From Chiloscyllium plagiosum (taxonomy: Eukaryota): DNA of 64,000 nt. This document shows, piece after piece, positions 1 to 64,000 of the stretch. Both the position numbers and the translations under genes were made by a program. The notes under the pieces were generated by a model that was given only the letters and a program-made list of their open reading frames with translations, was not told where the DNA came from and made no database searches. How positions within the stretch are numbered: position 1 is the stretch's first letter; each line of letters opens with the position of its first letter. The stretch is taken from contig NC_057726.1 of assembly GCF_004010195.1 (NCBI RefSeq), positions 68,855,155-68,919,154 of the forward strand. Direction: 5' to 3'.

Positions 1-745
1 ACAGGAGTTGTGAGGACATGTTGCGGCTGTACAGGACATTGGTTAGGCCACTGTTGGAATATTGTGTGCAATTCTGGTCTTCTTCCTATTGGAAAGATGT
101 TGTGAAACGTGAAAGGGTTCAGAAAAGACTTACAAAGAAGTTGCCAGGGCTGGAGGATTTGAGCTATAGAGAGAGGCTGAACAGGCTGGGGCTGTTTTCC
201 ATGGAGCATGGAGTGACTGATGGCTGATGGCTGATGAGTGACTTTATAGAGGTCTACAAAAGAAAGGGTTCAGAAAAGACTTACAAAGAAGTTGCCAGGG
301 CTGGAGGATTTGAGCTATAGAGAGAGGCTGAACAGGCTGGGGCTGTTTTCCATGGAGCATCAGAGGCTGAGGAGTGACTTTATAGAGGTCTACAAAATGA
401 TGAGGGGCATGGATAGGCTAAATAGACAAAGTCTTTTCCCTGGGGTTGGGGAGTCCAAAACTAGAGGGCATAGGTTTTGGGAGAGAGGGGAAAGATATAA
501 AAGAGACCTAAGGGCAACGTTTTCACAAAGAGGGTGGTACATGTATGGAATGAGCTGCCAGAAGAAGTGGTGGAGGCTGGTACAATTGCAACATTTAAAA
601 GGCATTTGAATGGGTATATGAATAGGAAGGGTTTGGAGGGATATGGGCCGGGTGGGACTAGATTGGGTTGGGATATCTGGTTGGTATGGATGAATTGGAC
701 TGAACGGTCTGTATCCATGCTGTACATCTCTATGACTCTATGACT
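1..745 (+). mobile_element. CR1/HER1-like LINE 3' fragment with internal duplication
   Basis: LYRTLVRPLLEYCVQFWS and WNELPEEVVEAG peptides; 3' UTR with short ATGACTCT repeat tail. Confidence 0.9.
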
Positions 746-756
746 CTCCTTTACAT

Positions 757-1225
757 TTAACACACTCCAAACCAGGCAACATCCCGTGACTTTTTTCTGC
801 ACCCTCTCCAAAGCCTCCATACCTTCCTATAATGTGGTGACCAGAACTGTACATAGTACTCCAAATGTGCCCTGACCAAAGTCTTATACAGTTGCAACAT
901 GACTTGCCAATTTTTATACTCCGTGCCCTGACTAATGAAGAAAAACATGCTGTAAACCTTCTTTACAACCTTAACCTCTTGTGTTGCCACCTTTGGGATG
1001 TGCATCACAAGATCCCTCTGTATACCAATGCTTCTCAGTGCCAAGAGATTTACAGTATACTTTCCTCTTGCATTTGACCTCCCAAAATGCATCACCTCAC
1101 ACTTGTCTGGATTAAACTCTATCTGCCATGTCTCTGCCCAACTTTCCAGCTGATCCATTTCCTGCTGCATCCTTTAATATCCTTCCTCAATATCCATCGC
1201 TCCACCAATTTTCATGTCATTAACA
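757..1225 (-). mobile_element. CR1 LINE RT fragment
   Basis: WAETWQIEFNPDKCEVMHFG...LEYYVQFWSP. Confidence 0.88.
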
Positions 1226-1501
1226 GTTGGGGCAGCAGTGTTTTCAGGAGAGTCTTTACACCGATGGCTGCTTGGCTACAGATCTGAGATCCCAGGCTCT
1301 GCCTGCCAAAGGCAGGTTCTCCTACTGTTGTGCACACTCCCATTGGTCAGGACAAGAGACAGTGCTTACATCCCCTGACCTTGAACCTTTCTCTCAGCTA
1401 TCCCCCTCTTTTCTCACCCTAATCCCTCCACCAAACTCACTGGAGCTCCCATTTTCTCCACAGCTCTCCTCCCACCGACTGCCTGCCTGTCTGTCTAGAG
1501 G

Positions 1502-1633
1502 CAAAAGTGCGGACTGCAGATGCTGGAAACCAGAGTTTAGATTAGAGTGGTGCAGGAAAAGCACAGCAGGTCAGGCAGCATCCGAGGAGCAAGCAGGAAA
1601 ATCGACGTTTTGGGCAAAAGCCCTTCATCAGGG
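1502..1633 (-). mobile_element. Short Penelope-derived element with hammerhead motif
   Basis: Minus strand reads CTGATGA-AGGGC-TTTT-GCCC-AAAACGTC; 11-bp TSD CTGTCTAGAGG (1491-1501 / 1634-1644). Confidence 0.8.
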
Positions 1634-2059
1634 CTGTCTAGAGGTCAGCCGCCAGACAAACAGGTAGGCAGTCTGAACACTTCAGCCAGCCTTTTCAGTT
1701 GTAAACATACAAATAAGGAACAAGAGGAGGCCATATGGTTCTTCGGGCCTGCTACACTGTTTAATAAGATGATACCTGATCTGATTTTAAACTCAATCCT
1801 GCATTCCTACATATCCCCGACGATTTTTCATCCCTTTGGTAATCAAGCATCCATCCACTTCTGCCTTTAAAGTTAGTGCATCCAATGGCTTTTGAAGACG
1901 TGAATTCCAAAGACACTCCACATCCAGTGAGTTTTGTGGACAGAATCCAAAGCTGCTCTCTTGATATTAGTGTCAACTTGTATCCATAACAATGTGCTTT
2001 TAAGGTCATTAACCTGACAAAAAAGTCCTGAGGGATATTTCGAGGGGTTGGGCAATTCC

Positions 2060-2320
2060 AAAGCGTCTTAGCTCCTGTATTTAATGCTCTGAGCAATGAA
2101 GGCAAACGCGCCAAACACCTCCTTCACCACACTGTCTATCTGCAGCACCATTATCAAGGAAGTGTGTATGTGAACCCCAAGGTCTCTCTGTTTGATAGCA
2201 CTGACCAGAGCCCTGCCAATAACTGTGTAAGTCTTACTGTGCTTTGTCTTACCAAAATGCAACACCTTGAATTCATTTGGATTAAACTCCATTTGTCATT
2301 CCTCAGCTCTTTGGCCCAGG
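2060..2320 (-). mobile_element. CR1 LINE RT fragment
   Basis: MEFNPNEFKVLHFG..QRDLGVHIH. Confidence 0.8.
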
Positions 2321-2429
2321 TATCTCGAGAATGATGGTTTTGCAGGGTGCTTTAGAATTTTCTGAGGGTGATAAAGGCTCCATTATAAGCCATGAGCCAT
2401 AGCAACAGGTCAAGAGCAGTGAACTATTG

Positions 2430-2730
2430 AATCATGTGGAGTTCTCAAGGATGGAGCTATTCAGTGTCGAGTTATCCCACTGGACAAAACTGGGGTGGAT
2501 TTACTTGGGAAGAGCTAACCTGAACAGACTTATCCAAGATAGAGTTTTTTTTTATGATAGCCATCTAGTATGAAACCATATAGAATGGAGTTTTCTTGGT
2601 TGGAGTTGACTGGGATGATGCTGTCCAGAATGGATAGAGTTTTCCAGGCTGGAATTTTCCAGTATGGAATTATTGGGTTGGAGAAAGCCAGGGTGTGATT
2701 AATAAAGTTTGATCTGAATCGGAGTTATTT
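2430..2730. repeat. Highly degenerate ~15-bp tandem repeat (GGAGTTATCCAGGAT-like)
   Basis: GGAGTT/GGAATT/GAGCTA recur about every 15 nt. Confidence 0.5.
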
Positions 2731-3264
2731 ACAATGTACACAAACTGCCTGCCAGCCTTTCTAATAGTAATCTGCTCAAGTAGTGTCGGGTGTGTGATGT
2801 AACATGTGCTCGTGTCACTTCCTGTGTTGATTCTGCAGAGTCAGTGCTTATCGGGTTCAGTTACACAATTGCACGATAGATCACTCACCCTCTTTTTGTG
2901 CAAAAGCATCTCAACAAATGCATTAACACTCTCAAAAAAGCAGCAAGATAACTGTCTAGTTGGGACTCAAACATGGACTGGGGGGATTAAGGGTTTATAT
3001 AACAATGGCCTGCCCATCTGCTGGTGGGATAAAGTCATTAACTGATAGGCAATAGGCGAGGATGGAATGATGTGACGATGGATAAGTCTTAGAATTTTAC
3101 TTAATTACTTTTTGAAGATCGGGAAATACTTGTCAGATTTATCTTCAGGAGGTTGGGTCCCAAACAGTGATGGGGTGGAGGGATTATGGGACAGGCAGCC
3201 TCCCATTTCCTTAGTTCTCTTGTTTACATTTTACAGCTCTTCAGAACTAAATTAAATGAGCTAC

Positions 3265-3274
3265 TGACTCAGCA
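3265..3274 (+). promoter_or_regulatory. Antioxidant response element-like motif TGACTCAGCA
   Basis: Matches the TGACnnnGCA core (NF-E2/AP-1 type) 1.25 kb before the OSGIN1-like ATG. A second match (TGACTCTGCA) is on - at 2834-2843. Confidence 0.45.
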
Positions 3275-3554
3275 TGAATTGTAAATGGGTTTCACCATAA
3301 GTTTTGAGAAATGGCGCATCAAATTGCACGAAACTAATATTTTCTGAATGCAAAAGAGCAGAAACGACACCAAAACATTCTTTCAGAACGTCATAGGTCC
3401 CAGAACCTAGATCCCATAGGAGTTTATCAATTGTCTATGTTTGTAATGATACAGCAGAAAAATTTCTTACTGGAAAGTGCAAGTAGACTTATTTTAATTA
3501 ACAAGGTGTTAAATAGCATTTCAATTTTAAAAAGTGGGGAAAGAAAACAAGGAA

Positions 3555-3885
3555 AAATGGCTTAGTGGTTAGCACTGCTACCTCACAGCACCTTGGACGC
3601 AGGTTTGATTACACCCTCAGGCAATTGACTGTGCGGAGTTTTGTACATTCTCCCCATATCTATATAGATTTCCTGCCACAGTCCGAAGATATGTGGGTTA
3701 GGTGACTGGCAATGCTAAATTGCCCCATAGTGTCCAGGGATGTGCAGGCTAGGTGGGCTAGCCATGGGAAGTGCAGGGTTACAGGGACAGGGAAGGGAAG
3801 TGGGTCACAATGGAATGCTCTTTGGAGAGTTGGCATGGACTTGATGGGCCGAATGGCCTGATACCACCCTGTGTAGGGATTCCAT
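3555..3885 (+). mobile_element. HE1-like tRNA/V-domain SINE
   Basis: A-box AGTGGTTAGCAC, degenerate B-box, V-domain remnant, LINE-derived tail. Confidence 0.8.
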
Positions 3886-4130
3886 GGAAAAGTATGTTTA
3901 ATAGAAACTAAAGTGTGTGGTATCTCCAAACAGAATGGTCACTGAATCCAGACAGGCACATGTCACTCTCCGTCCCCTTCCACTCTCAACCTCCCTATGC
4001 TCTATGATCCCATTTAGTCAGAACCTTGCTGATCTCGGAAAGCGCAAACTATTGAATCAGCAAACTTCAATTTAAAATCCCGACTGAGCCAATTACTTTG
4101 GACATCCTGACCCTTGTAACAGGGTTAATT

Positions 4131-4376
4131 GGACACTGGGCACAATGCGGATTTAATCAGACACTGGATACAGTAAGGAGTCCATCAGGCACTGAGCACG
4201 GTGTGGGTCCGTTCAGGCATTGGGCATGGTGTGGGGTCCGTTCAGGCGCTGGACACGGTGTGGGGTCCGTTCAGGTGCTGGGCACGGTGTGGGGTCCGTT
4301 CAGGCGCTGGACACAGTGTGGGGTCTGTCAGGCACTGGGCACGGTGTGGGATCTGTTCAGGTGCTGGGCACAATGA
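4131..4376. repeat. 29-bp minisatellite (TCAGGCACTGGGCACGGTGTGGGGTCCGT), ~8 copies
   Basis: Directly visible tandem units. Confidence 0.9.
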
Positions 4377-4516
4377 GGAGATAACCCAGCAGGCATTTTA
4401 TTCATAGTATCCTGCTGGTGACACTTAACCTCTACCGTTCCTGTTGTTGCAAGCAGACAGCAAGCTTTACCGGAAAGAACGGTGACTGTGCATGTGTGCC
4501 TGAACTTGGGAAGACA

Positions 4517-4577
4517 ATGGAGGAAACTGGATCATCCTCGTCACCGGGAATCAGTCCAATCCCTGTCGTTGTAATCG
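4517..4577 (+). CDS. OSGIN1: OSGIN1-like coding exon 1 (MEETGSSSSPGISPIPVVVI-G)
   Basis: ACAATGG Kozak context; PVVVIG begins the Rossmann motif; donor G|GTACGT, phase 1. An acceptor near 4453-4460 implies an upstream exon, so a longer N-terminus is possible. Confidence 0.8.
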
Positions 4578-7500
4578 GTACGTTCAGCTTCCAATCTCCT
4601 TGTCAATCCGACTCTCCATTTTCCCATCTCTCCCGGCACACTCAGTGTCAGTGTCAAAATTTTTCAATTATCCTGACTCTCTCTCCCGCGCTCTCTGACT
4701 CTCTTTATCTGCCTCTCTCCCCTTTTTCTCAGGGTCTCTTAGCTACCAGAGCTGAAAATGTGTTGCTGGAGAAGCGCAGCAGGTCAGGCAGCATCCAAGG
4801 AGCAGGAGAATCGACATTTCGGTCATAAGCCCTTCTTCAGGCTTATGCCCAAAACGTCGATTCTCCTGTTCCCTGGATGCTGCCTGACCTGCTGCGCTTC
4901 TCCAGCAACACATTTTCAGCTCTGATCTCCAGCATCTGCAGACCTCACTTTCTCCTCTTAGCTACCAGCCTGTCACTCCCTGACTTTGGAAAATCTTTAA
5001 ACTTTTAAAACCGACAACTCTGACTAGCCCATAAGCTCTGCTTCTACACTTTGTTCTCTCTGCTACTGTCTTACCAGGTGTTTGTCTTTGCCAAGTCCTG
5101 AAGAATGTTCAGACTTCCCAGTCACTAAAACGCCCAACCAGTTCTAGTTGGACAGAAAGTTTCTGGGAGTGTGGCTGACTGAAGAGACTAGGCCTCAAAT
5201 ATGCAGTGTAAAAGCAAGCTGTACGTGACCCTGCTTCCTCTAGGTGTGCCATTTGAAAAGTGATATTTTAAATGTTGCATCTTAATGCTTTGCTGATATA
5301 TTTGGATTTGGCATCATTTCTGGCGCTGGCAATCTATTGCTCCAAATCACACTGAGATGAGTAAAGGACATTCAGTCCATAGTCTTTTTTTACTCATTGG
5401 CAAATAGGGTTAAGGAGAATCCAGAAGGTTTTTACAAATACATGAAGGACAAAAGGGTAGCTAGGGAGGGATCGGGGCCCCTCAAAGGTCAGCAAGGCAG
5501 CCTTTGTGTGGAGCTGTAGGAGACGAGGGAGATACTAAATGATTATTTTGCATCAGTGTTTACTGTGGAGAAAGTCATGGAAGATATAGAATGGAGGGAA
5601 ATAGATGGTGACACCTTGAAAAATATCAATATTACAGAGGAAGAAGTGCTAAGTGTCTTGAAATGCATAAAAGTGGATAAATCCCCAGGACCTGATCAGG
5701 TGTACCCTAGAACTTTGTGGGAAGCTAGAGAAGTGATTGCTGGGGCCCTTGCTGAGATATCTGTATCATCGATAGTCACAGGTGAGGTGCTGGAAGACTG
5801 GAGGTTGGCTAACATGGTGCCACCATTTAAGAAAGGTGGTAAGGACAAGCCAGGGGACTATAGACCAATGAAACTGACGTCGGTGGTGAGCAGGTTGTTG
5901 GAGGGAATCCTGAGGGACAGGATGTACATGTATCTGGAAAGGCAAGGACTGATTAGGGATAGTCAGCATGGATTTGTGAGTGGGAAATCATGTCTCACAA
6001 ACTTGATTGGGTTTTTTGAAGAAGTAACAAAGACGATTGATGAGGGCAGAGTATAGGACGTGATCTATATGGACTTCAGTAAGGCGTTCGACAAGGTTTC
6101 ACATGGGAGACTGGTTAGCAAGGTTAGATCTCATGGAATACAGGGAGAACTAGCCATTTGGATACAGAACTGGCTCAAAGGTAGAAGATAGAGGGTGGTG
6201 GTGGAGGGTTGTTTTTCAGACTGGAGGCCTGTGACCAATGGAGTGCCACAAAGATCGGTGCTAGGTCCACTACATTTCATCATATTTGATTTGGATGTGA
6301 GCATAAGAGGTACAGTTAGTAAGTTTGCAGATGACACCAAAATTGGAGGTGTAGTGGACTGTGAAGACAGTTACATCAGATTACAATGGGATCTTGATCA
6401 GATGGGCCAATGGGCTGAGAAGTGGCAGATGGAGTTTAATTCAAATAAATGCGAGGTGCTGCATTTTGGGAAAGCAAATCTTAGCAGGACTTATACACTT
6501 CATGGTAAGGTCCTAGGGAGTGTTGCTGAACAAAGAGACCTTGGAGTGCAGGTTCATAGATCCTTGAAAGTAGAGTCGCAGGTAGATAGGATAGTGAAGA
6601 AGGTGTTTGGTATTCTTTCCTTTATTGGTCAGAGTATTGAGTACATGAGTTGGGAGGTCATGTTGCGGCTGTATAGGATGTTGGTTAGGCCACTTTTGGA
6701 ATATTGCGTGCAATTTTGGTCACCTTTCTATCGGAAGGATGTTGTGAAACTTGAAAGAATTCAGAAAAGATTTACAAGGATGTTGCCAGGGTTGGAAGAT
6801 TTTGACTATAGGGAGAGGCTGAAGAGACTGGGGCTGTTTTTCCTGGAGCACCAGAGGCTGAGGGTGACCTTTCAGAGGTTTATAAAATTATGATGGGCAT
6901 GGGGTGGGAGTCCAGAACTAGAAGGCATAGGTTTAAGGTGAGAAGGGAAAGATATAAAAGAGACCTAAGGGGCAACTTTTTCATGCAGAGGGTGGTGCGT
7001 GTATGGAATGAGCTGCCGGAGGAAGTGGTACAGGCTGGTACAATTGTAACATTTAAAAGGCTTCTGGATGGGTATATGAATTGGAATGGTTTAGAGGGAT
7101 ATGGGTTGGGTGCTAGCAAATGGGACTAGATTAGGTTGGGGTATCTGGTCGGCATGGATGGGTTGGACTGAAGGGTCTGTTTCCATGTTGTATATCTCTG
7201 ACACTGTCACTCTATAACCAGGGAGATGCAGTTTTTCACTCTCCAGATCAGTGTCACGTGCAGTTATAGAGTCGTAGAGCTGTACAGCATGGAATTAAAC
7301 CCTTCGGTCCGACTCGTCCATACCGATCAGATATCCCAAATCCCAATTGGCCCATATCCCTCTCAACCCTTCCTAACCATATACCCATCCTGATGCCTTT
7401 TAAATGCTCTAATTGTACCAGCCTCCACCACATCCTTTGGCAGCTCATTCCATAAAGACACTGCCCTCTGCATGAATAGGTTGCCCTTTAGATCCCTTTT

Positions 7501-10500
7501 ATATCTTTCCCCTGTCCACTTAAATGTATGCCCTCTCGGTTTAAACATCCCTACCCTGTGCAAAGATCTTGTCTATTTACCCTATCCATGTCCCTCACGA
7601 TATACCTCTATAAGGCCATTCCTCAGCCTCTGATGCTGTAGGGAAAGTAGCCCCAGCCTAATTAGCCTCTCCCTATAGCTTGAACCCTGGCAACATCCTG
7701 TAAATGTTTCCTGAAACCTTTTCAAGTTTTGTAACATAGCAGGGAGACCAGAATTGAATGCTTATTCCAAAAGTGACCTTGCCAGTATCCAGTACAGAAG
7801 CAACATGACATCCCAACTCCTATACTCAATGCACTGTCCAATCATAGTAAGTGTACCAAATGGCTTCTTCACTATCCTGTCTACATGCGACTCCACCTCC
7901 AAGGAACTGTGAAGCTAAATGTTCCTCCACTGCCCTAGATACAGAGTTAACCCGCCTTGCACCCACACACCACTGCTACACTGCCCAGGAAACAGGGTAG
8001 TGTCTAAATAAGGAAGCCAAAACATGGTGCATAGCTTTAAATTAAGGGGTGGTAGGTATAGGACAGATGTTAGGGGTAGGTTCTTTACTCAGCGAGTCGT
8101 GAGTTCATGGAATGCCCTGCCAGTAGCAGTGGTGGACTCTCCCTCATTATGGGCATTTAAGCGGGCATTGGATAGGCATATGGAGGATAGTGGGCTAGTG
8201 TAGGTCAGGTGGGCTTGGATCGGCGCAACATCGAGGGCCGAAGGGCCTGTACTGCGCTGTATTCTTCTATGTTCTATGTTCTATGGTGCCTTTAACATAG
8301 GGAAGTCCCAAGATCCTGCACACCAATGTTACGAAGCAAGATTAGGCACTGAATCACGAACAGACACATTAAGACAAGATGACAGAAAGCTTTCTCAAAG
8401 GGCAAGAGACTTAAACGAGCGGTTTCCAAAAAGTGGAGAGCAAGAGCTGGAGATTAAACAAGAAACATCAGTCAGAAAGCTGAATGTCGAGCAGTTCACC
8501 ACAAATAGTGATTGATGTTACATTTGGAAAAAGGTTCTGGATAATTAATAGGTTCGGGAGAAACCAGGAGAAATGAGACTAAGATGCAAGTTTCGTGCAG
8601 AGTGACGTAAAAGGACACAGCCTGTCCAAGCTAAAATTTTCCACTTTTCTATCTCTAGGAGAGCCACATCACTGGGACTGAGGAATACTTATGCAGTTAT
8701 AATTAGTATGGGCAGCCTTGTATGAATCAGAAAAATTTTCAATTTGGCACCACAATTAACTGCCTAATGAGCAGTCCAGCGTGAGTGTCTGATAAGTGGA
8801 CAGCACCATGAGAGAACAGGACCACTCAGGTGTGTGTCAGACAGAGAAACAGACAAGCACCCAAATATTTAGCTCAAGAAGTAACTTTCCCTGAGAAGCT
8901 CACTTGTTTCCTAAATGATTCTAAGGTTTTCTTGAAATGCATGTTGCATCAGCAGTCAGCACTGCTGCCTCACAGCACCACGGACTTGGGTTCGATTCCA
9001 CCACCGGGTGACTGGTTGTGTGGGGTTTGCACATTCTCCGTGTGTCTGTGTGGGTTACCTCCGCGTGCTCCAGTTTCCTCCGGTAGTCCAGAGATGTGCA
9101 GGTTAGATGGATTGCCCACAGTGTCCAGGGATGTGCAATGTAGATGAGTCCGCCATGGGAAATGTGCGGTTACGGGGATAGGATAGGGGGCTGGGTCTGG
9201 GTTTGGGCAGGATGCGCTTTGGAGGGGCAGTGACGACATGATGGGTCAAACACTTTTGAGGTTTGAGTTCTGGAACTTTCCTGGGAAGCTTGCTCCTAAA
9301 GGGTTAAATATAAAATGACTCTGAGGAGACAGAGTGTACCAGTAATTATTGACATGTTAAACATTGATGGTCCTGGAACCTGTTCAACAACTCCGGCCTT
9401 TCTCATCACAAAGATTTATCTGGTGTGTTTGCAGTTGCTCAGCAACCCCACTTTCCCTCAGTAATGCTATCTCTTATTCCAGTGGAGCCTGATAACATTT
9501 TTTTAAAAAACGGCTCAAGACCTGTCCGCAGTCAACGTAGTCGAGCAGCCGCAATTGGGAAAGGGGTCTCTTGCCCAGAGTGAACTGGCCAGAACCAGCA
9601 ACAGTATGGCCGAGCCTGACCTAGTGAGATCACAGGCCCCACCCACACTCCCACTCCCCTGCCCATGACGAAGATGGTTAGTTGTGTGGATAGGTTCAAA
9701 CTCTGAAACAATGATCCCCGTGGTGGAATAGCCTCCTGGGATGACGATGGCAGCCTCCAGTTTCCCACCCTACCCCTTTTGTTTTGGTTTTCAGAATCAA
9801 AACAATATTATGTAAGAAAGAGGTCATTCAGCCCATCATCTAGTCTGCCTGTGTTACCTAGTGCCAATCTCCTGCCTTTTTCCTCATATTCCTGCACACC
9901 ATTATGTCGAAACCATCCAATGCCTCCTGGAGTGTCTCAACTGAGCCTTCCTCCTTACAGGGCACTCCAAACCCTAACTGCATGCTGAGTGAACATTTTC
10001 TTTCATATTACCATTGCATCATTTGCACATCACTTTATATCTATGCCCTCTCGTTCTCGTTTCTTTTATGAGCAGAAACAATTTCACCCAATCTACTCTA
10101 CACAGTCCACTTATAATGTTGAAAACCTCGACTAAATCTCCCCTTATCGACCTTTCCTTCCTAACTTTTTCAATCATCTTACATATGTTGAGGTTGGTGA
10201 GGCTGTTCTGGAGACTGTGTCCGGTTCTGGTCACCCTGTTATAGGAGGGATATTGTTAACCTAGAGAGGGTTCAGAAGAGCTTTATCAGGATGTTGCCGG
10301 TAATGGAGGGTGTGAATTATAAGGAGAGGCTGGATAAATTGGGACATTTCACTGCAATCTAGGGGGTTGAGGGGTGACCTTTATAGAGGTTTACAAGATC
10401 TTGAGGGTTATCGATATATATGAATGACCGGCGTCTTTTCCCTAGGGTGGGGAATTTCAAGACTAGCGGCATATTTTTAAAGTGAGAGGAGAAGGACTTA

Positions 10501-13500
10501 AGAAAAGATGTGAGGCCATTTTTTTTCAACACCGAGTGGTTCGTGTGTGCAATGAAGTGATGGATGCGCATACAGTTACAATGTTGAAAAGTCAATTTTC
10601 GATAAGTACATTAATGAGACGGACATGGGCCCAGTGCAGTCAGGTGGGACTAGTTAAGTTTTTGGAATTACGTCCAACATGGATTGTAGGTTCTGTTTCT
10701 GTGCTGTATGACTCTAAACAGAAGAGTCTCATACTGGATCCATTCTTGTAAATAACGTTGGCACTGTCTCCAATGCGTTCAATATAATGTGGCATCCATA
10801 ACTATACACCATACTTCCGCTGAGGTCAAACAAATGTCTTGAACAAGTTCAGTATCCCTTTCTTGCTCTTGTACTCTATGCCCCATTAATAAAGCTGAGA
10901 ACATTGTTAGATTTATTAATTTCTCTCTCTTTTTCTCTCCACGTGTTCTGCCATCTTCAATGATTTGTGTAGGTTATGTGTTATGTTTTAATTACACTCC
11001 TATAAAGTGCCCTGCATCATTTTACATACTAAAGGCTCTATATGTGGATGAAAATTGTTGTACGATTCCAATTGTCCAGCAAACTACGTGGGCAGGTTAA
11101 CGGAAAGACAGTATTCGATGCTGAGATTGACATTTTTAATCAGTACGTGAATCAATAGGTATTGGGGGGAAGACAGAAAAGTGGTGCTCAGGATTATCAG
11201 ATGAGCCACAAACTCATCAAATAGTAGATCAGTTTTAATGGGTTGAGTGGTCTACTTTGGCCCCTAAGACTGATGGTCTTATGGATGATAAATGTCGGCC
11301 GTGCCAGTGGGGCCTTCATCCCAATGCTGAGTGACTCATAGAACATCATTTCCACACCAATTTACTTTGTTATGGACCAGATCAAACCTCTAAGGAGACA
11401 ACCTAGACCCTCCCTTTTTTCCTTGTTTTAAATGTGTAGGTGTTACACTCCAGATGCAAATTGATCAGTCAAACTACTCAACTTTAAGCAGAACGCACTT
11501 TATTTTTGCACTTCAGTTAAAACGTAGAAAAACAAAAACAAAATTAAAAAAAAGTTTGGCTTACCAAAATATTTATTAACTACTACTAATTAACTGTTCC
11601 AATATAGCAACATTGCATGACCACACCCTTGGCAAAGGCAAATTCAGTAAAATAGATTGTCTCACATGCAGTTTGAGCAGCAACAAAAGGCCCCAGCTTT
11701 TAGCTGGAACAGACAGAGGAATAGGAGCTTCCACGTCCAGTTTTAAGACCCGAGCAACTGCTGAAAGTTAAAACTAAACTCCTGCTTCTGTGGGAGCTTG
11801 ACCCCACCCTTTCAGGCTGCTTCTATTGCTCCAACTTTAAAATAAAGCCCAGAGTTGTTTACTTTATTGGCTTTGAGCAGGTTGCTCAGTACCTCTGCCT
11901 CAACCTTTCTTCATTTTTAAAAAAAAGGACAAAATTAGTTCTTGAAGCCACACCCCCATAAACCTCCCTATGCCTTCCTACCCATCTCAGCCATTGCCTC
12001 TTCCTTCACTGCCATCACTCTCCCTTTTGCACCCCAAAATCTCCCTCATGCACCCCAACATCTGCCTTACTCTCCTCATCCCTCCTGCTGGCTTTGAGCT
12101 GATAAACTGGATGTCTGTTTGACTGTCAAAAGGTCGATCAGATGTATGTTCCCTCGGCTTCCTGCCCTGGAGTCTGACCAGCTGGAACTTTTCATTGCTA
12201 CGCGTCTCCTCGATTCCTGCTTCTGCTGGTAATGGAACCAATGTACAATGTGGTTTCGAATCAAGTTTTCTTTGTTCATGGGATGTCAGCATTATTGTCC
12301 CAGCCCTAATTGCCAGGGAGCAGTTGAGAGGCAACCATACTGTTGTGGGTCTGAAGTCACATGTAAATCAGACCAGGTAGGGATGGCAGATTTCCTTCCC
12401 AGATAGTTTTTGCAACAATTGACAACAGCCCCATTGTTCCAGCTGTTTATTTGTATTTATAAAATTGAATTTAAATTCCATCTGCCAAGGTGAGTTTTGA
12501 ACCTGTGAACTCAGGGTATTAGTCTGGGTCTCTGGACTACTAGTCCAAAAGCATTAGCGCTATGCAACCACCGCCACCACCTAAATGAATTGCTTGGTGT
12601 GATTAAAACACAAAAACTCTGCACAAGCCCACATTGCTGTTAATCTGTCATTATATGGTGTCACTGAAAAGAGTTTTTTGCTTTGGAAGTTTTGAAACTT
12701 GTTTCACCTCCCGGTCTTCAATCAATGGAGTGGACAAGCAAGCCACAATCTTAATCTGTTGTCTCGTGTGGATCATACAAAGTGAGTTCACAACTGTTAA
12801 TCTGCTGTTTTGAACCAGGGAATGGACCCTCTGCCATTTGTCTCTCCTACCTCTTGTCTGGATATCGGCCTTACTTCAAAGAATCCTCAATCCATCCCAA
12901 TCCCATTCTTCAACGAAAATTGGAGCAGAATCTGGGTATCTCCATCATTGAACAGGTATCATTTCACAGAACTGTGGAGCAAATGTCAGCAAATCTCTCA
13001 GTCTTGTTCTTCTTTTTTGACTGTGTTTTGAACTTGACGTCTCCCGAATTAGATTTCACGTGATGGGTTGATACACAGATGGACAGAGTTAAAAATCACA
13101 CAACACCACACCCCAGTCCAACACCGGCATCTCCAAATCATGACAGATGGACAGAATGTGACTCGTGGAGTCCTGAGGGATCTAAGTTGTGGCCTCAACT
13201 CTTCCTTCAGGATGTTGAAGAACTAGATGATGGGATTGAAAGTCTTGCATCCAAATTTCTCAGTGACCCACACATTGGGAGTATTGAATGCCCTATAACG
13301 TTGCAAAGAGATATCAATAGATTAATAAGTGGGATTAGCAAATTGTTTTCAGTATAGGAAATTGTTAGATACCTTCTCAATGGTGAAAAGTGCGACACAG
13401 TGGAACTCCAGAGAGACTGTACATGTTCATATAGAAACAAGTAGTAGAAGGTTGGAACTATCTGCAAAATATAATTAATGATAGATCAATGAGGGGCCCT

Positions 13501-16500
13501 TGTGGCACAATGGTAGTGCCCCTTCCTCTGAGCCAGGAGGCCAGGTTCAAGTCACCTTTCCGCCTGAGGTGTTTAATCACATCCCTGAGCAATTGACACG
13601 GTTTGCTAATTCATCAAACATGACACCTGGGACCTCATGGTGCACACACCCACAGAGTTATCCCATCCTCCGTCCAAGGATGGTATGACACTTTCATAAA
13701 GCTGTGTGGTTGGAGAAGATTCTATTGAGCTCTTCCTCAGTTTGATAAGAAACAGAAGGTGCTTTTGTTTGGGGTCAGCATAATCCTTTCATACCTGAGC
13801 CTACTGGGTCGGCTGGTAATTTAACACCATTTGTTCCAACATCAGGCTTGCCTTCATTGCTTTGAGTATAGTCATGTTGAGGTTGTACAGAACATTGGAG
13901 AGGCCTCTTCTGGTGTTGTGTGTCCAGTTCTGGTTGCCCTGTTGGATGAAGGATTTCATTAAGCTGGAGAGGGTACAGAAGAGACTTTACCAGGATATTG
14001 TTGGGTATGAAAGGTTTGAGTTAGCAAAGGAAAGGCTGGGACTTCCTTCACTGGTGCGTAGGAGGTTGAGAGGTGACTTTCTAGAGGTTTATAAAATCAT
14101 GAGACGTATAGATAAGGTTAATGATGGTGTCTTTTCCCAAGGATGGCGGATTTCAAGAGTAGGGGCATTTTTTAAAGTGAGAGGAGAGAGATTTTTCAAA
14201 TAGTTATGTTTGGCAAAGTTTTTATGCAGAGGGTGGCTCGTGTGTGGAATGAATTTGCTGTGAAGATGGTAGGTGCAGGTACAGTTACAACATTTTAAAA
14301 GGTATTTGGATAAATACATGAATAGGAACGATTTGGAAGGTTGTGGGCCAGGAGCGGGAAGGGGAGACTGGTTTAGTTCGGGATTACGATCGGCATGGAC
14401 TGGTTGGACCGAAGGGTCTGTTTGTGTATGACTCTGTGACTGGTGAACACAATTACTCTTCAGCGCTCATTGCGGAGTTCCTGTCTTTCTGTTCTATTTG
14501 GGGGGTGGGATGGGATGGGATGAATTCAAAGAGGAACACAGGCCAGTGAATCTTTGTCTCGTTGCACAGATGGGGGGAGTATACCTGAATCCAGATATCC
14601 AGGCTTAGGTGGATCAAGGGGAGAAACGTCAGAATAACATTAGGTTTAGTGTTGATAATGAAGAAGGTGATGAGGAAACTCTGGAAGGAAAGGTTAGAGA
14701 CTCTCAGATGGGATATCAGTTATCTGGTGGACTTCCTGTCGAAAGGAATTGGTGATTTTGGAGGTTTATGGGTTGGTCCGTGGATATTCCTTACATTCCT
14801 CTCTGTTCTGCCCTGATCTCGGTAGGATTTGGAATACCTGTCTGAAGGGCTGGAAGGACGATCCCACAATCCCGTAGCTGTCCTGTTCGATTCCCTCCTG
14901 CGTCCCGATGCCGATTTTGGCGTATCCTTGGAATCGGTGCTCACCTGGAGGCGAGAGCCTGACCATCGCATTCCTCACCTGGTCCTGGGCAAGGGGCCAC
15001 TGGGAGGGGCTTGGCATGTAAGTATGGAAGACAACTGATAAAGCCCATTCATAATTATATTGCTTACCAAACCTCTCTATCCGTAGGCCTGTGTTTTTAC
15101 CAGCAAAATAAAGTTGTGTTGATATAACATTTTATCACGCCCTGTGTATAAATTACAACATGGAAAAAGGCCATGTCAGAGCTAACTCTCCGTGTAAGCA
15201 CAGATCCCAATCATGCTTACTCAGCTTATTCCCATTTCCTTTCAGTGTATCCTCATTCTCTTCACCCCTATATATTTGTATGTTCAACATAGCTGGACGG
15301 CTGGTTTGCAATGTAGACTGATGCCAACAATATAGATTCAATTCACGCATCAATTGAGGTTACGATCAAGTTACCTCGTCCTCAACCTCTCCTGTTGTCT
15401 GAGGTGTGCTGACCCTCAGGTTAAACCACCACCAGTCATCTTTCTCTGGTGAGTGAGTAACCCTATCATGACATTATTGCCATAGCTTGTGTCTTGCTCC
15501 ATAAAACCTGAAGAGAATTTCCCATCCATCACATCTCTCAATGTGAAAAATGTTCTTTTGTTTTCTGTTTTAAATCACTTTCATTTAATTTTGTGAATAT
15601 TAGTTACTGGAAACAAGCCACTTCTTTGCATTTCACCTCATCCTTCTGTAACTTGTAGCCCATTATGCTTTATTGTCCCATAATGTGAATTTTCAAATCT
15701 AGGACAGAACTAGAGAGGCACAGATGTGTAAAGTAGGAACAGGAGTAGGCCGTTCAGCCCTTTGAGCCTGCCCTCATTCAATACACTCATGGCTGATCCT
15801 TCAACTCTGTCGTCAGTTCCCACTTTAATCCCGTAATCTTTGATCCCGTTAGCCCTAAGAACTATATCTATCTGTGGGAGAGGCCTGCTTGGAGCATCTG
15901 GGCGGCACGGTGGCACAGTGGTTAGCACTGCTGTCTCACAGCGCCAGAGACCCGGGTTCAATTCCCGCCTCAGGCAACTGACTGTGTGGAGTTTGCACGT
16001 TCTCCCCGTATCTGCGTGGGTTTCCTCCGGGTGCTCCGGTTTCCTCCCACAGTCCAAAGATTTGCAGGTTGTCGGTGTGGACTTGTTGGGCCGAAGGGCC
16101 TGTTTCCACACTGTAATGTAATCTAATCTAATGTAATCTAATCTGTAGGCCGAAGACTTAAGCAAGGACTGTAATATTTGACATTTTAACTTTGCTTCTT
16201 TATTTTTCTATGACTGTGGAAAGAACACTGTAGTGCTGAACTTTTGAACTTATTTCCTTTATTTTCCTACTTTTGTAACTAAGGTATTGAGTTTAGGTAC
16301 TTTGTCCCTAAAATGGTGCTGTGTATGGTGACATTGTGCACTTTTCACTGCACTCCTGTATCCTGTACTTGAGTATATGTGGCAATAAAATCTAAATTTA
16401 ACTCCTTCTTGAAAAATATTTTGTTATTTTGAGATTTCTTCACCCTACAGCAGCGCATTCTCTAAAAGTTCAATTTGCTCATTATAGTGTGAAGCCCAAT

Positions 16501-19500
16501 AGTGCGTACAGCACTCAATAGTCTCTTGGTGTCGTTTTTACTGGGTTAGCAATATTGCTTGATTTTGGCATCCATATGTCTTCTGGTAAAATGGAGGATT
16601 CTAGTGGGCTCTTTGCCAACATGATCAACCTGATCTGCCATCACTGGTCTAGAGTCATTGAGATGTACAACATGGAAACAGACCCTTCGGTCCAACACAT
16701 CCATGCCGACCAGATATCCGAAGTTAATCCAGTCCCATTTACCAGCATTTGATCCATATCTCTCTAAACCCTTCCTGTTCATAAACCCATCCAGATACCT
16801 TTTAAATGCTGTAATTGTATCAGCTCCACCACTTCCTCTAGCAGTTTATTCCATACATGCACCACCCTCTGTGTGGAAAAAGTTGCCCCTCGGGTGCTTT
16901 TATATCTTCCCCACCTCCTGCTTCCCCCTACCCACCTTAAACCCGTGCTCTCTAGTTTTGGACTCCCTTACCCTGGGGAAAAGACCTTGACAATTCACCC
17001 TATCCATGCCCTTCTAAAATGTCACCCTCGATGTTCCAGGGTAAATAGCCTCAGCCTGTTCAGCCTCTCCCTATAGCTCAATTCCTCCAACCCTGGCAAC
17101 ATCCGTGAAAATCTTTTCTGAATCCTATCAATTTTCACAATATTTTTCCAATAGCAGCCCTGGGAACCCAGACCCTGAATCCGTCTGCTATTCCTTCAGC
17201 TCCGGACGTTCTCCACAGACACCAGGAAGTGGTTCAGGGGATGTGAATGAAAGTTTCCCAGACGGATTCTGGTCCAATCAGGATAGTGATAGACGGTACT
17301 CAGGGATGTGCTGCAGCCTTGAGAGCGGTTTGGGAGGTTGCAGAGTGAGGAGTCATCAGCAGGACAAGGTTAGATTGCAGTCCGGGAGAGAGGTGCCGAG
17401 CACTGGGAGGTTAGGATAACTGGATAGGGGAAATCTTCCTCCTCAGGTGCAGTGCTAAACCTGGTTGTTCCTCCCTTCTCCCTTCAGCTGCAGGGATTCT
17501 GGAGTCTTCGATAACAAATCCAGGACCATTCAGTCGTGACTGACTCTCTCATCATACAATTAAATAGCAGACCCACCCGTTTTTAAAGTAGTCGTCGGTG
17601 TTTGAAGTCAGATGGATCAGGTTTCGGATTTTTGGGCATGACATAAAAGATATTGGGGCTTAAGCAGGAACAAACTCTTAGGCAAGTGGGTGGCACGGTG
17701 GCTCAGTGGTTAACACTACTGCCTCACAGCGCCAGGGTCCCAGGTTCAATTCCAGCCTCGAGTGACTGTCTGTGTGGAGTTTGCACATTCTCCCCATGTC
17801 TGCATGGGTTTCCTTCGGCTGCTCCGGTTTCCTCCCACAGTCCAAAGATGTGCAGGTCAGGTAAATTGGCCATGTTAAGTTGCCCATAGTGTTAGGTGCC
17901 CTAGTCAGAGGGAAATGGGTCTGGGTGGGTTACTGTTCAGAGGGCCGGTGTGGACCTGTTGGGCCGAAGGGCCTGTTTCCATACTGTAGGGAATCAAATC
18001 TAATCAGAATCTAATCAAAGCTTGAACCTCTGACCTCGGGGAAAGGAAAGCAAGTGACAGAGCAGCCGATCTTAACCTTAGTTGCAAAGATGTTCAAGAA
18101 CAGCTTTCATTTCTTGTTGGAGGTGAGGGTGGAGGAGACAGGATGCAGAGCTTTACGAAGGCGGATTGCACTCAGTGTGTTGGTGGGGAGACGGTATGTC
18201 TGATGAAGGGCTTTTGCCCGAAACATTGATTTTCCTGCTCCTCGGATGCTGCCTGACCTGCTGTGCTTTTCCAGCACCACTCTAATCTTGACTCTGATCT
18301 CCAGCATCTGCAGTCCTCACTTTCGCCTGGGAGACAGGGTGCGTTTTGTGTTCAAGGGTGATTGCCCGCTGGTGGAACAGTTATGTTGCCGTATTCAGTG
18401 ACTCCACACTGGGTGAGGTTGAAGTGCCTTTACTGACTGTGTGAACAAGCTCCTGGCTGCCGTTGAGGACTAACGTTGCCTCCATTCTTCTGCCCTCTTT
18501 CCCTGACAGTCGATCGAGGGATCCATGTTCACCCTCAGTCTCGGTGACTGGATGGAGCTTCCTGACCTTCCCTTCAGGGACTGGATGAGACTCAAGCGAA
18601 GGTAATCCTGGCTAATGATAGAAAAGCCATCTGACACCAACTTGCGGGGCTGTGTTTGGTCTCTTCATTTAGTTCCACACAACCCCTCCCCTCCCCAACT
18701 CCCCGCCATCCCATTCTCCCTGCTCACTCCAATGGAGAAGACTGGGCTGGTGATTAATGGCCTTGAACAGCACCATTTTCTACCAGGGATTGTGCTTCTC
18801 AGAGTATAGTGGGCATGGTTAATGTTTAATTGTACACAGGTCCCCATACACAATGCTTAAGAGCAGAAACAGGCCACTTGACCCTTTAAACCTGTGCACC
18901 ATTCATTAAAGTCATGGTTGATCTATTTGTGTTCAAATTCCACGTTCCCACCTATCCTCAAAATTTTTTGATTCTCCTTCTCTAAGAAGAATCGAACCAC
19001 CGAAATCTTAAAAATAAAAATTCAGCCCTCTGAGAGAAATATTTTTCCTCATCTCTGTCCTTGAAGGCAGGCCCTTATTTTAAAACAGTGCCACCTAGTT
19101 TTGGACTTACCCTGAAGAGGAAACCTCCTTTTTATTATAGCCCTGTTAAGGATCTTGTATATCTCCATCTAGCCTTGCTGTACTCTTTAAAATTCCAGTG
19201 GAAACTGTCCGATCTGCTCATAGAATCCCCTACAGTGTAGACGCAGACCATTCGGCCCATCAAGTCCACACCAACCGTCTGAAGAGCCCCCTGCCCAGAC
19301 CAACCCCCCATTCTCCTTGTAACCTTGCATTTCCCATGGCTGATCAACTCCTACATATCCTTAGACACTTCAGGCAATTTAGCATGGCTAATCCACCTAA
19401 CCTGCACATCCTTGAACTGTGGGAGGAAACTGGAGAAACCCTCGCAGATACAGGGAGAATGTGCAAACGCCACACAGGCAGTCACCTGAATTGAACCCGG

Positions 19501-21972
19501 ATCCGTGGCACCGAGGCTCACCACTGAGTCACTGCACTGCCTCAGGTATTGCTCATTCCGGGTGTCAATGTAATAAACCTGATCCACCTCCAATGCGCTT
19601 ACATCCTTTCTTCAATAAGGAGACCAAAACTGGGCACAATAATTGAGATGTGGTCTCACCAATGCTTTCTATATTCATAATGTTCAAGTCCTCTCATGAT
19701 TAAAGGACAGTAACCCATTGGTCTTTCTGATTATTTGCGATAACTGCATGCTCACTCCATCGTGAGCACGGTCCCTTCGACCTGTATGTTAATGTGCGTC
19801 TCAACGTTCTGGTCTATACATTTCACAGTTGAGCACTGGGGAAGCTTGCAAGCTTACTCTTCCTTCAAGATGGAAAATGGGATATTTACTTGGGATGTAG
19901 GCATCATTGGCTGGGCTTTGCTTAACAGAGACATCAGTGACTGAGAGAGCGCAGATTTAAAGTATTTGGGAGATGAGAAAACGTTCCTTAATTTCACCCG
20001 GAGGTGAACTAGGGTCTGGAACTCTCTGCCTGAATGGTGATAGATTGGGAAAGGGGGAAATGCAATGAAACCTGGGTGTCCTTGTGCACTAGTCGCTGAA
20101 AGTACGCAAGCATGCAGGTACAGCAGGCAGTGGGGAAAGTAAACGGTGTGTTGGCCTTCAGAGTGCGAGGATTTGAGTACAGGAGCAGGGATGTCTTGCT
20201 TCAATTGTGCAGGGCTTTGGTGATACCACACCTGGCTTATTGAGTACAGTTTTGGCCTCATTCTCTAAGGAAGGATGTTCTGGCTGTAGAGGGAGTGCAA
20301 CAAAGATTTACCAGATCGATTTCTGAGATGACAGGGTTGACGTATGAGGAGAGACAGGATTGGTTAGGACTTTAATTTACTGCAGTTCACAAGAATCAGG
20401 GTGTTCTCATAGAAACCTCTAAATTTTGACACCACTAAACCGTTTAGATGTAGGAAGGATAATAGACAATAGGTGCAGGAGTAGGCCATTCTGCCCTTCG
20501 AGCCTGCACCACCATTCAATCTGATCATGGCTGATCATCCTTAATCAGTATCCTGTTCCTGCCTTATCTCCATAACCCTTGATTCCACTATCCTTGAGAG
20601 CTTTATCCAACTCTTTCTTAAATGAATCCAGAGACTGGGCCTCCACTGCCCTCTGGGGCAGAGCATTCCACACAGCCACCACTCTCTGGGTGAAGAAGTT
20701 TCTCCTCATCTCTTTCCTAAATGGTCTACCGTATTTTTAAGCTGTGTCCTCTGGTTCGGCACTCACCCATCAGCGGAAACATGTTTCCTGCCTCCAGAGT
20801 ATACAATCCTTTAATAATCTTATGTTCCTGTTAGTCTGGGTGTAGGGCTTGTCTACATTGGTTGCTGTACTGTCTGTCTGTCTCTCGCTCCCTCTCTCAC
20901 ACACGTGCGTCAGGGTCTCTGACTGTGTTTGTAATTGACTTCCAGGTGCCTGCGGAATGACCGTGCCATGACATCCGATATCGCCAGCTATTACCAGCAC
21001 TATGCCAGGGTCAAGGGACTGCAGGAGCACTTTGCATGTGGTACCGTTGTGACTTCAGTGAGGAGGGTTAGTCTGGATTCTAGTGCAGAAAGCCAGGTCA
21101 ATGTGAGCGCAGATAGTCCAGCAGGAGCTCGGGTCTTCAGGCACTCCACCAGCACAAGCCTCTTTGAGGTGATCGGTTCCAGCAAATCCGAGGACGGCTC
21201 AGAAAAGGCTTTCCGCATCTTCGCAGAGAAGGTTGTCTTGGCAACGGGCATGTATGACAGCCCTGCTTGGCTTGGCGTTGATGGTGAAGATCTTCCGTTT
21301 GTTCACCACACGACTTCAGAACTCGACCGAACCCTCAAGGAGCGGGAGACAGGACTGAACTCTGACCCCATTCTGATCATCGGAGGCGGCCTAACCGCCG
21401 CAGACGCTATCATCGCCGCTCACCATGGCAACGTCTCGGTGATCCATGTCTTCCGCAGAGGGGTCAATGACCCAGGGCTGATCTTCAACCAGCTTCCCAA
21501 AGTCATGTACCCAGAGTATCACAAAGTCCACCAGATGATGATCCAACAGTCCTGCACCACCACAGGACCCTACGAAGGGTATCTCAGTCTCCCCAAACAC
21601 CGTATGCTGGCTTTCACCCCAGACAGAAAGTGCATCATTGAGGATCTGATGTCAGCAGAGAAGAAGGTGTTCAATGTCTCCATGGCCTTCATTCTGATTG
21701 GCTCAAATCCTAACTTGACCTTGCTGCCTGATTGCGGAAGGTCACTGGCAATCAACCCGGAGCTCGCTGTTAACAGCAAACGTAACCCCCTTGACGTGGA
21801 TTGCTACACTTATGAGTGTGTGCAGGAACGGGGACTCTATGCCCTGGGCCCGCTGGTGGGAGATCACTTTGTACGTTTTCTGCAAGGAGGGGCTCTGGCT
21901 GTGGCGAGGTCTCTCCTTAAGGAGCGTCAGGGTGCCCAGTTTCAAACTGACAGGCAGCTTTTGATCAGCTGA
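4517..21972 (+). CDS. OSGIN1: OSGIN-family (oxidative stress-induced growth inhibitor 1-like) FAD/NAD(P)H oxidoreductase; join(4517..4577,12819..12955,14826..15017,18510..18601,20946..21972), 1509 nt, 502 aa
   Basis: Five exons splice in frame with GT-AG introns (phases 1,0,0,2). Motifs VVIGNGPSAICLSYLLSG, DLEYLSEGLEGRS, GGAWHSIEGSM, VVLATG, IIGGGLTAAD, FNQLPKVMYPEYHKVHQMM and GPLVGDHFVRFLQGG match the OSGIN family as recalled. SIEGSM and LLRPD favour OSGIN1 over OSGIN2. Confidence 0.88.
4750..4954 (+). mobile_element. Fold-back Penelope-derived short element
   Basis: About 85-bp inverted arms; 14-bp TSD CTCTTAGCTACCAG (4736-4749 / 4955-4968). Confidence 0.85.
5395..7205 (+). mobile_element. 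5'-truncated CR1/HER1-like LINE (ORF2 RT, disrupted)
   Basis: KSPGPD, YRP..LTS, QHGF..KSCLTNL, GVPQ.SVLGP, FADDTKIG and the C-terminal region, with stops and frameshifts. Confidence 0.95.
7265..7915 (-). mobile_element. CR1 LINE 3' fragment, tail-to-tail with the preceding copy
   Basis: WNELPKDVVEAG on - plus 3' UTR. Confidence 0.85.
8031..8283 (+). mobile_element. Young CR1 3' end with (TTCTATG)n tail
   Basis: Near-identical to 51395-51645; flanked by an ATGGTGC direct repeat. Confidence 0.85.
8950..9250 (+). mobile_element. HE1-like SINE
   Basis: GGTTCGATTCC B-box and V-domain. Confidence 0.8.
10185..10715 (+). mobile_element. CR1 3' fragment nested in an older minus-strand CR1 (~9800-10970)
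   Basis: Degenerate ERVQKS..RML / RVVRV peptides; the flanks read as RGDLVEVFNII...ETRTRGH on -. Confidence 0.75.
11368..11962 (-). mobile_element. Possible solo LTR
   Basis: Starts TGTTATGG and ends CCATAA (inverted termini); about 600 bp; minus-strand AATAAA; no coding remnants. Confidence 0.3.
12819..12955 (+). CDS. OSGIN1: OSGIN1-like coding exon 2 (GNGPSAICLSYLLSG...ISIIEQ)
   Basis: CCAG| acceptor, CAG|GTATC donor, 137 nt; lies in ORF 12782..13063. Confidence 0.92.
13865..14440 (+). mobile_element. CR1 3' fragment
   Basis: LRLYRTLERPLL..CVQFW..KLERVQKR. Confidence 0.85.
14826..15017 (+). CDS. OSGIN1: OSGIN1-like coding exon 3 (DLEYLSEGLEGRS...GGAWH)
   Basis: Pyrimidine tract + TAG| acceptor; CAT|GTAAGT donor; 192 nt. 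Confidence 0.93.
15901..16143 (+). mobile_element. HE1-like SINE, internally deleted, TAATC-repeat tail
   Basis: GGCGGCACGGTGGCACAGTGGTTAGCAC head, GGTTCAATTCCC B-box, V-domain. Confidence 0.9.
16650..17150 (-). mobile_element. CR1 3' fragment
   Basis: Reverse complement of the CR1 tail at 500-745. Confidence 0.85.
17688..18015 (+). mobile_element. HE1-like SINE, full length
   Basis: tRNA head, V-domain and tail. Confidence 0.9.
18200..18328 (+). mobile_element. Short Penelope-derived hammerhead element in OSGIN1 intron 3
   Basis: CTGATGA-AGGGC-TTTT-GCCC-GAAACATT followed by the family 3' body. Confidence 0.82.
18510..18601 (+). CDS. OSGIN1: OSGIN1-like coding exon 4 (SIEGSMFTLSLGDWMELPDLPFRDWMRLKR)
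   Basis: Not in the ORF track; read manually. CCCTGACAG| acceptor, AAG|GTAATC donor, 92 nt. Confidence 0.92.
19218..19545 (-). mobile_element. HE1-like SINE
   Basis: Diverged reverse complement of the SINE at 17688. Confidence 0.82.
20035..20830. mobile_element. CR1 RT fragment (+, ~20035-20460) followed by a young CR1 3' end (-, ~20461-20830)
   Basis: Degenerate ALVIPHL..QFW/QRFTR on +; AGGAGTAGGCCATTC tail on -. Confidence 0.75.
20946..21972 (+). CDS. OSGIN1: OSGIN1-like terminal coding exon
   Basis: TTCCAG| acceptor; ORF 20935..21972 with second Rossmann motif IIGGGLTAAD and C-terminal GPLVGD motif; TGA stop. Confidence 0.95.
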
Positions 21973-22693
21973 CATTGTGGTGTTGGCACAGAAGCTGTGC
22001 GTGCGGGTAAATTGTTGAGGTCAGTGTAGGTAGGGTCACCATTCAGAAGCATCTTTTCATGTTCCCCATGTTTATAGTGCCTTCCAGACCATGAGCACAA
22101 GGCTCAAACTGCCTCGGCATCCAGGCTGGCATGACGCTATGCTCTGTTCAAGGAGGACTGAGGCCAAGACGGAGAACTCAGCTACCGAGTGAGCACCACG
22201 TGCCAGGCTAAGGGGGTAGCCTTGGCATCAAGTCAGCCTCTATCACTGTTGCTGAGCAAATCCATTTCAGGTTTGAAACTCAGTAAAACTCAATATTTAA
22301 GGGCATTTTCAACTCTCTCACACTCCCGGGAGAGGTTATGAACCAGGAAGAATAAACAGAAGTCCATCCCTGCATTTCTGGTTAGCTATATCCAAGATGG
22401 ACACCCTAGATGTGGCATACCAACGTCAGGGGACTCCCACAGCACGTAGCCTGGGGAGGTGCCCAGGGCATTCCAGACATAACTTATAGAATCCCAGAGG
22501 ACACTGTGGGATGCCGGGGCCACACAGAGATACTGCAGACTTGTTGTGTGTTATCAACTCTAGGACTGATGCAGTACCACAAGTCAATGATCTAACTTGA
22601 ATTCTTATACTCTGACTCAGATGTAATGCAAGTTAATTATGGCAAATAACTTCTTTTTTCTAAAACCTACAGTTTGTAAAGATTAAATATTTT

Positions 22694-22699
22694 AATAAA
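22694..22699 (+). promoter_or_regulatory. Candidate polyadenylation signal of the OSGIN1-like gene (alternative AATAAA at 22351-22356)
   Basis: AATAAA in AT-rich sequence about 720 nt after the stop, followed by T-rich sequence. Confidence 0.5.
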
Positions 22700-22974
22700 A
22701 TGGTATTTTATAATGCAACCCACAGTCTTATCATTTTTGTGAAAAATGTGACCTTGAGATTGGTAAGAAACACAGCTGTTGAATTTTCTGTCTCAGAAGA
22801 AAAAGGTAATATAAAACTGACACCATTCAGCTATTAACTGCCTCCTGCTTTCAATCCCATTGAAGTAAATGGGAGATGTGACTTTTAGCTGGTCAACTTG
22901 TGTCATGTCTTCTTACAGTATTGTTCGATAACACACCCAACTTGCAAGTGTGTCGGTGCTAGCAAGTGAAATAC

Positions 22975-23215
22975 TTTACAGGCACAGTATGGGCATGATA
23001 TATCTCCTCATCAAATACTCCCCAGGGCAGGTACAGCATGGGGTTAGAAATAGAGTATAACCAACCCCTCTCCACTCTCTCGCATCAAACAGTTCCAGGG
23101 CAGGTACAGTATGGGGTCTAACACAGTGTAAAACTGCTTCTACTGTCTTACGCTGAAAATAAAGTTCCCTAGACACTGATCCTATCAAACACTTCCTGGA
23201 GTGGGGGCAGGCAGA
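22975..23215. repeat. Degenerate tandem repeat (CATCAAACA..CCAGGGCAGGTACAG..GGGGTTAG), ~3 copies
   Basis: Unit starts recur near 23009, 23083 and 23183. Confidence 0.55.
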
Positions 23216-23484
23216 AGCGAGTGAGAAACACAGTAACATTTAAGAAGGTTTCCTGGTAGACCTCAAGTTGTACATTCAAGGAAAGTTAACAAAGGAATGG
23301 GGACCACTGAAGTATCAGCCAGATAAATCAGGCAATAACAGAGGTGTTGAATTAATCCTCTGCAACATTTTTACTCAATAAGTTCAGAAAATAATCTTTA
23401 ATAATAATTGACAGGCCAGAAAGTCTTTTCCAAAAAAAATGCAACCCACTAAGTAGCCCAACTAAAATATATTAAATCTCTCTG

Positions 23485-25880
23485 TGATAGAGTTGGACAG
23501 TGCAGAAACAGACCCCTCGGTCCAACCTGTCCATGCTGACCAGATATCTCGAATAAATCCGGTCCCACTTGCTTCCATTTGCCCCATCTCCCTCTGAACC
23601 TTTTCTGTCATGTTCCCGTCCAAATGTACTTTAAATGTTGTAACTGTATCTTTCTACAACTTCCATTGGCAGCTTGTTCCACATAAGAACTACTCTTTGT
23701 GAAAATGTTGCCCCTCAGGACCCTTTTCAAAACATTACCGTCACTTTTTAAAAAATAAATACCCCGAGTATTGAATTCCACCAGCTTACACTCTCACATC
23801 CTCACTAAAGCAAGGAAAGAGATGGCAGAGACATCATCTCTTTATTCACTAAAGCTCCATTGAAGATGGAGTGGTGACCATCTCATCTTATTCCTGCCCA
23901 TGCAAAGAGACATGGGCACTCTTAATTAGCAGTTTTAATATGGTAGGATAGCTTTCACCAAAAGCAAAACATTGAAATATTGGAATACTGTGTGCACTTC
24001 TGGTCTTCCTGCTATGTTGTGAAACTTGAAAGGATTTGGAAAAGATTTACAAGGCAGTGTTTGAGCCACAGGGAGAGGCTGAATAGACTGGTGCTGTTTT
24101 CCCTGGAGCGTTGGAGACTGAGGTTTATAAAATCATGAGGGGCATGAATAGGGTAAACAGACAAGGATTTTTCCCTGGGTTGGGGGGAGTCCAAAACTAG
24201 AGGGTGGAGGTTTAAAATGAGGGGAAAAGCTTTAAAAGAGACCTAAGGGGCAACGTTTCCAAGCAGAGGTGGTGTGTGTATGGAATGAGCTGCCAGAGGA
24301 AGTGGTGGAGGTTGGTATAATTACAAAAGACCTCTGCATGGTATATGAATAGGAAAGGTTCAGAGGGATCTGGGCTGGGTACTGGCAATTGGGACTAGAT
24401 TTATTTGGGATACCTGGTCAGCATAGATGAGTTGGACCGAAGGATCTGTTTCATTGCAGTATATTCTCCATAGTACTAAATGTTCAAAGGTCATCTGGAG
24501 GAAGCAACATAATTAAAAATGGCATAAATTCCAAAAGCCTTAATAAGGCTTAACAAGTAAGGTGGAGTTCTTTGAAAAGAGGAGACAAGGATAGCTGTGT
24601 AGATGTCATACACTTAGATCTTGAAAAGGATTTTAAAACTATGCGAGCAAAAATGATGTGACAACAGTTAGGATATGTGGAATCAGGGTCAAATAACCAC
24701 ATGAATAGAAAATTGGTTGAAAATATGGAAAGCAGAGNNNNNNNNNNNNNNNNNNNNNNNNNNNNNNNNNNNNNNNNNNNNNNNNNNNNNNNNNNNNNNN
24801 NNNNNNNNNNNNNNNNNNNNNNNNNNNNNNNNNNNNNNNNNNNNNNNNNNNNNNNNNNNNNNNNNNNNNNNNNNNNNNNNNNNNNNNNNNNNNNNNNNNN
24901 NNNNNNNNNNNNNNNNNNNNNNNNNNNNNNNNNNNNNNNNNNNNNNNNNNNNNNNNNNNNNNNNNNNNNNNNNNNNNNNNNNNNNNNNNNNNNNNNNNNN
25001 NNNNNNNNNNNNNNNNNNNNNNNNNNNNNNNNNNNNNNNNNNNNNNNNNNNNNNNNNNNNNNNNNNNNNNNNNNNNNNNNNNNNNNNNNNNNNNNNNNNN
25101 NNNNNNNNNNNNNNNNNNNNNNNNNNNNNNNNNNNNNNNNNNNNNNNNNNNNNNNNNNNNNNNNNNNNNNNNNNNNNNNNNNNNNNNNNNNNNNNNNNNN
25201 NNNNNNNNNNNNNNNNNNNNNNNNNNNNNNNNNNNNNTTACCAGGGCAAAAGTGGGACCAATTAGAAACCAAACGAGCAACCTGTTTATGCAGTCAGTGG
25301 ATGTGGGCGAGACCTTAAATGAATCCTTCATATCTGCATTCATTGCCACTGGGCTTGGGGTGGTGAAGTTCAAGAATATGTTACGATTAATAAGGAGGAG
25401 GAATTAGGAATTAGATGCTCTAGTGGACATAAAGTTGCATAAATCTCCAGGGCCCGATGAGATGTATCCTAGGCTGCTATGAGATTGCTGTAGCTTTGGC
25501 AGAGATATTTAATGCTTTGCTGATTGCAGGTGAAGTGCCAGATTACTGGGGAATAGCTAATGTGGTTCCTTTGTTCAAGGAAGGTAGGAGGGATAGGCCA
25601 GGTAATTACAGACTGGTTAGTCTGATGGCAGTTGTGAGGAATTTATTGGAAAAAATGTTCTGAGGGACAGGATTCGTCAAAACTTGGAAAGGCAGGGTTT
25701 AATCAGGGATAGTCAGCACGGATTTGTGAGAGGGAGGTTTTGTCTGTGTAATTGAAGATTCTGAAAAGGTTGATATTGATGAGCTGAGTCCAATTGATAC
25801 AGTTTACACGGACTTCAGTAAGGCCTTTGATAAGGCCCCACATGGAAGACTGCTCCAAAAGGGAAGAGCATATGGCTCAT
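23485..25880. mobile_element. Cluster of CR1 fragments around the first gap (- 23485-23790; + 23980-24465; + 24550-24737; + 25240-25880)
   Basis: GEVPDYWGIANVVPLFKEG..PGNYRLVSL; DFSKAFDK; CR1 tails. Confidence 0.8.
24738..25237. other. Assembly gap (500 N)
   Basis: Run of N. Confidence 1.
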
Positions 25881-25947
25881 TAGCCAACTCTCTATCCATA
25901 CCAACATAGCTAGCACCATGGGCTCTTACTTTATAACATTATCTTTT

Positions 25948-26255
25948 GATAGAATCCCTACAGTGTGGGAACAGGCCAGTAGGCACAGCAAGTCCACACC
26001 AAGCCTCCAAAGAATTACCCATCCAGACTCATCCCCTTAGTCTATGTTTACCCCTGACTAATGTCCCTAACCTGCACATCCTGGACAATATAAGCAAACT
26101 AGCACGGCCAATTCACCTAACTTGCACATCTTTGGATTGTGGGAGAAAATCAAGCAGATATAGGGAGAACATGCAAACTCCACACAGACAGTTGCCTGAG
26201 GCAGGAATCGAGCCCAGGTCCCTGTGCTGTGAGGCAGCAGTGCTAACCACTGTGC
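25948..26255 (-). mobile_element. HE1-like SINE
   Basis: GCAGTGCTAACCACTG head on -, V-domain. Confidence 0.82.
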
Positions 26256-27579
26256 TGCTGTTTTGTGATGTTCGCTCTATTCACTCTAGTTGAAACTTCT
26301 TCAAAACAGTCTATAAATTATTTAGAGCCAAGCTGAATCTGTTTGACTGGACTTGGATTTTCCAAATAGTCTGCTATTCTTTAAGAATCGATTCCAATAC
26401 TTTATCAATAGTGTATGTTAGGCTAGTTGGCCTACAGTTACCCACATTTTGCCTCCCTTCCCTCTTGTACATTTGACCTGGGACATAGATTTAAAGTGAT
26501 TGGTTAAAAGATTAAAGGGGAGATGAAGGAAATGATTTCTTTGCGCAGCAGAGGACAGTAGGACTCTGGAACACTCAGCCTGAAAGGGGATTTGGACCAA
26601 AAACCCTCCACTAACATAAACAGAATCCAGAAATGCATCTCAGGTGCTATAATCTGCAGGGCTATGGACCAAATGCTGGGAAGTGTGAATGACCTGGATA
26701 GCCCATTTTTTAGTTGGCACAGATATGTAGGAGGCAGCATTGTCAGTTAACATTAACCCTTTCACTCTGAGGTGAACAGGTCAGGCATGGTAACAAATCA
26801 ATTCTTCCTCGGTCACCTGGATGTCAGCACCCAATTTACCTTTCAAAACAATTCCTAATAATACAATAATATAATTAAGGGGCTCTGCTAACTTGGGATA
26901 AAATAGCAAGCCTTCTTGTCTGCTTTTGCAGCATCTTTGTGCTCCCACAGTGTTACTGTAAGAGGCTGATATCACCACACTTCTGACTTTATTTGCCCTG
27001 ATAACTTTCAGCTTGCAATCCTCAGCTATCCTTCAGTTAATTCATTCAACCATCACGCAGTGGCAACATGCGTGAAATCCACGAAATTCAGGAAACCAGA
27101 AAGGACTGCACCAAATCAACTGTTGAGAAATGTCTCCTAATCTTAGATCTGCAGGAGTAATATGGACACAGAGGAGGAAGAGGAAGAAAATTATACCAGT
27201 GAGAAGGAAGAGGACAAAGAGAACTCCAAATCATTGTTACTGATATTGAAAAGAACATGTTAATAATGAAATAAAAACAGAATGGTCTGGGAAACTCAGC
27301 AGGTTTGGCAACATCTTTGGAAAGTGAAACTGAATTAATATTTTGAGTCTGGTATGACTCTTATTCAGTACTCTGGGGATATTTATACCTACTCGAATTG
27401 GCACAATGTCATTCTTTGTTTCCCAGAACGATTTGTTTTAGGGACTCAACCATTCACTGCATTTATTAAGTAGTTAGATATTGGAGCAGAAACTCTCAAA
27501 GCTGACTTTACAGATAATGTAAACACTACTGGCATCGTAACCAGTATAATATAATTATAAAGTCACTTCTAATCTTAAT

Positions 27580-28500
27580 TCATACAATGGATGGGCAAAA
27601 CTGTACGCTTCTTCCTTGGATCGCATACTATCTCTAACTTCCTTTGTAAGCTATGGATTGGCCCTCTTACCCATTTTGCTTTTGTGCTGGACAGGAATAA
27701 ACAGTTGTTGCAGTTTTCCCATGCATTCCTTAAATGTTTGCCATTGCCTATCTACTATCATCCCTTTAAGTAACTCTCCCCAATCTGTCAAGGCCAACTT
27801 ATATCTCAAATCTTCATAGTTTCCTTTATGATGATTCAGCACCCTCATCTCCAAATCAATTACCTCACTCTCCATCTTGACAAAAAGTTCTATTATGTTA
27901 TGGTCGCTCATCCCCAAGGGTCTCACACAGTTAGATTAGTAATGATTCCCTTCTCATTACACAGTACCCAGTCTAGGATGGACTGCTCTCTAGTTGGTTC
28001 CTCCAAATATTGGTAAAGAAAACTATCCCACATACACTTCAGGAATTCCTCCTCTACGGCATTGTGGCTAATTTGATTTGCCCAATCTATGTGCAGAGTA
28101 AATTCACCCATGATCATTGATATGAGCTTATCGCATGCAGCTCTAATTTCTGGTTTAATGCCATTCCCAACCTCACCACTGCAGTCTCTATATGACACCC
28201 ACTAATGTATTTTGCCCCTTGGTATTTTTCCACCCTACCCATTGTCATACTCCACATTGTCAGGGCTACTATTGTGTTAATTTCCTCTTTAACCCACAAT
28301 GCCACTCCATCACCCTTTCCTTTTTGCCTGTCCTCCCCAACTACCGAATACCCTGGGACATTCAGTTCCTATCCCTAGTCACCCTGCAGCCATGTCTCCA
28401 TAATCCCAATTATATCTTACCATTTACATCTATCTGCATGATTAGCTCATCCACTTTATCGCAAATGCTTCATGCACTAATGCACAAAACCTTTAATCTT
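27580..28500 (-). mobile_element. CR1 ORF2 AP-endonuclease fragment
   Basis: ALWVKEEI, IMGEF.LHIDW, EPTREQSILDWVLCNE, LGMSDHNII. Confidence 0.88.
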
Positions 28501-28911
28501 GTCTTTTTAACATTGTTTGCCTCACACTCAATATTTTTTCACAACAGTCCTGTTTGGGTTTTGTCCTTCGTTTCTCTGCCTATCATTTTTTGTGGTCCAT
28601 TTTGCATGTTTTGTTTTTGTCACTGCTCCCTCCTTCTCTAAGTCCTTACACAGGCTCTCAGTCCCCTGATATATTAGTTTAAATCTTCCACAAACACTCG
28701 AGCAAACAGTCCTCCTGGTACACACTGCTGCCACTGTGCATTGGTTGTGGAAGGTGTGAATATGAAAGGTAGTGGATGGAGAGCAAATCAAATGGATTCT
28801 TTTGAGCTGAGCAAATGCATGACTAATCTGTCAGACCGTTTTTTCAATTTTAGCATGGGCTCCCAGATGTCAGTAAGAAGGATTTTCAAATTTGACAGGG
28901 TTGGGTTTAAG

Positions 28912-29250
28912 AGTCGGAAAAGTACTGGCAAAGCACAACAGGTCAGGCAGCATCCAAGGAGCAGGAGACTCAAAGCTTCGGGCATAAGCCCTTCATCAGG
29001 AATGTGGTGGAGGGAGGGCGTTGAGAGATAAATAAGAGGGTGGGAGGAAAGGTAGCTTGGAAGGCAATAGATAGATGCAGGTGTGGGGTGATATTGAGAG
29101 GTGTGAGGGGAGGGTGGAGTGGATAAGTGGGAAGGACAATGGACAGTAGGACAGATCATGAGGGCAATGCCAAGTTGGAAGTTTCGATCTGGGATGAGGT
29201 GTGGGGAGCGGGAATTAAGACACTCGTGAAGTCAATGTTAATGTAATTTG
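28912..29250 (-). mobile_element. Penelope-like element 3' fragment with hammerhead motif
   Basis: Reverse complement resembles 46720-47060, including CTGATGAAGGGCTTATGCCCGAAG. Confidence 0.75.
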
Positions 29251-30469
29251 GTTCCTTTCCAATTTAATTCCTATATTTAAACTTCTTGTGGTATTGTACA
29301 ACTTTGGCTTGATAGGCGAATTCAGAGAGCAGTTATGAGTCAATCACACTACTACAGACCTGAAGTCATATTTAGGCCAGAACAGAAAAGGGTGGCAGAT
29401 TTCCTTCCCTCAAGGGCAGTCAAACTCGATGGGTTTTTAATAGCAATTTAAAATCTTTTCATTGTCATCATTATGGAGGCTAACTTTTAATTTTGATTTG
29501 ATTAGTTTACTTTAAATTCCACTATCTGCTATTAAAAAGGTGTCAAGAAGCACTATGTTGAGAGTGTGAAAGACATTAGCAACAAATAAAATATATTTTA
29601 AAATATTTTAAAATATATTTTTGTGGACACACAATGAATAAAGATGACCCCTGCCATAGAGACAAATTATAAAACAACATGTATATATAAAACAACACAT
29701 AGATATTGAAGAACACAACAAGGTTGAGTTTACCAATGAAATTCCTCTTATGGTTGAGACAAGACAGTATAAAGAAACTATACTCTATTGTGAGTTCAGT
29801 TTTCTTCAAAACTATTTTGAAATTTTTGTTGAAGTGGATTTGAACATTGTGTATAATTTGAAAGTAGAATTGTCATCATGAGAACCATTCATTACTATAG
29901 TATAATTTAGAATTGATTCTAGCAATAAATCTTCCTAAGCAGGAGTTTTTGTTTCAGATGTAAATTCTGATGAGCCAACATCTAAATAATAATATCTTAG
30001 GATATTGAACTCAGGGTTCTAAGTATTGATTAGGTAAATTTAGAAAGGAAATTATTTTCTGCTGTCATATACCTATAAATATATTCCATCCTGGGATAGT
30101 GTTGCTGGTTTCAAAACATCTAGAGGGAGAAGGAAAGATCTAGTCTATAGCTGGGAAAAGCTGTTTAAGCTCCTTTCAATGATCTAAAATGTCTCTTATT
30201 TGAGTTTTTAAACTAAAAATAAGTTTGACTGGGTATGTTAACTTTACAGCAAGAGTTGTGGTAAAGATAGTCCCACCTAGGCTGTGCAGTGACATTACCT
30301 CTTCACCAACATCTCCTTGGCTGGAGAGTGGGGTCAAGCAGTTAATAGCCTATCCTCCCATGTTCCTAGTTCATCTCTGCAACATTTGCTGCTTCATTTA
30401 TCCAGGTGATTTCAGTTGTTTTCAGTGTCCTGCAGTTTACTGATAGTGGAGATGTGACGGTGAGATGAT

Positions 30470-30710
30470 TCATGGACCAAATGGCCTGTTTCACACTGTA
30501 GGGATTCCATGGAATCCCTACAGTGTGGAAATAGGCCATTCGGTCTAAAATGTCCACACCAACCCTTCGAAGAGTAACCCACCCAGACCCATTTCCCTTA
30601 CCCCACTACTCTACATTTATCCCTGACTAATGCGTCTAATCTGCACATCCCTGAACACTATGGGCAATTTAGTGTGTCCAATTCACCTAACCTTCACATC
30701 CTTGGATTGA
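30470..30710 (-). mobile_element. HE1-like SINE 3' part with a fold-back tail
   Basis: SINE tail on - plus an inverted copy of its end. Confidence 0.75.
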
Positions 30711-31567
30711 AGCAGCTGGTGCAGTGGCTCCTTTATGAAGAAGGTTGAAATTCCCAATAGAGATTAAATAATTAAATAATCAAAATTAACTGCTTACGCA
30801 CATTGGATGGGTAATCGTTTGAAAGTCGAGATCATTGAGGATTATAAATGCTCACTTGCAGGCTCGGACATCAAAACATGTACAACAACCGACAGACATA
30901 ATGCCTGAGTTTATACAATCTGTTTGCTACGACAAGTTTTTTAGCAGTTTCTTTTTTAATAGTCACATTGACACATGGCAGCTACTTTAGAATCTAGAGA
31001 TAGTTCGTCCTACAGAAATAGCCAGTGATTATTTCCATGTGTCATTTCTTCCTTTGAAGTGCATGAATGTCTTTATAAGGCAAATAAATTCAGTCTGCAT
31101 ATATTCTATAAGCCATATGAAGTGCCACGTATTAAGGATGTAGTACCAAGAATGACTGTGACCAATGTACCTCCAGTCAATATGTCTTTCAATGCTGTTG
31201 ATGTGAGTAATTGACTATTGTACCATTCAATATTTAACTCCTCAAAGCTTACAGGGGAAGTTTCCAGATGAAAACTCTTATGTTGCCCTTTACTTTAATT
31301 TTAGTTAACCACACCATCTGGTGACTTTTAACTTGAGGAACAACAGAAATATTGAGCACATTCTACCACATGGTTCCATCATCAAACCCTTGTCTCCTTC
31401 TTAACTGACAAGTCATTTTTAACTCGTTGGCTAACATCAGGAAACTAAGGGTTCGGTTGTGGTTTGATCATTAATGCAACACAAGTCCAGAGGTATACTG
31501 AACCGAGCAACTTACTTTTGTGATGAAATAATCTTTTTTGCATATAAATTTGCATTTGTTCTGTGTA

Positions 31568-32270
31568 AGGAGGATTTGAGCTGCAGGGAGAGGCTGAATA
31601 GGCTGGGGCTGTTTTCCCTGGAACGTTGGAGGCTGAGGGGTGACTTTATAGAACTTAATAAAATCATGAGGGACATGGATAGGGTAAATGGACAAGGTAT
31701 TTTCTCTGGGGTGGGGGAGTCCAGAACTAGAGGGCATAGATTTAGGGAAGGAGGGTAAAAATTTAAAAGGGACCTAAGGGGCAACTATTTCACGCAGAGG
31801 GTGGTGCATGTATGGAATGAGCTGCCAGCGGAAGTGGTGGAGGCTAGTACAATTAGAAGATTTAAAAGGCATCTGGATGGGAATATGAATAGGAAGGGTT
31901 TAGTGGGATCACCATTACCCCCACCTCCGTCTACCTCTTGCACTCTCAGCCAGCTTCCTCCCAGCCAACCGCCCCCCCCCATCCATTTATCTCTCCACCC
32001 CCTTGGTTCACAGTCTCATTCTTGATGAGGGGCTTTTGCCCAAAACGTCGATTCTCCTGCTCCTCAGATGCTGCCTGACCTGTTGTGCTTTTCCAGCACC
32101 ACACTCTCGACTCTAATTTCCAGCATCTGCAGTCCTCACCTTCGCCGTAGAGGGATATGGGCCAAATGCTGGTAAATGGGATTGGATTAGGTTGGGATAT
32201 CTGGTTTGCATGGACGAGTTGGACCGAAGGGTCTGTTTCTGTGTTGTACATCTCTATGACTCTCTGACTC
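31568..32270 (+). mobile_element. CR1 3' fragment interrupted by a Penelope 3' fragment (~31910-32147)
   Basis: The CR1 text GGGTTTAG|AGGGATATGG is split by a hammerhead-family element. Confidence 0.85.
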
Positions 32271-32618
32271 TAAGGCAGCAATTTGAATATTGCAACATTC
32301 TGGCAACAAGTTATTATATTTGTTCACGTGGCTCTGTCATGCTTAGGAACAAGGGCAGGATTTGTTGCAAAATTTTCACTAGGTCATTTCGAACAGTTCA
32401 AGTGTTACTGATCATCAGCTTTACTTAGTTGGATGGAAATAGTCGAAGGATAAAGTTGGAGCATGAAGGCAGGGGGAGATGAGGCCCCATCTCAAAAAGG
32501 CACTGCTGTAGCAGGTTCCAAGTAGTTTACGTTAATGAGATGACCTGGGAGGAATCAAAGTGCTCAGGGTAGGGTGTCGGAGATGCCTTGGCGGATTTTT
32601 GTGAGGTCTTAGAAGAAG

Positions 32619-32620
<2 letters not shown>

Positions 32621-32665
<45 letters not shown>

Positions 32666-32672
32666 TGCGCGC
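32621..32672. repeat. (GT)20 microsatellite plus GC alternation
   Basis: Seen directly. Confidence 0.97.
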
Positions 32673-33624
32673 TGATGGAGTAAAATTGCAAGAAAGGGAC
32701 ATGGTTGAGAAAGATAATCTTGAAACTGGTTGACAATCGGAAATTCATGCTTCCTACTGCAAACGTAAAGGCCCATTAAAAGAATTTTTCTATCAGAAGT
32801 GGAGAGAAGTGTTCAAATTATGAACCTTGTATTCTGCCAATCTTACTTGTTGCATGTACAGTACTTACTATTTTGGGGTTCAGATTTTATTGCCTTGTTA
32901 AAATATATAAGTGTGTGAGTAAAATGGTTATTTGTATAATTTGTATTAAAATGCATTTGTTTATAATGACAAGAAGTTGTTTTATTTTCAAGGCCAGTGT
33001 AAGAAAACCCTATCTTTGTAAAGAAAGGGGAAATGAGATGAAATCCATTTTTTAAGAACTTATATAACCATTTATTCTATGTAAGCCAGCAATCTGTGAA
33101 TATTGTAACATTCTGGGAACAGGACATTCCGGTGGTTGCGATGTTCAACTGTCCCAATGATTGATACCATTGCATGTACTTAAGGACAAAGTCTGGGATT
33201 ATTGCAAGGTTTTCAATATATCACACAGAATAGTTCAAGGTTAACTCAATAGTCAGTTATAGATAATTGGTGGCACGATCCCAAAAAAATGTATTGCTGC
33301 AGTAGGCTCAGAGTAGTTAGGACTCTGGAGAATTCCTGGGTGCAGGAATGCAGGTGTGGCTACATGTTGGGGTTAGGGTTCAGGAAAATTCCTGGGGACT
33401 GTCAGAACTTAGACAATGCCATGTGCCATCAACAGCTTAGTTCAGCTGAGAGTGAGGGAGATGGAAGCCCAACAGCAGTGTTTGCTTTCTGCAGTTTTAG
33501 GAGAATTGCACAGTTAGTACTCATTTAGTAAAGCTAGTTGTCTGCAAAACAAAAGCTGGAATAGAGACTATAATTTGGACTGGATTTCAGTTTCAAGAAA
33601 AGATAGGAAAGGAGGGTGAACTGT

Positions 33625-34095
33625 CTTTCTGATGAAGAGTCACTGGATTGAAACGTTAACTCTGCTTCCTTCCCACAGATGCCACCCGGCCTGCTGATTT
33701 TCTTCATAGAGTCAGACAGCAAGGAAACAAACTCTTTGTTCCAACCAGTCCATGCCAAGTATCATGTCCAACTAAACTAATCCAACCTGCCTGTACTTGG
33801 CCCACATCCCTCCAAACATTTCTTCTTCATGTACATATCTCGATGTCTTATAAATGTTCATTCCACACATGAAAAACTCTCAGTTTTAAAAAAAATTGCC
33901 CCACCTGTCTTTTTTAAATCTTTCTCCTCTCACCTTCAAAACGTACCCCTTAGTCTTGAAATTCCCCATCCTAGGGAAAAGGCACCTGCTGTTCACCTTA
34001 TCTATACCCTTCATGAATTTATAAACCTCTATGAGGTCACCCTACTACAACTTCTGTATTTACTTTAGGTCTCCAGCATCCATGGTTTTGTTTTA
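33625..34095 (+). mobile_element. Hammerhead-bearing Penelope short element split by a minus-strand CR1 3' end (~33706-34045)
   Basis: CTGATGA-AGAGTC-ACTG-GATT-GAAACGTT at 33629-33657; element end CTCCAGCATC near 34070. Confidence 0.65.
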
Positions 34096-34599
34096 TGAAC
34101 TGCCTTGATGAAGTAGCATTTGATGGAATTCAGAAGCTAGGTATTTGAAAAAAGAAGAAGTTGCAGAGCTTCTGATGATTGTGTAAGATTCACCTTGTGT
34201 ATCTGCTGTCCTTGTCCTTACTGATGGAAGTTGATTGGATTTGCAAGGTACTGAATAAGAAGCCTTGGTGAATTTCTGCAGTACATACTGCAGATGATTC
34301 TCTCTGCTGCAACTGATGCAGAGCTTCTGATGATTGTGTAAGATTCACCTTTCTTGAAAGTGATGCCACTTTCAAGTAACTATGGACCTGTATCCCAAGG
34401 TATCTCAACAACACTCTCCACGGTTGTATATTAACTGTGTAGCCATGGTTTGTCCTGCCAAAATGCAACATCTCGCATTTATCTAAATTAAATTCGCTAT
34501 TTGATGTGCTGTGTGGAGTTTTTAAAATTAATCATGAAATATGGGTGTCTGTAGCTGGTCCACCATTTATTACCAATCCCTAGTTGCCCTTGAAAATAG

Positions 34600-35440
34600 A
34601 TTCTCAGATTTATATGGCATGGAAAGAGACACTTTGGCTCAATCAGTCCATGCTGACCATGTACCATAAACTGAACTACTCCCATTTGTCTGCATTTGGC
34701 CCATATCCCTCAAAACCTTTCCAATCCATGTACCTGTTCAAATATCTTTTAACCGTTGTCATTACGCCTGCCTCCACCACTCCCTCTAGCAGCTTGTTCC
34801 ATATTTGCACCACCTCTGAGTGAAATGTTCCCCCTCAGGTCCCTTTTAATACTTGCCCCTCTCACCTTAAACCTATATCCTCTGTTTCTGGATTCCCCTA
34901 TCCACGGGAAACGACCTTGGATATTCACCTTAACTCTGCCGCTCATGATTTTATAAACCTCCCAAAAGTCACCCTCAATTTCCTACACTCCAGGGAAAAA
35001 GTCCCAGCCTATCCAACTTCTTTTTATAAATCAAACCCTCCAATCTCAGTAATATAGCTGTAAATCTTATTTGCACCCTTTCCAGTTTAATAACATCTTT
35101 GCAATAATAGGGCAAGCAGAATTGTACACTAATCCAAATGTGGCCTTATCAACATATTTTACATCTGTAGCATGATAGCCCAACTCCTGTACTCAGTGCT
35201 GTGACTGGTGAAGATAAGTGTGCCAAATGCCTTCTTCACCACCCTGTCTACCCATGATGCCACTTTCAAGTAACTATGGACCTGCATCCCAAGGTATCTC
35301 AACAACACTCTCCACGGTCGTACTATTAACTGTGTAGCCATGGTTTGTCCTGCCAAAATGCAACATCACACATTTATCTAAATTAAATTCCATCTGCCAT
35401 TCCTCTGCCCAGTGGCCCAGTTGTTCACGATACCATTGTA
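34600..35440 (-). mobile_element. CR1 LINE 3' ~840 bp
   Basis: LGMQVHSYLKVASWVDRVVKKAFG; GESRNRGYRFKVRG. Confidence 0.85.
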
Positions 35441-35444
35441 CTCT

Positions 35445-36150
35445 AAGAAGATGGTAGTGAACTGCTTTCTTGAATGACTGCAGTCCACGTTTTGTAGGTG
35501 GACCTAATATGCCCTGAGGAAGAGAGTTCTAGGATTTTAACCCAGCAACAGTGAAGGAATGAGAGTATATTTCCAAGTCAGGATGGTTGCTTAGAGGGGT
35601 AACTTGGCAGTCTCATGTATCTGCTGTCCTTGTCCTTACTGATGGAAGTTGATTGGATTTGCAAGGTACTGAATAAGAAGCCTTGGTGAATTTCTGCAGT
35701 ACATACTGCGGATGATTCTCGCTGCTGCAACTGAACATTGGTGCTGCAGGGAATAGGGGTTTGTGGATGTAGTGCCAGTCAAGTGTGCTGCTTTAGTCTG
35801 GATGGTGTCAAGCTTTGTGAGTAGCATACCCATCCAGGCAAGTGAGAAATATTCCATCATATTCCTGACTTGTGCCTTGTAGCTGGTGGGCAGGCTTTGG
35901 GATGTCAGGACTGAGTTGGTCACTGCAGTATTCCTAGCCTCTGATCTGCTCTTATAGCCATAGTATCAATATGGCTATTCCAGCTGAGTTTCTGCTCAAT
36001 GGTGACTCCAGGATGTTATTAGTGGGAGATTCAGTGATGGTAGCACCATTAAATACCGAAGAGTTGCGGCTAGATTCTCTCTTATTGGAGATGGCCATTG
36101 TGTAGCAATCGAATGGCACAAATCTTCTTTGCCACTTTTTAGCCCAAGCC
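35445..36150 (-). mobile_element. L2/Crack-type LINE RT C-terminal fragment
   Basis: YKAQVRNMMEYFSLAWM..KLDTIQTKAA..SLQHQCSVAA. Confidence 0.75.
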
Positions 36151-36676
36151 AGGAGTTAATATTTCAGATCGAGTGACTGTTCCTCAGAATCTGACCTGAA
36201 ACATTAACTCTGATTTCTCTCCACAGATGCTACCAGGCCTGCTGAGCTTTTTCAGCAATTTCTGTTTTTGTTTCTGATTTATGGCATCCGCAGGTTTTGT
36301 TTTGGTTTTTATTGTTAGACTACAGTCTGCCTGTTACCCACATTTATCACGTTTTAATTCTGTATTTTAGAGAAAACGTTGTGTAATTATTGTGGATTAT
36401 TTTACTTGTTAATAAAGTTTATTGTTGTTTGTTGAAAATCATAGCAGTTCTGACTTTATTTTCTTAATAATCCTATAATATCAAACTTCATCTACTTCAA
36501 GCAAACAATATTACTGATCCTTAATCAGATCAGAACATAGCTTGGTCTGGATTCATAACGTGATCTCGGGGAGAGAAAATAAACTTTCTCCTTACTAACT
36601 CAAAATTGTTGACATTTTCAATTTCAGAAGAATTGTTTGTCATATTCAATGTTTTGTTATTGGACTAGTAACGTAA

Positions 36677-36845
36677 GAGATGGAAATGTGTTGCTGGAAA
36701 AGCGCAGCAGGTCAGGCAGCATCTAGGGAACAGGAGAATCGACGTTTCTCCTGTTCCCTAGATGCTGCCTGACCTGCTGCGCTTTTCCAGCAACACATTT
36801 CCATCTCTGATCTCCAGCATCTGCAGACCTCACTTTCTCCTCAAA
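36677..36845 (+). mobile_element. Fold-back Penelope-derived element with a perfect 63-bp stem
   Basis: Arms 36676-36738 / 36746-36808; 14-bp TSD GACTAGTAACGTAA (36663-36676 / 36846-36859). Confidence 0.9.
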
Positions 36846-37600
36846 GACTAGTAACGTAAAGCGAGTGTGAGATGTCTTGTGTTTATTTCATTTGGCGCAG
36901 TATTCGGGCAATCTGCTCTATTTTAGTTTGTGGGAGTGGAGGCAGTGGTCACAGAGATTGTGCTTTGCATCCCTTTAGCCACCAGGCGGTGGCAGAGACC
37001 AGTCATGGTGAATTCTGCCTTGCTCTCCACAGGTTTGCTGGCTGAATCGGCAGCATCTGTCCAGCATTATAGTCTCTAAACGAAGGCTGACATTAAACTA
37101 AACGGTGACTGGAAGGATACTTTCTCATCTTACCATCCAAGTGTGAACTGATGCTGCGGATCAGACTTCCTTTGTAGAAACCCACAGAATTTCTTTTTCC
37201 CAATTGGAACAGCAAACGAGCGTTTTGCAGTGGGAGCCGAGGACCAGAGATTGACCTGCCATACTAATGCAGGAGCGCACGTTGAGCTGAATATCTAAAC
37301 CTGATGGCCCCTGGCTGCCTGAATTGGGCAGCCAGGATTAAACCAATGCAATGAAATAACAGTTAAATTTTATTGATACGTTACACGGCGCAGGAACTCA
37401 ACTGGTTACGGCTACATTCAGGATATGTCCATTTGGGGACAGTTGCGCAATTTTACCTCAATATTGGTGACCAGTAGATTAGCTGCACCGATACCGACAG
37501 TCCTGACGCCCCACTCCCGGGAGGGGAGGTGGAATTGACATGACTCCCACTATTACTCCATTTAAGACATTGTACTCAACGTTTTGACAGCTCTGTCAAT

Positions 37601-37790
37601 GAGTCGAAGGATATGGTGCTGGAAAAGCACAGCAGGTCAGGCAGCATCCGAGGAGCAGGCGAATCAATGTTTTGGGCATAAGCCCATCATTAGGTTCCTG
37701 ATGAAGGGCTTATGCCTGAAATGTCGATTCTACTGTTCCTTGGATACTGCCTGACCTGCTGTACTTTTCCAGCACCACACTCTTGGCTCT
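37601..37790. mobile_element. Fold-back Penelope-derived element with hammerhead cores on both strands
   Basis: CTGATGAAGGGCTTATGCCTGAAATGTC from 37698, with an inverted copy upstream. Confidence 0.82.
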
Positions 37791-38299
37791 AAATAACCTG
37801 CTTCCATGCTGTAGGGATTCAATTATTCTATGACCTGCCCTATTCTACACAACTGGCACTATTAATTTTGCTTTCTCTCTGATAGGGGATGCAATGCCAA
37901 AGAGCTTACTCGTACTAGCAGCAGGAATATGTTCCTCAGGGTTGTTGCAGTTGCTGGGATTTCTCTGGTGGCTGAATGATAGCCTCTATCTTCAGTTGTT
38001 AGGGACATCCTCCCCAGTGCAGATCCTCCTACGAGCTCTGTTGTGGTGCTGTTCTTGCCATGTTTCATCAGCTCCTGTTTGAACCCACTATTCCTCGGGA
38101 TTGGGTGACTTCCAGAGGGTTTGAGCAGCAGGCAGGCGCTGTAGAAGTTCTCTGAATCTATCTTGATTACTGCTTTGCCATTTTGGACACTGATGAGAAT
38201 GATGGTTCCAGGGTAATAATTTCTCAGATGAATGTTGCATGTTCATGTCTCCAAGGGGGCTCAGTTGCACACACAGGGGTGAATGGGTGGATGGGCCAT

Positions 38300-41170
38300 T
38301 GAGAGAAGAAGAGTGTCAAATGCAATAGTGGTATGTGATCCATTAGTTACAGAAATTGACAGGCCTTTCTGTAGCCATTGAGTAACTCCAGGATGGTATG
38401 TTGTCCCCTTGGTGCCAGGATGGTACCAAACACATTCAAGAAATTCTTTTTGAGATTGTAGTCCAAATTCATACCAATGGCAGGCAGAAATAGGGATGAG
38501 AGCTTGAACGTAGTGGCACAGTGGTTAGCACTGCTGCCTCACAGCACCAGAGACCCGGGTTCAATTCCCACCTCTGGTGACTGACTGTGTGGAGTTTGCA
38601 TGTTCTCCCCGTGTCTGCATGGGTTTCCTCCGGGTGCTCCGGTTTCCTCCCATAGTCCAAAGATGTGCAGGTCAGGTGAATTGGCCATGCTAAATTGCCC
38701 ATAGTGTTAGGTAAGGGGTAAATGTAGGGGTATGGGCGGGTTACGCTTCGGCGGGTCGGTGTGGACTTGTTGGGCCGAAGGGCCTGTTTCCACACTGTAA
38801 TCTAATGTGGGCGGCACGGTGGCACAGTGGTTAGCACTGCTGCCTCACAGCACCAGAGACCTGGGTTCAATTCCCACCTCTGGTGACTGACTGTGTGGAG
38901 TTTGCACATTCTCCCCGTGTCTGCGTGGGTTTCCTCCGGGTGCTCCGGTTTCCTCCCACAGTCCAAAGATGTACAGGTCAGGTGAATTGGCCATGCTAAA
39001 TTGCCCATAGTGTTAGGTAAGGGGTAAATGTAGGGGTATGGGTGGGTTGCGCTTCGGTGGGTCAGTGTGGACTTGTTGGGCCGAAGGGCCTGTTTCCACA
39101 CTGTAATGTAATCTAAGTAGGAAGTTAATTGAAAAACAAGACTTCTGAGACTCTAATTTCAGGATTACACCTAATACTAAATTTGGTAACTATGGCAATT
39201 ATATAGATATTCATATGAACATATGGCCAAAACAATGGCTTCTGAGGGAAGAGGTTAGATTTCTGGCTTAATTGGAACCAGTAAAATGAGGATGGATCAA
39301 ACCTGAGCAGGACTAGATCTAATTATTCTAATAGGGAGATTTGCTCATATTGGGTATGGTTTAATCTATCTTCTCAGAAAGTTTGGAACCAGGGAGGAAA
39401 TTCAAATAAGAAAGGATAGCCAAGCTTGAAATGTAAAGTAGAAAAAGGAGTAAATGAAAGTAGAAAGGAGCAGAAATGCAAATATTAGTTCGAGTCAAAG
39501 TACAAAATAATGTGTGCAATGCACAATTAAAGGCTTTTTATGTGACTGCACATCAGATTGTCACCATGGTGAAAACATTGATGGTGTAAACAGCTGTGAT
39601 CTGGTTGTCATTGTAGAGATGTGGCTGCAGGGTGACCAAGACTAGAACCTAAACATTGAAGGATATTAACAGTTAAGAAGGACAATATGCCTGAAAAGGG
39701 GTGCGTGATGCTGATAGTAATGAATGAGATCAGGATATTAGAGAGAGAGGAAGTTAGACCAAAAGATCCCCAATGTTTGAGTGGATCTAAGAAACACTGG
39801 GCTGCAAATTTTGATGAAGTTTGATTATGGGAAACCACACAGTGGAGGTAATTTAGCACTTGGTATAAATAAGGGCATTAGTGGTCCATGTAAAAAGGCA
39901 GTACTTAACTGATGACTGCAATATTCATATCGTTTGTCCAGATCTAAAGATCACCAAATGTTGTGGATGACAAATCTCTAGAATATGTGCAAGATAACTT
40001 CATAGAGCAGTATGTGAGACACCAATGAGGGAATAGGCTATTTTAGATCTTATATTTTGCAAGTGGATAATTTGAAATCTTGTTATAAAAGAGGTTTTAG
40101 TGAAGAGAAACCAGAATATGATGGAATTATCTATTTATTTCTAAATACAGCTCTAAAAGCTAATTTCTTAAAATCTTAACAAGGAAAGCACTAAGGTGTG
40201 AGGGGTAAGTTGACTTTGGTAGGTTGAGGAAATGCATTAAAAGGTATGATGATAGGCAAGCAGAGATTAATATTTAAAGAAATAATATTTGGTTTGCCAC
40301 AAACACACGTTCCTTCAAAGCATGCAAACAGGACAGGGAGAATGGATAAACAGTGGTTAGCGAAGAAAGTTAAAGGTTGTGTCAGATCAAAGAAAGAAGC
40401 TTATGAAGTTACCAAAACAATGGTAAACCCGAGGATTCAAATTACTTTCGAACTCAGCAAAGCAGGATGAAGTGACAGAAAGAATAGAATGTGGGTGCAA
40501 AATAAAAAGAAATAGCAATGTACTGGAAAAATGCTTCTACGAGTATGGAGGTAGGAAAAGATTAACAAGTAAATGGTGGGTCCTTTGCAATCTGAAATAA
40601 AGAACTTATGATAGAGAATAGAGAAATTGTAGAGACGCTAAATAATTGATTTATATCTGTCTTACATAGAACTGGATGCAAATCAAACCTCTTAGATATA
40701 ATAGAGACTGTAAGACCATAAAACATAGGAGCAGAATTAGGCCATTTGATCCATTGAGTCTGTTCTTCTGCTTTCTCCCCACATGAACCCTTGATCATCT
40801 TCCCAATCAAGACATAATCTATGTCTGTCTGAAATACAGACTCAATGTTTTAGCTTGCACAGCCTTCTGTGGCAATGAATTCCATAGACTACTCACTCTC
40901 TGGCTAAGAGATTCCACCAATCTCAGTCCTAAAGCGTCATCCAGTGGATAAAAAGCAGAACTGGACAAAGACATGAAAGTTAATAAATTCCTAAGATACA
41001 ATAATCTATATCCCAGAGTGGTGGCGAAGAATGAGTTGCATGATGATTTTCAAAATTCTATAGATTTCGTAATGATGCTGGCATATTGGAAAGTTATAGA
41101 TGTAAGTCCATTATTTAAGAAAGGAGGGAGCGAGAAAATGTAGGAGCTGTCAATCTGTTAGCCTGATAGT
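38300..41170 (+). mobile_element. Very old long CR1 (ORF1 SGNH-esterase and ORF2 EN/RT remnants) hosting younger insertions
   Basis: Remnants resembling IVVGDSIVR..RMVCCLPGA (38320-38420), ISGL and GFRFL, endonuclease motifs, and PLFKKG near 41110. Confidence 0.6.
38510..39117 (+). mobile_element. Two HE1-like SINEs head-to-tail (38510-38805; 38808-39117)
   Basis: Two near-identical ~300-bp units. Confidence 0.93.
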
Positions 41171-41189
41171 AGCGATTTAAAAAAAAAAC

Positions 41190-41637
41190 ATTTGTGGGGT
41201 ATGAGAGTTGCTGACTGGCCAGTATTTATTGCCCATTTCTAGTTGTCCTTGAGAAAGTGGTGGAGCTATCTGCTTGAACAGCGGCAGGCCACCTGCAGTG
41301 GATTGACCTACAATGCCCTTAGGGAGGGAAATCCAAGATTTTTGACCCAGTGACAGTAAAGGAATAAAGATATATTTCCAAGTCAGGATGGTGGTTGGCT
41401 TGGAGGGAAACTTGAAGGTGGTGATGTTCTCATGCATCAGTTGCCCTTAACCTCCTAGATAGAAGTGGTCATGGGTTGGAAGGCACTGTCTCAGGATCTG
41501 TGGTGAATTTCTGCAGTGCATCTTGTAGAAAGTACACATTGCTGCTACAAGTGGATGCTTGTGGATGTAATGTCAGTCAAAGAGGCTGCTTTGTCCTGGA
41601 TGGTGTCAATCTTCTTGAATGTTATTGGAGCTGCACC
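41190..41637 (-). mobile_element. L2/Crack-type LINE 3' fragment
   Basis: AAPITFKKIDTIQDKAA; FPSKPTTILTWKYI..KSWISLP. Confidence 0.75.
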
Positions 41638-42137
41638 NNNNNNNNNNNNNNNNNNNNNNNNNNNNNNNNNNNNNNNNNNNNNNNNNNNNNNNNNNNNNNN
41701 NNNNNNNNNNNNNNNNNNNNNNNNNNNNNNNNNNNNNNNNNNNNNNNNNNNNNNNNNNNNNNNNNNNNNNNNNNNNNNNNNNNNNNNNNNNNNNNNNNNN
41801 NNNNNNNNNNNNNNNNNNNNNNNNNNNNNNNNNNNNNNNNNNNNNNNNNNNNNNNNNNNNNNNNNNNNNNNNNNNNNNNNNNNNNNNNNNNNNNNNNNNN
41901 NNNNNNNNNNNNNNNNNNNNNNNNNNNNNNNNNNNNNNNNNNNNNNNNNNNNNNNNNNNNNNNNNNNNNNNNNNNNNNNNNNNNNNNNNNNNNNNNNNNN
42001 NNNNNNNNNNNNNNNNNNNNNNNNNNNNNNNNNNNNNNNNNNNNNNNNNNNNNNNNNNNNNNNNNNNNNNNNNNNNNNNNNNNNNNNNNNNNNNNNNNNN
42101 NNNNNNNNNNNNNNNNNNNNNNNNNNNNNNNNNNNNN
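41638..42137. other. Assembly gap (500 N)
   Basis: Run of N. Confidence 1.
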
Positions 42138-42487
42138 ATACCTGCCCCAAAGGGAATGCAGCAGTTTATGAAGGCAGATCACCACCACATATGAGGGACA
42201 ACTAAGGTTGAGCGATAAATGTTTACCCAACCAGTGAATGCCATATTCCAAAAGTAAATTTAAAAAACTAATAGTCACCAAACTTAGGATGAGGATGCTG
42301 ACTTAAGGGAAAGGATGGAAATATCCCTGAAAGGATATGTGTGATATTTACAAGAATGATGAATGGGATGAAGATTTTTCAGTACAGTGGTAACTAGGAG
42401 CTGTGATTGGTTTCCTTAAAGGAAGGGAGAATGAGGGAGAGTTAATGGAAATAAGCATGATTGTGATAAGTTCACCAACCATAGCAT

Positions 42488-42830
42488 GGGCAGCACAGTG
42501 GCTCAATGGTTAGCACGACTGCTTTGCAGTGGGAGGGGCCCGGGTTTGATTGCAGCCTCGGGCGACTGTCTGTTTGGAATTTGCACATTCTCCCCGTGTC
42601 TGCATGGGTGTCTTCTGGGTGCTCCAGCTTCCTTCCACACTCCAAAGATGTGCAGGTTAGGTGAATTGGCCATACTAAATTGCCCATATTGTTCAGGGAT
42701 GTGTAGGCTAGGTGCATTAGTCAGAGTTAAATATAGAGTAAAGGAATGGGTTTGGGTGGGTTACTCTTTGGAGGGTCAGTGTGGGCTTGTTAGGTTAAAG
42801 GGCCTGTTTCAACACTGTAGGAATTCTAAT
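42488..42830 (+). mobile_element. HE1-like SINE
   Basis: tRNA head, V-domain and tail. Confidence 0.85.
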
Positions 42831-44879
42831 AGACAGTATGATGCTATCGTTAGCATGCAAGAACTTGGAGATACATGTTAATATTCTGGTCAAAAGAAGC
42901 AGAAAGAATGCGAGGAAGTAACATTTTTACATATTTTTGGAAATTGGCTGAGTAGTATGAATCAGAGAGTAGGGACTTTGTTTTGCAAAGTTAAAAATAG
43001 GATCTCAGGAACTAGTCCATCTTAGATTCAAAGCTTATATTTCCATGTTCTACAGCTCACTGGATTTGTTTCTCCTCCCATTCCTCTTAGTGGGATCATA
43101 CCTTGCATCTTAACTATCTCCTCTTTGAAGAAGTCATACCAAATTTGAACTGTTAACTTTGTTTCTCTCTTCACAGATGCTGCCAGATCTGCTGAGTTTC
43201 TCCAGTCTTCTCTGTGTTTGTTTCAAATTTCCAGCATTTGCAGTATTTTGATTTTATTGTAATAAACCTGAAATTCACCCAGGATCTGAAGCAAATTGTA
43301 CTGTGAACTGACTTTGAACTTTCCAGAATTTAAAGAAACAGTATTTCAAATTTGTAATCTTCACTTGGAATCAATATGAGTCCTTTCTGATTTGATTTGA
43401 TTTATTACTGCTATATGCACCGAGGTACAGTGGAAGGTTTTGTTTTGTGTGCAATACGGACAGATCATACCATTCAAAGTGCCTTAGGGTAATAAAACAG
43501 AGTGAGGAATACAATGTTACAGCTGCAGTAAAGGTGCAGAGATTGAAATCAACAATATATTTAAAATTTCAGAGGTTCATTTAGAAGTCTAATAACCACA
43601 GGGAAGAAGCTGTTCTTGAATCTGTTTACATGTGTATACTACTTTTTATACCTTCTCCCCAATGGAAGGGGAGGGATGCTACTAAAAGAGATTAGGGAGC
43701 CAGACAGGGTTTTCTGACAATCTGCAATGGTTTCATGGCCATCATTAGACTCTCAATTCCAGATGTTTGTTGAATTCAAAGTCCACAACCTGTCATGGCA
43801 GGATTCAAATCCAGGTCCTTAGAAACATGACCTGGGTCTCTAGATTGATGAATCAGCAATAATACCATGAGGCCATCATCTCCACTGCAGTTGCCACTTC
43901 AACTATCAGTTCATTCCGCATTTGAACCACCCTCTGTGTGAAAAAATTACCCTTCTTGTCCTTTTTAACTCTTTCTTCTTTCACTTTAAATATATGACCC
44001 CGAATCTTGAACTCCCCCAGCCTAGGCAAATCCATCCTTGCTATTCACCTAATCTATGCTCCTTATGATTTTATAAGGCTCTATAAGGTCACCCCTCAAC
44101 CTCTTATACTCCAGTGAAAAAAGTCTCAGCATATCCAGCCTCTCAAAACCTGTGAGGGAATCAAGTTCTGAAATACATCAACCATGACTTTATACAATGG
44201 CAGGGCTGAATGACCTGCTCTTAATGTGTAGATTCCTACCTGCTTCATTAATGCTCTTTGGGAAGGGAAATCTGCCATCTTGACACAGTTTGAGTAACGA
44301 CGTGGTTCATTCTTATCTGCCCCTCTGAAATGGCCCTCACAAGACATTCATTCCAAGAGGTAATTAAATATGAGCCACACATGCCAGCCTTGGCACTGAC
44401 TTCCAAACCTCATGAACAAATATTTTTTAAAAAGATGCAGACACACAGACTCCAGGAGAGGGGAGCTAGTGTCTCTCTCATGCCTCTTTCCATACCTCCT
44501 GATAGTCTGAATACATCTCAGTTTTGAGCACCTGCTCTGCTCCACTACACCTGTAATGAAAAGTGAGAGAATGACCAGTGTGTCCAGAGCCTGCAGCAAC
44601 CAAGTGGGGCTAGTTTCGTTGGAGATTATGTCGGCATGGACTGGTTGGACTGTATGACATCGCTGATTTGGAAACACTTTGTTTTTTCTCATTCTTCTTT
44701 TTTTATTTTTCAGTCTATGATGTCACCACACTTTTTCTTTCTAATCGCAATAGTATAGGAGACTCCAGGGTCTGAACATCTACCAATACCTAGTGTTTTG
44801 AGCAGCTCTGATTTTGAGCAATCTCTGGGATATCCTAACAAAATCGCTCCCGAACCTATGGAGCCCCCACTCCCTTGCT

Positions 44880-47060
44880 TTTAGTTATGTCTTTTAGATG
44901 CTGGTTTAAATCTACCACTTATATATCGACCGCCTCAGCCTGTCCACCCCTTCTCACCCACTCCAACCTCTCACTCTCACAGCCCTCCACTCCCTCCGCT
45001 CCAACCCCAACCTCACCACCAAACCAGTGGGCAAGGGCGGGTGGGGGACCGCAGTGGTAGCATGGCACACTCACCTCTACCTTGCTGAAGCTTGATGCCA
45101 ACTCTCTGACACCTCTTCCTAATGGACCCTCGACCATGACCCCACCTCCCATCACCAAGCCATCATCTACAACCTCATCACTTCAGGGGATCTCCCAACC
45201 ACAGCCTCCAACCTCATAGTGCTCCAACCCTGCAGTGCCTGGTTCTATCTCTTAGCCAAAATCTACGAACCTGATTATCCCAGTCGACCAATTGTCTCTG
45301 CCTAGCCCTGCCCCACTGAACTTATCTCCTCATATCTCAATTCCATCCTATCCCCTTGGTCCATGAACTCTCCACATATGTCCAGGACACCACCCACACC
45401 TTCCACCTTCTTGATGACTTTTGATTTCTCGGTCCCAAACACCTCATATTCATTATAGACATCCAGTCCAAGTACACCTCCATCCTCTATGATGAATGCA
45501 TAAAAACCCTCTGTTTCTTCCTCTGCCTCCAACCCAAACAGTCTCCCTCCACCAATGCTCTCATTCGATTAGTGGAACTGGTTCTCACCTTCAACAATTT
45601 CTCATTTGAATCCTCCCACATCCTATGGACAAGAGGGGTAGCCATGGGCACCCGCATGGGCTCCAGCCATGCCTGCCTCTTTGCAGGCTATGTGGAACAG
45701 TCCATCTTCTGCAGTTACACTGCCACCATTCGCCACCTTTTCCTTTGCAACATTGATGACTGTATTGGCACCACCTCGTGCTCCCACGAGGTGACTGAAC
45801 AGTTAATCAACTTCACTAACACCTCTCACCCTGACCTCAAATTCATATGGACCATCTCCGAGACCTCAATCCCCTTCCTGGAACTCTCCATCTCCATTTC
45901 CGGCGACTGACTCAACATCGACATCTATTTCAAACCCACCCATTCCCACAGCTAGTTTATCTACACCTCCTCCCACACCCCCTCCTATAAAAACACCATC
46001 TCTTACTCCCAATTCCTTTGCCTTTGCTGCATCTGCTCCCAGGAGGAGCAATTCCACTCCAAGACTTCCCAGATGTCGTCCTATTTCAGTGACTGCAGTT
46101 GCCCCTCCTACATGATCAACAATGCCCTCACATCTCCTTCACTTTCCATGCCTCCACCCTCAAACCCCAAACCCCCAACCACAGGAATAGAAACCCCCAG
46201 TCCTCACATTCACCCACAAATCTCCAGATACAGTACTTTATCCTCTGCCATTTTTGCCATCTACAGTCAAAGCCCAACACTAAAAATATATTTCCCTCTC
46301 CAGCCCTATCTGCATTCTCCACCAACCCACCCACTACAGCTGACACCTTCACCACTACTGCACAAAGTGCAAAACCTGCACCAACTCCTCTCCCATAACC
46401 TCTGCCCAAGGCCTGAAGCATCATTTCAAATCTGGCAGAGATTTTCCTGCAAATCACTTTATTTACTGCATCATTACTCTCAATGTGGTGTCCTCTACAT
46501 CAGGGAGACAGAAAGCCAACTCACAGAGCAGATCAGGGAATATCTCCGGTCACTTACACCAAGCAACTGCACAGTCCTGTGGCCAACCATTTCAACTCTT
46601 CCTCGCATTCCCCCAAGGACATGCAAATCCTGGGCCTCCTCCACTGCCAAATCAAAACCACCAACCAACTGGAGGAAGAATGCCTCATCATCTGCCTTGG
46701 GAACCTACAGCCTATATGAACATTGACTTCACCAGCTTCCAAATCTCCCCACCGCCCAGCTCATCCTAGATCCAACCCCCAACTCGGTACTTCCCTCTTG
46801 ATCTTACCTATCTGTTCATCTTCCTTTCCACCTATACATTCCACCTTCCCCACAAACCTATCACAATTACCTCTTACTTGCATTCACCAATCACCATTCC
46901 ACCTACCGTCCTCCAAGCCCCAATCCCACCCCTTTATCTCTCAGCCCCCTTCCCTCTCTACATTCCTGATGAAGGGCTTATGCCCAAAATGTTGACTCTC
47001 CTGGTCCTCGGATGCTGCCTGACATGCTGTGTTTTTTCCAGCACCACACCTTTCAACTCC
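44880..47060 (+). mobile_element. Decayed Penelope-like retroelement (RT + GIY-YIG remnant + 3' hammerhead)
   Basis: FYLLAKIYEPDYPSRPIVS (~45243), LTFNNFSF..GVAMGTRMG..NIDDC..HPDLKF..IPFLE, CGVLYIRET (~46485), CTGATGA at 46966; many stops and frameshifts. Confidence 0.88.
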
Positions 47061-47214
47061 AATTCTTGGAACAAGAATTCCTTAGATAAATCTATGTCAA
47101 ACATCTTTTTAATTATCTTTCAAATCACCTTGAGACATTTTGTTGCATTAAGATAATAAACAAATTCATGTTGCTGTCACCTGATGTCAGTTTCCCTTTG
47201 AAAAATGCTTCCGG

Positions 47215-47670
47215 ATTCATAGATTCATGTATCATACAGCATGGATTCAGACCGTTGGGATTAACTAGCTCCACAAATTAAACTAGTTCCACCTGCCTGC
47301 ACTTGACCGATATCCCTCCAAATGTTTCTTATTCATGTACTTAACCAATGTCTTTTAAATGCTGTCACTCTATCTTTATCCATCACTTTCTCAGGCAGTG
47401 TTTCACAAACAAACCACTCTCTGTGTAATAAAATTGCCCCTCGTGTCCTTTTAAATCTTTCTTGTCTCACCTGAAAAATATGCTTCTTAGTATTGAACTC
47501 GCCCACCCTAGAGAAAATACTCTTGCCATTCACTTTATCTATGCCCCTCTTGATTTTATAAATCCCAATGAGGTCAGCCCTCAATCTCTGACACTCCAGG
47601 CTTGCCAGTCTATTTTTATATTTCAAACCCTCCATTTCCAGTCACATCCTGGCAAATCTTTCCTGAACCT
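47215..47670 (-). mobile_element. CR1 3' fragment
   Basis: RLRADLIGIYKIKRGIDKV. Confidence 0.82.
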
Positions 47671-47794
47671 ATATATATGTTAATTTTTTAAAGTATTATT
47701 GAAAGCTCTTTGCAGTGCTTTCACATTCAAAGTAATACATAGCACCTTGTCTGGATGGGGAGGTGTAAACATGCTAATTAATTTTAATAAAAAT

Positions 47795-47930
47795 CAAAAG
47801 ATCTGCCAAAGGTGTAAATCAAACAACAGAAATTAAAACGGCAATTACTGGAAAAGCTCAGCACATCTGGCAGCACCTGTGCAGAGAAATCAGAGTTAAT
47901 GTTTCAATTCGAGTGATCCTTCCTCAGGAC
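47795..47930 (-). mobile_element. Older hammerhead-bearing Penelope short element
   Basis: Minus strand CTGAGGA-AGGATCACTCGAATT-GAAACATT plus the family body. Confidence 0.65.
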
Positions 47931-50489
47931 TCAAATTTTCTAAATAATTTGAAATTGGATCTATTCACCAATGGTTTGAAAACCTACTAGGTTCAGTGTT
48001 TTAAAAAAAATTCTCAAGGTCAGGTTCGTAGGAGAGTAGTCTGACACAGAACAAATGACCAAGAGGCGAGTCTGCTAGAATATGGGCATTTTATTCCCCG
48101 CAGCGTCGCCACAACCAACGGGTCTGGCTTATACTCACTCTACATGTTACCGGAACTGGGAGCCGTCAGTTCTCGTAGAGCGGTTGCCAACAACCCACGC
48201 TCGGCGGTTAAACGTAACCCCGGAGCAGACTCACCGAACTGGAGACTTTTCCAGCTGATATACTCTTTTCCAGATATAAACATTCATGTGAACAGCAGAG
48301 CAAGGCTAAAAAACACATTCCATTCTGGTTACATACAGATAAGAAGATTCACACGGGGAGGTGTGTAATAAGATTCACACGGGACTAAGCAACACCTCCA
48401 TTCCGGTTAGATTCACACATGTATTGGGACATAATTTTTAACCGTTTCACCACATTCAGGAAGAAAGGAAAAAAGACATTGGGTAAATGTGCTAAGAACT
48501 AACTATTCCTGGAGGATAGATATCATAATGGATTGGTTATACTAACACATTTTTGACTATGTATAACTATAATAAACAAGCATATCTTCTATGAACCTCT
48601 TATTGCAAGATTCAAAACATTTGACAGACTATATTCCACAAAGCACCCAAAGGTCATATTATACAAACTTCCCTGAAAATGTGCTGTGTCCACATTTAAC
48701 CTTGGATATTCCTGAATGGAATATCTTAGATTCAGCTCTCCTGCCAGCTGGGCCATTTTCTTACTGAGTAGGAATACTTGAACTGAGATACATTTTAATA
48801 ATTGCATCAATTAATGGGGAGTTTGCTGGAGTCAGTTGCAGTGCTAAATGAGAGGCTATGTGGCAATTGACTGAAGGGGCCAAATAGCTAATGAGAAAAG
48901 ACTAAGAAAGATGGGGAAAGAAAAGCAAACTATCCACTTCTAGGAGCATACCCCCACCTCCCCCAAACTCCCCCCCCCCCCCCACCGCCAACTGACCAGG
49001 GACAAAGACTCAGGAGGCAGGCAGAATTCAGGCAAGTGGCAGACTTTTATTCAAGTAGAAACCAGTTAATGATGGAGAGGGCTAAAGGATTTTCCCCAAA
49101 TCTGGCCTCGATGTGAGAACACAATTATTCCCTTAATCTTTGGCTCAGGTTGGAGGCGAGATCAATGACACATTCAAATCTTTACAGTGAAATATAGCAT
49201 TTTTATACATTTTGTGTTACAATAATCACATTCAGCATGGTCACAATGTTTTTCTCTCTTATTCCATATGCCCAATCCCGTGAAACAGCTAATCAGTGAT
49301 GGGCATTCCTATGACAGCCTCAGGTTCCCATGATCTCATGGCATTTAACAGACATTGTATTCTTCAGGCCTTGGAATCTTTTTGTGCATCCTATTAATTA
49401 ACAGTCCAAAGTTACTGGTTAAACTCCTCTAGTATGTCCCAGACTTGCTTATCTCTAAGGACTGCTGTAATTCTGTTATTCATAGTATTTTCCACTGCTC
49501 CATCTATCTATATATATATGACGGTTGGTTTTAACAAACTGCTATAGGATTCATAATATTAGTTTCTGTTATAAGTTAGTTACAAAGTGTAAAGTTATAT
49601 ACCTACTTCTACTGTTAGCACTTTGTGATTAATAAGTTTCAGCCAATCTATTTCATTCAGGGTGTATTACGCATCTTTTTAGAGATAAGAGAAAACATTT
49701 CTTGAGACTAATTAACATTTACATCTATGTTTAAATGTTTTTCCCCTAATGCTTCTGTTATACTTTGGTTGTACATGTATCTATGCTCATGCTGAAATCT
49801 AACTCTATGATTAACTGAAGAATCTTTAACTCGAACCTATTTCTCATCATTGTGAATAACTGCAAATAAACAAACAATTATTTTTTTAAAAAACTATATC
49901 TGATTAAAAACTACAGCTGATTAATAAGTTAAGTTGGTTGGTTCATGAACTGTTCTAACTGGTGCTGTTCACATAATGGGACAATATGCCTTTATGAACG
50001 AGAGTGGAATCTGTCATTTTGTGTCTTAAAGTTGGAAGAGACTGTCTTATTCTGTTGAACCCTTTCGGCCAATTTGTGTCTTTCAACATGAGCCGCCCTT
50101 ACACCACCGTAAATAAAACAAGTTTTACAAGACAATTCAATAATAGAAGGTATAATTACGCAACATGATTGTTTAGTAGAGATGCACCTTACTGATCTAA
50201 CTGTGAAAGTTACAGTGGGGGTTGCAAGTCCCTTGACAAAACTGCAGTACACATTGCATATGTGACACAGCACCTGGATGGGCAGAATCCAAGACCAGGA
50301 GGGTCAGGTTACTGGAGACTGTGGAATAAATGACTGCTCGATTCTACAAATGTTTGGACTCAATATTGAGTTGAACAATTTTAGGGTCTGAGGCAACTTC
50401 TGCCATGTCCTAGCCCAATCCCCACACACCAAGTTGGACCGAAGGGTCTGTTTCCATGCTGTACATCTCTGACTCTGACTCTAAATCTT

Positions 50490-50825
50490 GTTATCACATA
50501 GTCTGCTATGATACAAAACCCATTGTTAGCCACTAGTTGACCCCATTAGTAGCTATTCATTCTCCCAGATCGATCGTTACTCATTCCTTTGTTTGCCCAA
50601 CTGTTCTAGTCTCTCTTCGGGCTCTGTTCCTGCCTGCCGTTCACATCTTACCCCCTTCCACATCTGCTCCCCCCCCCCCCCCAAACACCCCAAATTTCCA
50701 TCTTCTGCATGTCACCAACTTTTTCCTGCTCGCTATCAGTTCTGAGGAAGGGGCGACTGGACCTGAAATGACCTGTCCACAGATGCTGTGAGATCCGCTG
50801 AGCTTTTCCAGCAACATCTGTTTTC
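50490..50825 (+). mobile_element. Penelope-like 3' fragment
   Basis: CTGAGGAAGGGGCGACTGGACCTGAAA at 50742, then CACAGATGCTG..CTTTTCCAGCA. Confidence 0.65.
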
Positions 50826-51091
50826 CATTGGGGCTGGACCGTTGTTCCGAAGTATTTCAGCTGGTGCATAACTCTGTGCGCAAGAAATATGTCGCTAGTC
50901 TAACGTGACATGATTTTAAAAAAGTTATCATCAAATAAAATCCGTGTTAGGCATCAGCGCTGAAAATTGCAAATGTTCATTCGTTCCAATTCACCTTTAT
51001 TTCATGCAAAAAGATGTGTGCAATTCGAAACCAAAAGAGAAGATGCTGGAAAATCTCAGCAGGTCTGGCAGCATCTGTAAGGAGAGAAAAG

Positions 51092-51645
51092 ATGGGGTAC
51101 TGGGCTAATGGTCGGATACTTGGTAGTGTGGATGAGCAGAGGGATCTTGGTGTCCATGTACACAGATCTTTGAAAGTTGCCACCCAGGTAAATAGTACGG
51201 TGAAGAAGGCATATGGCGTACTGGCTTTTATTGGTAGAGGAATTGAGTTCCGGAGTACTGAAGTCATGTTGCAGTTGTATAAGACTCTGGTGCGGCCGCA
51301 TCTGGAGTATTGTGTGCAGTTTTGGTCACCATACTATAGGAAGGATGTGGAGGCACTGGAACGGGTGCAGAGGAGGTTTACCAGGATGTTGCCTGCTTTA
51401 AATTAAGGGGGGGTAGGTATAGGACAGATGTTAGGGATAGGTTCTTTACTCAGCGAGTCATGAATTCATGGAATGCCCTGCCAGTAGCAGTGGTGGACTC
51501 TCCCTCATTATGGGCATTTAAGCGGGCATTGGATAGGCATATGGAGGATAGTGGGCTAGTGTAGGTTAGGTGGGCTTGGATCGGCGCAACATCGAGGGCT
51601 GAAGGGCCTGTACTGCGCTGTATTCTTCTATGTTCTATGTTCTAT
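51092..51645 (+). mobile_element. Young, internally deleted CR1 inserted into a minus-strand hammerhead element (51028-51691)
   Basis: Clean RT C-terminal peptide QRDLGVHVHRSLK..LEYCVQFWSP; AAAAGA duplicated at both junctions. Confidence 0.88.
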
Positions 51646-52318
51646 AAAAGAGCTGACATTTCGAGTCTAACTGCCCCTTTGTCAAAGCTGTGTACAATTC
51701 GACTTGCCGCTTTCCATTCCGCCGTTGAAACAATTCCTCCAAGTGAATGTGCGAGCAGTTGATGACATTAGGTATGTGACTGTTAACAAGAAAACAGGTT
51801 GAAAACGAAGCGGAAGCATTGCATGCATCAACAGATCATGGGTTAAGTCGAAATTTAGTTATTCTTTTTTTTTTAAAAAAAACGATGTTCAAGCTTATTT
51901 CTTAAAAGATGCGCCACAGACATTGCGCTCTCGATTCATTGTCAGAATCTACATCTGAGTGGGCGTGAGACTTCCGTCTAGCTCCTGTTTTGTAGGTATT
52001 GCTGCAAACCTCAGACGTTATGTAATTTCATTGATTAATTGAGACAACTGGCAGCTCTGTCACGGCATTACATCGAGGTTTCTTCAGAAGGCATTAATAA
52101 TTCTCAGTTAAGGGAAGAATTAAGATATATGCATATGGAATGGAATGTGAGGTAGATGAGGAGCAGTGAGCAGCTAGGAAGACAATGCAATGTTAGCTTT
52201 AACTTCAGTATGCAAGAGCAACATTTCTGTTCCTTCCTAACAATGACGATTTGGTCAAGTCGCTCCAATAATACCAATTGGCTCTCACCAGGTTTTAGTC
52301 CAAGGTTAAATACAGTCA

Positions 52319-52428
52319 GAAAAGCATAAAAGCTTTGACAAAGGGTCAGTTAGACTCGAAACGTCAGCTATTTTCTCTCCTTACAGATGCTGTCAGACCT
52401 GCTGAGATTTTTCAGCATTTTCTCTTTT
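52319..52428 (+). mobile_element. Penelope-derived short element with a U3-A8 variant hammerhead
   Basis: 15-bp TSD GGTTAAATACAGTCA (52304-52318 / 52429-52443). Confidence 0.85.
52331..52369 (+). ncRNA. Minimal type-I hammerhead ribozyme motif (predicted)
   Basis: AGCT-TTGACAA-A-GGGTC-AGTTA-GACTC-GAAA-CG-TC^-AGCT; stems I and II pair; palindromic ACGT stem III. Confidence 0.65.
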
Positions 52429-53983
52429 GGTTAAATACAGTCAATTGCATCTGAGAGGCGGGTAAGATTCTGAAACTGTAAGAGCTTAGGGATGGATTTA
52501 GGCTAATCGGCCCATCAACCTTGTCCACCATTCGATCATGGCAGATATGTTTCTCAACCTTATTCTCTCGTCTACTCCCCAGAACCTTTGATTCACTTAC
52601 TAGTCAAAAACCTATCCATCTTTATCTAAGATCCACTCAACATTAATAGTAGAAATATTAGGGATAGCAGCTTTGGGGCCATACTGCAGCATATGGTTAG
52701 TTGGCCTTGGAGGTAGATGCACCAGGAATGAGAACGAATTTGGGATTGAGATGTGACCTCGTAGAGATTCATAAAACCATGAAGAATATTCTTAGGATTA
52801 ATGGTAGGTATTTTACCCTAGAACGGGGGATTTTAAGACAAGGGGAAGGTATACATTTTTAAGGTAAGAGGAGAGAGATTGAAAAAAAGACGTGGGGGAC
52901 AACTTTTTTACACAGAATCTGGTTCACGTGTGGAATGAACTTTCTGCACAAGTGATGGGTGTGGGCACAGTTACAATGTTTAAAAGACACTTCGATAAGT
53001 ACATGAATACAAACGGTTTGCAGGAACAGGCAGGGGGGGCTAACTTAGTTTGGGTTTAGATCGCAGAGTCTGCCTCAATGCTCCATGACTACATAACTTA
53101 GAAGTAATTGCAGAAGATTTTTTTTCTTTATCCCTGGAACTAGCAATTATAACTTTTGGTCTCACGCAGCTAATCTGCAATCAATAAATGGCAATCACAC
53201 AGAGCTCAGCACTGAGCAATAGAGTAAAGAAAACCGACTAGAAATATCCCAGGCTGGAAATGCATTACGTAAAAGCTTTTTCAGACCACACAGGTTTTGT
53301 TAAACGTGAACTTGTATCCATCACCTAGAGCATGTGAAAGGAATGAACAGCAATAAACAGTGAAAGGAGACTGTGTTTTATGGAATTGTTAGTGAAGAAT
53401 AGGAAACTCGGAGCAAGGAATGGGGAAGAAAGGGAATATACAATGAATCATGTTAAAGTGCCCAAGTCAGTGGATATGACAACTGGTTTAGCTAGATTAC
53501 ATCTCAAAAGTATACGGAAACACATTACCAGAAAGAAAGGTCGATGAAAAGGATTATTTATAAATCAGCTTCAGGAAGGACTTTTTGGATCAGGAAACTA
53601 AATACTTAAGTTTCTAGCAACGAATTGATATGACAACTGAAGAAGACCCAGGGCAAATAAATTAGTAACACAGAGCATCAACTTAGCAGACTAAGTCTTT
53701 ACTAAATGTGTAGTGAAATGCTGTATAAGATATAAACCGGACTAGATGAGATATACAGTCATCAGATTGATTTGTTTAAACTTGGAGAATAGATTAAAAA
53801 AATGACAGTTTTCTTTAAAAGGAACCACACAAAAGCCTATAATATGACACAACAAACATTCTATCTCCTGAGGATGGTATCACACTGAGGATATCACACT
53901 GGGAGTAAAGAATGGGGCTCATAGGATAATCGACTGGGTGAAGGTTATTGAAGAGTTTAAATCTGGTACACCAATAATACGAA

Positions 53984-54179
53984 GGAGGAGAAAGTGAGGG
54001 CTGTACATCAGAGTCGAGAATGTGATTCCTGAAAAGCACAGCAGGTCAGGCAACATCCAAGGAGCAGGAAAACCTTCATCAGGAATGGTGGTGAAGGGCT
54101 TATGCCTGAAACGTCGATTCTCCTGCTCCTTGGATGCTGCCTGACCTGCTGTGCTTTTCCAGCACTACACTCTCGAAAT
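53984..54179. mobile_element. Fold-back Penelope-derived element
   Basis: Inverted arms; TSD CAATAATAYGAA (53972-53983 / 54180-54191). Confidence 0.82.
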
Positions 54180-57100
54180 CAATAATATGAAACATGCCAT
54201 GCGATGCAATCCAAACTATTTGGAGATACACTGTATACAAAAACAGACTAAACCTTTAGCTCTGCAGGTCGATTCTAAGAGCACAATATTTTTCTTTGGC
54301 TTGTGCATTCATAATTGACCAGGAATCAACAAGTTATGAATCTGTAATGGACCAAACAGGCTTCAGAGAAAATTCTATGTTGTCACCACACGCTGTTATA
54401 TCTGATGAATAAGATGCTCCAAACTGGAAATCCAAATCTGGGTAATTTCAACTGCTCAGAATGCGAATACTTGAAAAGATGTAGTACTGGCACATTAGTT
54501 TCATTTAGCTGCACTCGAAATGAAATTAACATGGGATCATGAGCCAGTTCCATCCATTCCACTATTTAAATGTTATTTAAATGTTATCTCTACCAGTAAT
54601 CTGTCAGTGACAGTGCAGGGTCTGAACCAGAACGGGATCTGTGACAGTGCGGGATATGTACCAGTACTGGGTCGGTGACAGAGTGGGGGGCCTATACCAG
54701 TACTGGGTCTCTGACAGTATGGGGTCTGTACCAGTACTAAGTCTGTGACAGTGCGGGGTCTGTAACAGTACTGGGTCAGTGACAGTGCGGGGTCTGTAGC
54801 AGTACTGGATCTGTGACAGTGTGGAATCTGTACCAGTACTGGGTCTGTGACAGTGTGGAATCTGTACCAGTACTGGGTCTCTGACAGTGTGGGGTCTGTA
54901 CCAGTACTACGTCTGTGACAGTTTGGAGTCTGTACCCGTACTGGGTCTCTGACAGTGCGGATTCTGTAGTAGTACTGCGTCTGTAACAGTACAGGGACTG
55001 TACCAGTACTGGGTCTGTGTCGGCGTGGGGTCATGTATCGGTACTGGATATGTGAAAGTTTGGAGTCTGTACCAGTACTGGGTGTGTGACAGTGTGGGGT
55101 CTGTACTCGTACTGGGTCTAGGACAGTGCTGGGTCTGTACCAGTACTGGGTCTGTGACAGTGAGGGGTCTGCAGCAGTACTCGGTATGTGACAGTGTGGG
55201 GCCTATACTAGTACTGTGTCTGTGACAGTCTGGGGTCTGTACCAGTACTAGGTCTTTGACAGTGTGGGGTCTGTACTCGCACTGGGTCTCTGACAGTATG
55301 GGGTCTGTACCAGTACTGGGTCTGTGACAGTGTGAGGTCTGTACCAAGGCTGGGTGTGTCACAGTGTGGGGTCTGTACCAGCACAAGGTCTGTGTCGGTG
55401 TGAGGTCTGCATCTGCACTTCATATGTGACAGTGTGGAGACTGTCCCAGAACTGTGTCTGTGACAGTGAGGTGTCTGTTCCAGTACTGGGTCTGTGACAG
55501 TGTGGAGTCTGCACCAGTATTGGGTCTGTGACAGTGCGGGGTCTTTACCGGCACTGGGTCTGTGACAGTAAGGGGTCTGTACCAGTACTGGGCCTGTGAC
55601 AGTGAGGGGTCTGTACCAGTATTTGTCTGTGACAGTGTGGAGTCTGTACCAGTACTGGGTCTGTGACAGAGTCGAGTCTGTACCGATACCGGGTCTGCGA
55701 CAGTCTGGTGTCAGTACCAGTACTGGGTCTGTGAAAGTGTGGGGTCTGTACCAGTACTGGGTCTGTGACAATTAGGGGTCTATACCAGTACTGGGTATGT
55801 GACAGTGTGGACTCTGTACCAGTACTGGGTCGGTGACAGTGTGGTGTCTGTACCAATACTGGGTCTGTGACAGTGCAGGGTCTGTACCAGTACTGGGTCT
55901 GTGACAATGTGAGATCTGTAGCAGTACTGGGTCTGTGACAGTGCTGGGTCAGTACCAGTACTGGGTCTGTGATAGTGTGGAGTCTGTACCAGTATTGGGT
56001 CTCTGACAGTGTGGAGTCTGTATCAGTACTAGGTCTGTGACAATGTGGTGTCTGCACCAGTACTGGATCTGTGACTCTGCATGGTCTGTACCAGTACTGG
56101 GTCTGTGACAATTAGGGGTCTGTACCAGTACTGGGTATGTGACAGTGTGGAGTCCGTACCAGTATTTGCCTGTGACAGTGTGGAGCCTGTACCAGTAATG
56201 TGTCTCTGACAGTGCGGGGTCTGTAGCAGTACTGGATCTGTGACCGTGCAGGGCCTGTACCAGTACTGCGCCTGTGTCGGTGTGGGGACTGTACCAGTAC
56301 TGTGTCTGCGACAGTGCAGCGTCTGTACCAGTACTGGCTCTCTAATAGTGTGGATTCTGTACCTGTACTGGCTCGGTGACAGTGTGGAGTCTGTATCAGT
56401 ACTGGGTCTCTGACAGTGTGGGATCTGTAGCAAGACGGTGTCTGTGACAGTGCAGGGATTGTACCAGTACTGGGTGTGTGACAGTGTGGGGTCTGTACCA
56501 GTACTGGGTCTCTGACAGTGTGGAGTCTGCACCAGTAGTGGGTCTGTGACAGTACGGTGTCTGTACCAGTACTGGGTTCTGACAGTACGGGGTCTGTACC
56601 ATACTGCTTCTGTGACAATGCAGGGTCTGTACCAGTACTGGGTCAGTGTCGGTGTGGGGCTGTATCTGTACTGGGTCTCTGACAGTGTGGAATCTGTACC
56701 AGTACTGGGTGTGTGACAGTGTGGGGTCTGCACCAGTAGTGGGTCTCTGACAGTACGGGGTCTGTACCATACTGCTTCTTTGACAATGCAGGGTCTGTAC
56801 CAGTACTGGGTCAGTGTCGGTGTGGGGCTGTATCTATACTGGGTATGTGACAGTGTGGAGTCTGTACCAGTATTGGGTATCTGACAGTGTGGAATCTGTA
56901 TCTGTACTGGGTCTGTGACAGTGTGGCGTCTGTACCAGTACAGGGTACTGGGTACTGTCACATACCCAGTACTAGTATAGACCCCTAATTGTCACAGACC
57001 CAGTACTGGTGCAGACTCCACACTGTCACAGACCCAATACTGGTACAGATTCCACACTGTCAGTACAGGGTGTGTGACAGTGTGAGGTCTGTACCAGTAC

Positions 57101-59072
57101 TAGGTCTCTGACAGTGTGGGGTCTGTACTAGCACTGGGTCTGTGACAGTGAGAGATCTGTACCAGTACTGGGTCTCTGACAGTATGGGATCTGTACCAGT
57201 ACTGGATCAGTGACAGTGCGGGGTCTGAACAGTATTGGGTCTGTGACAGTGCAGGGTCTGTACCAGTACTGGGTCTGTGATAGTGTGGAGTCTGTACCAG
57301 CACTGGCTCTCTAACAGTGTGGAGTCTGTACTTGTACTAGTTCTGTGACAGTATGGAGTCTGTACCAGTATTGGGTCTCTGACAGTGTGGGATCTGTAGC
57401 AGTACTGTGTCAGTGACAGTGCAGGGACTGTACCAGTATTGGGTCTGTGTTGGTGCGGGGTCGTGTATCTGCACTGGATATGTGACAGTGTGGAGTCTGT
57501 ACCAGTACTGGGTCTCTGATAGCGAGGGGTCTGTCCCAGTACTGCATCTATGACAGTGTGGAGTCTGCACCAGTAGTGGGTCTGTGACACTGCGGGGTCT
57601 GTACCAGTACTGGGTCTGTGACAGTGTGGGGTCTGTACCAGTACTGCGTCTCTGACAGTACGGGGTCTGTACCATACTGCTTCTGTGACAATGCAGGGTC
57701 TGTACCGGTACTGGGTCCGTGTCGGTATGTGGTTGTATCTGTACTGGGTATGTGACAGTGTGGAGTCTGTACCAGTATTGGGTCTCTGACATTGTGGAGT
57801 CTGCACCAGTACTGGGTCTGTGACAGTGTGGAGTCTGCACCAGTACTGGGTCTGTGACACTGCAGGGTTTGTACCAGTATTGGGTCTGTGACAATTAGGG
57901 ATCTGTACCAGTACTGGGTATGTGACAGTGTGGAGCCTGTACCTGTACTGGGAGTGTGACAGTGTGGGGTCTGTACCAGTACTAGGTCTCTGACATTGTG
58001 GGATCTGTACCAGTACTGGGTCTGTGACTGTACGGGGTCAGTACCAGTATTGGGTCTGTGACAGTGTGGGCTCTGTACCAGTGCTGGGTCTGTGACAGAG
58101 CGGATCTGTACCAGTACTGGATCTGTACCAGAACTGTGGCTGTGAAAGTGTGGAGTCTGTACCAGTACTGGGTCTGTGACAGTGAGGGATCTGTTCCAGT
58201 ACTGGGTCTGTTACAGTGCGGGCTCTGTACCAGTATTTGGTCTGCGACAGTGCAGTTTCTGTATCAGTACTGTGTCTGTGACAGTGTGGAGTCTGTACCA
58301 GTACTGGGTCTGTGACAGTGTGGGTTCTGTACCAGTACTGCGTCTGTGACAGTGTGGGGTCAGGACTAGTATTGGGTCTGTGACAGTGTGGTGTCTGTTC
58401 TAGTACTGGGTCTGTGACAGTGTGGAGTCTGTGCCAGTACTGGGTCTGCGACAGTGCAGCGTCTGTACCAGTAGTGAGTCTCTGACAGTGTGGTTTTTGT
58501 ACCAGTACTAGGTCTCTGACAGTGCGGGGTCTGTAGCAGTACTGCGTCTGTGACAGTGCAGGGTCTGTGCCAGTACTGGGTCTGTGTCGGTGTGGGGTCT
58601 GTATTTGTACTGGGTATGTGATAGTTGGTTTCTATACCAGTACTGGATCTCTAACAGTGTGGAGTCTGTACCAGTACTGGGTCTGTGACAGTGAGGGGTC
58701 TGTACCAGTACTGGGACTGTGACACTGAGGGGTCGGTAGCAATACCGGGTCTGTGAATGTGTGGAGTCTGTACCAGTAGTGGGTCTGCGACAGTGAGGTG
58801 TCTGTACCAGCACTGGGTCTGTGACAGTGTGGGGTCTTCACCAGTACTGTGTCTGTGACATTGTGGAGTCTCTACCAGTAGTGGGTCTGCGTCAATGTGG
58901 AGTCTGTACCAGTACTGGGTCTTTGACACTGTGTGGTCTGTACCATACTGGATCTCTGACAATGTGGTGTCTGTACCAGTAATGGATCTGTGACAGTGTG
59001 GTGTCTGTACCAGTACTGGGTCTGTGACAGTGTGGTGTCTGTACCAGTAATGGGTCTGTGACAGTACTGGGT

Positions 59073-59612
59073 AAAGTTTGTGAGAAGATTTGTATCTCGG
59101 GTGCTCGTTGTTGTAGTTCTGTTCGCCGAGCTGGGAATTTGTGTTGCAGACGTTTCGTCCCCTGTCTCGGTGACATCCTCAGTGCTAGGGAGCCTCCTAT
59201 GAAGCGCTTCTGTGATGTTTCCTCCAGCATTTATAGTGATTTGTATCTGCCGCTTCCAGTTGTCAGTTCCAGCTGTCCGCTGCAGTGGCCGGTATATTCG
59301 ATCCTGGTCGATGTGTTTGTTGATGTAATCTGTGGGTGAGTGCCATGCCTCTAGGAATTCCCTGGCTGTTCTCTGTTTGGCTTGTCCTATAATAGCAGTG
59401 TTGTCCCAGTCGAACTCATGTTGCTTGTCATCCACGTGCTTGTCATCCACGTGTGTGGCTACTAAGGATAGCTGGTCGTGTCGTTTCGTGGCTAGTTGGT
59501 GTTCATGGATACGGATCATTAGCTGTCTTCCTGTTTGTCCTATGTAGTGTTTTGTGCAGTCCTTGCATGAGATTTTGTACACTACGTTGGTTTTGCTCAT
59601 GCTGGGTATGAC
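59073..59612 (-). mobile_element. Penelope-like 3' fragment (GIY-YIG endonuclease + hammerhead), copy 1
   Basis: NVVYKISCKDCTKHYIGQTGRQL..RIHEH...REFLEAWH; CTGAGGA..GACGAAACGTC. Confidence 0.9.
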
Positions 59613-60007
59613 AAACAGGGAGACAGTGTGGAGTCTGTCCCAGTAGTGGGTCTGTGACAGTGAGGTGTCTGTACCAGCACTGGGTCTGTGACAGTGTGGG
59701 GTCTTCACCAGTACTATGTCTGTGACATTGTGGAGTCTGTACCAGTAGTGGGTCTGCATCAATGTGGAGTCTGTACCAGTACTGGGTCTTTGACACTGTG
59801 TGGTCAGTACCATACTGGATCTCTGACAGTGTGGGGTCAGTACCAGTACTGGGTCTCTGACAATGTGGTGTCTGTACCAGTAATGGATCTGTGACAGTCT
59901 GGGGTCAGTACCAGTACTGGGTCTGTGACAGTGTGGTGTCTGTACCAGTACTGGGTCTGTGACAGTGTGGTGTCTGTACCAGTAATGGGTCTGTGACAGT
60001 ACTGGGT

Positions 60008-60547
60008 AAAGTTTGTGAGAAGATTTGTATCTCGGGTGCTCGTTGTTGTAGTTCTGTTCGCCGAGCTGGGAATTTGTGTTGCAGACGTTTCGTCCCCTGT
60101 CTCGGTGACATCCTCAGTGCTAGGGAGCCTCCTGTGAAGCGCTTCTGTGATGTTTCCTCCGGCATTTATAGTGATTTGTATCTGCCGCTTCCAGTTGTCA
60201 GTTCCAGCTGTCCGCTGCAGTGGCCGGTATATTCGATCCTGGTCGATGTGTTTGTTGATGTAATCTGTGGATGAGTGCCATGCCTCTAGGAATTCCCTGG
60301 CTGTTCTCTGTTTGGCTTGTCCTATAATAGCAGTGTTGTCCCAGTCGAACTCATGTTGCTTGTCATCCACGTGCTTGTCATCCACGTGTGTGGCTATTAA
60401 GGATAGCTGGTCGTGTCGTTTCGTGGCTAGTTGGTGTTCATGGATACGGATCATTAGCTGTCTTCCTGTTTGTCCTATGTAGTGTTTTGTGCAGTCCTTG
60501 CATGAGATTTTGTACACTACGTTGGTTTTGCTCATGCTGGGTATGAC
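60008..60547 (-). mobile_element. Penelope-like 3' fragment (GIY-YIG + hammerhead), copy 2
   Basis: Near-identical to copy 1 at +935 bp. Confidence 0.9.
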
Positions 60548-61793
60548 AAACAGGGAGACAGTGTGGAGTCTGTCCCAGTAGTGGGTCTGTGACAGTGAGG
60601 GGTCTGTACCAGTAATGGGTTTGTGACAGTGAGGGGTCTGTTCCAGTACTGGATCTGTGACAGTGAGGGGTCTGTGCCAGTAATGGGTCTGGTAGCCAGA
60701 CAGATAATGTATGTCAACCAGACATGGAAAAAACCATATTATTAGCGTATTATTGACATTGGAACTCTTGTTCAGTAAATTGAACAGGTTGCCGAAAAGT
60801 AGTGAGAACAAAGTAAATACACCGCAGTTTAACTGATATGTACCAACAAGTATTAGCTTTAACAGGCAGTGCAATGTTTTGAAACGTGCCTAATTTTTAA
60901 TTGTATCATCTCTGTTCCACTTAGAAATTGTCTTTGGATGTCGATTGAACAGATACAATTTCGCAACAAAATAATGTAAAACTGCAAGAAAGAGCAATGA
61001 CCGGTTGTATTGCCCGATTCGCTTCTTTTCTGCTGAAGAGAGCAACGGTGTTTTTACATCCCAGAATGGCTGCCTAAATAACCGTGAATGTGAGACTAGT
61101 ACGCGTTATGTAAGAGAGGGAGGGAAACTGAATGTGTGCGTGTGTCTATCGCTATGCATATGTGTATGAGGAGAGAGTAATGTGTGAAAGAGTAACAGAG
61201 ATAGGTATCTGAGTTAGAGCGTGGTGTGAGTATGAAATAGTTTAGAGATGGGGCAGTAACTCAAAGTGAGATTTGCGATACACAGTGCACCTGAACTACT
61301 AAAAAACCGAAAATAAAAACTGGATGCTCATAATTAGAGATATCCCTGTATGAGACGCAGGCAGTGAAAGATTAAGGTGCGTGTGGGTGAATGGTGGTTA
61401 GGCGAATGAGAGAGGGAGAGCTGCTTGTTGGACGCAGCACTAATTAAGAGATAATTACTGGATAAGTGAGTGTGAGATCCCTGCGCAATGAACAACGGCT
61501 GAGAAATGATTGCGATAGCAACACGGTCTGAATGATGATACTGTAAACGAGTGCTGCATGTGTAAGAGGCAGCAAGGAGAAATTGAAGTGTCAGGTGACA
61601 GTGATGATGTGGAGGTGGCGGTTGGATTGGGTGGACAAGTCGCACGACACCGAGTTACAGTCCAACAGGTTTATGTGAAATCTTATGCTCCCTGGTCAGG
61701 ACTTCACCTGGTGTCGTGTGACACAGTGAGTGCGAGGTGGGTGTTAGCACTGAACGACACGTTAGCATTCAGTGATAGGGTTCATTTTTGTTC

Positions 61794-61805
61794 TTACAGT
61801 ACGTA
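61794..61805 (-). CDS. Probable last coding exon of the IgSF receptor (YVL-stop)
   Basis: Branch-like CTGAC + pyrimidine tract + TTCAG| followed by TAC GTA CTG TAA in phase 0; 161-nt intron. Confidence 0.5.
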   Translation of the reverse strand, partial: YVL

Positions 61806-61966
61806 CTGAATTGATAAGAAAGTAAAGGGTCAGCTAATGTCTCGCACATCCATCCGTGCAGATACCGAATGTCACTAATGAAGGATGATGTAATTTGTTT
61901 CCTGTATTTAAAAAAAAATTCCTTTAATCTCGTTACAATGATGGAAGCAACAAATGATTCCCTTAC

Positions 61967-62058
61967 CTTTAAATGATCCACAATGAAGGCGGTCCCCAAC
62001 ACCATCACCACGATCCCCAAAATCAAACGGAAGATGTTAATGGTGTGGAACCGGCCAG
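61967..62058 (-). CDS. Transmembrane exon of the IgSF receptor (AGRFHTINIFRLILGIVVMVLGTAFIVDHLK)
   Basis: TCTATCCTTCAG| acceptor in phase 1 with the C1 exon; AAG|GTAAGG donor; about 21 hydrophobic residues with an Arg near the N-terminal end. Confidence 0.82.
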
Positions 62059-62449
62059 CTGAAGGATAGAGATTCAATGAGGAAATATAGAGAAACTATT
62101 AGACGCAGAATGTTTGTGTGTATGTCTTTACATAAAGGGAGGGAGAACAACAGAGAGGGAACTGGAGACAACCAATGTGTTAGACACAGAACTGTGCGCT
62201 TGAGAGTTTACTACAATGCAGCTGAGGGGTAGTACTAAAATGCCCAGAACCTTTCTCCATGAGTTCCGCGGAGTTTACACTGAACATTGTATACATCAGG
62301 GAACCTCAAGAATATTCTCCCCTTGGTCTTTTATTGGATCTGGTCTCTGACACTGCTAAACGGGAGCTAAAGCTAATTCTCATCCTCGCGTTAATTTCTA
62401 ATGCAGTGCTCGATGGTAACAATACCCAGTCAACGGAAAAGAGGAAGCT

Positions 62450-62625
62450 GGCATTTACATAGCGCCGTTCAGGCCCCTTGAAAGCCAATGAGCTACTCGA
62501 AGTGTGCTCGCCGCTGTAATAAAGAAAATGTGACGACCATTTTGTATACGATTTCCCAAAAAGCAATGTGAGAGTGAGCAGATCATTTGATTCTGTCGTG
62601 TGGATTGGCAGGATAAATATTCGCT
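62450..62625 (-). mobile_element. Deu-domain SINE (SacSINE1/AmnSINE1-like) 3' fragment in an IgSF intron
   Basis: Minus strand AATATTTATCC..CACATTGCTTTTGGGA..CATTGGCT..GGCGCTATGTAAATGC resembles the DeuSINE core and tail as recalled. Confidence 0.55.
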
Positions 62626-62930
62626 TAGGACTGATTTATTATCATTAGGGATGGAACCGCGTGTCAGACAGGGGAACTGGGTATTGATCTGCTAATCCCG
62701 AACATGGCGCGGATTGAATGCAGTTTGTGGTCATTTTAAGCTGACGGCTAAGCAATACTTTAAAATATTGGCGTCAAGTTTGATTTCGGCTGGAGTCCCG
62801 AGTGTGCGGGAATGAATCGGACCCTTGTATTTTTAATGTTGAAGATTAGTGTAGACAGAAATCCCGTCGCTGGTTCCAGTATATAACAAAGATCGTGATT
62901 AAATCAATACTGAAGACCCGTCGCCCTTAC

Positions 62931-63212
62931 CGTGGTTTGGAACCGTGTAGCTGATATTTGCCGGGACGCCGAGTGCGACGTGAGAAACCTGGCAGGTATA
63001 GACTGAGCCCCTCTCCGGAAGACTGAGCTCGCTGGAAACTTGAAATAAACCCTCTTCGTTTAGGATTTTCCTGATGCTGATGCCAGACGTGATTTCGGAG
63101 AAATTTTTATACCACACGAGTTCAAACTGCCCCGGGAAGAAGCCAGCTGTTGTGCAGAGGAGAGCGAGGAAGGGCGAGTCGAGGCGGGTTATCTTCAGCG
63201 GGGTTGGTGGCA
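62931..63212 (-). CDS. Ig C1-set domain exon of an IgSF receptor (gene 5' end lies outside the window)
   Basis: LLCTTAGFFP..ELVWYKN..GLFQVSSELS..YTCQVSHVAL is the C1-set signature; TTCCAG| acceptor, G|GTAAGG donor, symmetric phase 1-1, 282 nt. Confidence 0.9.
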
Positions 63213-64000
63213 CTGGAACACAATAACATTCAATAAATCAATATCGGAAGTTGTGTGTGGGTTGGACAGAAGACAGAACAGCCTGTCAAAAGGCACAGGC
63301 ATTTCTTGAATTTTGGAGGGAATTCTTTTTTTTAAATCAACCTATTAATGCTAACAACTAAAGTTTCAATTTTGAAAGTTAGAATCGATGTACGTTCGTT
63401 AAACCTCCCCGTCCTTTGCATTCGGATAAAAAGTGGAGATAAATAGAGTGGACCATGTCAGAATGGGCAGCCGCTGATAATGTTGGACGAGACACATACT
63501 CTACACACGCAGCTCGGAGTCTGCATTGGATTAACAGTGGTCAAATCAGACAAAGTCAGAGTCCATACTAAAAAAAAGCGGTTTCATCAGACACCCTCGG
63601 TCTGTTGTCCTTTGAACAATCACTGGTTCAATCGGACACAGGCAATCCAGAGTCTATTAAATGCTTACTTCTTTTCCACGAGACATTCTCAATCCATAGT
63701 TTGTATTGAATTCTAATTGGTCCCATCTAAGTCTCAAACCCAAGTCCAAGTCCAATGAGATGCTCCGCAGAGACGGGACTTTCTCAGGGACACTATCCAT
63801 GGCACTGCACACAAGGCCGTTGAGAAGAAACAGGGAAGACACAAGACTGGTTGGAAGCGAGCTCAAGTAATCTCACCGCTGTCAAGGAGGCAAAACGTGT
63901 TGCGCCACTCCACCCAGGCAACACTTTCTGCACTAAGGACACCAAGACACAAGTGTAATGTGCACCCATAATGTTGCAAAGAAAGGAGTTTCAGGATTTT

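What the first reader, a model, noticed from the sequence alone, without database searches (positions are those of the whole stretch)
1491..54191. Window-wide family of short Penelope-derived elements carrying minimal hammerhead ribozymes
Seen: about 15 copies (1502, 4750, 18200, 27270, 28912, 32020, 33629, 36160, 36677, 37601, 43125, 47795, 50742, 51028/51646, 52319, 53984). Many show CTGAnGA-A-[stem II]-GAAACGTC, others only the shared GATGCTGCC..CTGCTG..TTTTCCAGCA body with a decayed or deleted core. Several have 11-15 bp TSDs. Known: Penelope-like elements carry minimal type-I hammerheads with a palindromic (ACGU) stem III that work as dimers. Inference: a very abundant non-autonomous ribozyme-bearing family with at least three subfamilies, about one copy per 4 kb, mostly disabled by CpG decay (CGAAA to CAAAA, ACGTC to ACATT).
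Basis: partly seen in the sequence, partly recalled or inferred. Interest (0 to 1): 0.7.

Follow-up and report, generated by a model that had tools for sequence, protein, structure and literature searches.

The report
Penelope stumps starting at their hammerhead
These short repeats are the ribozyme-bearing end pieces of ordinary Penelope-type jumping genes in what is likely a shark genome, almost all decayed; the one fresh lead is that many copies begin exactly at the ribozyme's first letters, which likely marks the start of the element's messenger RNA.

Summary
All 16 listed loci are real, plus one missed (17 loci, 22 arms, one per about 3 kb); 7 of 17 have 11-15-bp TSDs. The hammerhead fold covaries across subfamilies, including a U3-A8 core variant. 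Only 1 of 22 arms passes a strict descriptor; CpG core sites are changed in 15 of 44 cells against 3 of 94 elsewhere in the core.

The missed copy (44925-47060) is the 3' end of a decayed RT + zinc-linker + GIY-YIG ORF (Neptune-type), so subfamily A is the terminus of an autonomous element, not shown to be a separate non-autonomous family. Five loci are head-to-head pairs and the tail is never on both arms, both published PLE traits. A second, Poseidon-type family with intact cores lies at 59-60.6 kb.

19 of 22 arms span the scissile bond, so they were copied from uncut RNA. In the window and in public reads, 5' ends pile up at the first bases of helix I, about 31 nt after a TATA-like motif: likely the transcription start (untested). 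The scan has noted this shark family before (27 notes, at least 8 genomes).

The parts
1502..1633 (-). A-type arm with tail; starts at position 2.1/3 of the hammerhead; G12->A; 11-bp TSD (1491-1501/1634-1644)
4750..4954 (.). A-type head-to-head pair: minus arm 4750-4841 (no tail, starts at 2.1), plus arm 4840-4954 (tail, starts in helix II), 2-nt overlap; 14-bp TSD
18200..18327 (+). A-type arm with tail; starts at C3; G16.2->A, C17->U; 9-bp TSD candidate (p about 0.1)
27267..27372 (-). B1-type arm, decayed core (4 changes), 5-bp helix II, no TSD
28912..29245 (-). A-type copy with 245 nt of upstream pLTR, reaching the point that aligns with the ORF end of the 46.7-kb copy; no tail; TATTTAT 31 nt upstream of helix I
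31910..32146 (+). A-type copy with about 100 nt of upstream pLTR and tail, inserted in a LINE fragment; 9-bp duplication of LINE sequence
33627..33706 (+). B1-type arm, core intact (GUU triplet) but helix II cut to 2 bp; 3' end replaced by unrelated sequence
36153..36300 (.). B1-type head-to-head pair: minus arm 36153-36189 is the hammerhead alone (starts at 2.2); plus arm starts in loop II
36677..36840 (.). A-type head-to-head pair joined inside the quasi-palindrome around the cleavage site; tail on plus arm only; 14-bp TSD
37601..37790 (.). A-type head-to-head pair, both arms start in the helix I 5' strand (2.1 and 2.3), blunt junction at 37694/37695, no tail, no TSD
43125..43260 (+). B1-type arm with tail, decayed
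44925..46713 (+). Decayed PLE ORF: RT (44925-46129), Cys-rich linker remnant (46359), GIY-YIG endonuclease (YIG-like motif at 46496, to 46713); frameshifts and stops
47785..47939 (-). B1-type arm, G16.2->A; 11-bp TSD with one mismatch
50737..50826 (+). B1-type arm with a deletion across the cleavage site
51028..51689 (-). B2-type arm (U3-A8 core) split by a LINE fragment (about 51091-51645); starts at helix I position 2.4; 13-bp TSD with one mismatch
52319..52428 (+). B2-type arm, the only fully intact A/B hammerhead (52331-52369; U3-A8 core, 4-bp helix I, 5-bp helix II); perfect 15-bp TSD
53984..54179 (.). A-type head-to-head pair: minus arm with internal deletion and partial tail, plus arm starting inside the core; 12-bp TSD with one CpG change
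59071..59630 (-). Family C (Poseidon-type): GIY-YIG fragment, pLTR and intact minimal hammerhead (C3=59182), inside a 34-bp minisatellite
60006..60565 (-). Family C duplicate, 556 of 560 nt identical, 935 nt upstream on the same strand (C3=60117)

Best explanation
The short repeats are pLTR end pieces of endonuclease-bearing Penelope-like retrotransposons, likely inserted by the elements' own reverse transcriptase and GIY-YIG endonuclease as dead-end by-products rather than spreading as a separate family. Shown: subfamily A is the 3' end of an RT-linker-GIY-YIG ORF; copies have 11-15-bp TSDs, two alternative 3' ends about 33 nt apart, frequent head-to-head arms, and 5' ends clustered at helix I. 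Inferred, from the anole Poseidon biochemistry (PMC11167929): the protein binds the RNA just downstream of the hammerhead, nicks both target strands 11-15 bp apart and primes cDNA internally at one of two sites (tail or no tail); priming on both strands would give head-to-head arms. Inferred, about 45% likely: the mRNA starts at the first A of helix I, so priming at the 5'-most binding site would run off the RNA end after about 100-140 nt and leave a promoter-less stump with a fixed start. The hammerhead was selected in the master elements (covariation), was uncut in the copied RNA, and decays neutrally once inserted.
For: ORF attached to the A-type end: tblastn of shark proteins P0001-P0004 covers 44925-46713 at 45-66% identity; these carry RVT_1, and 2 of 4 a GIY-YIG hit and a Cys linker. 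Graded upstream lengths of 8 nt, 100 nt, 245 nt and 2.0 kb. Tail on 6 of 13 A arms, and on one arm only in 3 of 4 A pairs, on neither in the fourth. TSDs at 7 of 17 loci. 19 of 22 arms span positions 17/1.1; 1 of 22 starts within 3 nt of the cut. 5 of 13 A arms start in a 6-nt window at helix I (p<=4e-5 under five simple nulls, window chosen after seeing the data). In public reads the best-supported 'before' loose ends lie at 46960-46963 in three runs; in the two contig runs they have near-random flanks (agreement 0.31-0.34), and depth over hammerhead and body is about 10-55 times that over the endonuclease region. For B2, depth rises from under 100 to over 50,000 at 52326-52333. TATA-like 7-mer at -31, -34, -31 in 3 of 3 long A copies. 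Covariation: 7 of 9 pairs change on both sides, 0 of 500 shuffles reach the score. Non-CpG core changes 3 of 94 against 13 of 226 outside the core, p=0.41.
Against: No parent ORF was found for B1 or B2. The transcription start is inferred from motifs only; only 1 of 3 long copies has the exact TATTTAT, and the published D. virilis Penelope promoter is internal and TATA-less, with an intron ending at helix I (PMC2377424 passages; PMC4209133). Several arms start 1-4 nt inside helix I, not at its first base. One search showed 18 loose-end rows and hid 1,440, so the full distribution was not seen; the reference copy aligns poorly just upstream of helix I, which can itself create breaks there, and one large row (46933, 457 records) shows copies that do continue upstream. 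In one search the reference itself begins near helix I, and its loose-end rows there rest on 11 and 20 records. The RNA run showed no place where many molecules begin or end, though its library is poorly suited to that. Arms of a pair differ at 1-10 of 60 positions, which fits two templates or simply age.
Confidence: 0.75

Rival explanations
1. One reading: a self-propagating, SINE-like non-autonomous family. Short master copies are transcribed and copied in trans by PLE proteins.
For: Short copies greatly outnumber coding ones (1 of 9 A loci carries ORF; depth ratio about 10-55). B1 and B2 have no ORF-linked copy in the window and a sharp common start. pLTR sequences alone sufficed for mobilisation in trans in Adineta (PMC3846280 passages). 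Solo pieces keep the region that would bind the protein.
Against: A-type ends are continuous with an ORF and occur at graded lengths. Short copies lack the upstream TATA-like motif; read-through masters should hand on shared 5' flanks, but loose flanks at 46961-46963 are near-random in the contig runs. The same boundary recurs in three subfamilies with different sequences.
Confidence: 0.15
2. Ordinary 5' truncation: all copies are primed at the 3' pLTR of a long RNA and the RT tends to fall off just after passing the folded hammerhead, with no transcription start involved. This differs from the best explanation only in why 5' ends cluster.
For: 5' truncation and inverted truncated copies are general in PLEs (PMC8557442 passages). 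5' ends also occur inside the core and helix II (5 of 22 arms). Short microhomologies are seen at some arm junctions.
Against: Once the RT has passed helices I-3' and II no structure is left at the helix I 5' strand to stop it (inference). The pile-up is only about 4 nt wide and sits 31 nt after a TATA-like motif.
Confidence: 0.4
3. Retrozyme-like cycle: hammerheads cut tandem transcripts into monomers that circularise and are reverse-transcribed.
For: Two identical intact family C hammerheads lie 935 nt apart on one strand; this would meet the tandem criterion of the 2026 preprint. Religated circles would also give copies spanning the cut site.
Against: A/B copies are dispersed or head-to-head, never head-to-tail, and are not permuted at the cleavage site. 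The family C pair includes flanking minisatellite in the repeated unit, which points to DNA-level duplication. Predicted dimer folds are less stable than alternatives (B52: -15.1 against -21.6 kcal/mol), though such models omit tertiary contacts.
Confidence: 0.05

Closest known systems
Minimal type I hammerheads (min-HHR) in pLTRs of metazoan PLEs (Cervera and de la Pena 2014, PMC4209133; parts 1-2 of the main text read)
   Same: Core with an extra base between 9 and 10.1, G10.1-C11.1, palindromic 15.1-16.1, no helix III, mostly single dispersed motifs; a U3-A8 core variant is described there in Schistosoma Cercyon; opposite-strand pairs 100-700 bp apart are mentioned.
   Different: Sharks are not named in the parts read (supplementary alignments not seen). 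Helix I of subfamily A has an internal mismatch. A shared 5' start at helix I is not described in the parts read.
Neptune-clade EN+ PLEs and their insertion anatomy (Craig et al. 2021, PMC8557442; Arkhipova et al. 2013, PMC3846280; passages read)
   Same: RT, Cys-motif linker and C-terminal GIY-YIG; heavy 5' truncation; inverted truncated copy; 30-40-bp tail at one end; TSDs (8-10 bp in Adineta).
   Different: TSDs here are 11-15 bp. Most insertions are only 100-200 bp. The clade was assigned from the linker motif, not from a tree.
Poseidon from Anolis, PAc (Frangieh et al. 2024, PMC11167929; parts 1-2 read)
   Same: Two internal RT start sites that define the tail, both target strands cut and extended, uncut RNA as the main template. 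Family C mirrors its layout: an ATG at the start of helix II, cut 28 nt downstream (26 in PAc), element end about 105 nt after the ATG (111-118 in PAc).
   Different: Families A and B are a different lineage; none of the PAc biochemistry was tested here. The paper does not map a transcription start.
Animal non-LTR retrozymes (PMC7229834 passages; bioRxiv 10.64898/2026.07.22.740005, part 1 and passages)
   Same: Non-coding, type I hammerhead, PLE-related; reported in one chondrichthyan.
   Different: Retrozymes are head-to-tail tandem repeats, classically with canonical hammerheads. A/B copies are not tandem and their hammerheads are minimal.

Membership tests
EN+ Penelope-like elements | Single ORF with PLE-type RT followed by GIY-YIG endonuclease | tested here: met
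   Subfamily A: 44925-46713 matches P0001-P0004. Family C: GIY-YIG fragment only. Not shown for B1/B2.
EN+ Penelope-like elements | [quoted passage not shown] | tested here: met
   6 of 13 A arms carry it, about 33 nt; never on both arms of a pair (0 of 4)
EN+ Penelope-like elements | Inverted 5'-truncated copy at the 5' end; short TSD | tested here: met
   5 of 17 loci head-to-head; 7 of 17 with TSD
Neptune clade | Zn-finger-like Cys motif between RT and EN | tested here: met
   Present in 2 of 2 relatives that span the linker (P0003, P0004); remnant at 46359
Neptune clade | Placement in an RT tree with reference Neptune and Nematis elements | not testable with these tools
   No labelled clade references were on hand; the preprint reports only Neptune and Poseidon in vertebrates
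Penelope/Poseidon clade (family C) | No Cys linker between RT and EN | tested here: inconclusive
   The window fragment starts after the linker; relatives P0007, P0010, P0012, P0021 with RT and EN motifs lack the motif
Minimal type I hammerhead | Conserved core, extra base 9b, helices I and II, palindromic ACGU | tested here: met
   Fold covaries over 13 copies; fully intact in 1 of 22 A/B arms and 2 of 2 C copies
Minimal type I hammerhead | Self-cleavage as a dimer or with protein help | not testable with these tools
   Needs a bench assay; energy models do not favour the dimer fold
Non-LTR retrozyme | Head-to-tail tandem units, each with a complete hammerhead | tested here: not met
   0 of 17 A/B loci are tandem; the family C pair is tandem but carries coding sequence and flanking minisatellite
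Non-LTR retrozyme | Unit-length circular RNA | not testable with these tools
   RNA runs were a single-cell polyA library and contigs
Self-propagating non-autonomous (SINE-like) family | Fixed ends with no longer, coding-linked form; own promoter | tested here: not met
   Subfamily A has coding-linked and intermediate copies; inconclusive for B1/B2; promoter not tested

The most novel reading that the evidence does not exclude
In shark Neptune-type PLEs the mRNA begins at the first nucleotide of hammerhead helix I. Internal priming at the 5'-most protein-binding site then mass-produces fixed-start, promoter-less stumps and head-to-head pairs, and protein-assisted cleavage would clip off the capped first 32-35 nt: a decapping switch by which the element's protein could shut off its own mRNA. 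This would give the PLE hammerhead, dispensable for insertion in vitro, a testable job.
Probability: 0.25. Interest if true: 0.6.

Novelty: new member of a known kind. Interest (0 to 1): 0.3.

Why it matters
As a repeat family it is ordinary: PLE hammerheads, tails, inverted copies and TSDs are published. It matters for annotation (these are not a new ribozyme SINE) and as a very large natural record of PLE integration. If the shared 5' end is the transcription start, it explains why such genomes fill with unit-sized stumps and why PLEs need more-than-unit copies to stay active, and it makes the open question of what the minimal hammerhead does directly testable. The intact U3-A8 copy at 52331-52369 is a ready natural substrate.

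Tried and rejected
No whole genome is held for this window, so genome-wide counts rest on laid reads. Rfam at gathering thresholds: 0 hits. Pfam on the decayed ORF read through with X: 0 families in 3 of 3 frames; the family C fragment gave GIY-YIG at E=0.013, below cut-off; the assignment comes from homologues instead. PDB sequence searches: nothing meaningful. A body-motif scan of metagenome contigs gave 14 loci, 14 of 14 chance matches with no hammerhead or further similarity. No RNA holder was listed for the stretch; run X22 laid 0 reads and is no test. X21 reads lie on both strands and all but 2 of 1,858 only partly on the element, which fits read-through and says nothing on a discrete transcript. 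The higher share of the unmutated C15.2 in RNA (85-87%) than in contigs (56-59%) was set aside because short high-copy contigs may be under-laid. My first reading of the depth step as 500-1000-fold was dropped: the region just upstream aligns poorly, and the defensible figure is about 10-55-fold. Summed depth over single-copy depth would suggest about 10^5 A-type copies, but the tool states that it is no copy number. A splice acceptor as cause of the shared 5' end was rejected for subfamily A (no AG in 4 of 4 copies that reach there; no shared upstream exon in loose ends). Cleavage as cause of the 5' end was rejected (1 of 22 arms starts near the cut). Whole-element folding z-scores were unremarkable in 5 of 6 copies. 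The energy for the A28 dimer was discarded because its ACGU is mutated.


Full report
Setting. The window is CpG-depleted (observed/expected 0.32) and full of SINE- and LINE-like repeats (I recall these as the shark HE1 SINE and a CR1-type LINE, labels that come from no call). The best protein matches to its retroelement fragments are from carpet sharks (Chiloscyllium punctatum, Rhincodon, Hemiscyllium, Stegostoma; 60-93% identity), so the host is likely an orectolobiform shark. No whole genome was available.

Five loci are two arms joined head to head, so there are 17 loci and 22 arms (13 of type A, 9 of type B) in 52.7 kb. Seven of 17 loci have an 11-15-bp direct repeat at their edges, each at p<=0.006 against 1,500 random flank pairs; two have 9-bp candidates and the rest nothing convincing. 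Rfam finds nothing. A strict minimal-hammerhead descriptor hits 52335+, 59182- and 60117-, and nothing in 100 matched random sequences.

The hammerhead. Segmenting each arm gives helix I, the CUGANGA box, one extra base, helix II, GAA, ACGU and position 17. This is the minimal motif that Cervera and de la Pena describe for PLE pLTRs (PMC4209133, main text parts 1-2). On an alignment of 13 copies (12 of the 22 A/B arms and 1 of 2 C copies), 7 of 9 pairs change on both sides, 83.8% of cells pair, 0 of 500 shuffles reach the covariation score, and slid controls give 22-44%. The structure was drawn from these sequences and copies are related, so the controls flatter it. The 3-8 pair itself covaries: C-G in A, B1 and C, U-A in 2 of 2 B2 copies (51685-, 52335+). 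No other letter was listed at these two positions when four public runs were laid on the B2 copy. The same U3-A8 variant is published for Schistosoma. Within subfamily A, core positions in CpG are changed in 15 of 44 cells (4 of them C17->U), non-CpG core positions in 3 of 94, non-CpG non-core positions in 13 of 226 and the body in 11 of 286 (p=2e-6 and p=0.41). All 8 A arms that span the core have a core change, 5 of 8 only at CpG. So selection acted in the master elements, and inserted copies decay neutrally. Cleavage was not tested. Nearest-neighbour energies do not favour the dimer fold, in line with the weak in vitro activity reported for such motifs.

What the repeats belong to. The missed copy is decisive. 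Upstream of its hammerhead lies a decayed ORF: shark proteins P0001-P0004 align over 44925-46713 at 45-66% identity; all four have an RVT_1 hit and the two that extend far enough have a Cys-motif linker and a GIY-YIG hit. That architecture marks Neptune or Nematis PLEs (PMC8557442 passages); the 2026 preprint found only Neptune and Poseidon in vertebrates (passages). The copy at 28912-29245 follows the same pLTR for 245 nt up to the ORF end and the one at 31910 for about 100 nt. So subfamily A is the terminus of an autonomous element. B1 and B2 share the body and tail motifs with A but no ORF-linked copy lies in the window.

Insertion anatomy. A arms end either at a short site or about 33 nt further; 6 of 13 carry this tail, and in the four A pairs it is on one arm (3 pairs) or neither (1 pair). 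A one-sided 30-40-bp tail, an adjacent inverted truncated copy and short TSDs are published PLE traits (PMC8557442, PMC3846280 passages). Frangieh et al. showed for anole Poseidon that reverse transcription starts at two internal RNA sites that bound the tail, that both target strands are cut and extended, that uncut RNA is the main template, and that the hammerhead cuts only with protein (PMC11167929 parts 1-2). Transferred here by inference, this accounts for tails, TSD length and head-to-head arms. It also fits that 19 of 22 arms span the scissile bond and only 1 of 22 starts near it. The Adineta paper instead proposed self-priming on an antisense template for such junctions; the window cannot decide between them.

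The lead: where copies start. Five of 13 A arms start within six bases at the helix I 5' strand (p<=4e-5 under five simple nulls, window chosen post hoc); 4 extend upstream and 4 start further down. Seven of 9 B arms lose similarity to each other at the same place; two of these have 8 and 12 unassigned bases after the TSD. In public data laid on 46150-47150 at 80% likeness, the best-supported 'before' loose ends are at 46960-46963 in runs X1, X2 and X21 (position 2.4 is 46962; the cut site is 46993), with near-random AT-rich flanks in the two contig runs; depth over hammerhead and body is about 10-55 times that over the endonuclease region. Limits: 18 of 1,458 loose-end rows were shown, the old reference aligns poorly just upstream, and a row at 46933 shows copies that continue. 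For B2, depth climbs from under 100 to over 50,000 at 52326-52333, but the reference itself begins there. The three long A copies have a TATA-like 7-mer at -31, -34 and -31 from position 2.4, exact in one, and A, B1 and B2 have CA at positions 2.5/2.4 in the copies that reach there undisturbed; reading these as TATA box and initiator rests on recalled consensus motifs. The simplest account is that the mRNA starts at helix I and that priming at its 5'-most binding site runs off the end, leaving a promoter-less stump of 100-140 nt. I put this at about 45%; RT fall-off is the main rival. D. virilis Penelope differs: it has an internal, TATA-less promoter (PMC2377424 passages).

Literature and earlier notes. 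Seven paper searches turned up no description of these shark families or of a shared start at helix I; the library lacks most subscription papers, and Repbase and Dfam could not be consulted. The supplements of PMC4209133 (species alignments) were not opened and those of the preprint (its chondrichthyan retrozymes) are closed; both may bear on novelty. PMC6155905 and PMC7229834 were seen as passages; other papers only as listings. Earlier notes of this scan describe the same shark stumps (27 notes in at least 8 genomes), and one already suggests that the motif sits at the start of the mRNA. I had recorded that idea before seeing it; it is agreement, not independent evidence.

Verdict. 'Non-autonomous family' is not supported for subfamily A and is open for B1 and B2. 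Interest 0.3, resting on the start-site lead and the intact U3-A8 copy.

Noticed in passing
59071-60565 (-): Two near-identical Poseidon-type fragments with intact hammerheads lie 935 nt apart on one strand inside a 34-bp minisatellite; the only pair in the window that could form a dimeric ribozyme in one transcript. The GIY-YIG frame is open through the hammerhead to the element end and has an in-frame 15-bp duplication.
   Followed up: partly
P0006, P0018, P0020, P0024, P0028: Family C endonuclease sequence occurs inside annotated isoforms of shark host genes (MAP3K7, NT5DC1, CUEDC2, WBP2-like and one more), suggesting exonisation or annotation artefacts.
   Followed up: no
B-type bodies, e.g. 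33660-33680, 52370-52388: B1/B2 bodies read like a 3' splice site (pyrimidine tract, CAG, then ATG); A bodies mostly lack the AG.
   Followed up: no
1478-1496 with 1654-1671; 37584-37599: Short inverted repeats in the target DNA flank two insertions (16 of 18 nt around the first; a 7-bp hairpin beside the second). Pre-existing target feature or insertion by-product is unknown.
   Followed up: no
4750-4954, 36677-36840, 37601-37790, 53984-54179: Head-to-head pairs would form long hairpins in any read-through RNA, locking the hammerhead and offering double-stranded RNA to editing or silencing (inference).
   Followed up: no
20935-21969 (+): 345-codon open frame with Pyr_redox_2/3 hits (E 2e-8); resembles a large last exon of an OSGIN-type gene (recalled label).
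   Followed up: no
62902-63237 (-), about 61960-62060 (-): Immunoglobulin C1-set exon (E 5e-11) with a possible transmembrane exon about 900 nt downstream; MHC- or Ig-like gene.
   Followed up: no
54587-59065: 4.5-kb 34-bp minisatellite with an inverted segment near 56952-57063.
   Followed up: no
5520-6890 (+): LINE-type RT fragments (RVT_1, E 5e-7 and 7e-5), unrelated to the PLE ORF.
   Followed up: no
8034-8284 and 51395-51645: Two 98% identical 251-nt LINE 3' ends; the second splits the B2 copy at 51028-51689, so that LINE is younger than the B2 insertion.
   Followed up: partly
24738-25237, 41638-42137: Two 500-N assembly gaps.
   Followed up: no

Follow-up and report, generated by a model that had tools for sequence, protein, structure and literature searches.

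The 64,000-nucleotide stretch of Chiloscyllium plagiosum DNA analysed here, the window, carries on its forward strand at 52331-52369 a hammerhead motif in which the C3-G8 pair of the catalytic core is replaced by U3-A8. The motif is real and not a chance match. It lies in a 114-base insert flanked by a 15-base duplication, and we consider it probable that this insert comes from a likely Neptune-type Penelope-like element as a solo, likely retrotransposed end (a pseudo-LTR stub), holding a minimal type I hammerhead whose U3-A8 pair recurs in a second copy within the window and is likely to have been selected in the source element. The copy itself is old and probably inert. The features concerned are listed below, with the basis of each assignment in brackets.

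52304..52318 (+): 5′ copy of the target-site duplication, 15 bases, the first four of which are also the 3′ end of the family (sequence)
52319..52330 (+): 12-base addition private to this locus, with a short AAAAGC repeat inside, not family sequence (depth drop)
52331..52334 (+): 5′ strand of stem I, AGCT; among the loose ends listed, the commonest 5′ edge of family copies (sequence)
52335..52341 (+): catalytic box TTGACAA, read as U3-U4-G5-A6-C7-A8-A9, the U3-A8 variant (sequence)
52342 (+): extra A between positions 9 and 10.1 (sequence)
52343..52357 (+): stem II, 5 bp with one G·U and a 5-base loop; strands 52343-47 and 52353-57 (sequence, pairing)
52343 with 52357 (+): the G10.1-C11.1 pair, G52343-C52357 (sequence)
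52358..52361 (+): GAAA, or G12-A13-A14-A15.1 in the numbering of PMC4209133 (sequence)
52358..52365 (+), GAAA included: palindromic ACGT replacing helix III, and the GUC triplet, with the predicted cut after 52365 (sequence)
52366..52369 (+): 3′ strand of stem I, AGCT (sequence)
52370..52432 (+): tail common to other Penelope-like ends, which ends before the optional extension of other copies (sequence comparison)
52429..52443 (+): 3′ copy of the target-site duplication (sequence)
51646..51689 (-): second copy, hammerhead half, with a stem II mismatch and C15.2U; 5′ duplication at ~51689-51702 (sequence)
51091..51645 (+): LINE fragment splitting the second copy (sequence comparison)
51029..51090 (-): second copy, tail half; 3′ duplication at ~51015-51028, 13/14 identical to the 5′ one (sequence)
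45425..47060 (+): decayed reverse transcriptase-endonuclease element, with a C3-G8 hammerhead and the shared tail at its end (homologs, translation)

The TTGACAA core, stems I and II and the cut predicted after 52365, as proposed in a preliminary description of this DNA, can be read directly from the sequence. The stems had been called intact, which is so for AGCT/AGCT in stem I and for GGGTC/GACTC in stem II, except that the latter includes one G·U pair (G52344·U52356); the extra A at 52342 was absent from that description. In order, the motif consists of stem I, the core, the extra A, stem II and then GAAACGTC. It has all the sequence characters of the metazoan Penelope minimal hammerhead, namely the core box variant, the extra base, G10.1-C11.1, GAAA, a palindromic 15.2-16.2 and a NUH triplet, along with helix II (5 bp) and the short helix I (4 bp) closing the type I fold. 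We equate it with the published minimal hammerhead anatomy because of the extra base after A9, the G10.1-C11.1 pair, the palindromic 15.2-16.2 and the short helix I. A strict motif descriptor found two matches in the window, and this one alone had a 4-bp stem I; 60 windows simulated with a first-order Markov model gave 14 matches in total, one with a 4-bp stem I, and none in which U3-A8 occurred together with such a stem. The Rfam search of the whole window (E<=1) returned eight matches, none of them to a hammerhead family, and exact-pattern scans of metagenome contigs and viral contigs gave no match.

Pairing probabilities reached 0.99-1.0 for the five base pairs of stem II and 0.43-0.89 for the four of stem I. 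In the monomer fold G5-A6-C7 pairs with the GUC triplet at a probability of 0.95. The idea that this decoy helix is special to the U3-A8 subfamily was ruled out, as 4/9 C3-G8 copies pair G5 at 0.75 or more. With ViennaRNA, whose model does not extend to the tertiary core, the dimer fold came to -15.1 vs -21.6 kcal/mol and is hence not the minimum-energy one. U3-A8 and C7 together create an 11-base palindrome, CTTTG-A-CAAAG, around A6 (52333-52343), of which the self-duplex is valued at -7.1 kcal/mol vs -3.1 kcal/mol for the helix III duplex.

The Penelope connection comes from the tail. An anchored search for the tail motif gave 22 matches in the window, two with 5 mismatches, one of which was dropped as a chance match before alignment; the tail is common to ~20 stubs, and one of these terminates the element at 45425-47060. 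The first frame of this element has 82 homologs, many of them carrying PF00078, and its later frames translate to a CxxCxxC linker and to GIY-YIG-like text, which we take to be an endonuclease motif; Pfam gave no supporting family for the pieces of this element. The CxxCxxC linker has been tied to the Neptune and Nematis clades (PMC8557442), and 45425-47060 is likely a Neptune-type Penelope that represents a sister family and not the parent of the U3-A8 subfamily. In BLAST the tail of our insert matched the main sister family at a best E of 1e-4 and the decayed element at 0.007, while direct alignment to the end of that element (46955-47080) was marginal, scoring 47 vs a shuffled maximum of 44. 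We found no coding copy, with an RT/GIY-YIG frame, attached to the U3-A8 subfamily, and its Penelope parent is therefore one that we infer. Inverted 5′ copies, an optional tail of 30-40 bases and duplications of 8-10 bases are among the described features of Penelope elements, to the extent that the sources consulted cover them; here we find duplications of 11-15 and 13-14 bases, inverted 5′ copies and an optional tail.

The family as a whole was followed in assembled contigs and in RNA reads. In contigs of three DNA-type runs, summed depth over the ribozyme was ~460,000 in organism A, 468,000 in organism C and 66,000 in organism B, against 9-26 over the flanks, and a rough conversion would give ~1,250, 2,500 and 380 copies, respectively; depth is not copy number, however, and only 61% of the B run and 89% of the C run were read. 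Loose 5′ ends at 52331, with unrelated sequence upstream, occurred in 50, 52, 54 and 13 contigs of four runs, and inverted 5′ copies centred on AAAGCTTT in 18, 14, 28 and 9 contigs; the plurality line of the inverted arms reads G5-A6-C7-A8 in 4/4 runs. At the other end, an extension beyond 52432 is common (157, 161 and 173 contigs) yet optional, and is absent from the locus copy. The plurality letters before the 52331 edge end in TTTC in three DNA runs, to give TTTC-AG, which could reflect a preferred target, a remnant of the element or a splice acceptor; in Drosophila Penelope an intron is described to end at helix I (PMC4209133).

Family copies have decayed at their CpG sites, the catalytic G12 included: non-majority letters make up 8.5-12.3% of summed depth at G12 and 15.6-23.6% of depth at G16.2, vs <=0.8% at two non-CpG neighbours. 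In organism B only 9-12% of the plateau depth reaches the core, vs 45-69% in A and C. About nine tenths of the related sequence of organism B (run X9) aligns only from ~52340 on, so that the dominant class there either differs at the front of the catalytic core or is without it. More distant relatives were seen in organism E (run X16, which we guess to be RNA), where 41/53 contigs are <90% alike. One raw RNA run, of which ~2% was read, contained 125 family reads on both strands, all fitting in part, and none over the flanks of the locus. No pile-up of read ends was listed for this run, a poly(A) single-cell library ill-suited to the detection of cleavage. G12 was intact in 40/40 of the RNA reads vs 8-12% changed in DNA depth, a difference that we discount since the reads come from few loci.

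The double change at positions 3 and 8 had been put forward as evidence that cleavage was selected in this lineage, on the ground that C3 and G8 form a Watson-Crick tertiary pair, which agrees with the published account (PMC3884650), and that the same change appears in an independent minus-strand copy. The pair is indeed kept, and activity in vitro is stated for hammerheads with covariation at these two positions (PMC3088659). However, although the second copy is a separate insertion, it belongs to the same subfamily, with 6 differences in 106 bases (3 in the 44 head bases and 3 in the 62 tail bases), and U3-A8 is therefore one inherited event, not two; cleavage, moreover, is a prediction. The LINE fragment that splits this second copy, presumably a CR1 judging from its protein and 3′-repeat likeness, is 96.6% identical in its 3′ part to 8024-8284, 43 kb away, and its two junctions have a repeat of up to 6 bases (AAAAGA).

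Across the 19 recognisable cores of the window, a count that speaks for the window and not for the whole family, the 3/8 pair is C-G in 14, U-A in two (both copies of the subfamily), U-G in two and C-U in one; we read the three mismatched cores as decay after insertion because each has further core damage. Two random changes among 13 core positions would produce a complementary 3/8 pair with a chance of ~0.5-0.7%, or 1.4-1.9% if any of three core pairs is allowed. The other 11 conserved core positions are intact, and both stems differ from those of the main sister family in the window. Given this chance for a single event, and a core that was kept as the stems diverged, it appears likely from these comparisons that the source lineage was under selection for the active fold, and with it for the 3-8 pair. 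Since C7-G8 is a CpG, G8A likely came first and C3U would then have restored the pair. The stubs span the cut site at 52365 and so record uncut or re-joined RNA, and by themselves are no proof of cleavage.

The same Penelope stub could also carry a U3-A8 pair that was fixed with no selection for cleavage, as two common transitions that hitch-hiked in a master copy whose ribozyme was no longer important. We regard this as unlikely, although it is the best of the alternatives: it needs one event only, both changes are transitions, a C at position 7 places G8 in a CpG, and the two changes complete the 11-base palindrome around A6. It would also agree with the insertion of PAc, the green anole element, in vitro without need of cleavage (PMC11167929), with the Naiads, said to multiply well without a hammerhead (PMC8557442), and with the failure of most related sequence of organism B to match across the core. 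What speaks for selection instead is that 11 other core positions stayed intact while both stems diverged from the main sister family, that a complementary double change has a chance of ~0.5-2%, and that the same swap occurred in two Schistosoma families, going by the published material consulted.

Improbable to a further degree is a self-standing, non-autonomous non-LTR retrozyme, in which the ribozyme would cut tandem transcripts into circles. Our family resembles such elements in being short and non-coding with a type I hammerhead related to Penelope ends, in its copy number of about a thousand or more (a rough estimate), and in its complete stem I and sharp 5′ edge, and according to a 2026 preprint the retrozymes of animals descend from Penelope ends (bioRxiv 10.64898/2026.07.22.740005). 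By the definition given there, however, retrozymes are tandem units with at least two complete ribozymes, whereas both copies in the window are solo; head-to-tail joints occur in only about three single contigs, and the copies begin at stem I, where a cut monomer would begin at the cut site.

The insert at 52331 was earlier described as a young copy with a perfect 15-bp duplication. The 15-mers at 52304-18 and 52429-43 are identical, but GGTT, 4 of the 15 bases, is also the family's own 3′ end, and the true duplication is therefore of 11-15 bases. The family sequence stops at the front of stem I: in run X1 the summed depth, ~460,000 on the plateau, is down to 42-300 at 52318-25, and the private addition at 52319-52330 has one match elsewhere in the window, with 1 mismatch. 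Youth does not hold. The majority letter differs from this copy at 52370, 52393 and 52412 in three DNA runs (at least 3 differences in 102 bases), and a 15-base duplication would stay perfect at 3% divergence with a chance of 0.40, so that its perfection gives no date. The insertion is moreover found at the same site in organism C, where one contig spans the 5′ flank into the ribozyme, with 79 and 38 letters on either side of the junction, and where ~7 of 162 flanking bases differ (~4%). Because the site is filled there, the insertion is older than the split of A and C. A single contig of organism B passes from the tail into the 3′ flank and differs at 10 places, with 1 gap, over ~114 bases; it is suggestive only, as its 23 letters on the element side fall below the 31-letter rule of the comparison tool; the insertion probably also predates the A/B split. 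A junction joining flank directly to flank, the mark of an empty site, was listed for none of the runs; contigs can show presence but not absence. That the copy is young and cuts a host transcript is accordingly very improbable, for although it is the only structurally complete hammerhead of the window by the strict descriptor and has a perfect duplication, it carries at least three private changes, occupies a site shared with organism C and probably B, has as a solo copy no dimer partner in cis, and drew none of the 125 partly fitting RNA reads over its flanks (one raw run, ~2% read).

For the stub that we favour, the likely course is as follows. The transcript would start at the front edge of the ribozyme, 52331, and be bound by the Penelope protein, which would nick A/T-rich DNA. 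Reverse transcription would be primed ~100 bases into the RNA, possibly aided by the 4-base target match, and copying to the 5′ end of the RNA would leave a stub that spans the uncut ribozyme, together with a duplication of 11-15 bases. The ribozyme of the source lineage would cut after 52365, either as a dimer or with the protein of the element, and it is on the source element that selection would act. The geometry of PAc fits, since the copies here begin at the front edge of stem I and reach ~100 bases downstream: reverse transcription of PAc is reported to start ~110 bases past the hammerhead, inside the RNA, with uncut RNA as the main template and a ribozyme that cuts only with the protein; cutting is partly rescued by the C3G/G8C double mutation (Frangieh et al. 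2024, PMC11167929). PAc is like our family in its pseudo-LTR hammerhead, downstream RT start and optional tail, but it belongs to the Poseidon clade, has C3-G8, and had its protein assayed.

Natural U3-A8 hammerheads, described as proven active in vitro, have been reported (Perreault et al. 2011, PMC3088659), as have ~1,300 U3-A8 Penelope hammerhead matches in Schistosoma (Cervera and De la Pena 2014, PMC4209133). The U3-A8 swap is already published, and the present case is a further example and not a new kind of core. The examples of Perreault et al. show the same covariation, with no tie to Penelope elements given in the portion of PMC3088659 consulted. By our own count of 56 family representatives in Fig. 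S3 of PMC4209133, 53 have C3-G8, two U3-A8 and one, Saccoglossus 1, U3-G8; the vertebrate rows of that figure are C3-G8 in 11/11 and include 0 cartilaginous fish. The closest in kind are the Cercyon hammerheads of Schistosoma mansoni, which, as described, share U3-A8, the extra base after A9, the lack of a real helix III and the short helix I, and also occur mostly as solo copies in high copy number. In our case, by contrast, the host is a vertebrate, the element is likely of Neptune type, position 7 is C and the stems are other ones, and on account of these differences from Cercyon the vertebrate U3-A8 probably arose independently. The Neptune hammerhead of Acropora digitifera (PMC4209133, Table S1 and Fig. 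S3) is alike in its GCU/AGC stem I, C7, extra A, CGUC cleavage region and similar stem II ends, and unlike in its C3-G8 and 4-bp stem II, a resemblance that does not amount to shown descent. No report of a vertebrate U3-A8 hammerhead was found in the literature searched, most subscription papers being outside its scope, and ours may be the first vertebrate example.

Penelope minimal hammerheads have low activity in vitro, and in the one reconstituted system insertion went ahead without cleavage, which makes it of interest whether they are active in vivo and whether the element depends on it. Fixation of a compensated 3-8 pair in a lineage that spread successfully lends indirect support to selection for the active fold, and the U3-A8 lineage offers a ready test of wild type against single changes. 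Schistosoma already supplies the same argument, to which a probably independent vertebrate case is added here and no new principle. A bolder version, which we advance tentatively and hold to be somewhat doubtful, is that a U3-A8 hammerhead evolved independently in a Penelope lineage of vertebrates, the first such case, through CpG decay of G8 and rescue by C3U, and that this lineage then multiplied in several related fishes to roughly a thousand copies or more, with a sister lineage in organism B changing the front of the core again. If true, it would provide a natural mutant-and-rescue series from which to judge whether such weak ribozymes are selected for cutting in the germ line.

The window as a whole consists of animal DNA with many LINE fragments, and it has some further Penelope-like ends. 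Two copies of another such 3′ end, whose hammerhead cores are at 59182 and 60117, lie at ~58870-60890 (-) inside a long, degenerate tandem repeat (~54500-61000); the element at 59840-60889 has a sub-threshold Pfam match to GIY-YIG (E 0.026). C3-G8 stubs of the sister family stand head to head in inverted pairs at 4747-4957, 36676-36842, 37611-37790 and 54000-54173, the first two of which gave rise to spurious Rfam microRNA matches. Lastly, an open frame of 345 residues at 20935-21972 (+) contains pyridine nucleotide-disulphide oxidoreductase domains (Pfam) and is presumably an OSGIN-like host exon.

Follow-up and report, generated by a model that had tools for sequence, protein, structure and literature searches.

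Receptors with an N-x-x-R motif at the start of the transmembrane (TM) helix include LILRA, NKp46/NCR1, GPVI, FcalphaRI, OSCAR, chicken ggFcR and the XFL, ILR and SLAM-like receptors of Xenopus. They combine this motif with an acidic residue at the C-terminal end of the helix, a short tail and inhibitory partners with an uncharged TM (PMC2413239, PMC4536121, PMC6557307; here and below, cited papers are drawn on in excerpt). In Xenopus, receptors with such TMs require or bind FcR-gamma (PMC2413239); across mammals, chicken and Xenopus, the N-x-x-R TM favors association with FcR-gamma (PMC2413239, PMC4536121). The C-end acid is listed among the features of this TM type, as are a DYT motif before the helix and “Asp at -2” (PMC6557307). 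The initial annotation of the locus described here linked the motif to receptors with C2-type domains; it is not limited to the C2-domain LRC receptors, as the Xenopus FCRL and CD2/SLAM families also use N-x-x-R TMs (PMC4536121). The available excerpts of PMC2413239, PMC4536121, PMC6557307 and PMC4016189 record neither N-x-x-R TMs nor LRC/FCRL genes for cartilaginous fish, and FcR-gamma, FCRL and LRC genes were not found in the shark assemblies of 2014 (excerpt of PMC4016189). The gene of the bamboo shark Chiloscyllium plagiosum analyzed here shares with these receptors the N-x-x-R at the helix start, the C-end acid, a likely short tail and inhibitory partners with uncharged TMs. Unlike theirs, its ectodomain is V(J)-C1 rather than C2 type, DYT is absent and the Asn is not family-wide.

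Other described systems resemble the shark gene in their ectodomains or in their pairing. PRARP has the features of a non-rearranging VJ-C1 protein, and NKp30 has no C1 domain. The non-rearranging VJ(-C1) genes PRARP, the VJC1 of Xenopus and reptiles, NKp30 and UrIg/UrIg2 (PMC10751288, PMC12227049) resemble the shark gene in their unsplit VJ plus C1 and antigen-receptor-like layout; both PMC10751288 and PMC11599192 mention PRARP and VJC1 by name. The SIRP family (SIRP-alpha, 2wng; SIRP-gamma, 4i2x) has a V domain with a J-like strand followed by C1, matched activating and inhibitory ectodomains, and multi-Tyr tails (PMC2785349, PMC3716694), as does the shark family, and is placed at Tetrapoda in the excerpt of PMC13262535. 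Homogenization of ligand-binding domains is reported for the mammalian pairs KLRC, Ly49 and PIR (PMC3210942). The merohomogenized NKG2/KLRC, Ly49, NKR-P1 and PIR systems resemble the shark family in that ligand-binding exons are homogenized and signaling exons are type specific (PMC3210942); they are mammalian lectin or C2-type receptors, whereas the shark family is V-C1 and its evidence is at the protein level.

The window, meaning the whole 64-kb stretch of C. plagiosum DNA that was analyzed, contains the 3' portion of a receptor gene, with a C1 exon and an Arg-bearing TM exon that both read open (Table 1). The C1 exon matches Pfam C1-set with an E value of 3.6e-11 (43.7 bits; cut-off, 21) and carries all of the hallmarks that the excerpt of PMC2785349 gives for C1 domains, (F/Y)(F/Y/H)P (here FFP), 13 residues from Cys to Trp, and CxVxH; hallmarks and Pfam score alike place it in the C1 set. 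Its in-phase splicing to an N-x-x-R TM exon, as initially annotated, is borne out by the sequence, the splice sites and the RefSeq model.

Table 1. Features of the 64-kb window (positions within the window).
Feature	Position	Strand	Remarks
C1-set Ig exon	63212-62931	minus	282 nt; phase 1-1; AG/GT; stop-free
Intron, C1 to TM	62930-62059	minus	872 nt; GT-AG; junction also in RefSeq model P0003
Stalk and TM exon	62058-61967	minus	92 nt; phase 1-0; AG/GT
TM Asn codon	62038-62036	minus	
TM Arg codon	62029-62027	minus	likely adaptor-binding residue
Asp codon at TM C-end	61978-61976	minus	
Likely last coding exon, YVL-stop	61805-61794	minus	predicted; preceded by a 161-nt intron
Putative 3' UTR	61793-60896	minus	inferred; ends at ATTAAA at 60901
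High-copy short repeat	61637-61682		inside the putative 3' UTR
34-bp satellite	54587-60691		about 6 kb; just downstream of the receptor gene
565-bp unit, two copies	59061-59625; 59996-60560		inside the satellite; 99.3% identical
Assembly gaps	24738-25237; 41638-42137		500 bases each
Alternative last exon of RefSeq model	39648-39553	minus	31 codons; AG acceptor; tblastn, 100%
OSGIN large last-type exon	20935-21972	plus	Pfam Pyr_redox_2/3; Atlas OSGIN1/2
Two reverse-transcriptase fragments	5520-6890	plus	broken retroelement

The TM exon encodes F-H-T-I-N-I-F-R, 16 uncharged residues and then D-H-L-K, and its most hydrophobic 19-residue segment (mean, 2.61) includes the Arg. Sixteen uncharged residues are too short to span a bilayer, and the Arg is predicted to lie inside the bilayer because just this number separates it from the Asp. 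In an AlphaFold model of the sevengill counterpart P0011 (pLDDT, 91), the Arg is likewise predicted to lie inside a helix, at residues 230 to 256. In the window and the sevengill counterparts alike, the Arg of N-x-x-R sits close to the N-terminus of the helix, and the C-end acid of the N-x-x-R type is present, whereas neither the DYT motif nor “Asp at -2” occurs in the window TM. The pattern N-x-x-R, 16 uncharged residues and D/E, which was picked after the locus had been seen, has a single match across all six frames of the window and none in 40 shuffles. A profile of the TM returned nothing meaningful from the PDB. A DNA contig from public run X1, possibly the source of the assembly itself, covers 61176 to 63000 without gaps and with six differences, leaving the TM and YVL exons unchanged. 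Read depth, which is not a measure of copy number, is raised over the C1 exon, and paralogue-type letters are present there.

The locus corresponds to RefSeq LOC122558644 (XP_043563377.1; P0003), with C1 and TM exons that are 100% identical. The gene is thus already a RefSeq model, though one with no meaningful name. The model adds a V domain with a J-like G-N-G-T-K-L strand, located outside the window, and has neither a leader nor the start of V. The V and leader exons had been expected beyond the window: V is found in the RefSeq model and a leader in full-length relatives such as the sevengill models. Searches by tblastn with 10 family proteins detected no V exon in 63213 to 64000 and no inhibitory TM or tail exons within the window. 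The supposed chondrichthyan origin was correct, as the gene is a C. plagiosum RefSeq gene with shark relatives. The Heptranchias (sevengill) models P0011 and P0012 are complete (leader-VJ-C1-TM), and P0011 is 59% identical to the bamboo-shark protein over 209 residues. The sevengill TM contains N-F-C-R and V-D-H-L-K and is 57% identical to the window TM exon over 32 residues. A second Heptranchias gene, P0017, has a model that is 21 residues longer, and the epaulette-shark counterpart P0027 has no V domain and ends off-frame after the TM. Foldseek with the P0011 model gave matches to Ig light chains and TCR beta, with 18 to 24% identity, and did not separate families.

The RefSeq model and the window differ in how the receptor ends. 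The last exon of the RefSeq model is 22 kb from the YVL exon and holds no match to a Y-x-x-hydrophobic ITIM, and a counterpart is absent from the sevengill models; it is probably a prediction artifact or a minor form. The acceptor of the predicted YVL exon has a branch-like CTGAC at -28, a pyrimidine tract and CAG. The short YVL tail is preferred over the RefSeq ending because sevengill model P0011 terminates in a four-residue tail and a catshark family member has YV directly after the TM, matching the position of the YVL exon. The receptor tail is therefore likely to be three residues, YVL. The initial annotation of almost no tail gains from the sevengill tail and the splice signals, but the 31-codon ending of the RefSeq model stands against it. 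The ATTAAA at the end of the putative 3' untranslated region is the sole AATAAA/ATTAAA hexamer from the stop down to 54000. The short repeat within this region attracts every mapped RNA read. Two single-cell runs, sampled at 2% and 6% of their reads, and one contig set have nothing on the exons, a coverage that says nothing about expression.

Sequence comparison places LOC122558644 in an elasmobranch VJ-C1 multigene family, in which all of the relatives analyzed are computed gene models. An inhibitory-type relative used as the query retrieved 48 representatives at an E value of ≤1e-30 and 156 at ≤1e-10, and filters for length, C1 pattern and TM helix kept 53 of 115 candidate proteins and dropped 62. 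Full-length relatives have only the leader-VJ-C1-TM layout. V and J are uninterrupted in the gene models, and the J-like motifs have the F/W of FGxG in 0 of 70 cases and a glycosylation sequon in 61 of 70. The annotation as a non-rearranging (V)-C1 receptor agrees with the RefSeq and sevengill models, which are VJ-C1-TM with unsplit V and J. Because accessions are near-consecutive and contig sizes equal, the genes are probably clustered within each species. RefSeq names across the family are automatic and inconsistent (tapasin-related-like, PTPNS1-like, CD276 homolog, NCR3LG1-like and H-2 class I-like).

The short-tail Arg TM type of the window is found in 10 of the 53 TM-bearing members, from seven shark species (two Chiloscyllium species, Hemiscyllium, Heterodontus, Carcharodon, Scyliorhinus and Heptranchias); eight were assigned by rule and two were added by hand, namely P0027, which has the Arg but ends off-frame, and P0086, which has Gln instead of Arg. 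The Arg occupies one register in 9 of the 10, the exception being P0086, and D/E is present at Arg+17 in all nine rows scored, but Asn at -3 is present in only four of 10. Across the family, the N-x-x-R assignment accordingly stands for the Arg and the C-end acid and does not extend to the Asn. Tails with at least two Y-x-x-L/I/V/Q motifs occur in 28 of the 43 other members versus one of nine of the Arg type, and the closest inhibitory-type relatives have LTYASL ITIM matches in the tail. These tails, together with near-identical ectodomains, support the earlier suggestion of a paired family with ITIM-bearing paralogues.

Five further family members (P0064, P0034, P0051, P0057 and P0058) also carry an Arg close to the TM start, although their TMs are otherwise of the neutral type, and in four of the five the tail is ≤35 residues long; skate P0064 has N-x-x-R, yet its TM groups with a neutral TM. 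Activating forms may have had more than one origin in the VJ-C1 family. The coelacanth (Latimeria) protein P0174 is V-C1-TM with two Tyr motifs and matches the family profile with an E value of 1.4e-28. Another V-C1 family of elasmobranchs, comprising P0149, P0159 and P0184 to P0190, has an IEIPPP loop and Pfam PF15910, which we take to be CD28-like.

Ectodomains and TMs of the family group differently. In Heptranchias, V identity across types is 99% (R1-I1) and 98% (R2-I2), where R is Arg type and I inhibitory type, versus 87% (R1-R2) and 89% (I1-I2) within types. Within the bamboo shark, the identity of Arg and inhibitory copies is 91% for V and 85% for C1 but falls to 33% for the TM region, whereas the Arg copies of bamboo shark and sevengill have similar identities for V (60 to 61%) and for the TM region (57%). 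In the C1 tree, the 10 Arg-type rows need 10 changes, at least six of them forced by starred branches, and holding these rows as one clade is rejected (p-AU, 1.4e-68). In the TM tree, which has 37 columns and is partly circular, the Arg-type rows form one clade (SH-aLRT, 95); clade support is 82 after the Arg, acid and His columns are masked and P0027 is excluded. The 16-residue TM cores compared in fixed register score 31.7, versus 11.7 ± 1.3 for shuffled cores and 17.1 to neutral TMs. Clustering of ectodomains by species or pair and of TM exons by type reads as the signature of paired receptors, and the two groupings suggest a single old TM exon behind many ectodomains, each near an inhibitory-type relative. 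As in paired receptors, the family combines probably linked genes, matched ectodomains and opposite TM/tail types.

With a probability of roughly two in three, we read the locus as the C1, Arg TM and likely three-residue tail of a VJ-C1 receptor that is the likely activating partner of ITIM paralogues with near-identical ectodomains and that would dock a zeta-family ITAM adaptor (CD3-zeta or FcR-gamma). The TM Arg would pair with an acidic TM residue of the zeta-family dimer, as in Xenopus and mammalian N-x-x-R receptors, the V domain would share its ligand with the inhibitory partner, and the likeness of the two ectodomains would be maintained by gene conversion or repeated recombination. A monomeric receptor is predicted from the J-like strand, in which the F/W of FGxG is missing and a glycosylation sequon is mostly present. 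In other paired receptors, the activating copy counters pathogens or altered self engaging the inhibitory copy; by analogy, the activating shark copy would oppose pathogens or altered self bound by its inhibitory counterpart. The zeta-family ITAM dimer, CD3-zeta or FcR-gamma, is predicted by analogy. In the excerpted single-cell marker table of PMC11372145, cd247 is listed for bamboo-shark T cells and an fcer1g row is missing from the shark sheet, the latter a weak indication. CD3-zeta is as likely a partner as FcR-gamma because the excerpt of PMC4016189 reports FcR-gamma missing in sharks.

There is a slim chance that the gene is a shark SIRP-beta orthologue, that is, a SIRP with a single C1 and with Arg in place of the Lys of the SIRP-beta TM. 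The V(J)-C1 layout, paired organization and multi-Tyr tails are all SIRP-like, several family members are named PTPNS1-like in RefSeq, the SIRBL cluster is among the Atlas neighbors (0.96), and SIRP-alpha (2wng) is the top non-Ig match of the family profile (E value of 8.6e-32, summed over domains). A single member, however, reaches only 2.2e-8 against SIRP-alpha, equal to the level for MHC class II beta, whereas the multi-C1 protein P0132, which is 29% identical to P0003, reaches 6.3e-43. A V-TM-tail profile has no SIRP in the best 60 of 382 matches, and family C1 domains lie apart from SIRP-like C1 domains (support of 87, not starred); when distant proteins are included, trees of V and of C1 are weakly resolved at depth. 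The flanking gene is OSGIN, which to our knowledge is not a neighbor of mammalian SIRPs. LOC numbers near the locus belong to OSGIN1-like, FOXC2-like, GOT2 and GLG1, presumably genes of human 16q in a region paralogous to chromosome 20, so the shark gene may be a sister of SIRP that arose by whole-genome duplication. V with a J-like strand followed by C1 is shared with SIRP (V being taken from the RefSeq model, outside the window), but the V-C1-C1 ectodomain of SIRP is not, as the C1 exon joins the TM exon directly, giving one C1 rather than two. The TM has Arg near the helix start and no Lys inside the helix, unlike SIRP-beta with its use of DAP12 (PMC3716694). Within a pair, the shark receptor would act much as SIRP-beta or LILRA does, but its membership of SIRP is not supported by these comparisons.

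Two further explanations accept the Arg TM type and differ over what this copy or its Arg does. It is improbable, though less so than SIRP orthology, that the bamboo-shark copy was recently silenced or is decaying, with the activating type genuine in the family and this locus making no working receptor. Both the C1 and the TM exon have an uninterrupted frame and canonical splice sites, the TM and YVL exons are unaltered in the public DNA contig, and the TM is still 57% identical to that of a distant shark, unlike the TM of its own paralogue. On the other side, the RefSeq model lacks a leader, has a truncated V and ends in an odd, distant exon, and the epaulette-shark counterpart has no V and ends off-frame; the incomplete model and this off-frame end may therefore reflect decay in this family of sharks. 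LOC122558644 is also in none of the rows of the marker-table supplements searched, within the part available of the bamboo-shark single-cell study. Very unlikely is an Arg that recruits no ITAM adaptor, which would make the receptor a non-signaling decoy or competitor or give it another partner, such as DAP10 or DAP12. DAP12 partners carry a mid-helix Lys; the shark Arg keeps the same register in nine of 10 members, from what are presumably five shark orders, and CD3-zeta is present in the bamboo shark. The Gln at the Arg position in P0086 would fit such a receptor, as would the reported absence of FcR-gamma from sharks (excerpt of PMC4016189) and the surface expression of N-x-x-R receptors that often occurs without FcR-gamma (excerpt of PMC6557307).

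Apart from the activating VJ-C1 receptor preferred here, other identities were rejected. Rearranging Ig/TCR is excluded by the lack of the FGxG F/W in 70 J-like motifs and by the continuity of V and J. MHC class I/II, tapasin and B7 are excluded since the relatives are leader-VJ-C1-TM, with J and with no peptide-binding or tapasin N-terminal domain; MHC class II beta, tapasin, B7-H3/B7-H6 and Ig light chain, which appear among best matches and RefSeq names, were likewise rejected by architecture. UrIg/UrIg2 are multi-C1, disulfide-linked dimers of the MHC or antigen-receptor complex, whereas the shark family is tandem, paired and beside OSGIN, and they are different genes (excerpt of PMC12227049). 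Distant V-C1 proteins P0125, P0130, P0131 and P0144 have N-x-x-K at the TM start, are weakly resolved in trees against the shark family and possibly belong on the tetrapod VJC1/PRARP side. The multi-C1 proteins P0132, P0126, P0141 and P0115 are close to SIRP-alpha/gamma; P0115 has a TM Arg and P0141 a four-Tyr tail.

Pfam searches of 380 open frames of ≥55 amino acids, most of the satellite excluded, found only this C1, the OSGIN exon and the two reverse-transcriptase fragments. The OSGIN exon, the sole neighbor gene in the window, lies tail to tail with the receptor gene at a distance of about 40 kb. The twin 565-bp copies may be a recent duplication or an assembly artifact.

Paired receptors, Arg TMs and V-C1 ectodomains are each known; their combination and its depth are new. 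No description of a shark VJ-C1 paired family or of shark N-x-x-R TMs was found in the literature searched, a set outside which most subscription journals, including those of the main VJ-C1 papers, fall. A bolder and rather unlikely extension is that an ancient Arg-TM cassette in an elasmobranch paired cluster was repeatedly refitted with the ectodomain of its inhibitory neighbor. Such a receptor would signal through CD3-zeta, because sharks may lack FcR-gamma, and would provide a pre-RAG, TCR-like model and the oldest N-x-x-R record, before LRC, FCRL and SLAM. Little is mapped so far of the paired innate receptors of sharks, and the family offers probable activating and inhibitory partners whose matched VJ-C1 ectodomains are antigen-receptor-like, a pairing that appears to be kept across sharks. 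It would extend both the N-x-x-R/C-end-acid TM type and ectodomain homogenization to cartilaginous fish. With this family it can also be tested directly which ITAM adaptor would serve a VJ-C1 receptor that does not rearrange, a question that bears on the origin of TCR-type signaling.
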